Assembly (NCBI GenBank): GCA_044892505.1
Contig: CM097883.1
Location: 395,334,587-395,376,000, forward strand
DNA from: Schmidtea nova
Lineage: Eukaryota
Reading direction: 5' to 3'
DNA: 41,414 nucleotides
The notes beneath the pieces were generated by a model. It was not told the origin of the DNA and ran no database searches. It saw only the letters and a list, made by a program, of their open reading frames with translations. Positions 1 to 41,414 of this stretch are shown here, piece by piece. The first letter of the stretch is position 1. Each line of letters opens with the position of its first letter. A program made the position numbers and the translations under genes.

Positions 1-13900: not shown

Positions 13901-16900
13901 CAAATGTAAAAAATTATAATGTTCTAATAAATATGTATTTTTAAATAATATGTATTTTACGTAATATTTTTTTTCGGACAATTTATCCAATGTTTACTAA
14001 TGTGAAAATTTCATGCTAAGTAATTTCTCTATATTATAAAGCAATGATTCCCAACATTTTTGGTTTGTGTCACACAAAATATACGAAAATTTTCGCAGCT
14101 AACTTAAAGGTATTTACCACTTTTTAAAATTAATTGTCGTAAATATAAAATAACATTCTAATACTCTAATTGTCTAATAATACCTCAGTGCAGTGATTCT
14201 CAACCTTTTTTTGGATTGTGGCATACCTAAATGAACCTGAAAATTTTCGCGGCACACCTGAAAGATTTAACAATTTTTATAGAGTAAAAGTTGTATATTT
14301 ATTTAAATTATTTTAATTAGAAAGCTGTACTTGTTTTTGAGAACAAATCAGATTTTAGCGTGGTTCGGATGTCGGCAGAATAAGATCGCATTTCGTCGTC
14401 GATCCGAAGAAGTCTCTCTCGACTTGGAAACGTTCAAAAATGAAATGAAATTGTTGTTTAAAAATCCGTTAAAATCATTTTAGTGTATTTCAAATTTTCA
14501 TTAAAATCCCTAGCAATTTTAAATATTTTCTAAACTTCTCGCTGCACACAGGCTGAGTATCACTGCCATAGTGGTAAAATAACGTTAAATTCCAAAGACC
14601 TACAATTTTAAACTTTATTTAATACCAAGCTTATGTAATATCGTAAAACTAGTTGATTATAACAAAGTTATAATATTGACGAATGATTTATCTAAATAAT
14701 CTAATAACACCAATAATACTTAACGTAAATGTTTATGAATAAAATATAATACTGATAAATAATTAATAGTTATATTGATTGCAGCTATAGTTGAAATTAA
14801 TATAATATCTAACATTAAGCATTTAAATTAAAATTTTAAATCAGTAAATTTATGCAATTTATAGATTTATTAATGTCTTACCTAATTTTTTAATCCAATT
14901 ACCGTATATAATCGTGTATAAGTCGAGAAATTTTGTACTAAATTTAAGGACTTTTTCTTCAATTCGACTTATAGGCGGGTCATACAAAAATATATTTACT
15001 TTTTCTAAATTTTTTTTTGGAAAATGAGTTTTTTAATTGTGTTACTTTCAATTAAATTATGCAATTCAAACAACGGATTTTTTAATTATTAAGACATTTA
15101 AATTGTGGCAATATTAAATGATCAGTACTTTTAATAAAATGATCAGTAAATTTTGATTAGTATCGCATTGCTTTCCTCGCAACTTGACCTTATTTCATCT
15201 GTAGTAAACTTTTCCCTCTTCAAATGTCGTGTTTGAATAATGCCGACTCCAAAGATTTTCATTTTGGAGTGCATCTTCACTTTCCTGTTTATTCTTGAAA
15301 ACACATTCCCTCTTCCATTCTCGTTTTTTCTTTTGTTTTGGTTGTTTTCTTTAGTTATCTGTTTCATCATTCTCAGAATAAACATCTGAGATATATATAT
15401 AAACTGATCGTTTATTAATTAACTAATCGGGAATCTATCTACTGGTCATTAAAATAATTTACTGGTCGTTTTATCAATTTACTGGTAATTTATTTATTTT
15501 ACTGGGCACAAATTACTGTTCGTTTAAATTAAAATACTAATCATTTATATCACGCCAATTTAAATTAAATTAATAATTTTAAATTCATTTATCAATAAAC
15601 TTAAATTCAATAACCAATATTTGCAAAGAAATAAAACCAGTAATCTACAGTTATCCAACAAAGAAACTTATTATCTACATATTATTTATGACCTTTATTT
15701 TCACATCGACTTGTACACGGGTTTCCAATTTTGGACTAAAAACTGGCTTTAAATTTTCAATTCGACTTATACTCGAGTCGACTTATACACGAGTATATAC
15801 GGTATATTATATTAATTATTGAAGGACTATAAATCAAATTTTTTGTTGTTGTTAGGTATAATTTTATTATCGTACATTTTGATCACTTTACTGCAGTCTT
15901 TAGAAAGCCATACAAAATTTTACCGATTGAAATAATCTTTTAATAAAATGTTATAAATTTTTTGTAGAGTTTTGAATTATTAATTAACAACATATTAGAA
16001 GTATTTCCGTGGCTCACTACAGTCCAGCAACACTCAGGTCGGGAATCGCTGTTATAGAGAATCAGAGATTGTTGATCTATTCATGGAAATATTGTTTTCG
16101 AACTTTATCCCTTATCAGATGAATTGATATTATGAATAAATAAATGTTCATACTTAATCTAACATTGTTTTAATTCTAGATTTTTGATCTTTCTTCGAAT
16201 GCCGAATTAGACAAGTTTTTGGAAGTATTCGATTTGTTGAAAACAGCTTATGAGGACAATGCCTTGCTGGGAGCATTGGTAGAGGTAATAAATTATTTGT
16301 AAATTAGATTTGTAGAAATAATCTTTTATTTTTAGTAAATATTATGATGAAATAGACAACTAAATCAAATAGTTATTCAAAATTATAATTATTTTTATTT
16401 GATATTTATTTAATTAATGAATTATATTAATGAATTATATTAATGAATTATATTAATGAATTATATTAATGAATTATATTAATGAATTATATTAATGAAT
16501 TATATTAATGAATTATATTAATGAATTATATTAATGAATTATATTAATGAATTATATTAATGAATTATATTAATGAATTATATTAATGAATTATATTAAT
16601 GAATTATATTAATGAATTATATTAATGAATTATATTAATGAATTATATTAATGAATTATATTAATGAATTATATTAATGAATTATATTAATGAATTATAT
16701 TAATGAATTATATTAATGAATTATATTAATGAATTATATTAATGAATTATATTAATGAATTATATTAATGAATTATATTAATGAAACAAATGTATTAATA
16801 ATCATGCATGAGTTATTATCATTAAAATATTCCTTTCTGCAAGAAATTACTAATGCAAAATTACAAAACTATTATCAATCGTAAATTAAATAATAAAAAT

Positions 16901-17150
16901 AAATAATAAAATATTTAATCAAAGTTTTCTGAACGAAAATTATAAGTCAAACAGACTTTTGCCATATTTTTGGTTCCATTGTTGAATACAGGATATTTCC
17001 TTTAAAGGCTATATTTAACTATTTTTGGGTTGGAGTGAGAAGTTGGCCTGAAAACAATTAACAAATTAACTAATATTTGGTTTTAATAAAATAAAATTTA
17101 CTTTTAGGTTTCTGAAACAAGTATATATGTGTAATAAATGATTTTTATAT

Positions 17151-17209
<59 letters not shown>

Positions 17210-18665
17210 ATTAGATTAGATTAGATTCATTTAATTTGTCAATTATTTTAAAATTGAAGGAAATTATATAACATATTTTAGTTTAATGAAACTTGATTTA
17301 TTTTGATAAAAACAATTAGATGTTTTCCAGACGGCCAGTTCTGGAACCAATAAGTGCAGGGCCCGATTGAAATTTTTAGTGGGCCCTCGATATATTAAAT
17401 ATTTAAAAAAAATGCAAATCACACATATATATATATATATATATTTATTGATTAATTTAAATATTTGAATAATTTATCCTTAATCGTAAAAAGCAATTTG
17501 CTATAAATTTCCAAAAATAATTTTTGTTAATTTTGGTGGTGATACGGGGCCCCGATTGGTCCCAATCGCTCCAGCGCCTAAAATCCGGGCCTGTAGACTG
17601 CTTGAATTTACAGAAAAATAAATACTTTTTCATTATTTATCTTCCAGTGACCAAGATAGTTCTAGAATATTAAATCATTCATTAGTATCGGGGTTGCAAC
17701 TTTCGTTGCCGATACCCCTATAACAAAAGTTAATAAGATAAAATAAGAATGAAACATTTATTTAAAAGATCTTCTTTCGCTTCTTTAAAACTGCTTGTAA
17801 GTAAAATCTGCTTGTTAAAATTCTTGTAGGTTAAAATGCTTCTTGGTTAAAATTGCTAACGTTGTAATTCTGCTTATTTAAAATCTTGTGCGTTATGAAT
17901 TTCAATTCTCCATTTCTCTTGTTATTTAAAACAAAACCTTTATAAATCTCTATATTTTTATTTAATATACATATGTATATATAATATATTCAAATTAATT
18001 ATTATTTGAAACGTTAAGTATTACTTTTCATTTATCATTTATACACATTTTTTGATTTTCGGATGACTGACTGATTTAAATAAGGATTTTTTAATGTGAT
18101 ATTAAATGCAATTTTTAAAAGCAGACGCGTTTCGCGATTATTTGGCTCTCATTAGTCTCATGTAAGAAATTTGATTTAACCGGAATCGAACCCAGCAACT
18201 TTGTAACCAGATCAATGGATGATGAGTTATTCATACGCCTTATTTGTAACATATCAAGTGTATTTCCATACATTTGATGAAAGCGGTTCAAATAAATTGT
18301 GATATTTGATTCCCATAGTAGTATGACTATAGATCAAAATTATTTTTCTGGTTTTTAAGTACAAAATATTTCGGCACTTGATAAAGGTTGTGCTAAAATA
18401 TTGCGTACTTAAATAACCAAAAAAAATTTTTTTTATCTATAGTCATATCATTATGAAAATTATTGATATAAATAAAAAGAGACAAAAAAAGATAATTGAT
18501 AATTATAACTGATTTGTCTTGTTAGGGGGATTGATCAAACTCTAGATACTGGTCATAATGTTATTTGGTTCGATTCAAGGTTGGATCGAGTTTCGTACAT
18601 GGCACTGATGAGAGCCTATAAGCTCGCAACGCATATGTCATTAGAAATCACATTAAATTGTTATG

Positions 18666-18711
<46 letters not shown>

Positions 18712-21700
18712 GAAATTGTAAAATAAAATCAAGAAATATTTTAGCAAACTTTATTGGAGACTTGCTATTGTAATTATCGTTACTGGGACCGGTAAATAAT
18801 GAAGAAATAGAAATTATGGCAAAAAACTTATTAATTCTAGTGACCAGATCAATATCGGTTGAAATGTTCTGTGAACAATTGTTATTGTGCGTAGTGTAAC
18901 AAATCGCTGTCAACATATTATAATCAATAAATCCAAGGTGCAGATCAAACAAGTTTTTAACAAGCTCGTTGTGTTTGCTTTTTTTCAATTTTTTTGGCAA
19001 CTTTTTCCTTTTGACTACGAAATATACCCCCAAGCCGGTAAATTAGCTTCCGTTCCACGAGAATGATCAGAATGAAACAAATGATCGTTTCAAAGCTTTT
19101 GTTTAATTTTATGTCGTTGGGTTGGCATTTACCATGAAAACCATTGTCAGGATCGAAGAACTTTTGAAGTAATTACTAGATATCACATTCACAAGGTTTT
19201 ATTTTGTAAATAAACTCTTTCATAGTTTCGACAACTGTTGAATTCAGACGTATCTGAATGATGTTTACCTTACAGCTATATAAGGTGAATGCTGAGAATC
19301 CTTGTTATCAATATCAAAAATTTAGGACTGAAAGGGTTACTGGTAATCCTTCATGCTTGAGGCGAATTCTCCAGTTCTACTGAAAGTAGAATTATGTCGT
19401 GTCTTAAAAATAAAGTTCTCTTTCTCCCGATTCAAGAGAATTTATAGTTTGAAATATTAATTAGGCATAGGTGAAGGTTTGTTAACATTTAGAGGAGTGT
19501 CAACTGGTAAATGTTGCTGGAAAGATTTTTGAAACCATTTTGAAACATGATAAATAAGAGGCCGACTTATTTACTGCGTATATAATCGGATCGTTTGAGG
19601 GATATTTGTGCAGCTTGTCATAGGTTGGGAAGTTTTGTTATTTATGGATGAACGGACATAATGCACTATTGTGACTTATCACAGACCATTATGGTGCTAA
19701 GGTTTATTTAAAAGGTAGAGGCAAGAGAAGTAGACAGAGTAGAGAAATATTGATAGGACTGGACCAAATTAAAATATGCGATGTCAATGAAATTGTTCAA
19801 AGGAGATAAAAAGAATAATACTGTAGAAATTAGATAATAAATTACAAAATCCAAACGAATCATTAAGGGAATTTGTATATAGTTTAACTATCTTAGCCGA
19901 CGAAACATTTGAAGTCAAGACTGAACAGGTGGAAATGTTTGTAATGTTCGTCAACCCTTCTGGACTCAACAAATTCTGTTTGAGGCGTATTTGATATGTA
20001 TACAAGAAATGCAGTGATATTGTACAGCAGTGTAATATTATAAAAATAGAATAAATAATTTTTATTTAAAATAATTTTTATAATTTTTATATCAAAGATT
20101 TCACAAAAAATATATTTATTACACCTATTTATCACAATTTTTATTTCTTTGACGCATAATAAAGTCTGTGATTTTCAATTGTCTAGATGCTTTTTCTCCT
20201 TGAATTTCATCAGTCAAATCCCATATTTTGTTTATCCTATCAGGAATATTAGCTTGGAAGTATTTTTCAAGTTTTCTTGTTTACTCATAGGCTTCGAAGA
20301 GGTTGAATAAAAGATGGCGTATTTTGTGGGAAAAAGAATAATTCGATATTACGCAATTCAAAGTCTTTTGGGTGAATAAGTGCGTTATCTAACAATAATA
20401 AAGTTTTCCGATCCTCTGCTTTCATTATAATGTTTAAATCTTTTAACCAATCGTGAAAAATTGTCAACGTCATCCAAGATTTTGTATTTCAAAGATAATA
20501 AATAGATCATTTTTCTATATCGAAATTTTTAAAACAACGAGGTTTCTTCAACCTGCCTATCACTAAAGGCTTGAGAACAACCTTTATCTTCATTGAATAA
20601 TTTTAACAATTTCTGTTTCTCTTCGATGCTTAAATCCTTTCTCTTTCGTTTTGAATTTGTGTTTTTCATATTTAAACAAGAAATTGTATAAATTAATGAT
20701 TTATTTTACTCTTTTATTTTGTTCATTGTTCAAAGTAAACATTGTTCATATTATAAAACATAATTTCCCTTGAAAACTATATGATTCCAAATAATTTTTG
20801 ACTTAAATGTTCATACTAAGAAGGGTTAACTGTATATATATATATATATATATATAGAAACTTTTATATATTCATATTTACAATTACACTGACTGACTGT
20901 TTTTACAATGCAATAAGTGATATTTTGTAAAATAAATAACTATTTGTTCTTTTTTTAAATGTTTTTTTTTAATTTGTTAATTTATATCATAATATAATAC
21001 AATAATATTCACTTTTTGACACCTTAATTACCGGTATTAAATTCAGAGTTTTACCGATTTTCCGGCAATTTTATACATGAATTTGTACAATTTATTTTAT
21101 TGTTAATTTATTTCTATTGTTAATTTTGTATTTAGTATAGTGGGATGGACAACAATAGACTGGAGTGTGGACTAATGACTAACCACTATTACAATATTAC
21201 CGGAATCAAAGAAATGAATATAAAAAATTCATCTTTGGTAACCATTTTTAATAAAGAAAAGTTAATGATGACTAGATTATGCCATCCGTCTTGGGACAAA
21301 CAATGGAATGGTGCATTTACAGAGGGGTATTTTTCATGTTTTCTTTATTTTTATAAAATATTGAAAATAAACACATGTCGTTAGTATTATCAAATTAAAT
21401 TTAAATTTGGACTTACTTAAAATGTTATTAACATCTCTTTTTCAGCTTTGATCTTTTCTTTTTTATTTTCAAAAATGTTTAGTTTTTGTAAAGACTGCAG
21501 ATAAAATTATTTTTAAAGTACATGAATTTTCCGCACAGCCCTTTTCAAGTGTGTACTTTCACATATAGTTGAAAACATACCGAAAATTCATGTATTTTTA
21601 AAGAAAAATTACCTATTCTTTAAAAGATGAAAATTATTTAAAATGTGTTAAGAAAATATTTAATATAATTTAATATAATTTTTATAATAATAAAATATTT

Positions 21701-24700
21701 AATATAATAACCAAATATTATTTATTTCAATCACTTTTTAGTATTATCACGTTTGGTATTATTGCTTGTTCGGTATTTTCATTTGCAAGTGTTGCATCGC
21801 TCTTGATTTGCTCTTCAGAAATACTCATGTGAATCATAAATCTACTTCTTAATTTTTTGCTTATATAGTTTTTCCTTTTTTGGACACCACTATAACATGT
21901 TTTTTTAAATCAACCAAAATTATTTCGCTTTATTAAATAAATAATTGAAATACTTTTAAAATTTTAAAATTATTATAAATTATTTTACATAATGCGTGAC
22001 GTCAAAAACTAATATACGAAGTAGAATATAGAGTAGCATATAGAATGATGGAACCGTTACTTCAAATGCTTAGCGACTCCCTGTAGTTGGGTTTATTCAA
22101 ATTTTTAAACAGCACATTGCCATTGTTTTTTTCTGGGGACCAACGATCATTTCGTTTGATGTATTTGTTGGGTTATTGGATTGTTGGTGAAATTGAAATT
22201 TACTAATTTATTCTCTGAGTCCAAGCGTGTTTATTTGATCAATAAAATAACAATTAACAGCTGGAACCTTGATTGATGTCACAGCTGGTTTCACAAATTA
22301 CACTGGTACAACAAGTTCAATAATATGACAGATAATTACCCAGTGCTTATTACGACACTCGGTTAGGAATAGCACTCGTGTACAATATCTCCGTTTAATG
22401 ACCAATAGCTACCGATTCAGATTCAATAATGGGTAACTGACTAATTGCTTTCTTGCTTTGACATGAAAATTTGCTTAATAAACTTTGACTCTTGTTCAAT
22501 TAATTTCTTGGTTTGCTAAATTAACTACAATCTTCTCAAATTTTCCTTTGATCTACGTTTTCTAATAATACACCTTGATTCTTCTCAATTTAAATTTTCT
22601 CCGCAGATTTCCTTTTGAATCTCAACTATATCTTCTTTCTCATCTACTGTTGTTTCTTCCTTTTATAGCACGTCAAATTTTTGGTACTTGATATAATTTT
22701 GTTTTTCCATTTTTGCCTCTCACATTCTCGACAGCTCCTGCCTTAACTCTTACAGCTGTCGAGATATGCCCTGGTTCCCTTTTTTATTATTACGACTTTT
22801 TCACCTGCAATTCTGATATCCCTGACAAGCTTTCAAGATATGAACTTTCCTCTTGTTTTTGTTTTCCGATTTTTGGAATTCCTTTTCCTTTTTCTACTTC
22901 TTAATTATGAATGATCGTTTCTGGCTAATTGTTCGGTCTCTTTTATTTCGCTGCCATTTACTCATTTCTGAATTTTTTCACTTTTCTTCCTCCTTTCCCG
23001 TATTTTATAACATCGCATCATTTACCCTGTCCATCTTCCCCCAATCATTTTATTTATTTGTGATAATGTTTAATTTATTGTTTAGGTATTCTCAACATAT
23101 TTTTAATTAGTTGTAGGATTTCCTTATTAAACTGAAGTGGATCAATAACTCATAACTTTACATATATGCTTGAATCTGTTATTTATACAAAATCAATAAA
23201 TCGAATTAATTCAATACATAACACAACAAACATGCGACTAAAATAATTAAAAACAAATGCCAATCCAAATACATTCTGCACAATATATTTCGAGAACTTA
23301 ATTCTCTTCATCAGGTGCTACTCAATCTTCCATTCAAATATAAATCAAATAAATCGATTTTTCAAACGAACTAATATTAATTTTTAAAATAAAATGTATA
23401 TTTTATAAATTTTATAAAATAGTCAAAAAATTTATTACGATTAAAATTTTTTAATTTAAATAAATTAATCTTAAAAATATAATATTCTCTTTTTACAAAA
23501 AAATATTTTTTTAAGAATATATTATAAATATTTCCATATTTATAAACAACAGAATGATTGAAAACAAAATCCATAATCCCCAATTGAAAATGCTCTAATA
23601 CTCGAGTACAGAAAAGACGGTCAGTCTTGTCCAAAGTATGTGGCATTTCGCCCATGACATTTGAAAAATTAAACGAGTATAGAACACAAATCAAAAGAAA
23701 AAAATAAGCGTCATCAACAATCACATCATTTAATTTACTTAAACTGCAAAAAAATGAGGCAAACACACACACTCAAAACTCTCACACTCACATATTCAAT
23801 AAAAGAAATTTTTTATTATTTGAAGTCTTGGGTAATATACATCAATTTAAACATATATTACGGGAACTATTATCATAATTTTAATTATAATTGAGAAAAT
23901 AATTGTGAAAAATTATCGAAATTAAAATAAGTAATTAATTTTGCTATTACTTCGAGTTATGCGAAATTATTCAGAACTATTTGGGCTACCCAGCGCTGTG
24001 CGGGAAATTTGCAAAATACAAAATATTCCAAATGGCCCGTGCAGGGATGATTAACTAACAAAGAAAAGATAATTACATGAAAATTTCTTTATTTTCTTCA
24101 TTTCTGTACAAAAATCACAAAAACAAATACATTACTTGTGTCATTTTATTCACGAAGCAGCTTTTTTGTACACAACATTCTTCTACTGTAGAAGAGAGAC
24201 CAGAGACTTCTGCCGGATTTAATAATAAACGTTCTAAAATCGTCTATAAAAGCGAATTTTCATGTTATTTTTTCGGATATAAATTTTGACATTTTTCTCA
24301 ATAGTATAGTAAACTGGGCGAATTAGAAGTTCATTCGGTCTTCTACGTTTTCAACTTGAAAATTGAATATATTTGTCTACCTTTTACCCATAATTTGAAG
24401 TTTTATATACGGACATACAAGCACACATACTTTTATTTTTATATATTAGGTTATTTTTGAAATAACTATTAAAGTTTGTTTCATACTTATAATTCATTTG
24501 GTATTTGTATAATTTATGATTTTCACTTTCAGGGGTAAAGAGTGGCAATTACTTACTGCTTCTGAGAAATCTAAAATGGGCCAAACTTATTTAAATGATG
24601 GAGAATTCTGGTATTACATTTTTTTTGATAATTGAAAATCTAAAACAATTAATATTAAGTTATGTAATTTATTTATACACTAGAACCTCGATTTGCGTCG

Positions 24701-26998
24701 TTTCGATTTGCGTTGTTTTCGAAGTTGCGTCGTTAAAATTTTGGTTTGCGTCGCTTAAATTTTATATAAATAGGATGTCCCATTTAATTCTGTAATTCAT
24801 TTTTTACGTCCCAATTTAAATTCATAGTCCGTTGTTTAGGAAATTGCTATATATATATGTGTGTAAAAATTATATAATTGTCATTCTCAAGTGTATAATT
24901 AAAAGTGTTGTTTGAATTGATATTGTACCAACCGTTCGTAGAGAACTTGCGGAACCTGACGAAGATCGAAGTTCAAAAGTTACTAGATCTATAGAAAGCA
25001 CTATAAATTGCTACAAGGAAATTTACTTGGAAAAAAAAGCGGCAAAAGTTCAACAAACTTTGGACATTTTTTTTACTAAATCTGTACGAGAACCAAATAA
25101 GTCAACAGAAATATTAATTGATTTAGAATCGTCAGGTTCATCAAATTAGAATCGTCAACCGTCAATATTAAATTATAAGTTATGTTATAATGTTTGTGCA
25201 ATGTAAAAGATTTTTTATTTTATTTAATGAATTTTTATGTTATTTTTTATTTTCTTTTATGTTAATGAATTTATGTATTATAGTATTTTCTTTATGTTCG
25301 TTTTCTTATGTTGGTATTATATACATATGAATTAAATAGTTTTTGATACAAGGAATTGTTTTCTGTTAGTACTTATTAACAAAATATAGTTATACACACG
25401 TCAATACTAAAAACTCGATTTGCGTCATCTTTTTCAAGTCCCAATTAACGACGCAAATCGAGGTTCCAGTGTATATCGATGGTTCAAAGGTAAAAGTCAC
25501 TAACTAACATAAAAGCAAGTTAAACTCACCAAATGTTATAATGACTTTTACTTGTTGAATTTTAAGAAATATATTATTTCTTATCTAAAATCTCACTATA
25601 ATCAAGGAAAAATAGAAAAATAATTTTACACGACTAAAGGTTAATAATATCATTTAATTGAATTTAGTTAATTTATAAATTTATTATTTGTGTTACATAC
25701 AGTGGCGTAGCTAGGATATGTGCCGCCCGATGCGATCCTTAAAATTGCCGCCCACAATAATTTTTATCAAGCAAAATCTGACCTTCCTAAAAATCTGTAA
25801 CTTAGTTAATAATTAATAAACAAAACTTCCCAATTACACTACATACCCTTCACATGTTATATGCATATTATTTATTTATCTTGTATGTAATATTTGTTTT
25901 CTTAATAAAATTATCACAATAATTAATTTTAAATAATACAATAAAATGCAAAATATCAAATATTATAAAACACGACAGAATCAACATACCATTAGAGAGT
26001 AAATCCAGGGTTATGAACCACACTAGACTATCCCCCGCGAAAATGCCGCCTCCAAGCAGGTGCCACCCGAGTGGTTCCTCGCCCTTCAATAGCCACCCTA
26101 ATGGTTACGTATATCAAATAATTAGTGGTACAAAAAACCGCAAAATACTAATTAAAATTTTATTCAGTATTTATTATTACAAAACCTTTAATTAAGCTCC
26201 AGTGTTGTTTTACTTATGTTTTGCTTCTTAATTTACAATAGAATGATATTTAAATTAAATTAAATTATTTTAGTAATATTTATTTAGGATATTATTCCAA
26301 GACTTCATTAAATATTTTAGCCGCGTAATCATAATTAGAATTCCAAATATTAATCCCATTAGTTTGAAAACTACTTGGTTTGAAAGTAAAGGAAATGAAT
26401 TTTGGTATGGTTATGCAAAAGACAATGAGAAGGCAATTGAAGGATCAGGTGGTGGCGGACAATTCTATTTTGAAGTAAATCGCCCAACGGGTGATAGCGT
26501 CCTCATAAATGTCCTTCAAAAATGCAGGAAAGGGAGTGAATTACCTATGGCTTTGTTACTCTACAAAGTATTTTTAAAACTTTTGATAAAAATTAATACA
26601 GTTTAGGTTGAGCGAAATCGGCAAACAATTTTATTCTCAACAAAACTAGCTCAATTAGTAGAAGAATACCATATTAACAACACAAGATCTATAGGTCTGC
26701 GCTATTTGCTGAAGCAAGGATCGTATGTAATTAAGACTTACCTAGAAACCTCTCCTGACAAGGGTGATCAAATATTTTATCACATACGTATTTATACAAC
26801 CGAAATCAACAATGGCAGGTCGATTGTCGTTGTCATTGTTTTATTAGCGAATAATATTTTGTAGATTTTTGATTTCAGAATCCTTCAGAAAAGCTCCGTT
26901 ATTATGTCCTTGTTTTGAAATTGAAGCATGTGTTATAACAAGACTGAGGGTTGTAAAAGCGTATGAAATGTCCAAAGATATTTCAAAAGGATGTAAGA

Positions 26999-27092
<94 letters not shown>

Positions 27093-28408
27093 CCGGAGGG
27101 GCCCAAGAGTAATATGTAGTTACTCTTGAAGGGGTCCAAGGCTAAATTTTTATTTTATGATATTACATATTTTATTTTATTATATTATTTTATTTTATTT
27201 ATTTATATTTATTTATATTTATATTTATTTATATTATTTTTTTAAATTTATTTATTTATATTATTTGTATTTATTTATATTTATATTATTTTATTATATT
27301 ATTATATTATATTACATATTATATTAAATATGATATAATACGACACTAAATCCGTGCGATCTCTGACTCGTCATATCCTTTTTGATTTCAATGTTTTGTT
27401 TGTAAACGGTTGAAGAAAATCAAAGCCAACATTGTTTTTTTAAATAAAAATTTGAAAAATATTGTGCTTTCGTGAAATTTTTTATTTTATAATATTACAT
27501 ATTTTATTATATTATTTTATTTTANNNNNNNNNNNNNNNNNNNNNNNNNNNNNNNNNNNNNNNNNNNNNNNNNNNNNNNNNNNNNNNNNNNNNNNNNNNN
27601 NNNNNNNNNNNNNNNNNNNNNNNNNNNNNNNNNNNNNNNNNNNNNNNNNNNNNNNNNNNNNNNNNNNNNNNNNNNNNNNNNNNNNNNNNNNNTTACTTAT
27701 ATTAGATAAATATAATAATCTGCAAATAATTAAAAGATGTAATAAGTTTTTATAATAATAATAATAATAAATTTGGAGCCACACCAGTCGGGGGCCTAGA
27801 CTTCAGTTTTGTCAGTCTACGGGTAAATCCAGGTCTGTATGTGTGTGTGCAATTTATAGTGTATATCGTGTAGTGTAGTGTAAATAAATCATTAAATTCT
27901 TTAATCTTATTCACCTTTATTTTTTATCTATTTAATTTCTTTGGAGGATCAAATGTTTTTTGATCTGTTGTCTTTAAAAATTAAAAATAAATAATTAAAA
28001 ATATTAAATTCTATTCATAATTATTTAATTGCAGATCATAATGCCTATTGTGAAATTGAATGTGAAGGAGAAAATTATTTGACATCGATAATCAAAGACT
28101 CGCCTGCTCCTGAATGGGAAGAAGCTTTTCTATTTTATCGCATTAAGCCTGATAAACCAATTATTATTCGAGTATTAAAATATAATTATTTGAAATATCT
28201 TTGAGATTCTATTTAGGTGTTTCACAAATGCAAATTTCTAGATGATTTCCTTGGCTTAGTAGTTTACCATTTTGATACATCCAGCCTAAATAAGGAGCCT
28301 GTACTTATTAAGTCACCTTTAAAATATAAAGATCCGAAGAAAGCGGGTAATATGCCAGGATATTTAGAAGTTGCATTTTGGCATACTGATTCATATGTTA
28401 ATTTATAA
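4824..28408 (+). CDS. CAPN5: Calpain-5/6-like (TRA-3 type) protease gene, 5'-incomplete: join(4824-4905,16180-16284,21136-21326,24533-24610,26288-26567,26607-26818,26865-26992,28035-28171,28217-28408)
   Basis: The nine exons splice in frame with GT-AG introns and matching phases (1405 nt, ~467 aa plus TAA). They follow CAPN5 colinearly: LVGGYDAL..DFTGG, GLMTNHYYNIT, WNG..EW..DGEFW, domain III (QFYFEV, VERNR, GSYVI) and C2 (CEG, FLFYR, DDFLG). CAPN5 versus CAPN6 orthology cannot be fixed without a tree. Confidence 0.9.
5193..6441 (-). mobile_element. Mariner-type transposon, full length with a frameshifted transposase
   Basis: 28-bp TIRs CGTGGCGTGCCCAAAAGGTCCGTGCAAT (5193-5220) and its imperfect inverse (6414-6441), with TA on both sides. 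Minus-strand remnants RKLASRFVLRFL, ITQDET, FWDAHSVILVDF and HPPYSPDLAP. Confidence 0.9.
6905..7490 (-). pseudogene. 5'-truncated mariner DD34D transposase fragment (second, different family)
   Basis: ORF 6905-7429 reads LTIFWDCKGV...QHDNAKP-...-HPPYSPDLAPSDFYLF...LPARWQRCV. The D-D spacing is 34. No paired TIRs found. Confidence 0.9.
8280..10320. repeat. Older inverted-repeat (foldback/MITE) arms enclosing the DD35E element
   Basis: ATGGAAGTCAAAAAA near 8296 is the inverse of TTTTTTGACTTCCAT near 10293. Both arms carry AAATAGCCGAC-like subrepeats. Termini not defined. Confidence 0.4.
8704..10071 (-). mobile_element. Tc1/mariner-superfamily DD35E (Traveler-like) transposon, full length, lightly decayed
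   Basis: 27-bp TIRs CAGTCGCCGCTAATAAATTAGCATCAC (8704-8730) and inverse (10045-10071), with TA on both sides. Transposase 9872 to 8853: MGKRK..., FSDES, QHDGAPCH-...-WPGNSPDLNIIE, with 35 residues between D and E. At least 2 stops and 2 frameshifts. Confidence 0.92.
10780..11340 (+). mobile_element. Decayed retroelement coding remnant (probably Ty3/gypsy gag-protease junction), copy 1
   Basis: Nucleotide similarity to the reverse complement of 22400-22900 (GGAATT..CAAAA..GAAAACAAAAACAAG..ATCTTGA.AGCTTGTCAG). Both copies run into a QLPI motif. Confidence 0.45.
12150..12840 (+). pseudogene. Highly decayed pogo/Tigger transposase remnant
   Basis: Fragments LLDNAACH, LSPNTT, DKGAMSIFKSYF and KKAVQQTLDKY, in the order of the Tigger motifs DNAPGH, LPPNTT, MDQGVI..FK.YY and Q.TLD.F. 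Confidence 0.65.
12952..13715. mobile_element. Non-autonomous Mutator-like (MULE) element with long TIRs
   Basis: 12952-13126 and 13478-13654 are ~175-bp imperfect inverted arms with TAGTAAT subrepeats. The spacer encodes (minus) IAKKRKRKGRPT, resembling the KRKRGRP C-terminus of MULE transposases. Outer ends are approximate. Confidence 0.65.
14191..14565. mobile_element. hAT (Charlie-like) MITE nested in the outer hAT
   Basis: TIRs CAGTGATTCTCAACC and GGCTGAGTATCACTG. The 8-bp flanks CCTCAGTG and CCATAGTG match 6/8. Confidence 0.75.
14902..15802. mobile_element. Tc2/pogo-like MITE (CCGTA termini) nested in the outer hAT
   Basis: 25-bp TIRs CCGTATATAATCGTGTATAAGTCGA and inverse, 24/25 identical, with TA on both sides. 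Confidence 0.85.
15097..15564. mobile_element. Foldback-type MITE nested inside the Tc2-like MITE
   Basis: TTTAAATTGTGGCAATAT (15097) vs ATATCACGCCAATTTAAA (to 15564). Subterminal repeats are mirrored: ATGATCAGTA on the left, TACTGGTC on the right. Confidence 0.5.
16180..16284 (+). CDS. CAPN5: Calpain exon: IFDLSSNAELDKFLEVFDLLKTAYEDNALLGALVE
   Basis: AG at 16178-16179, GT at 16285. A 105-nt phase 0-0 exon equivalent to the calpain segment LF..L..A.....L.GCSI. Confidence 0.88.
16413..16785. repeat. Minisatellite, 13-bp unit ATTAATGAATTAT, ~28-29 copies
   Basis: An uninterrupted tandem array, directly readable. Confidence 0.97.
17154..17203. repeat. (TA)n microsatellite
   Basis: About 25 TA units. 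Confidence 0.97.
17357..17593. mobile_element. Possible hAT-like MITE
   Basis: Ends CAGGGCCCGATT and AATCCGGGCCTG, with GGGGCCC subterminal motifs. No TSD recognisable. Confidence 0.45.
18118..18240 (-). ncRNA. tRNA-like SINE/retrozyme copy A with degenerate type I hammerhead
   Basis: Minus strand: B-box GGTTCGATTC (18192-18183), then CTAATGA GAGC CAAATA ATCGC GAAA CGC GTC. Alignable along its length to copy B. Core and stems are mutated. Confidence 0.6.
18322..18447. repeat. ~126-bp imperfect palindrome
   Basis: TATGACTATAGAT (18322-18334) pairs perfectly with ATCTATAGTCATA (18435-18447). The inner arms GGTTTTTAAGTACAAAATATTTCGGCAC and GTGCTAAAATATTGCGTACTTAAATAACC also pair. Confidence 0.8.
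18525..18641 (+). ncRNA. tRNA-like SINE/retrozyme copy B with near-intact type I hammerhead
   Basis: Head GGGGGATTGATCAAA..TAGA resembles a tRNA-Ala 5' end/A-box. B-box GGTTCGATTC at 18567-18576. Hammerhead ATGGCA CTGATGA GAGC-CTATAA-GCTC GCAA CGC ATA / TGTCAT (18599-18641) has two deviations from consensus. Confidence 0.7.
20160..20832 (-). mobile_element. Internally deleted pogo/Tigger (TIGD-like) element
   Basis: Terminus TA-CAGTTAACCCTTCTTAGTATGAAC (minus, from 20832). N-terminal KRKRKDLSIEEK HTH remnant. ORF 20285-20473 reads FHDWL...LLLLDNA..H...FFPQNT..IQPL. Confidence 0.75.
21136..21326 (+). CDS. CAPN5: Calpain exon with the catalytic His position: YSGMDNNRLECGLMTNHYYNITGIKEM...RLCHPSWDKQWNGAFTEG
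   Basis: AG at 21134-21135, GT at 21327, phase 0-2. Aligns to CAPN5 GLVKGHAYAVT...RLRNPWGEREWNGPWSD. Confidence 0.92.
22080..22900 (-). mobile_element. Decayed retroelement remnant (probable Ty3/gypsy gag-protease), copy 2
   Basis: K/E-rich broken frame followed by QLPII..IG..ILYTSA (DTGA-like), VPAVN and EMIVG, the order of a retropepsin. Homologous to 10780-11340. Confidence 0.45.
23110..23760 (-). mobile_element. Penelope-like element 3' fragment (GIY-YIG remnant plus terminal-repeat region)
   Basis: Frameshifted VLYSF.KCHG.NATYFG/KTDRLFCTRVLEH...SVVYK matches the PLE GIY-YIG pattern VVYKF.C..C...YIGKT.R.L.TR..EH. A hammerhead lies on the same strand ~250 nt downstream. Confidence 0.75.
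23278..23318 (-). ncRNA. Minimal type I hammerhead ribozyme (Penelope type)
   Basis: Minus strand: GCAC CTGATGA A GAGAA-TTAAG-TTCTC GAAA TATA TT / GTGC. Stem I and II pair perfectly, the core is intact and stem III is palindromic (AATATATT). Confidence 0.82.
24533..24610 (+). CDS. CAPN5: Calpain exon: GKEWQLLTASEKSKMGQTYLNDGEFW
   Basis: AG at 24531-24532, GT at 24611, phase 2-2. Matches EEWQ.....E..KMG.T...DGEFW. Confidence 0.93.
24678..25471 (+). mobile_element. Tigger-derived non-autonomous element
   Basis: 25-bp TIRs CACTAGAACCTCGATTTGCGTCGTT and inverse (24/25), with TA on both sides. Internal remnant PDEDRSSKVTRSIESTINCYKEIYLEKK..QQTLDIFF is a Tigger C-terminus. Confidence 0.9.
25700..26110. 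mobile_element. Degenerate hAT-like MITE
   Basis: Left end CAGTGGCGTAGCTAG with GCCGCCC subrepeats at both ends. The right TIR is eroded. Confidence 0.4.
26288..26567 (+). CDS. CAPN5: Calpain exon (end of CysPc into domain III)
   Basis: ILFQDFIKYFSRV...TTWFESK...GQFYFEVNRPTGDSVLINVLQK...LLLYK. AG at 26286-26287, GT at 26568. Confidence 0.92.
26607..26818 (+). CDS. CAPN5: Calpain exon (domain III)
   Basis: VERNRQ...INNTRSIGLRYLLKQGSYVI...IRIYT. Follows a 39-nt GT-AG intron. Matches VEENRQY...INSRSVFLR...GRYVI...LRVFT. Confidence 0.9.
26865..26992 (+). CDS. CAPN5: Calpain exon (linker and start of C2)
   Basis: FLISESFRKAPLLCPCFEIEACVITRLRVVKAYEM. A 46-nt upstream intron; donor GTAAGA at 26993; phases fit. 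Confidence 0.85.
27002..27087. repeat. (TA)n microsatellite, ~43 units
   Basis: A perfect dinucleotide run starting 9 nt after the splice donor. Confidence 0.97.
27525..27692. other. Assembly gap (N run) inside a calpain intron
   Basis: 168 N characters. Confidence 1.
28035..28171 (+). CDS. CAPN5: Calpain exon (C2 domain)
   Basis: HNAYCEIECEGENYLTSIIKDSPAPEWEEAFLFYRIKPDKPIIIR matches NSYVIIKCEG...PEY...FYRKK..QPITVQ. Confidence 0.92.
28217..28408 (+). CDS. CAPN5: Calpain terminal exon (C2 end, stop TAA)
   Basis: VFHKCKFLDDFLGLV...NMPGYLEV...NL* matches CAPN5 VWNHRVLKDEFLGQV...NLPGTVAV. Follows a 45-nt intron. Confidence 0.92.
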   Translation: MFHKCKFLDDFLGLVVYHFDTSSLNKEPVLIKSPLKYKDPKKAGNMPGYLEVAFWHTDSYVNL

Positions 28409-28526
28409 CCTTTTTATATAGTATATTGACAAATTTATTTGGTATTCTGGTGCTTCAATATAGTAATGGCTAGAACTTATATTACAGCTTTTATTTTCAA
28501 AATTTGCAATGAGTTTTATGAATTAG

Positions 28527-28696
28527 NNNNNNNNNNNNNNNNNNNNNNNNNNNNNNNNNNNNNNNNNNNNNNNNNNNNNNNNNNNNNNNNNNNNNNNNNN
28601 NNNNNNNNNNNNNNNNNNNNNNNNNNNNNNNNNNNNNNNNNNNNNNNNNNNNNNNNNNNNNNNNNNNNNNNNNNNNNNNNNNNNNNNNNNNNNNNN
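28527..28696. other. Assembly gap (N run)
   Basis: 170 N characters. Confidence 1.
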
Positions 28697-30160
28697 ATCA
28701 CTTACAAACAACATAAAATTAAACTCCCTCCTTTTGGCAACAGTTGCCAGGCAACGTTGAAACTGCACCAAGTTGTTGAATATCTCTGCAAAGGGTGACC
28801 TACCTCTCCGTGACTTCGAATGTCTAGGCAATTCATTTGTGTCATGTAGGTTTTAGTATGGGAAAGTGGGCAGTCTGACACGAGCCATTTATCTCTTAAC
28901 TGTATAAATTACATAATAATTATGCAATGAACCACATAATAATTCGGAGGTTATAAAAGTACGTAATGCTCTATAATTACATAATCAATTATACATTGTT
29001 TAATTTTATAGTAGATGAAGCAACATTTCATTATATATTCTATGATGTAATAATACAGATTTAAAAAATATTTTCAATTTACAAAAAGTATGAAGATTTT
29101 ACAAGTCAATTACACATAAAAAAGCTGCTATCTTCTGACAAATTCCTGTGTGAAGAGTCAGTTTCTACAATTACCAAAACTTCAAAAGGTCAATACACAT
29201 AAAAACAATGTAAAATACACTCGGAATTACCAAGAATCAAGTCACTATGAAAATTCACAACTATATTAACAAAAAGTATCATCAATAAAATCTCTAAATA
29301 AAAACAAATTTTTTAAAACAAATACTGGAACATCTTGATATTCTTCGGAATCATCATCACGCACCCCATAACCACATCAAAGCCCTTATAAAATCCCATT
29401 AGCCAGGCTCTAATTTTTAGCCACTCTAGTCTTTTATCGTCTAAGTTAGTTAGAACTTTTGGTAAAAATTGAAGTATTATGATAACAATCCATGTGGTAG
29501 GTTGTTGACCGTCAATATGACCGTTACGTTGCTATAACTCACATCAACAACTCAACACATAAAACATTAGTTTAACCATCTTGTTGCCCATCACAATGTA
29601 ACGTTGGTAATGCAACAAGTGGGTGGATATTCGAAATAAGTGAGCGTCGAAAATTAGAAACTATGATTGACCGAACATCTCCTGGGTTCAATGGCTACGT
29701 ATATATGGTTTAATCCCCGTTTTGTCCCTCATTCAACGATTTAACTACGTGTACTCATTTTAAATCAGAACAATAATATAATTTCATTAATAAAAATTTG
29801 TTAATTTGTCCCAATTAATCATTGTATATAATAAAATACATACAGTTAAAGCATCATTCCAAAATTATATCCAAATACACATAAGCCATGAACAAAATAG
29901 AATCAATTCAAACATTTCGAAGAATTCCAGCAAGCGTTCCTGCTTTTGATCATCTGAACTTGAATTCAAGTTGGATATCAATCAAGGTGATCATCAAAGC
30001 TTTTTATCATCATCCATTGATTTATTTTTAAAATCTGGCCATTCAAATTTAAAACATTTTTCAAATTCCTTTAAATTCAATTATTTAACTGCTATTATCT
30101 CATTAACAAAATTTGTAAAGGTTCTTGATCCGTAAAGAATATATCTTCATCGAGCTTTTA

Positions 30161-30860
30161 TGGCACGCAACCACAATCAAAAAAATACTCATCATCTTCT
30201 AGCTCAAAACCTTTATATGTTAGCACAATTATTCCGCCATTGCCTATAATTTCTGTTGCTCTCCGTCGTAATTTAGTCACTTTTTATACACCAATGTTCA
30301 TCTGTTTATTCTATACCTCGATCATTTATCCTTAATAAAATTACGAAATTCCTTCTTCACTGAAATTTTGTCCAAATTTTCGAATGACAGTTTTTATTGT
30401 TTCACCATACAAAGGTTTCATAATTTACATCAAGCCTAACACAATCTACAATTTTTAATTTATCTTCGAGTTCAAAATCTAAATCTAAAATATCATTTAT
30501 TTTATCATTAATCTCACCTGCATTTCCTTAAAATAACATTTCCATTAATCCAAATTTAATTGCGTGAAAATTATTGTTAACTGTTTTCTCATTGACAACT
30601 AAATTCACTATTTGCACATCATTTTCAAAACCAGGAATCAATCCACAATCTACCAAATATTCGTCAATTTTTAGACCTCTGCCCATAAATCTAAGTTCCA
30701 CTGCCCAACCTTCAAATTTGTGCATCACTTCTCTTTTCATCTTATGTACTTGTTCATATGTTTCAATTTTTTTTTTGAATTTTGTGCCATATAATGTCTT
30801 CATTTTAATAAATATAAGGTCTGACCATTTATTCCTTTTGTTGGCGTTGTTGTTGAACAA
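30161..30860 (-). pseudogene. Decayed intronless ORF with tandem ubiquitin-like domains
   Basis: ORF 30528-30860 has IFIKMKTLYG...LRFMGRGLKIDEYLVDCGL. A second unit (30421-30161) has MKPLYG...LTYKGFELEDDEYFFDCGC. Both follow the ubiquitin pattern KTLTG...LIFAGKQLED...LSDY. In-frame stops are present. Confidence 0.6.
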
Positions 30861-30869
30861 TTCGGAATT

Positions 30870-31753
30870 GATTTACTAGGGGAGATGATGTTGAACACCT
30901 CCATAAAATGCCTTGACTTCGATCATCCCCTAGACCCTCCACGTTAGAAATGCGCATTTTGTCGTATGCCAAGCAGGCAGATGAGCTGCGTAGACGGCGA
31001 CTATTCCTTGCTCGCACCCACTCAGGTTCTGACCAATAGAAGGTCTTCACTCTTTTCGTTTCAGGTCATACGGTCTCTCTTTTTCGTGTAATTATTCCGA
31101 GTTGATTTCCAATGATGTTAACACAATTTTAAAACAATACATTCACTCTAATACATTTATTTAAACAAAGAAATTGAGTTCCAATTTTAATGGAATAATC
31201 TCTGCTATCAGATCAAATACTGCTAAATCACTTAAGCGATCAATTTGAGACGCTAAATGTTGCGACCATACCATTTTCTGTTTTCGGCGCTTAGACCCAG
31301 TGCGCTTTCTCTTTGATCCGCAGATCGGGGTACTTCCGACTTGTGCCGATTGTTTGGGGATGAACGGCGTTTCCATGAGTAATTCGGACTTGTCCGTTCC
31401 AACCGAATGCATATTTCTCTCGCCTTTGGTTCAATGTCAAAGATAACCAGTCGGATGCATGCCCTCAACTTTGTTTTAATAAATTACCGGGTCACTCGTT
31501 TGAGACTATTCCTCAATTCTAGCCTGGCTGCGCTGAGTTCCATCTATACTTCCACTGGTGCTTGTTTTTCACGCTCTGTTTTTACCAATTATTCCCTTAT
31601 TTGCTCGGGTGAAAAGGATCGTCGTTGTAGTTCCTCGTTCTGTACCGTCAATCGTGTCACCTGTGACATTACTTTCTTAGTCTCCTGCTCCCAATATCTG
31701 TCGTCTAACTGCTCGACCCTCCGTTGATTCGGTACCTTAAATTTTTCTGGCAT
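30870..31753 (-). mobile_element. Decayed gag-like ORF of a probable LTR retrotransposon
   Basis: GC-richer block. The frame from ATG 31753 (MPEKFKVPNQRR...) is coiled-coil-like with several stops, and lies just downstream of the LTR-like segment. No diagnostic motif. Confidence 0.4.
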
Positions 31754-31858
31754 TTTCTGTAAAAGAAATTAACCCATGATTTATCGATTAGCAATACTCA
31801 AATACATATTATGACTACAAAACAAATAAAGGTAAATATTTAGCCTCTGGCGGATAGA

Positions 31859-32079
31859 TGTTGCCGAGATGTCTTTCTCTTTACTATAAATCTTTTCTTT
31901 GGAGCCCCGGATTTCGATATCTTGGTGATACCCTTAAATTTATTCGTCAAAGGCTCTAAATACGCTCCCCTTGTCGTGCGGTTTATCTTATTCTATTCGC
32001 ATCTTTTACCCCTTCTTACTTATTTCACTCAATTTATACTAGATAAATGGAATAACACAAATTTATTTTAAATGTAACA
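31859..32079 (-). mobile_element. Candidate LTR (221 bp)
   Basis: On the minus strand it starts TGTTACA and ends GGCAACA (TGTT...AACA), contains AATAAA and precedes the gag-like ORF. No partner LTR or clear PBS found. Confidence 0.4.
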
Positions 32080-34170
32080 CATTAGGTTATCAACCAGGTC
32101 TATACTCAAATTTGCTTTTTATGAGAATACCCAGTGAACATGGGCTTGCTCTCTCACCAAAGTTTGCTCGGGGTGTTTCCTTCTCCAGCTCTGCAACGCC
32201 CTCTCCTAAGCCTCTCTGAGGGGTTGTGGTGGGTCAATAAACACGAATCCTAAATCTTTGAATGTCTGTAGAGAAATGTGCCCATAATAAAGCACTTTAC
32301 TGGGTCGATTTTGTCAGTCCTTGATGATGATGAACCATTTGCTAGATCCAGCTGGATGTTCCAGGTCGAAATTCATTTTCCATCCCGGTCCTCCCCAAAA
32401 CCAGACTTCCTCATTTATATTACTCACCCAATACGAAAATTAGCAATGCACCTTCAATTCAGCGTGCCATTTTCTTATCTGCACATCGACCTGTCTAGTG
32501 ATGTCTGGAGGGAACTCCTTCTGCGGGCCCAGTACCCATTTACGTTGGGCTTCCATGTGCCTTTTGACTGCAACTCGGCCAGATTTTTCTCTTGAGCCCA
32601 CGTGGTTCCAATCTTGTCCTCAATGTCAATCGTTTCCACTACTTGTCTTTGACTAAATAATAAAAAATAATTTTTTACATTTGATTAGGCAGTGACCAAA
32701 TTGTCTCAAATAGTGGGATGTTCGAATTCATACTAGAAGATCCGGTTGACGGAGGAGTTGCTCCCAATTTGATCATCAAACCTGTTAATTCCCTCCTAAC
32801 TAATATCGTGACCCCGACTTGCTTACTGGAAGTTTTTGGTGGTACGCAAATTCCCCCAGAAAAACAAATTGTCTGATTCCCTTATCACTTCAATTTGCTA
32901 TCTCGAAATTGGTTGCTAGGAACAACAAAAAGATTTTCTAACATAAGATTTCAAATGATCACCCATTGTCTAATCAAAATGACCCTAAATCCTTTACGCA
33001 AAGTTCTTCCTACCAGTCCGAAGTGCAACCATCCCCACAGTAACTGAAAATTCATAAATATTATCACCATAACGTGGAGCTAAAAAGCCCCATAATTATG
33101 GAATCACCCTAGCAGTTTTCGCTTCAAAGGACTCCTCTATATAGTTTAACATATTTTAAATAATTAATCAAAAATTCAATGAATGAGAATAATATATTTA
33201 CGGTGATCAAAACACGAGAGCAACATAATAATATCATAATAAAATCATAGTAAAATCACAAAATTTACCTAAAGTGATTCCGCGTAAAAATTGAAAACTC
33301 GATGAAATTGTCAAAATCAAGATCTGTTAAATAGCTTGAGTTTGAAACAAATCGGTAATATTCTGATTCTTATGGTTTTAGTTCAGTATTTATACTGATC
33401 TGGCTCGTTAACGAGCCAATCAGAATCGTTCTACCACTCAAAGTAAGTCGGTTTTTTATTTATTTATTGTAAATGTTTTGATGGACGTTCTAGATTTCCT
33501 GTTCTGTGGATCATCGTCCATTAATTATTTAATAAAACGTATTTTTATTTCACCTAATTTCTTAGATTGTATTTAATTGGTTCTAGATTCCTTCTATCCC
33601 TTGGATCCCCATTTATTTCTATTTTAAATTTCGGAACTGGTAATTTTTTCACTTATTCTCTTTTAATTATTATTTTATTTACAGTTTTTACCGACTAATG
33701 ATGGTTGATTTAAGGTATATTTTACGATTTATTCATTATATATTTTTTTATTATTTTCTTAGTTTTAGGTGGTTTCCTCAGGTCAACACCTTGAAGAGTG
33801 ACCTAATATTTTCATCAGGTTTTTAAATACATTTTGACTGTTCCTTGTGCTTGTTTCATAACCAACTGCACAAAATTTGATCATGGTTTTAGGTTTTTTT
33901 TTAAATTCAAAGATTATTTCGTAAATTTCGTAAATATTTCTATCAATTTCTGAGAGTTACCTCTGAATCTGCAACTAACTTTCTGATTTTGGCAATAAAT
34001 ACTGTACTTGTCTCATTTTGCAAATCATCTTTAGTTTTATTGTCTGATTCTGACCCATCTTCCATTAATTCTTGCTAACTCATCATATGCGTATCAGTTT
34101 CTTCATCTGACTCAGATTTTTACAGTAATCTATTCAACTTCTTATTCAGCTGTTCTCTAAAGTTATCTTT

Positions 34171-34452
34171 CTAAATAAAGGCTATATTGTTAGGTCTCTT
34201 TAATATTGGCGTTTCAAAATTTTTGGAATTCCTGGGACAGGATCTAGCAATATGTTCATAATCTCTACACAAAAGACATTGAATTTGCCCATTTACATTT
34301 ACATTGTCTCGTTGTAGGGATGGTGAAGTTGGTGAACTCGATTTTGAAAAACAATTTCTAGAAACTTGTACTTTTTTACCACAGACATAACAATGAACCT
34401 CGTTAAAATTTGGTTTATCATCAGGAACTACTCTCCGGAAATTTGTTCCCAC
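34171..34452 (-). mobile_element. Retrotransposon gag fragment with two zinc knuckles
   Basis: CYVCGKKVQVSRNC (His lost) and CLLCRDYEHIARSC fit the CX2CX4HX4C spacing. Confidence 0.8.
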
Positions 34453-35800
34453 ATCATTTTTATGTCAATCTTGGATGTATGGGTCCAATTAGAGCCCAAT
34501 CAACTCGAGTAACAGAAGTCACTATATAGACTAAGTAAAAATTCTAAAATTCGCCAGTTCATGGAAGAGATATTCTAGTAAATTTAGAATTAACGAAGAG
34601 GTAAGAAATAGATCATCGAATTAAATCAAATCTGCGTAAAAGAAAGGGCATTTTCCTATTATGATATTTGCCCAATCGCAGCAAAAAGTGAAGACAAAAG
34701 AGTGTTATTGACAAATGTAAATTTTGTGCTAGATTAAATAAAAGTAATTTTATTGAGTGATTTTGATTGATTTTAAATAATAGCAGAAATTAATACCAAT
34801 TTAAAATAAAAACCCATCATTATTATTATAATTATGATGATTATCATCATAAACAATATGGGTATTCCGTGGTTATTATCATTTTTATTGGAGTTAACAA
34901 AACTATTTTCCTCATTGTAAATTATATGGTTATCATCATTTTTGTCTTTATTTATTACTACTGTTGTCAGTTATGTTCATAGGATTCATAGATAATTAAC
35001 GAAGGAACAGGTGGATGCTAGTATATAGTTATGGAATACTTTGTCCTCAGTTGTCAAGAGAGTCACTTGGTACGACTTACAAAACCGACTACCTTGAAAG
35101 TCTCGATAAACCTTCGGGAAAACCCTACATCCAATCTTCGACCAATGACGTTGTTAATGATTACAATTTCTCATGAACTTTTCGATCTTTTCGACCTTTT
35201 CCATTTCTCGATGATAAATTTATTTTATGAATTGGTTGATGATATCTGAATGTATAAATAATGATAAATGAGCATTAAATTGAATACTCTTATGCATTAA
35301 ATAGTTACATAATACTCATGAAAACGAAATTTTTGTCATTTAAATTTGAAATTTAGAAAATGGACAAAACCATAGAAACCATTTTTAGCACAATTGGCAT
35401 TGTATGGAGAGGGCAATATCAGAATGTCAGCAAAATTGAGGCGACATAGTTCTCAGCCGAAAAGATGGACAAAGTATAACATCAGATACAACTGCTGTTA
35501 ATAAAAGCTGAAAAGGTGTTTACCGAAAAGAGAACTCTAAAAATAGTATTGCACGAACGTGATCCGACGATCCAACAATTACAGATCGAACATGGGATCA
35601 CGGCAGCAGTTTTGTCGAGGACTAGTAATCAGATGTCCGAATTTTTTCCGCTGTCCGCCGTCACTAGATATTTTCAATCACTTCCTCATCTTTCAATTTT
35701 TTAACAACTTTTAATAAAGTGAATATCTTTTTAAACTTACCAAATTATTTTGAATTTTTGTTTAAATGTCAATCGTTATTTTAAATACACTACTTTAAAT

Positions 35801-36321
35801 CAGCGCCGTGCTGTAACTTTTGGGGGCCCTGTGCAGAAACTAAAAAAATTTTTTTTTAATTTGAATTAATTTTTTATTGATTTTATTAAAAAAAATAATA
35901 CAAAGCAATTATAAAGTAATTTTTCTAGCTTTTTTGCTGGCAAATTCATTAATTATATCATTGTAATCAATTGCTCTGACTGTTGCATTTCCAATCGGCA
36001 GTATTGCCAATCCAGGAAGTCTTTCCTGTGACATTGTAGACCGTAGCTAATTTTCAATTAATTTTAGTTTTGAAAACGATCGTTCACAATGAGCAAAGGT
36101 AAAATGGGTACTGTTAAAATTATTCGATATATGATACATACATTTGGATCTAATTCTTCCAAACTTCTTTCTAAAATGTATTCCAAATTCTCCATAATAG
36201 TATAATTATCTTATTAAATATATTTTTGCTAATGGAGAAGTTTTTCCAATGTATTTAATATTTGGGGGCCCCTCAAAAATAGGGGGCCCAGTGCCATTGC
36301 ACTTGCGATAGTACGGCGCTG
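35801..36321 (-). mobile_element. hAT deletion derivative carrying the dimerisation-domain remnant
   Basis: TIRs CAGCGCCGTGCT and AGTACGGCGCTG. The minus strand reads RIILTVP..CERSFSKLKLIEN*LRSTMSQERL.GLAIL...IDYNDIINEFASKKARK. Confidence 0.9.
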
Positions 36322-36902
36322 TATTCTTTTACTTCACTTTCTATCACTTTATCTTTGGCTTATCATCAGGATCCCCAAAAACTTCTAGTTGCCACAGAGC
36401 AATACTACAACATTTTTCATGAAGTGAAATAGTAAGGCAATGCATGTAAAACTTAGAACTTCTTTGAAAATTGAGTTTTATTTGAAAAATTATTTATCAG
36501 TCTTTCTAGAAATGGCTAAATACATCTAATATTAGCACTTTGGCGGACAGTAGAAATTAGTTGTTGGAAAGTGAAGGGACATTTCTGGGAACCAATTTTG
36601 CAACTATATATGATAACGGTTTGTATTTCAATTGAAATCTTACTAATTGCTCATACATAAAAATAAAATGATTTTTAAATGATCATTTAAATTATATTTC
36701 AATACTTTATTTCGCATCTGCATATGCTGTTTTGTCCCAATACCTGAAAAAAATAAACGACAGCATCTCCCGTCGGGTCCTTATATTTTCTAATTTTATC
36801 GGTGGCATAGATATTCGCCTCTGCGCACTTTAAGTGCTCAACAGAAACTGTTTGCAAGCGCACCCGGCTGCCTTAGCTTTATTATTTCAATCACTTGAAA
36901 TA

Positions 36903-37245
36903 TCTTTTCAAAAAACATTTGTCGGATGACTTTTTGTTTTTAACAAGTAAAGTGCGCAGAGGCGAATAGGAAATTCATCCGCCATGTTTGCAAGTTACAG
37001 ATTATCTGTAAGACCTTGCATATTTTATTGATGTGAAATGCAGTGTACCAGGTATGGTATTTAACAAAGTTGTTTCGACTTTGCTTTATACTTACCTGGC
37101 GCGGAGAGAAATTTTCGCGTCTCCTGCATAGCACGGATGAGAGCCAAAAGCTCGAAACTAGTCTGCTATTAAGGATTTGCACTGGGTATCACAAAGCTTT
37201 ACTTGTTAAAAACAAAAAGTCATCCGACAAATGTTTTTGAAAAGA
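36903..37245. mobile_element. Cassette bounded by ~50-bp near-perfect inverted repeats, containing a hammerhead
   Basis: 36903-36952 and 37197-37245 are reverse complements differing by one A in a homopolymer. Confidence 0.7.
37128..37169 (+). ncRNA. Type I hammerhead ribozyme motif (U4G variant)
   Basis: ATAGCA CGGATGA GAGC-CAAAA-GCTC GAAA C TA GTC / TGCTAT. Stem I is 6 bp, stem II is 4 bp and stem III is palindromic (ACTAGT). Predicted cleavage after C37163. Confidence 0.8.
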
Positions 37246-37358
37246 ATTTTATTCTTTATTAATAAACAAATAAACCTTTAATATTAAAATATTTGATTGA
37301 AAGTTTTCACTCAAAAAAGACTTTAAGGCAGAAAATAAAAAAATAAATAAATAAAATT

Positions 37359-37792
37359 TTAAAATGGACTAAAAAGGAGAAAATAGTTTTTCCTACACCA
37401 ACACAGGAAATTCCGAGAGCTTATGATTTTAAGATTTTAAAATCTATGAAAACATTTGTGAAATATAAAATGAAAAACGTGGAGCGCACGCATTTTTGAT
37501 GTAATATAGTTCCAATAACTACATAATACTTAAGAAGTTTAACTATGATGTTAAAAGAATTCACTCCTTAGTTAAAACCACTTGTGAGTTGAGCATAATT
37601 AAATTGTTAATGAAACATCGGAACTATATTATAATTTATACCTACAATGAATATATTACAGGCGCTCCACGTTTTTCATTTTAAATTTCACAAATGTTTT
37701 CTTAGTTTTTAAAATATTACAATCATAAGCCCTCAGAATTTTCTGTGTGGGTGTAGGAAAAATTATTTTCTCCTTTTTAGTCCATTTTAAAA
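37359..37792. mobile_element. Foldback/MITE with ~130-bp inverted arms
   Basis: 37359-37487 (AAAATGGACTAAAAAGGAGAAAAT...AAAAACGTGGAGCGC) and 37662-37792 are imperfect reverse complements around a ~175-bp AT-rich core. Confidence 0.8.
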
Positions 37793-38191
37793 ACGTGGTA
37801 CATTACAAAAAAAATTTATTTATTTATTTTTTTTCTATTTAGCTCAACATCTATTTAGCTACTGATGCAATGTATCTTAACCAGTTCTTAATAAGGACAG
37901 AATCCAAAGCATATTATATCGATAATTTAAACAGAAATATAAGATCGCGAATATGTATATTTTTACATTTGTCTGTGTGTACAAGTGTGTGTGCATGTAT
38001 AAGCAATTCCCATAAATAGTTTAATTAATGTGCAATTGCTTATATCACTCATCCTCCAATGAAACGCATTCTATATAAAAAATGTTACTGCACTTGATTA
38101 GTCATTGTAGCAGATTTAGTTAGTTCGATTTCTTTTCGGTTTTCGAAATAAGTATTTATTACTTTTGACGAATTATGTCATATAACTATAG

Positions 38192-38231
38192 GAAAACAGG
38201 CTTAGTGGCACGTGATTTTGGAGGATCTTAT
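38192..38231 (+). CDS. Candidate small exon of gene 2 (KTGLVARDFGGSY)
   Basis: tatag acceptor and GTAAGT donor at 38232. In frame with the next exon. Could instead be 5' UTR. Confidence 0.5.
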
Positions 38232-38360
38232 GTAAGTACTATATTCATCGTTCTCATAAATTGTATGTAATATAAAAATGAAATGTGAATTTCTGTAATT
38301 ATAAATTAAATTCCAAGATTTATTGCAGATTTAATTTTTGATTTACTGAAATTATTTTAG

Positions 38361-40019
38361 TACAATCCATCCAATTCTTCAGTTAAAAATTACGGTACCT
38401 CAACAAGCAGTTCAATGTTTCGAAATTTTGAATCTTCATATCAATCAAAGTATAATGCAAACAAATCTTATTCAAAACCAATTTCAGAACAAATATCTAA
38501 AAACAGCTACGGAATTAGTGGAAAATACAATTCTAATGAATATAATTTAGAATATAAACCAGCAAGAAAATCGATAAGAGATTTATCGAATTCTCCATCT
38601 GTTAAGTATTCGTCAATGAGAATTAATGAAACATCGCCTTATTCTACATATAGCAGTCGACAAGGAAGTAACTCCTATCTTTCTGATAAGGATTCATCAA
38701 GGTATATTCCTAGTTCGATTTCCTCTCGAGAATCATTTATGAGTCCTTCAAATTCTTATTCAATAATTAACCGAGAATCAGTTCAGAAGGAAGCCGAAAC
38801 CAAAAATAAAGAACCAATACAAAGTCCTAAACAGTCAAGTTATGTATCCAAGTATAAAAGAAATTTTGATGACAATGCTGATGATTCACTTAATAAAAAT
38901 GAAGCTAAACAAGAAAATGAATCAAAATACGATATGATTAGTAAAACAAGTAGAGGCACGTGTACCCCTTTAAGTATTAATGAAGATAGTGATAAAGAAT
39001 GCAGCCTCATATCTCGAACAAGAACAAGAAGATATCCCAAACAAAATATTCGCATTGAAATGGGTAGTACAGTTCTAGTTGGAAATTTAACTCATATCGG
39101 AAAAGATATATCTACACAGACTAGTGATGATATATTTTTACCATCTCCAAGAATTAGGCAACCCTCTTATAAAAGTGGAAGTTCTAAGGGCTCAATTTCA
39201 ACATCGTCGTATTATAACCGCGGATTGGACAATAATAAATATGCTAGAACACCAAGAAGTAGCTGGAAACATCATGTTGCAGACACTAGTAACAATAATG
39301 TTCAGAAAATAGAGGAGAACAAGTATTTTGACGATTATTCCAAATCATCGTCACGGGAAAAACTCCAGTCTCCGAAATCGCCAACACACAAAAGAACAGC
39401 GCCTGTTGTGTCAATTAAAGATTCCATAGAAAAAGTAAATGAATGGCAAATTCAAAATCAAATTTTAGAATCGCAGAGCAATTCTAACAGATCTCCGGTT
39501 CCAAGATCACCCAATTATCATGACCTTCATGCTGTTACTAAGCCTTTTTACCAAAAAAAAAGTTCAACGGATGAAATTCAAATGACGGATAAAAGGGAGC
39601 ACTCAGAATCAAACAATAAAGAAAATAAAGTGAAGGAAAATCTATATTTAACGAAATATACCGATTTGGATTTACTCTTGGAAGATCAATTTATCATAAA
39701 TAAAGATAGCAAAAAGCAAAATTCAAATATTAAACTCATTTCTTACAATAGCAATCTTGAAGACTCGACATCTTTATCAAATGAATCTACGCTGCTATTT
39801 AATTCTAAAGCTTCTAAGGAAATTTTTAATTCTATGCCTATTGACTTGCAACATATTATTGTGAAATCCAAAAGCCGAAAGATCAAATTCAAAGATCTCA
39901 TAGATATTTCTAGAAATGAAAATTACATGCAAAAGTTCTCTGATGAAAGTGAAAGATCATTCAAAGGGTATATAAATGCTAGTGAGATGCTCGTAGATTT
40001 AGGCTTAAACATAGAAAAA
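38361..40019 (+). CDS. Large exon (553 codons) of an unidentified Ser/Lys/Asn-rich, probably disordered protein
   Basis: Open frame of 1659 nt in AT-rich DNA, with a ttttag acceptor at 38360 and a GTAAGT donor at 40020. Contains ORF 38415-40067. No family recognised. Confidence 0.85.
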
Positions 40020-40509
40020 GTAAGTTCAATTTTTCTTTTCATAATAATAAAAATAATTGATTTATAAAAATTAATTTACCACATCTTACCAACTTTTTAA
40101 TTTTATTGAATTCATTTTTATTGATTTTAATTTAAAAAAATAATACGATGAAAATCGCAGCGTATAATTAAATATACAAACTAATCGTTAAACCTAAAAT
40201 TAATATGTAATATCCGCACTAACATTAACGGCAAACACAAAAAATATAAACTAATAATAATACCGTATGTTATAATTTGCGAAAATTCACTATTTGTCCA
40301 CAACAATTAAAATAAAACGTATTCCTGTTGAGAACATTGAAATTATAGTACTTTTCACTTATAGAACACTTTAAAAAGACAGGAGAAAACAATTTAAAGC
40401 AAAAAACAACTGAATTATTAGGTATGCTTGTATAAAATTAAATCGTAGCCAACTAGATTTGTTTGAAAGTTAAATGAATTTTGTTTTTTTCAATTCCTGG
40501 TAATTTTTT

Positions 40510-40604
40510 TGCTATTAGAGAAGTTTTTCTAATGTATTTAATATTTGAGGGCCCCTTAAAAATATGGGGCCAAGTGCAATTTCACTTGCGATAGTATGGC
40601 GCTG
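40510..40604. mobile_element. Isolated terminal fragment of the hAT family at 35801-36321
   Basis: AGAAGTTTTTCTAATGTATTTAATATTTG...CACTTGCGATAGTATGGCGCTG closely matches 36236-36321. Confidence 0.85.
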
Positions 40605-40665
40605 CATTTTACTAAATATATTAATAATTTATATGAATTCATCTAATTCTTTTTTTACGCAATAG

Positions 40666-40711
40666 ATACATTCCATGAAAACTCTAGCAAAAAAACGTTA
40701 TCCATATAAAG
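40666..40711 (+). CDS. Candidate next exon of gene 2 (IHSMKTLAKKRYPYK)
   Basis: CTAAT branch-like motif, pyrimidine tract and AG at 40664-40665. Donor GT at 40712. Phase 0 matches the preceding exon. Confidence 0.45.
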
Positions 40712-41414
40712 GTAGAGGATTGGTTCTACATTTGTAAAATCAACTTAAATAATGTGATCAGAGTATACAAACTCAAGGCTTTTACATGCTTTAGATAATT
40801 TGTATTTAAATGCATATCTGACATGTTTATGTGAATGATATTTTAACAAAACGCATAAGGAAAAATACTAACAAAAAATATCAAAATTTAACAAAACAAA
40901 AGAAATTATTTTAATGAAATAAAAAATGACAAAATATAACATAAATGAAATGCGCATTCGTTTATGTAAGACTTGGACGTCACTTTCTTCCCTAGAAATA
41001 TTTTCCACTACATTTTCATTCTCAAGTAGTGCTGGTGTTTCAGTGGTTTTAGTAAAGAAATCCATTACCAATTGCTATATTCCTATTTTGATAAGAGTGT
41101 TATGTAATTCTGATAATTACCCATTAATAATTTCACTCTTCGTTGAAATTTCACAGCTCTTTCCTCAATAAGATCATGCTTGCTAATTGATTGCTCAATT
41201 TGTACATACATGCTTTTTCTTGCTAAAAATGAAATTTTGTAATGATTTTATTGAATCGCGTATAAACAGAATCAGCTGCATTTTTTCATTTGTAATTTTT
41301 ATGAATGGAAAATTTTGTGTTCAATAGGTGAATGGATAAAGCTAAAAATTGTTCATGGTTTAATTATTTGTTGAGCACTGTCTTGGTCTATATTTATATA
41401 AAATAAAAGTACAA

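What the first reader, a model, noticed from the sequence alone, without database searches (positions are those of the whole stretch)
18118..37190. One hammerhead module joined to different small-RNA-like heads (tRNA-like vs U1-like)
Seen: three dispersed motifs (18118-18165 minus, 18588-18641 plus, 37120-37190 plus) share a pre-core leader (TTTCGTACATGGCA / TTTCTTACATGAGA / TCTCCTGCATAGCA), a CTGATGA-type core, a GAGC-stem II and GAAAC(GC/TA)GT. Two also share the 3' flank (TGCTATTAAGGATTTGCACTGGGTATCACA vs TGCTTTTAAAAATTGCATTTAATATCACA). Upstream of the leader, two copies carry a tRNA-like A/B-box head and the third carries ATACTTACCTGG. Established: type I hammerheads with a short palindromic stem III occur in metazoan retrozymes, Penelope elements and the schistosome SM-alpha SINE. 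Inference: a mobile ribozyme cassette that swaps promoter-bearing small-RNA heads, which would be an unusual modular retrozyme/SINE system.
Basis: partly seen in the sequence, partly recalled or inferred. Interest (0 to 1): 0.78.

Follow-up and report, generated by a model that had tools for sequence, protein, structure and literature searches.

The report
Decayed hammerhead retrozyme copies, swapped insert
The three motifs are mutated, probably inactive copies of two related self-cleaving-ribozyme repeats, a known class of animal mobile element called retrozymes, which match each other except for one internal piece of about 66 bases: tRNA-like in one family and carrying the first 17 bases of the host's U1 RNA in the other.

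Summary
All three sites are type I hammerhead motifs with a 4-nt palindromic helix III, and they align beyond the universal core.

- **All three are probably dead.** Each has a mutation at a conserved core position: U4>G in copy C, G5>A plus a broken helix II in copy A, and A13>C in copy B.
- **Two repeat families.** A and B belong to an old dispersed family (about 1,000 or more copies, 75-85% identical) with tRNA-like A/B boxes. C is a diverged copy (86%) of a 381-bp family that forms long tandem arrays. That family has about 4,100 intact hammerhead modules and 3,163 exact U1-junction copies.
- **The "heads" are internal, not 5' heads.** The two families are collinear and homologous on both sides of a 66-67-nt slot whose contents show no similarity.
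- **The U1 piece is short.** It is 17 nt, identical to the host's U1 5' end, carries no promoter, and is predicted to be paired in a hairpin.
- **How they insert.** Both families insert as inverted, 5'-truncated pairs, as Penelope-like elements do.

Verdict: animal non-LTR retrozymes (Sm-alpha-like), a known kind, with a modest new twist in the same-size insert exchange. Other windows of this scan have already reported the U1-bearing repeat. The assembly gaps lie at least 8 kb from every element.

The parts
18049..18211 (-). Copy A: 5'-truncated copy of the dispersed tRNA-like-slot hammerhead repeat (family A). It starts inside the slot, at consensus position 71.
   Evidence: 85% identical over 164 nt to the family consensus. 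29 further loci at 75-84% identity.
18182..18192 (-). B-box-like GGTTCGATTCC in copy A.
   Evidence: Read directly. Conserved in the family alignment. No tRNA called by ARAGORN or by the Rfam tRNA model.
18112..18170 (-). Hammerhead motif of copy A, degenerate. The core reads CTAATGA (G5>A), helix II is broken (GAGC/TCGC), and the helix I strands no longer pair. The predicted cut site follows C at 18124.
   Evidence: No Rfam hammerhead match even at E<=10.
18212..18312 (+). Copy B, 5' part: the conserved 5' block and the 5' strand of helix P. It abuts the truncated 5' end of the inverted copy A.
   Evidence: Alignment of 14 full-length 5' regions. BLAST of the consensus to 18272-18310.
18313..18509 (.). 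Unrelated foldback (MITE-like) insertion that splits copy B. It is not part of the ribozyme element.
   Evidence: Inverted arms 18309-18354/18415-18460 and 18336-18377/18390-18431. A similar hairpin is seen in L050:516-608.
18510..18658 (+). Copy B, 3' part: tRNA-like slot (B-box-like at 18567-18577), hammerhead and the 3' strand of helix P. It ends at a (CA)n(TA)n microsatellite (18668-18712).
   Evidence: 81% identical over 150 nt to the consensus. Sequence read.
18590..18653 (+). Hammerhead motif of copy B, degenerate. The CTGATGA core and helix II are intact, but GAAA reads GCAA (A13>C at 18627) and the helix III/cut-site region reads CGCATA.
   Evidence: Hammerhead_HH9 21.2 bits, E 0.017, below the 52-bit cut-off.
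36811..36952 (-). Inverted, 5'-truncated fragment of the 381-bp family (family C), head to head with copy C.
   Evidence: BLAST of an array dimer: 89.6% over 144 nt on the minus strand. Sequence.
36933..37249 (+). Copy C: a solo, diverged copy of the 381-bp tandem hammerhead repeat (family C).
   Evidence: 86% over 332 nt, E 1e-108, to an array monomer. Arrays with a 381-bp period and 99% matches.
37048..37060 (+). Splice-donor-like CCAGGTATGGTAT, predicted to pair with the U1-like stretch.
   Evidence: Fold of the array monomer. Sequence.
37088..37104 (+). 17 nt identical to the 5' end of the host's own U1 snRNA (ATACTTACCTGGCGCGG).
   Evidence: Real U1 genes found with RF00003 at 104-112 bits. 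Sequence and alignment. Whole-genome counts.
37120..37175 (+). Hammerhead motif of copy C. Helices I and II and the cut site GTC (cut after 37163) are intact, but the core reads CGGATGA (U4>G at 37135). The array copies read CTGATGA.
   Evidence: Hammerhead_HH9 24.3 bits, E 0.00095, below the cut-off.
37178..37188 (+). 3' strand of long-range helix P (TGCACTGGGTA). It pairs with 37036-47 and encloses the slot.
   Evidence: Fold. The equivalent helix in family A is seen.

Best explanation
The window holds decayed copies of two sister families of non-coding, hammerhead-bearing retroelements of the animal non-LTR retrozyme type (Sm-alpha-like).

**Shown.**
- Both families have the same layout: 5' block, 5' strand of a long-range helix P, a 66-67-nt slot, a type I hammerhead, the 3' strand of helix P, then a tail ending near GTCATCC.
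- The hammerhead has a 6-bp proximal helix I, an internal loop and a 4-5-bp distal helix I. Helix II is 4 bp, and helix III is a 4-nt palindrome inside a 6-nt self-complementary stretch.
- Everything except the slot is homologous between the families.
- The slot holds a tRNA-like A/B-box segment in the old dispersed family A. In the young, array-forming family C it holds a hairpin, one arm of which is the first 17 nt of the host's U1 snRNA.

**Inferred.**
- Transcripts with two or more units fold so that two hammerheads share an extended helix III. They then cut themselves to unit length and are probably circularised by a tRNA ligase.
- The units are copied back into DNA by the reverse transcriptase/endonuclease of Penelope-like elements. 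This would explain the tandem arrays and the inverted 5'-truncated partner copies.
- The slot contents were exchanged by capture of host small-RNA sequence, through template switching or recombination.
- The three window copies are relics with core mutations that should abolish cleavage.
For: **Family C.**
- Arrays with a 381-bp period and 99% matches carry a canonical core.
- The module is found 4,108 times exactly, against 0 for the control.
- The monomer RNA folds at -121.3 kcal/mol, z = -7.25. Helix I, helix II, helix P and the U1/donor-mimic hairpin all form.

**Family A.**
- 31 copies were aligned, and the consensus core is canonical.
- 1,078 genome matches at up to 3 mismatches against 21 for the control, all dispersed.
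- Only 21 copies have the intact 20-mer.
- Helix P is predicted in the consensus (z = -5.2) and in natural copies L062 and L057.

**Segment test, family A consensus against family C monomer.**
- 5' block: z = 6.8.
- Hammerhead: z = 16.
- Cut site to tail: z = 5.8.
- Slot, 67 vs 66 nt: z = -0.3, with 303 of 500 shuffles scoring at least as well.

**Compensatory differences between the families, read.**
- Helix I proximal: AUGGUA/UGCCAU vs AUAGCA/UGCUAU.
- Helix I distal: UUCU/AGAA vs UCCU/AGGA.
- Helix III: ACGCGU vs ACUAGU, both self-complementary.
- Helix P pairs in both families with different sequences.

**U1 piece.** 17 of 17 nt identical to the host's U1, with nothing similar further on.

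**Penelope-style insertion.**
- Minus-then-plus pairs sit next to each other in about 9 of 29 family A loci.
- The same is seen in 7 places among the first 100 family C hits, with no plus-then-minus pairs within 1 kb.
- Both window loci show it.
- Copy B ends at a microsatellite.

**Literature.**
- PMC4209133 describes this hammerhead architecture and its need to act as a dimer.
- PMC7229834 describes 150-450-bp tandem retrozymes and circularisation by RtcB ligase.
- PMC8557442 describes the inverted 5'-truncated copy and microsatellite bias of Penelope-like elements.
- PMC2770079 describes Sm-alpha as a tRNA-like SINE with a hammerhead.
Against: - No RNA evidence. The only runs that hold the repeat are contigs of unknown library type, so expression, cut ends and circles could not be seen.
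- No self-cleavage assay was possible.
- Rfam hammerhead models stay below their gathering score even for canonical array copies (27.8 bits against 52).
- No autonomous Penelope-like element with a matching tail or hammerhead was identified.
- The tRNA origin of the family A slot rests on box motifs and their spacing only.
- A U1 capture in the middle of the unit needs two template jumps or a recombination event. That is less simple than the 5' additions seen in SINEU.
Confidence: 0.78

Rival explanations
1. One reading: a mobile ribozyme cassette that acts as a SINE body and swaps promoter-bearing 5' heads, a Pol III tRNA head against a U1 head that drives transcription.
For: - A/B-box motifs with tRNA-like spacing (43 nt start to start) in the family A consensus.
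- U1 5' end upstream of the hammerhead in more than 3,000 copies.
- Precedent for U1-derived SINE heads in crocodilians (PMC4494074).
Against: - Both pieces are internal. Conserved, homologous sequence continues upstream of them.
- Only 17 nt of U1 are present, and snRNA genes have no internal promoter (PMC4494074).
- A Pol III transcript starting at the A box would lack the conserved 5' block and would meet a T-run about 45 nt after the predicted cut site (consensus).
- There is no formal tRNA call.
Confidence: 0.08
2. The U1-like stretch was never captured from U1. It is simply the complement of a splice-donor-like sequence, created when a hairpin formed by inverted duplication or by selection for pairing. 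Any perfect complement of a consensus donor looks like the U1 5' end.
For: The stretch is predicted to pair with CCAGGUAUAGUAU 27 nt upstream. Only U1 positions 1-12 take part in that pairing.
Against: - Identity to the host's U1 continues for 5 more bases (CGCGG) that lie outside the hairpin. That is about a 1 in 1,000 chance.
- The U1-side arm is a perfect match to U1, while the donor-side arm is imperfect.
Confidence: 0.15
3. No exchange happened. The two slots are homologous and have simply diverged beyond recognition, while the flanks were held by selection on RNA structure.
For: The slot lengths are almost equal (67 vs 66 nt), and the slot sits between conserved helices.
Against: - Slot similarity is no better than shuffled sequence (z = -0.3), although the flanks are 66-78% identical.
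- Each slot carries a recognisable but different host-like motif.
Confidence: 0.12

Closest known systems
Animal non-LTR retrozymes (Cervera and de la Pena 2020, PMC7229834; Li et al. 2026 preprint, 10.64898/2026.07.22.740005)
   Same: - Non-coding, AT-rich repeats of 150-450 bp in tandem arrays.
- Each unit carries a type I hammerhead.
- Proposed to depend on Penelope-like elements.
- The unit RNA is compact and highly paired.
   Different: - The unit carries 17 nt of the host's U1 snRNA.
- A sister family holds a tRNA-like piece in the same position.
- No RNA or circle evidence was obtained here.
Sm-alpha / Sj-alpha SINE-like elements of schistosomes (Ferbeyre 1998 and Laha 2000, as cited in PMC2770079)
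   Same: - A tRNA-like segment upstream of a canonical type I hammerhead.
- Thousands of dispersed copies.
- A similar loop 2 (CAAAUA) by my recollection of the Sm-alpha ribozyme. This was not tested here.
   Different: - Family A has about 125 nt of conserved sequence upstream of the tRNA-like piece.
- tRNA finders do not call its tRNA-like part, whereas tRNAscan-SE calls Sm-alpha copies tRNA-Gln.
- No sequence comparison with Sm-alpha was possible with these tools.
Hammerheads in the pseudo-LTRs of Penelope-like elements (PMC4209133, PMC8557442)
   Same: - Short palindromic helix III that needs a dimer.
- Partial tandems with an inverted 5'-truncated partner copy.
- Insertion next to microsatellites.
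   Different: - No reverse transcriptase or GIY-YIG endonuclease reading frame in these units.
- The hammerhead here is the canonical form with helix I/II loop contacts, not the minimal Penelope variant.
SINEU of crocodilians (Kojima 2015, PMC4494074)
   Same: U1-derived sequence joined to a non-autonomous retroelement, explained there by repeated template switching.
   Different: - SINEU heads are long U1/U2 segments at the 5' end of the element.
- Here only 17 nt are present, they are internal, and they are paired in a hairpin.
- The partner element is of a different type (Tx1 LINE there).

Membership tests
Type I hammerhead ribozyme (canonical metazoan form) | Conserved core: C3 U4 G5 A6 N7 G8 A9, then G12 A13 A14, with cut-site residue H17 after a 15.1-16.1 A-U pair. 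| tested here: met
   Met in the family C array copies and in the family A consensus. Not met in any of the three window copies: U4>G in C, G5>A in A, A13>C in B.
Type I hammerhead ribozyme (canonical metazoan form) | Helix I of about 6 bp open to the flanks, helix II of 4 bp closed by a loop, helix III of 1-2 bp with a small palindromic loop (PMC4209133). | tested here: met
   Helices I and II are predicted by MFE folding. Helix III is CUAG or CGCG inside the 6-nt self-complementary ACUAGU or ACGCGU.
Type I hammerhead ribozyme (canonical metazoan form) | Reaches the curated Rfam gathering score. | tested here: not met
   Hammerhead_HH9 scores 21-28 bits against a cut-off of 52. Nothing passes at gathering score. 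The shortfall lies at the near-absent helix III.
Type I hammerhead ribozyme (canonical metazoan form) | Self-cleavage. | not testable with these tools
   Needs in vitro transcription of dimeric constructs.
Animal non-LTR retrozyme | Tandem repeats of 150-450 bp, low GC, one type I hammerhead per unit, no LTR, primer-binding site or polypurine tract, and no coding capacity. | tested here: met
   381-bp period, 8.2 copies in L010, arrays of tens of units. Window GC is 26-37%. Family A is dispersed and not tandem, so it fits the Sm-alpha pattern better.
Animal non-LTR retrozyme | Unit-length linear and circular RNAs in tissues. | tested here: inconclusive
   The runs holding the repeat are contigs of unknown library type. 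The 381-nt 'goes back' joints fit tandem DNA just as well as circles.
Non-autonomous dependant of Penelope-like elements | Insertion structure: frequent 5' truncation, partial tandems, an inverted 5'-truncated copy at the 5' end, and microsatellite bias. | tested here: met
   All inverted pairs seen are minus-then-plus. Copy B ends at (CA)n(TA)n.
Non-autonomous dependant of Penelope-like elements | 3' end or hammerhead shared with an autonomous Penelope-like element of the same genome. | not tested
No Penelope-like reading frame was found among the window ORFs of 110 aa or more that were searched.
tRNA-derived SINE | 5' head recognisable as a tRNA with A and B boxes, placed at the 5' end of the element. 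| tested here: not met
   - The boxes are present with 43-nt spacing.
- ARAGORN of 33 sequences at a relaxed threshold, and the consensus only at 80%.
- The Rfam tRNA model gives no hit; mascRNA scores 17 bits, E 0.47.
- The segment is internal.
snRNA-headed SINE (SINEU-like) | 5' head made of a substantial part of U1 or U2. | tested here: not met
   Only U1 nt 1-17 are present and they are internal. The Rfam U1 model gives no hit on the repeat, while real U1 genes score 87-112 bits.

The most novel reading that the evidence does not exclude
The 66-nt position at the three-way junction next to hammerhead helix I is a true exchangeable accessory slot. These retrozymes would load it repeatedly with pieces of abundant host small RNAs: a tRNA in one lineage, the U1 5' end with a donor mimic in another. 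The loaded piece would be functional, for example as a Pol III promoter or tRNA-enzyme handle, or as a U1 snRNP or splice-site decoy that controls nuclear retention or processing of the circular RNA.
Probability: 0.12. Interest if true: 0.65.

Novelty: new variant of a known kind. Interest (0 to 1): 0.36.

Why it matters
If the same-size insert exchange is real, it shows that hammerhead retrozymes have a tolerated position where host small-RNA sequence can be taken up and carried to thousands of loci. That bears on how these circular-RNA elements obtain promoters or host-factor handles. It would also give a natural pair of sister families for testing what the accessory domain does. The three window copies themselves are inactive relics with no evident consequence for the neighbouring genes.

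Tried and rejected
- **Rfam at gathering score on the whole window:** nothing.
- **tRNA detection:** ARAGORN on the window, ARAGORN on 33 family sequences and the Rfam tRNA model gave no convincing tRNA.
- **A full U1 gene at copy C:** rejected. There is no Rfam U1 match and no alignment beyond nt 17.
- **RNA evidence:** the runs found are Logan contigs of unknown kind. Depth and joints cannot separate tandem DNA from circles or expression.
I used whole-genome exact pattern counts instead.
- **RNAcofold of two hammerheads:** gave a domain-swapped dimer, not a clean extended helix III, so I do not use it as evidence.
- **The 550-aa ORF downstream of copy C:** no Pfam family and no credible Atlas neighbour.
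- **Splicing of the slot as a mini-intron**, by analogy with the Penelope pLTR intron that ends at helix I (PMC4209133): no joint starting at the donor-like site was listed. This remains untested.
- **Consensus used:** the majority consensus of the decayed non-coding family A copies served only as an alignment aid.

Full report
**1. The observation**

The three motifs are at the stated coordinates. Each has the order expected of a type I hammerhead:
- 5' strand of helix I;
- a CUGAUGA-type core;
- a 4-bp helix II (GAGC...GCUC) closed by an A-rich loop;
- GAAA;
- a 4-nt palindrome (CGCG or CUAG);
- U-C and the predicted cut site;
- 3' strand of helix I.

Pairwise BLAST shows similarity well beyond the universal core:

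| Pair | Identity | Length | E-value |
|---|---|---|---|
| A vs B | 73% | 111 nt | 1.7e-13 |
| A vs C | 71% | 98 nt | 1.6e-8 |
| B vs C | 80% | 45 nt | 7e-7 |

Rfam finds nothing at gathering score. Copies B and C get sub-threshold Hammerhead_HH9 matches of 21.2 and 24.3 bits against a cut-off of 52.

All three window copies carry a change at a conserved core position:
- Copy C reads CGGAUGA (U4>G, position 37135).
- Copy A reads CUAAUGA (G5>A, position 18153). It has also lost two of the four helix II pairs and its helix I pairing.
- Copy B reads GCAA in place of GAAA (A13>C, position 18627).

From established hammerhead biochemistry, none of them should cleave.

The two assembly gaps (27525-27692 and 28527-28696) lie more than 8 kb from every element. 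They fall inside the finding's span only because the motifs are far apart.

**2. What copy C is**

A genome search with 37082-37195 returned tandem arrays at 97% identity over the whole query, U1-like stretch included. Tandem Repeats Finder gives a 381-bp period with 99% matches.

The array copies have a canonical core, CTGATGA-GAGC-CAAAA-GCTC-GAAA-CTAG-TC, followed by TGCTAT. Helix I has 6 proximal pairs, a 2x2 internal loop and 4 distal pairs.

The exact hammerhead module occurs 4,108 times in the 1.25-Gb assembly, against 0 for the reversed control. At most 21 of these are the family A type.

The window copy is a solo unit, 86% identical to an array monomer (36933-37249). An inverted 144-nt fragment (36811-36952) sits against its 5' end.

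**3. The U1-like stretch**

The Rfam U1 model finds real U1 genes in this genome at 87-112 bits. Their 5' end reads ATACTTACCTGGCGCGG.

The repeat carries exactly these 17 nt, or 20 counting three upstream T. An alignment shows nothing similar after that, and the Rfam U1 model does not match the repeat.

Genome-wide counts:
- The 17-mer occurs 3,687 times.
- In 3,163 of these it is followed by the repeat's own next 15 nt.

In the minimum-free-energy fold of the unit RNA (cut site to cut site, 381 nt), U1 positions 1-12 pair with a donor-like CCAGGUAUAGUAU 27 nt upstream. The fold is -121.3 kcal/mol, z = -7.25, and 0 of 100 shuffles fold as well. The stretch is therefore predicted not to be free.

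**4. What copies A and B are**

A genome search with copy A found dispersed copies at 75-84% identity. I aligned 31 of them.

The consensus has a canonical hammerhead (CTGATGA-GAGC-CAAATAA-GCTC-GAAA-CGCG-TC). It also has an A-box-like TGGTGGAGTGG and a perfect B-box GGTTCGATTCC, 43 nt apart start to start.

Genome-wide counts for the 20-nt module:
- 21 exact copies.
- 1,078 copies at up to 3 mismatches, against 21 for the control. All are scattered and none is in an array.

Formal tRNA detection fails:
- ARAGORN finds none in the window.
- ARAGORN of 33 family sequences at a 90% threshold, and the consensus only at 80%.
- The Rfam tRNA model gives no hit. The tRNA-like mascRNA model reaches 17 bits, E 0.47.

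"tRNA-like" is therefore a motif-level statement only.

**5. The "heads" are internal**

Extending the family A alignment upstream shows about 125 more conserved nucleotides 5' of the tRNA-like piece.

In the window this 5' part of copy B lies at 18212-18312. An unrelated foldback insertion (18313-18509) separates it from the rest of copy B (18510-18658).

Copy A (18049-18211) is the inverted, 5'-truncated partner, and it abuts copy B's 5' end.

The extended family A consensus is collinear with the family C monomer. A segment-by-segment global alignment against 500 shuffles gives:

| Segment | Length (A vs C) | z-score | Shuffles at or above observed |
|---|---|---|---|
| 5' block | 65 vs 63 nt | 6.8 | 0/500 |
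| Slot | 67 vs 66 nt | -0.3 | 303/500 |
| Hammerhead | 51 vs 49 nt | 16 | 0/500 |
| Cut site to tail | 61 vs 74 nt | 5.8 | 0/500 |

The two families are thus homologous units that differ by a same-size internal cassette.

**6. Structure around the slot**

In both families the sequence just 3' of helix I pairs with a stretch just 5' of the slot. I call the resulting long-range helix P.
- Family C: UGCACUGGGUA with UAUCCAGUGUA.
- Family A: UCGCAUUGAAUAUCACA with UUGUGAUAUUUGAUGUGA, in the consensus and in natural copies L062 and L057.

The slot therefore sits as a side branch of a three-way junction between helix P and helix I.

Between the families the helices differ by compensatory changes (read):
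- Helix I proximal: G-C becomes A-U and U.G becomes C-G.
- Helix I distal: U-A becomes C-G.
- Helix III: ACGCGU becomes ACUAGU, and both are self-complementary.
- A hairpin in the 5' block is kept with a different sequence.

These changes argue for selection on RNA structure in the lineages that produced both families.

**7. How the elements move**

In about 9 of 29 family A loci a second copy lies close by, always minus then plus. Among the first 100 listed family C modules there are 7 such minus/plus junctions and no plus/minus junction within 1 kb. Whole arrays also switch orientation this way, for example at C1:221.734 Mb. Both window loci show the same arrangement, and copy B ends at a (CA)n(TA)n microsatellite.

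PMC8557442 describes exactly this structure for Penelope-like elements: frequent 5' truncation, partial tandems, an inverted 5'-truncated copy at the 5' end, and microsatellite bias. PMC4209133 and a 2026 preprint (10.64898/2026.07.22.740005) link hammerhead repeats to Penelope-like elements.

I did not identify the autonomous partner.

**8. Mechanism**

Shown:
- the sequence families, their copy numbers and their layout;
- the predicted folds;
- the insertion structure.

Inferred from the literature on this class (PMC4209133, PMC7229834):
- Because helix III is only a 4-nt palindrome, a single motif is poorly active.
- Two motifs in a multimeric transcript form a shared, extended helix III and cut the transcript to unit length.
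- A tRNA ligase (RtcB) probably circularises the units.
- A Penelope-type reverse transcriptase copies them back into DNA.

Inferred here: the slot contents were exchanged by capture of host small-RNA sequence. Crocodilian SINEU shows a precedent for repeated addition of U1 sequence by template switching (PMC4494074). Here the piece is internal and only 17 nt long.

**9. What could not be settled**

The only sequencing runs holding the repeat are contigs of unknown library type, so they say nothing about expression, cut ends or circles.

Exact whole-genome pattern counts were used instead.

**10. Relation to earlier notes of this scan**

The U1-bearing 381-382-bp repeat was already reported and followed up on other windows of this genome (s1-399578, s1-399581, s1-388934, s1-411042). 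My independent tests agree with those notes on three points: the 17-nt U1 identity, the hairpin, and the Penelope-style insertion. One of them calls the genome a flatworm's, which I did not test.

Two things are new here: the characterisation of the tRNA-like family, and the demonstration that it is a collinear sister of the U1-bearing family, differing by a same-size slot. A search of the paper library for retrozymes together with U1 snRNA found only one unrelated review.

**11. Verdict**

This is a known kind of element, the animal non-LTR retrozyme or Sm-alpha-like hammerhead repeat. It is represented here by three inactive relics and has a modest new variant feature, the insert exchange. 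Its promoter-head-swapping SINE model is only partly supported.

Noticed in passing
window 18313-18509: A foldback (MITE-like) element with nested inverted arms is inserted into copy B between helix P and the slot. A similar perfect hairpin in L050:516-608 scores 45.8 bits on Rfam mir-31 (cut-off 51) on both strands. It is most likely a palindromic repeat and not a microRNA gene.
   Followed up: partly
window 6905-7429 (-) and 9615-9983 (-): ORF fragments with a mariner-type transposase DDE domain (PF01359, E 2.9e-14) and a transposase helix-turn-helix domain (PF13936, E 5.6e-8). These are DNA-transposon debris.
   Followed up: partly
window 38415-40067 (+): An open frame of 550 aa, about 1.2 kb downstream of copy C, with no Pfam family and no credible protein-atlas neighbour (best score 0.77). 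Whether it is a real gene is unknown.
   Followed up: partly
G000:C2:312959679-313028186 and C2:314005095-314031634: The host's U1 snRNA genes include long tandem arrays with a period of about 2.5 kb (87-91 bits). Higher-scoring copies lie in small inverted clusters on C1 near 508.47 and 510.99 Mb.
   Followed up: no
G000:C1:221728085-221740109 (L003-L030): A retrozyme array switches orientation once, from minus units to plus units, at about 221,734,000. The same head-to-head pattern seen in solo insertions thus occurs at array scale.
   Followed up: partly
window 18668-18712: A (CA)n(TA)n microsatellite lies directly at the 3' end of copy B. This fits the microsatellite insertion bias reported for Penelope-like elements.
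   Followed up: no
L010:1591 (array monomer): In the public runs most contigs read G where this array copy has A, in the distal helix I 3' strand (TTGAGG vs TTGGGG). The array sampled here is therefore a minority subfamily.
   Followed up: no

What the first reader, a model, noticed from the sequence alone, without database searches (positions are those of the whole stretch)
37088..37169. U1 snRNA 5'-end sequence 40 nt upstream of a hammerhead on the same strand
Seen: ATACTTACCTGGCGC (37088-37102), then a GGAGA...TCTCC hairpin, then the hammerhead with predicted cleavage after 37163. Established: AUACUUACCUGG is the conserved U1 5' end that pairs with splice donors, and U1-headed SINEs are known from crocodilians. 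Inference: self-cleavage would release a ~76-nt RNA beginning with a donor-binding sequence but lacking the U1-70K loop and Sm site. Alternative reading: the same 12-mer is simply a perfect CAG|GTAAGTAT donor on the minus strand. The core has U4G, so this copy may be inactive.
Basis: partly seen in the sequence, partly recalled or inferred. Interest (0 to 1): 0.7.

Follow-up and report, generated by a model that had tools for sequence, protein, structure and literature searches.

The report
Dead hammerhead retrozyme copy with U1 fragment
This is one broken, rearranged copy of a roughly 380-base self-cleaving-ribozyme repeat (an animal "retrozyme") present in thousands of copies in this genome. 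The whole family carries the first 17 bases of the host's own U1 splicing RNA, buried in a hairpin inside the repeat, so it is a curiosity on a known kind of mobile element and not a U1-headed RNA system.

Summary
ATACTTACCTGG sits at 37088-37099, and a type I minimal hammerhead follows at 37128-37169, with cleavage expected after C37163 and G instead of U4 at 37135.

The identity to this genome's own U1 runs 17 nt (37088-37104) and then stops. Nothing else in the element or upstream of the motif resembles U1 or its flanks.

The stretch belongs to a 380-382-nt repeat:
- The 17-mer has about 3,700 exact copies and the ribozyme 30-mer about 3,900.
- It forms tandem arrays of 40 or more units as well as dispersed copies.
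- Dispersed copies are 5'-truncated, often joined to an inverted partial copy, and often end in (TAA)n or (TA)n. That is Penelope-style insertion.

The family consensus has the canonical CUGAUGA core. The window copy is permuted (unit 151-380 then 1-100), carries an inverted fragment at 36811-36952, and is mutated, so it is dead.

The 17-mer is internal to the unit, 59-76 nt before the cleavage site. Its first 12 nt are predicted to pair with CCAGGUAU(A/G)GUAU upstream. Copies do not begin at it (5 of 3,687). It is no better conserved than its pairing partner.

The predicted "76-nt U1-headed RNA" is therefore unsupported. This scan had already reached the same conclusion eight times on other DNA of this genome.

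The parts
36811..36952 (-). Inverted, 5'-truncated partial copy of the same repeat (unit positions 187 down to 44), joined head-to-head to the forward copy.
   Evidence: blastn against a natural 380-nt unit taken from tandem locus L024: 90% identity. Inverted repeats I2 and I4.
36933..37249 (+). Forward copy of the repeat, circularly permuted: unit 151-380 (36933-37163), then unit 1-100 (37164-37249).
   Evidence: blastn against the unit: 90% and 80% identity. 45 scored relatives at 91-94% identity out of 2,401 candidates.
37048..37060 (+). Left arm of the long hairpin, CCAGGTATGGTAT. It looks like a splice donor and pairs with the U1-like 12-mer.
   Evidence: MFE and partition-function partners. 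The window's G at the ninth base keeps the pair as G-U.
37088..37104 (+). 17 nt identical to the 5' end of this genome's U1 snRNA. nt 1-12 form the right arm of the hairpin; nt 13-17 open the next hairpin.
   Evidence: 17/17 to the C1 508-511 Mb U1 loci; 14 nt to the C2 array U1. 3,687 exact genomic copies, 0 for the reversed control.
37100..37119 (+). Small hairpin: CGCGGAGA, loop GAAA, UUUUCGCG.
37128..37169 (+). Type I minimal hammerhead. Helix I 37128-33/37164-69, core 37134-40, helix II 37141-53, GAAA 37154-57, palindromic helix III 37157-62, cleavage site after 37163.
37135..37135 (+). U4G substitution in the catalytic core, private to this copy.
   Evidence: Among the 30 family copies carry CTGATGA; among the 31 aligned, 29 carry T at this position, the window copy G and L027 C.
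37171..37172 (+). GG to AA changes that weaken the extension of helix I (family GGGG, here AAGG).
   Evidence: Alignment of 30 copies. The pairing is seen in the fold of an intact unit.

Best explanation
The stretch is a dead, rearranged insertion of a non-autonomous hammerhead retroelement, an animal non-LTR 'retrozyme' most likely moved by Penelope-like elements.

How intact family members would work (inferred from the family's published biology):
- Tandem 380-382-nt units are transcribed as multimers.
- The minimal hammerhead has only 2 bp in helix III but a palindromic ACUAGU, so it needs a second copy to form the active double hammerhead. It cuts after GUC and gives unit-length RNAs with 5'-OH and 2',3'-cyclic phosphate ends.
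- These fold into a highly paired rod. By analogy with published retrozymes, they are circularised and reverse-transcribed into new sites.

The U1 fragment:
- An ancestor of the family picked up the first 17 nt of the host's U1 snRNA. Probably reverse transcriptase switched onto the single-stranded 5' end of U1 and ran off it.
- A later inverted duplication of this piece plus the 11 nt upstream made a 23-bp hairpin. Its other arm therefore looks like a splice donor.
- In unit-length RNA the U1-like bases are locked in that hairpin, 59-76 nt before the cleavage site. They are a passenger or structural element, not a free donor-binding end.

The window copy has one ribozyme only, U4G in the core, a weakened helix I extension and a permuted, inverted body. 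It should neither cleave nor yield a defined small RNA.
For: Family and copy number:
- 45 scored hits at 91-94% identity out of 2,401 candidates.
- Exact genome counts: 3,687 for the 17-mer, 3,899 for the ribozyme 30-mer, 3,541 for a 23-mer elsewhere in the unit. Reversed controls give 0.
- Tandem arrays with 380-382-bp spacing, for example more than 40 units at C1:29.34 Mb.
- Unit length of 380 nt from cleavage site to cleavage site in L024. GC is 0.376.

Ribozyme:
- The family has a canonical core.
- An intact copy scores 27.6 bits, E=2e-4, on Rfam Hammerhead_1.

Structure:
- The unit's MFE is -131.7 kcal/mol, z = -8.75, and 0 of 100 shuffles fold as well.
- Head nt 1-12 pair with unit 266-278 in both linear and circular folds, with P(unpaired) <= 0.13.

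Penelope-style insertion:
- Variable 5' starts and adjacent inverted 5'-truncated copies.
- 15 of 30 copies end in (TAA)n or (TA)n.
- These traits are described for Penelope-like elements in PMC8557442.

U1 origin:
- 17/17 identity to the host's U1.
- No further likeness: 33 of 300 shuffles score as well.

The head is internal and not specially conserved:
- Only 5 of 3,687 instances lack the family bases upstream.
- The left arm has 3,568 exact matches against 3,687 for the head.

Window copy anatomy.
Against: - No expression, cleavage or circularity data could be obtained.
- No Penelope reverse transcriptase was found next to any sampled copy, so the mobilising partner is inferred from insertion style only.
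- Hammerhead scores stay below Rfam gathering thresholds.
- The capture route (template switching, then inverted duplication) is inference.
- The block from the head through the ribozyme was the best-conserved part in a sample of 30 copies, 98-99% against 91-96%. This could hint at a role for the head, although genome-wide counts do not single it out.
Confidence: 0.8

Rival explanations
1. The U1 head marks a transcription start. On this reading the unit carries an snRNA-type promoter captured with the first 17 nt of a U1 gene, as reported for newt satellite 2. Transcripts would begin at the head and the ribozyme would release a 76-nt leader whose first 10 nt are free, like U1.
For: - Precedents: newt hammerhead satellite 2 is driven by an snRNA-type promoter, and the schistosome hammerhead repeat by a pol III promoter (both cited in PMC2220036).
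- A second hammerhead family in this window has a tRNA box-B-like piece upstream of its ribozyme.
- If an RNA did start at the head, nt 1-10 would be unpaired with P 0.9-1.0.
- The element has TATATA at -29. The host's snRNA genes have TATA at -28 to -34.
Against: - Eleven host U1, U4, U5 and U6 upstream regions share an ATG-centred box (AAATG in seven of them), at -67 to -76 in ten and near -88 in one. The element has only TTGCATAT at -71, which lacks the invariant A.
- There is no sequence likeness to any snRNA upstream region; all |z| <= 1.6.
- TATA-like words are common in DNA that is 70% A+T.
- Copies do not start at the head.
- No RNA data are available.
Confidence: 0.08
2. The 12-mer matters on the other strand, where it reads as a perfect CAG|GTAAGTAT splice donor. 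Antisense insertions would then feed cryptic donors to host genes, and in this window it could be a used donor.
For: The reverse complement of the 12-mer is a consensus donor by construction. The family scatters about 3,700 such sites through the genome.
Against: - This reading does not explain identity to U1 nt 13-17, which play no part in donor pairing.
- The would-be upstream exon would lie inside the repeat. Its 80-aa open frame has no Pfam match.
- The neighbourhood is transposon debris: mariner-type transposase fragments and a nearby HTH-domain ORF.
- No read evidence could be obtained.
Confidence: 0.04
3. Chance or convergence. On this reading the arm is simply the complement of a donor-like sequence in the other arm of a palindrome and was never copied from U1.
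For: - The complement of any strong donor equals U1 nt 1-11.
- The hairpin extends beyond the U1 part into 11 non-U1 nt.
Against: - The match continues through G12 and CGCGG to nt 17 in a genome that is about 30% G+C. It follows this species' own U1 variant.
- My own rough estimate is that five G/C bases matching by chance has odds of about 1e-4.
- The left arm is the imperfect one, with a bulged U and an A/G variant, while the right arm is the exact U1 sequence.
Confidence: 0.05

Closest known systems
Metazoan non-LTR retrozymes (Cervera & de la Pena 2020, PMC7229834)
   Same: Type I hammerhead in short, low-GC tandem repeats of 150-450 bp, non-coding, with a highly self-paired unit, present in thousands of copies. 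That paper names platyhelminths among the phyla that carry such repeats.
   Different: Carries 17 nt of host U1 snRNA inside the unit. I found no paper combining hammerhead repeats with a U1 piece. Circular RNA was not shown here.
Minimal dimeric hammerheads of Penelope-like elements (Cervera & de la Pena 2014, PMC4209133; insertion style in PMC8557442)
   Same: Very short helix III with a palindromic loop. Insertions are 5'-truncated, often carry an adjacent inverted truncated copy, and lie next to microsatellites.
   Different: No reverse transcriptase or GIY-YIG gene was found beside the sampled copies. The element is about 380 nt and non-coding.
SINEU, snRNA-headed SINEs of crocodilians (Kojima 2015, PMC4494074)
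   Same: A retroelement that has incorporated a U1-derived sequence that includes the snRNA's 5' end.
   Different: In SINEU the U1 or U2 piece is the 5' head of a poly(A)-tailed SINE. Here it is only 17 nt long, lies inside the unit and is not at copy termini.
Newt satellite 2 and schistosome Sm-alpha hammerhead repeats (Coats 1994 and Ferbeyre 1998, as cited in PMC2220036)
   Same: Hammerhead-bearing repeats that borrowed small-RNA gene parts: an snRNA-type promoter in newt and a tRNA-like pol III promoter in schistosomes.
   Different: Here only transcribed U1 bases are present. No convincing proximal sequence element could be found.
U1 snRNA gene (Rfam RF00003)
   Same: The first 17 nt are identical.
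   Different: No stem-loops I-IV and no Sm site. The covariance model gives no match at E <= 10.

Membership tests
Metazoan non-LTR retrozyme | Type I hammerhead with a canonical catalytic core | tested here: met
   The family has CUGAUGA...GAAAC..GUC with an open helix I. Rfam Hammerhead_1 scores 27.6 bits, E=2e-4, below its gathering score of 34. The window copy itself fails at U4.
Metazoan non-LTR retrozyme | Short tandem repeats of 150-450 bp, from dimers to large multimers | tested here: met
   380-382-bp spacing in arrays of more than 40 units, and in dimers L014, L024 and L025. The window copy is a single permuted unit.
Metazoan non-LTR retrozyme | Low GC (<50%); no LTR, PBS, PPT or coding capacity | tested here: met
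   GC is 0.376. The only open frame, 80 aa, has no Pfam match. LTR, PBS and PPT were not searched formally.
Metazoan non-LTR retrozyme | Highly self-paired unit RNA | tested here: met
   MFE -131.7 kcal/mol, z = -8.75.
Metazoan non-LTR retrozyme | Expressed as self-cleaved linear and circular RNA | not testable with these tools
Penelope-like element derivative | Minimal hammerhead with helix III of 1-2 bp and a palindromic loop | tested here: met
   A-U and C-G pairs around UA within ACUAGU. Cofolding did not reproduce the double hammerhead, so the dimer is inferred.
Penelope-like element derivative | 5' truncation, adjacent inverted truncated copy, microsatellite target | tested here: met
   compared with the description in PMC8557442.
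Penelope-like element derivative | Shares sequence with an autonomous element encoding RT and GIY-YIG | tested here: inconclusive
   No RT was found in the flanks of the sampled loci or in the window. No genome-wide search was made.
U1 snRNA gene | Matches the U1 covariance model (stem-loops, Sm site) | tested here: not met
   No RF00003 hit at E <= 10 in 36600-37700. No likeness beyond nt 17.
snRNA-headed SINE (SINEU) | snRNA-derived piece forms the 5' terminus of the copies | tested here: not met
   Only 5 of 3,687 head instances lack family sequence upstream. Copy starts are spread over unit 1-161.
snRNA-headed SINE (SINEU) | 3' poly(A) tail | tested here: not met
   Copies end within the unit at about 55-60 or 91-100, next to (TAA)n or (TA)n, and not in poly(A).
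snRNA-type promoter unit (newt satellite 2 style) | Proximal element at the host-specific distance, plus TATA | tested here: inconclusive
   The host box (ATG-centred, AAATG in most genes) lies at -67 to -76. The element has TTGCATAT at -71 without the invariant A, and TATATA at -29. No homology to snRNA flanks.

The most novel reading that the evidence does not exclude
The U1 head is not a fossil. Either it marks an snRNA-type start site inside the unit, so that each array emits a short leader with a free U1-like 5' end. Or the hairpin of a U1 mimic paired to a donor mimic is a working module of the abundant retrozyme RNA, for example one that titrates or recruits U1 snRNP when it opens.
Probability: 0.08. 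Interest if true: 0.7.

Novelty: new member of a known kind. Interest (0 to 1): 0.3.

Why it matters
The finding shows that hammerhead retrozymes can pick up and keep pieces of host small RNAs, here 17 nt of U1. This adds to the older cases of an snRNA-type promoter in newt repeats and a tRNA-like promoter in schistosome repeats.

It also has a practical side. About 3,700 perfect U1 5' ends, and the same number of perfect antisense splice donors, are scattered through this genome. They will confuse snRNA and splice-site annotation.

As a biological system it remains a known kind of element, and this particular copy is inert.

Tried and rejected
- Rfam over the whole window at gathering thresholds found nothing.
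The sequencing-run search gave four runs of one study, none on record as RNA.
- The U2 family search in the own genome failed twice on the server.
- Local alignment of U1 beyond nt 17 to the rest of the unit, on both strands, scored no better than shuffles.
- Alignment of the 85 nt upstream of the head to twelve snRNA upstream regions showed no likeness.
- In a small sample the head looked better conserved than its partner arm. Genome-wide counts rejected this: 3,687 against 3,568.
- I looked for a subfamily with a different head. Of 20 perfect ribozymes lacking a perfect 17-mer, 13 are point variants and 7 are truncated or rearranged before the head.
- Cofolding two ribozyme segments did not give the canonical double hammerhead, so it is not used as evidence.
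- Open frames flanking the copies gave only a mariner-type transposase.
- The Coats 1994 paper is not held. It is cited second-hand.

Full report
**Observation**

- ATACTTACCTGG lies at 37088-37099. It is the only match in the window even with one mismatch allowed, against 0.09 expected.
- A type I hammerhead follows 40 nt downstream:
  - helix I at 37128-37133 paired with 37164-37169;
  - core at 37134-37140;
  - helix II at 37141-37153;
  - GAAA at 37154-37157;
  - a two-base-pair helix III inside the palindrome ACUAGU;
  - the cleavage site after C37163.
- The core reads CGGAUGA, with G at 37135 where U4 belongs.
- Rfam finds nothing at gathering thresholds. A permissive local scan gives Hammerhead_HH9 at 24.3 bits, E=0.002. 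A loose hammerhead pattern matches once in the window against 0.09 expected.

**What the stretch belongs to**

A BLAST of 36953-37196 against the window's own genome (1.25 Gb, three very large chromosomes) returned 45 scored hits at 91-94% identity out of 2,401 candidates.

Exact-word counts over the genome, all with 0 for the reversed controls:

| Word | Exact matches |
|---|---|
| 17-mer head | 3,687 |
| 30-mer ribozyme | 3,899 |
| 23-mer elsewhere in the unit | 3,541 |

- Many matches lie in tandem arrays with 380-382-bp spacing, for example more than 40 units near C1:29.34 Mb and a head-to-head array near C1:1.15 Mb.
- A natural dimer (L024) gives a unit of 380 nt from cleavage site to cleavage site. 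Its GC is 0.376.
- Among the 30 family copies, 24 have the canonical CTGATGA core. In the alignments the family base at this position is T, and the G at 37135 is private to the window copy.
- An intact copy scores 27.6 bits (E=2e-4) on Rfam Hammerhead_1. This is below the gathering score of 34, as expected for a minimal helix III.

**Anatomy of the window copy**

Measured against the natural unit:
- 36933-37163 is unit 151-380.
- 37164-37249 continues as unit 1-100.
- 36811-36952 is an inverted piece, unit 187 down to 44, joined head-to-head. This explains inverted repeats I2 and I4.

Apart from U4G, the GGGG that extends helix I in intact copies reads AAGG here, at 37171-37172. There is only one ribozyme. 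A helix III this short is expected, from the literature on newt, schistosome and Penelope hammerheads, to need a second copy to form an active double hammerhead. This copy should therefore be inert.

**How the family moves**

Across 30 loci:
- Copies start at variable unit positions (1-161), run through the ribozyme and stop within about the next 30-130 nt, most of them near unit 55-60 or 91-100.
- About a third have an adjacent inverted 5'-truncated copy.
- 15 of 30 end directly in (TAA)n or (TA)n.

High 5' truncation, adjacent inverted truncated copies, partial tandems and a bias for microsatellites are the published hallmarks of Penelope-like elements (PMC8557442). Those elements' pseudo-LTRs carry minimal hammerheads (PMC4209133). 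Animal retrozymes have recently been argued to be their non-autonomous derivatives (bioRxiv 10.64898/2026.07.22.740005).

I found no reverse transcriptase beside the sampled copies or in the window. The partner element is therefore inferred.

**The U1 piece**

- The genome has bona fide U1 genes, RF00003 up to 111.8 bits.
- The variants on C1 at 508-511 Mb begin with exactly the 17 nt found at 37088-37104. The large U1 array on C2 near 313 Mb matches for 14 nt.
- Beyond nt 17 there is no likeness on either strand; 33 of 300 shuffles score as well. The U1 covariance model gives no hit at E <= 10.
- The five extra bases CGCGG are not involved in donor pairing and are improbable in DNA that is about 30% G+C. 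The piece was therefore copied from U1 and is not just the complement of a splice donor.
- Every family copy examined that reaches this position has the piece or a point variant of it. Of 20 perfect ribozymes without a perfect 17-mer, 13 are single or double substitutions and 7 are truncated or rearranged before it.

**Is it a head?**

No. It sits at unit 305-321, 59-76 nt before the cleavage site.
- Only 5 of 3,687 exact instances have two non-family bases just upstream. Two of these are ordinary truncations and three are junctions with inverted copies.
- In the intact unit, folded as linear or circular RNA, nt 1-12 pair with CCAGGUAUAGUAU at unit 266-278 with P(unpaired) <= 0.13. nt 13-17 open the next small hairpin. 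The same holds for the window copy, where an A-to-G change keeps a G-U pair.
- The hairpin is 23 bp long and includes 11 non-U1 bases upstream of the head. The simplest history is therefore an inverted duplication of a segment that already contained the U1 piece. That would also explain why the other arm looks like a splice donor. This history is inference.
- Genome-wide, the head (3,687) is not better kept than its partner arm (3,568, with two subfamily positions left degenerate).

**The most interesting rival**

Hammerhead repeats have borrowed small-RNA gene parts before: an snRNA-type promoter in newt satellite 2 and a pol III promoter in the schistosome repeat (cited in PMC2220036). This window also holds a second, decayed hammerhead family with a tRNA box-B-like piece upstream of its ribozyme.

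I therefore asked whether the unit carries an snRNA-type promoter with its start at the head.
- Upstream regions of host U1, U4, U5 and U6 genes share an ATG-centred box (AAATG in most of them), at -67 to -76 in all but one, and, in the U1, U4 and U5 genes, a TATA box at -28 to -34.
- The element has TATATA at -29. At -71 it has only TTGCATAT, which lacks the A that is invariant in all eleven genes.
- It has no overall likeness to any snRNA flank.
- If an RNA did start at the head, its first ten bases would be free.

The idea is not excluded, but it has no positive support. I give it 0.08.

**What could not be done**

- The run search found four runs of one study, none on record as RNA.
- Expression, cleavage, circularity, a start at the head and use of the minus-strand donor therefore all remain untested.
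- No stretch of N was met, and nothing here looked human.

**Earlier notes of this scan**

My first stated reading was already 'retrozyme with a U1 fragment'. One search then showed eight earlier follow-ups on other DNA of this genome with the same conclusion. They call the organism a planarian flatworm, which I did not verify.

I re-derived their main claims independently:
- the unit size;
- thousands of copies;
- 17 nt of host U1;
- the hairpin.

I added:
- the test of copy termini;
- the comparison of the two arms;
- the snRNA-promoter test;
- the microsatellite and inverted-copy evidence for Penelope-style insertion.

**Verdict**

This is a new member of a known kind (a platyhelminth retrozyme family) with a small unpublished curiosity, a captured U1 5' end. 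This particular copy is dead.

Noticed in passing
window 18118-18641: A divergent pair of decayed hammerhead elements of a different family, each with a tRNA T-arm/box-B-like GGTTCGATTCC-type piece about 25-30 nt upstream of the ribozyme. ARAGORN finds no tRNA in the window. This recalls the pol III-driven schistosome Sm-alpha repeat.
   Followed up: partly
window 38415-40067 (+): An intact 550-aa open reading frame in very AT-rich DNA. It has no Pfam family, and the best protein-atlas score is 0.77.
   Followed up: partly
window 37357-37792: A 131-nt inverted repeat pair, 92% complementary with 174 nt between the arms, right beside the retrozyme copy. It looks like a foldback or MITE-type element.
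   Followed up: no
G000:C1:508.46-508.47 Mb and 510.99-511.00 Mb (L031-L036, L061-L062): Small-RNA gene clusters in mirror-image arrangement hold U1 and U5 genes, including divergent U1 variants that start AAACTTACTTGG or AAACTAACCTGG. U1, U4 and U6 also occur as long tandem arrays on C2 (about 313, 331 and 333 Mb).
   Followed up: partly
upstream of host snRNA genes (L033, L035, L036, L061, L063, L065, L067, L073): A shared ATG-centred box (AAATG in most genes) at -67 to -76, plus TATA at -28 to -34 in the U1, U4 and U5 genes. This is a candidate proximal sequence element for this species' snRNA genes.
   Followed up: partly
window 6905-7429 (-) and 9615-9983 (-); L002:539-1171: Mariner-type transposase fragments (PF01359) at 6905-7429 and in L002, and at 9615-9983 an ORF with helix-turn-helix domains (PF13936 and related). 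The neighbourhood is transposon-rich.
   Followed up: no
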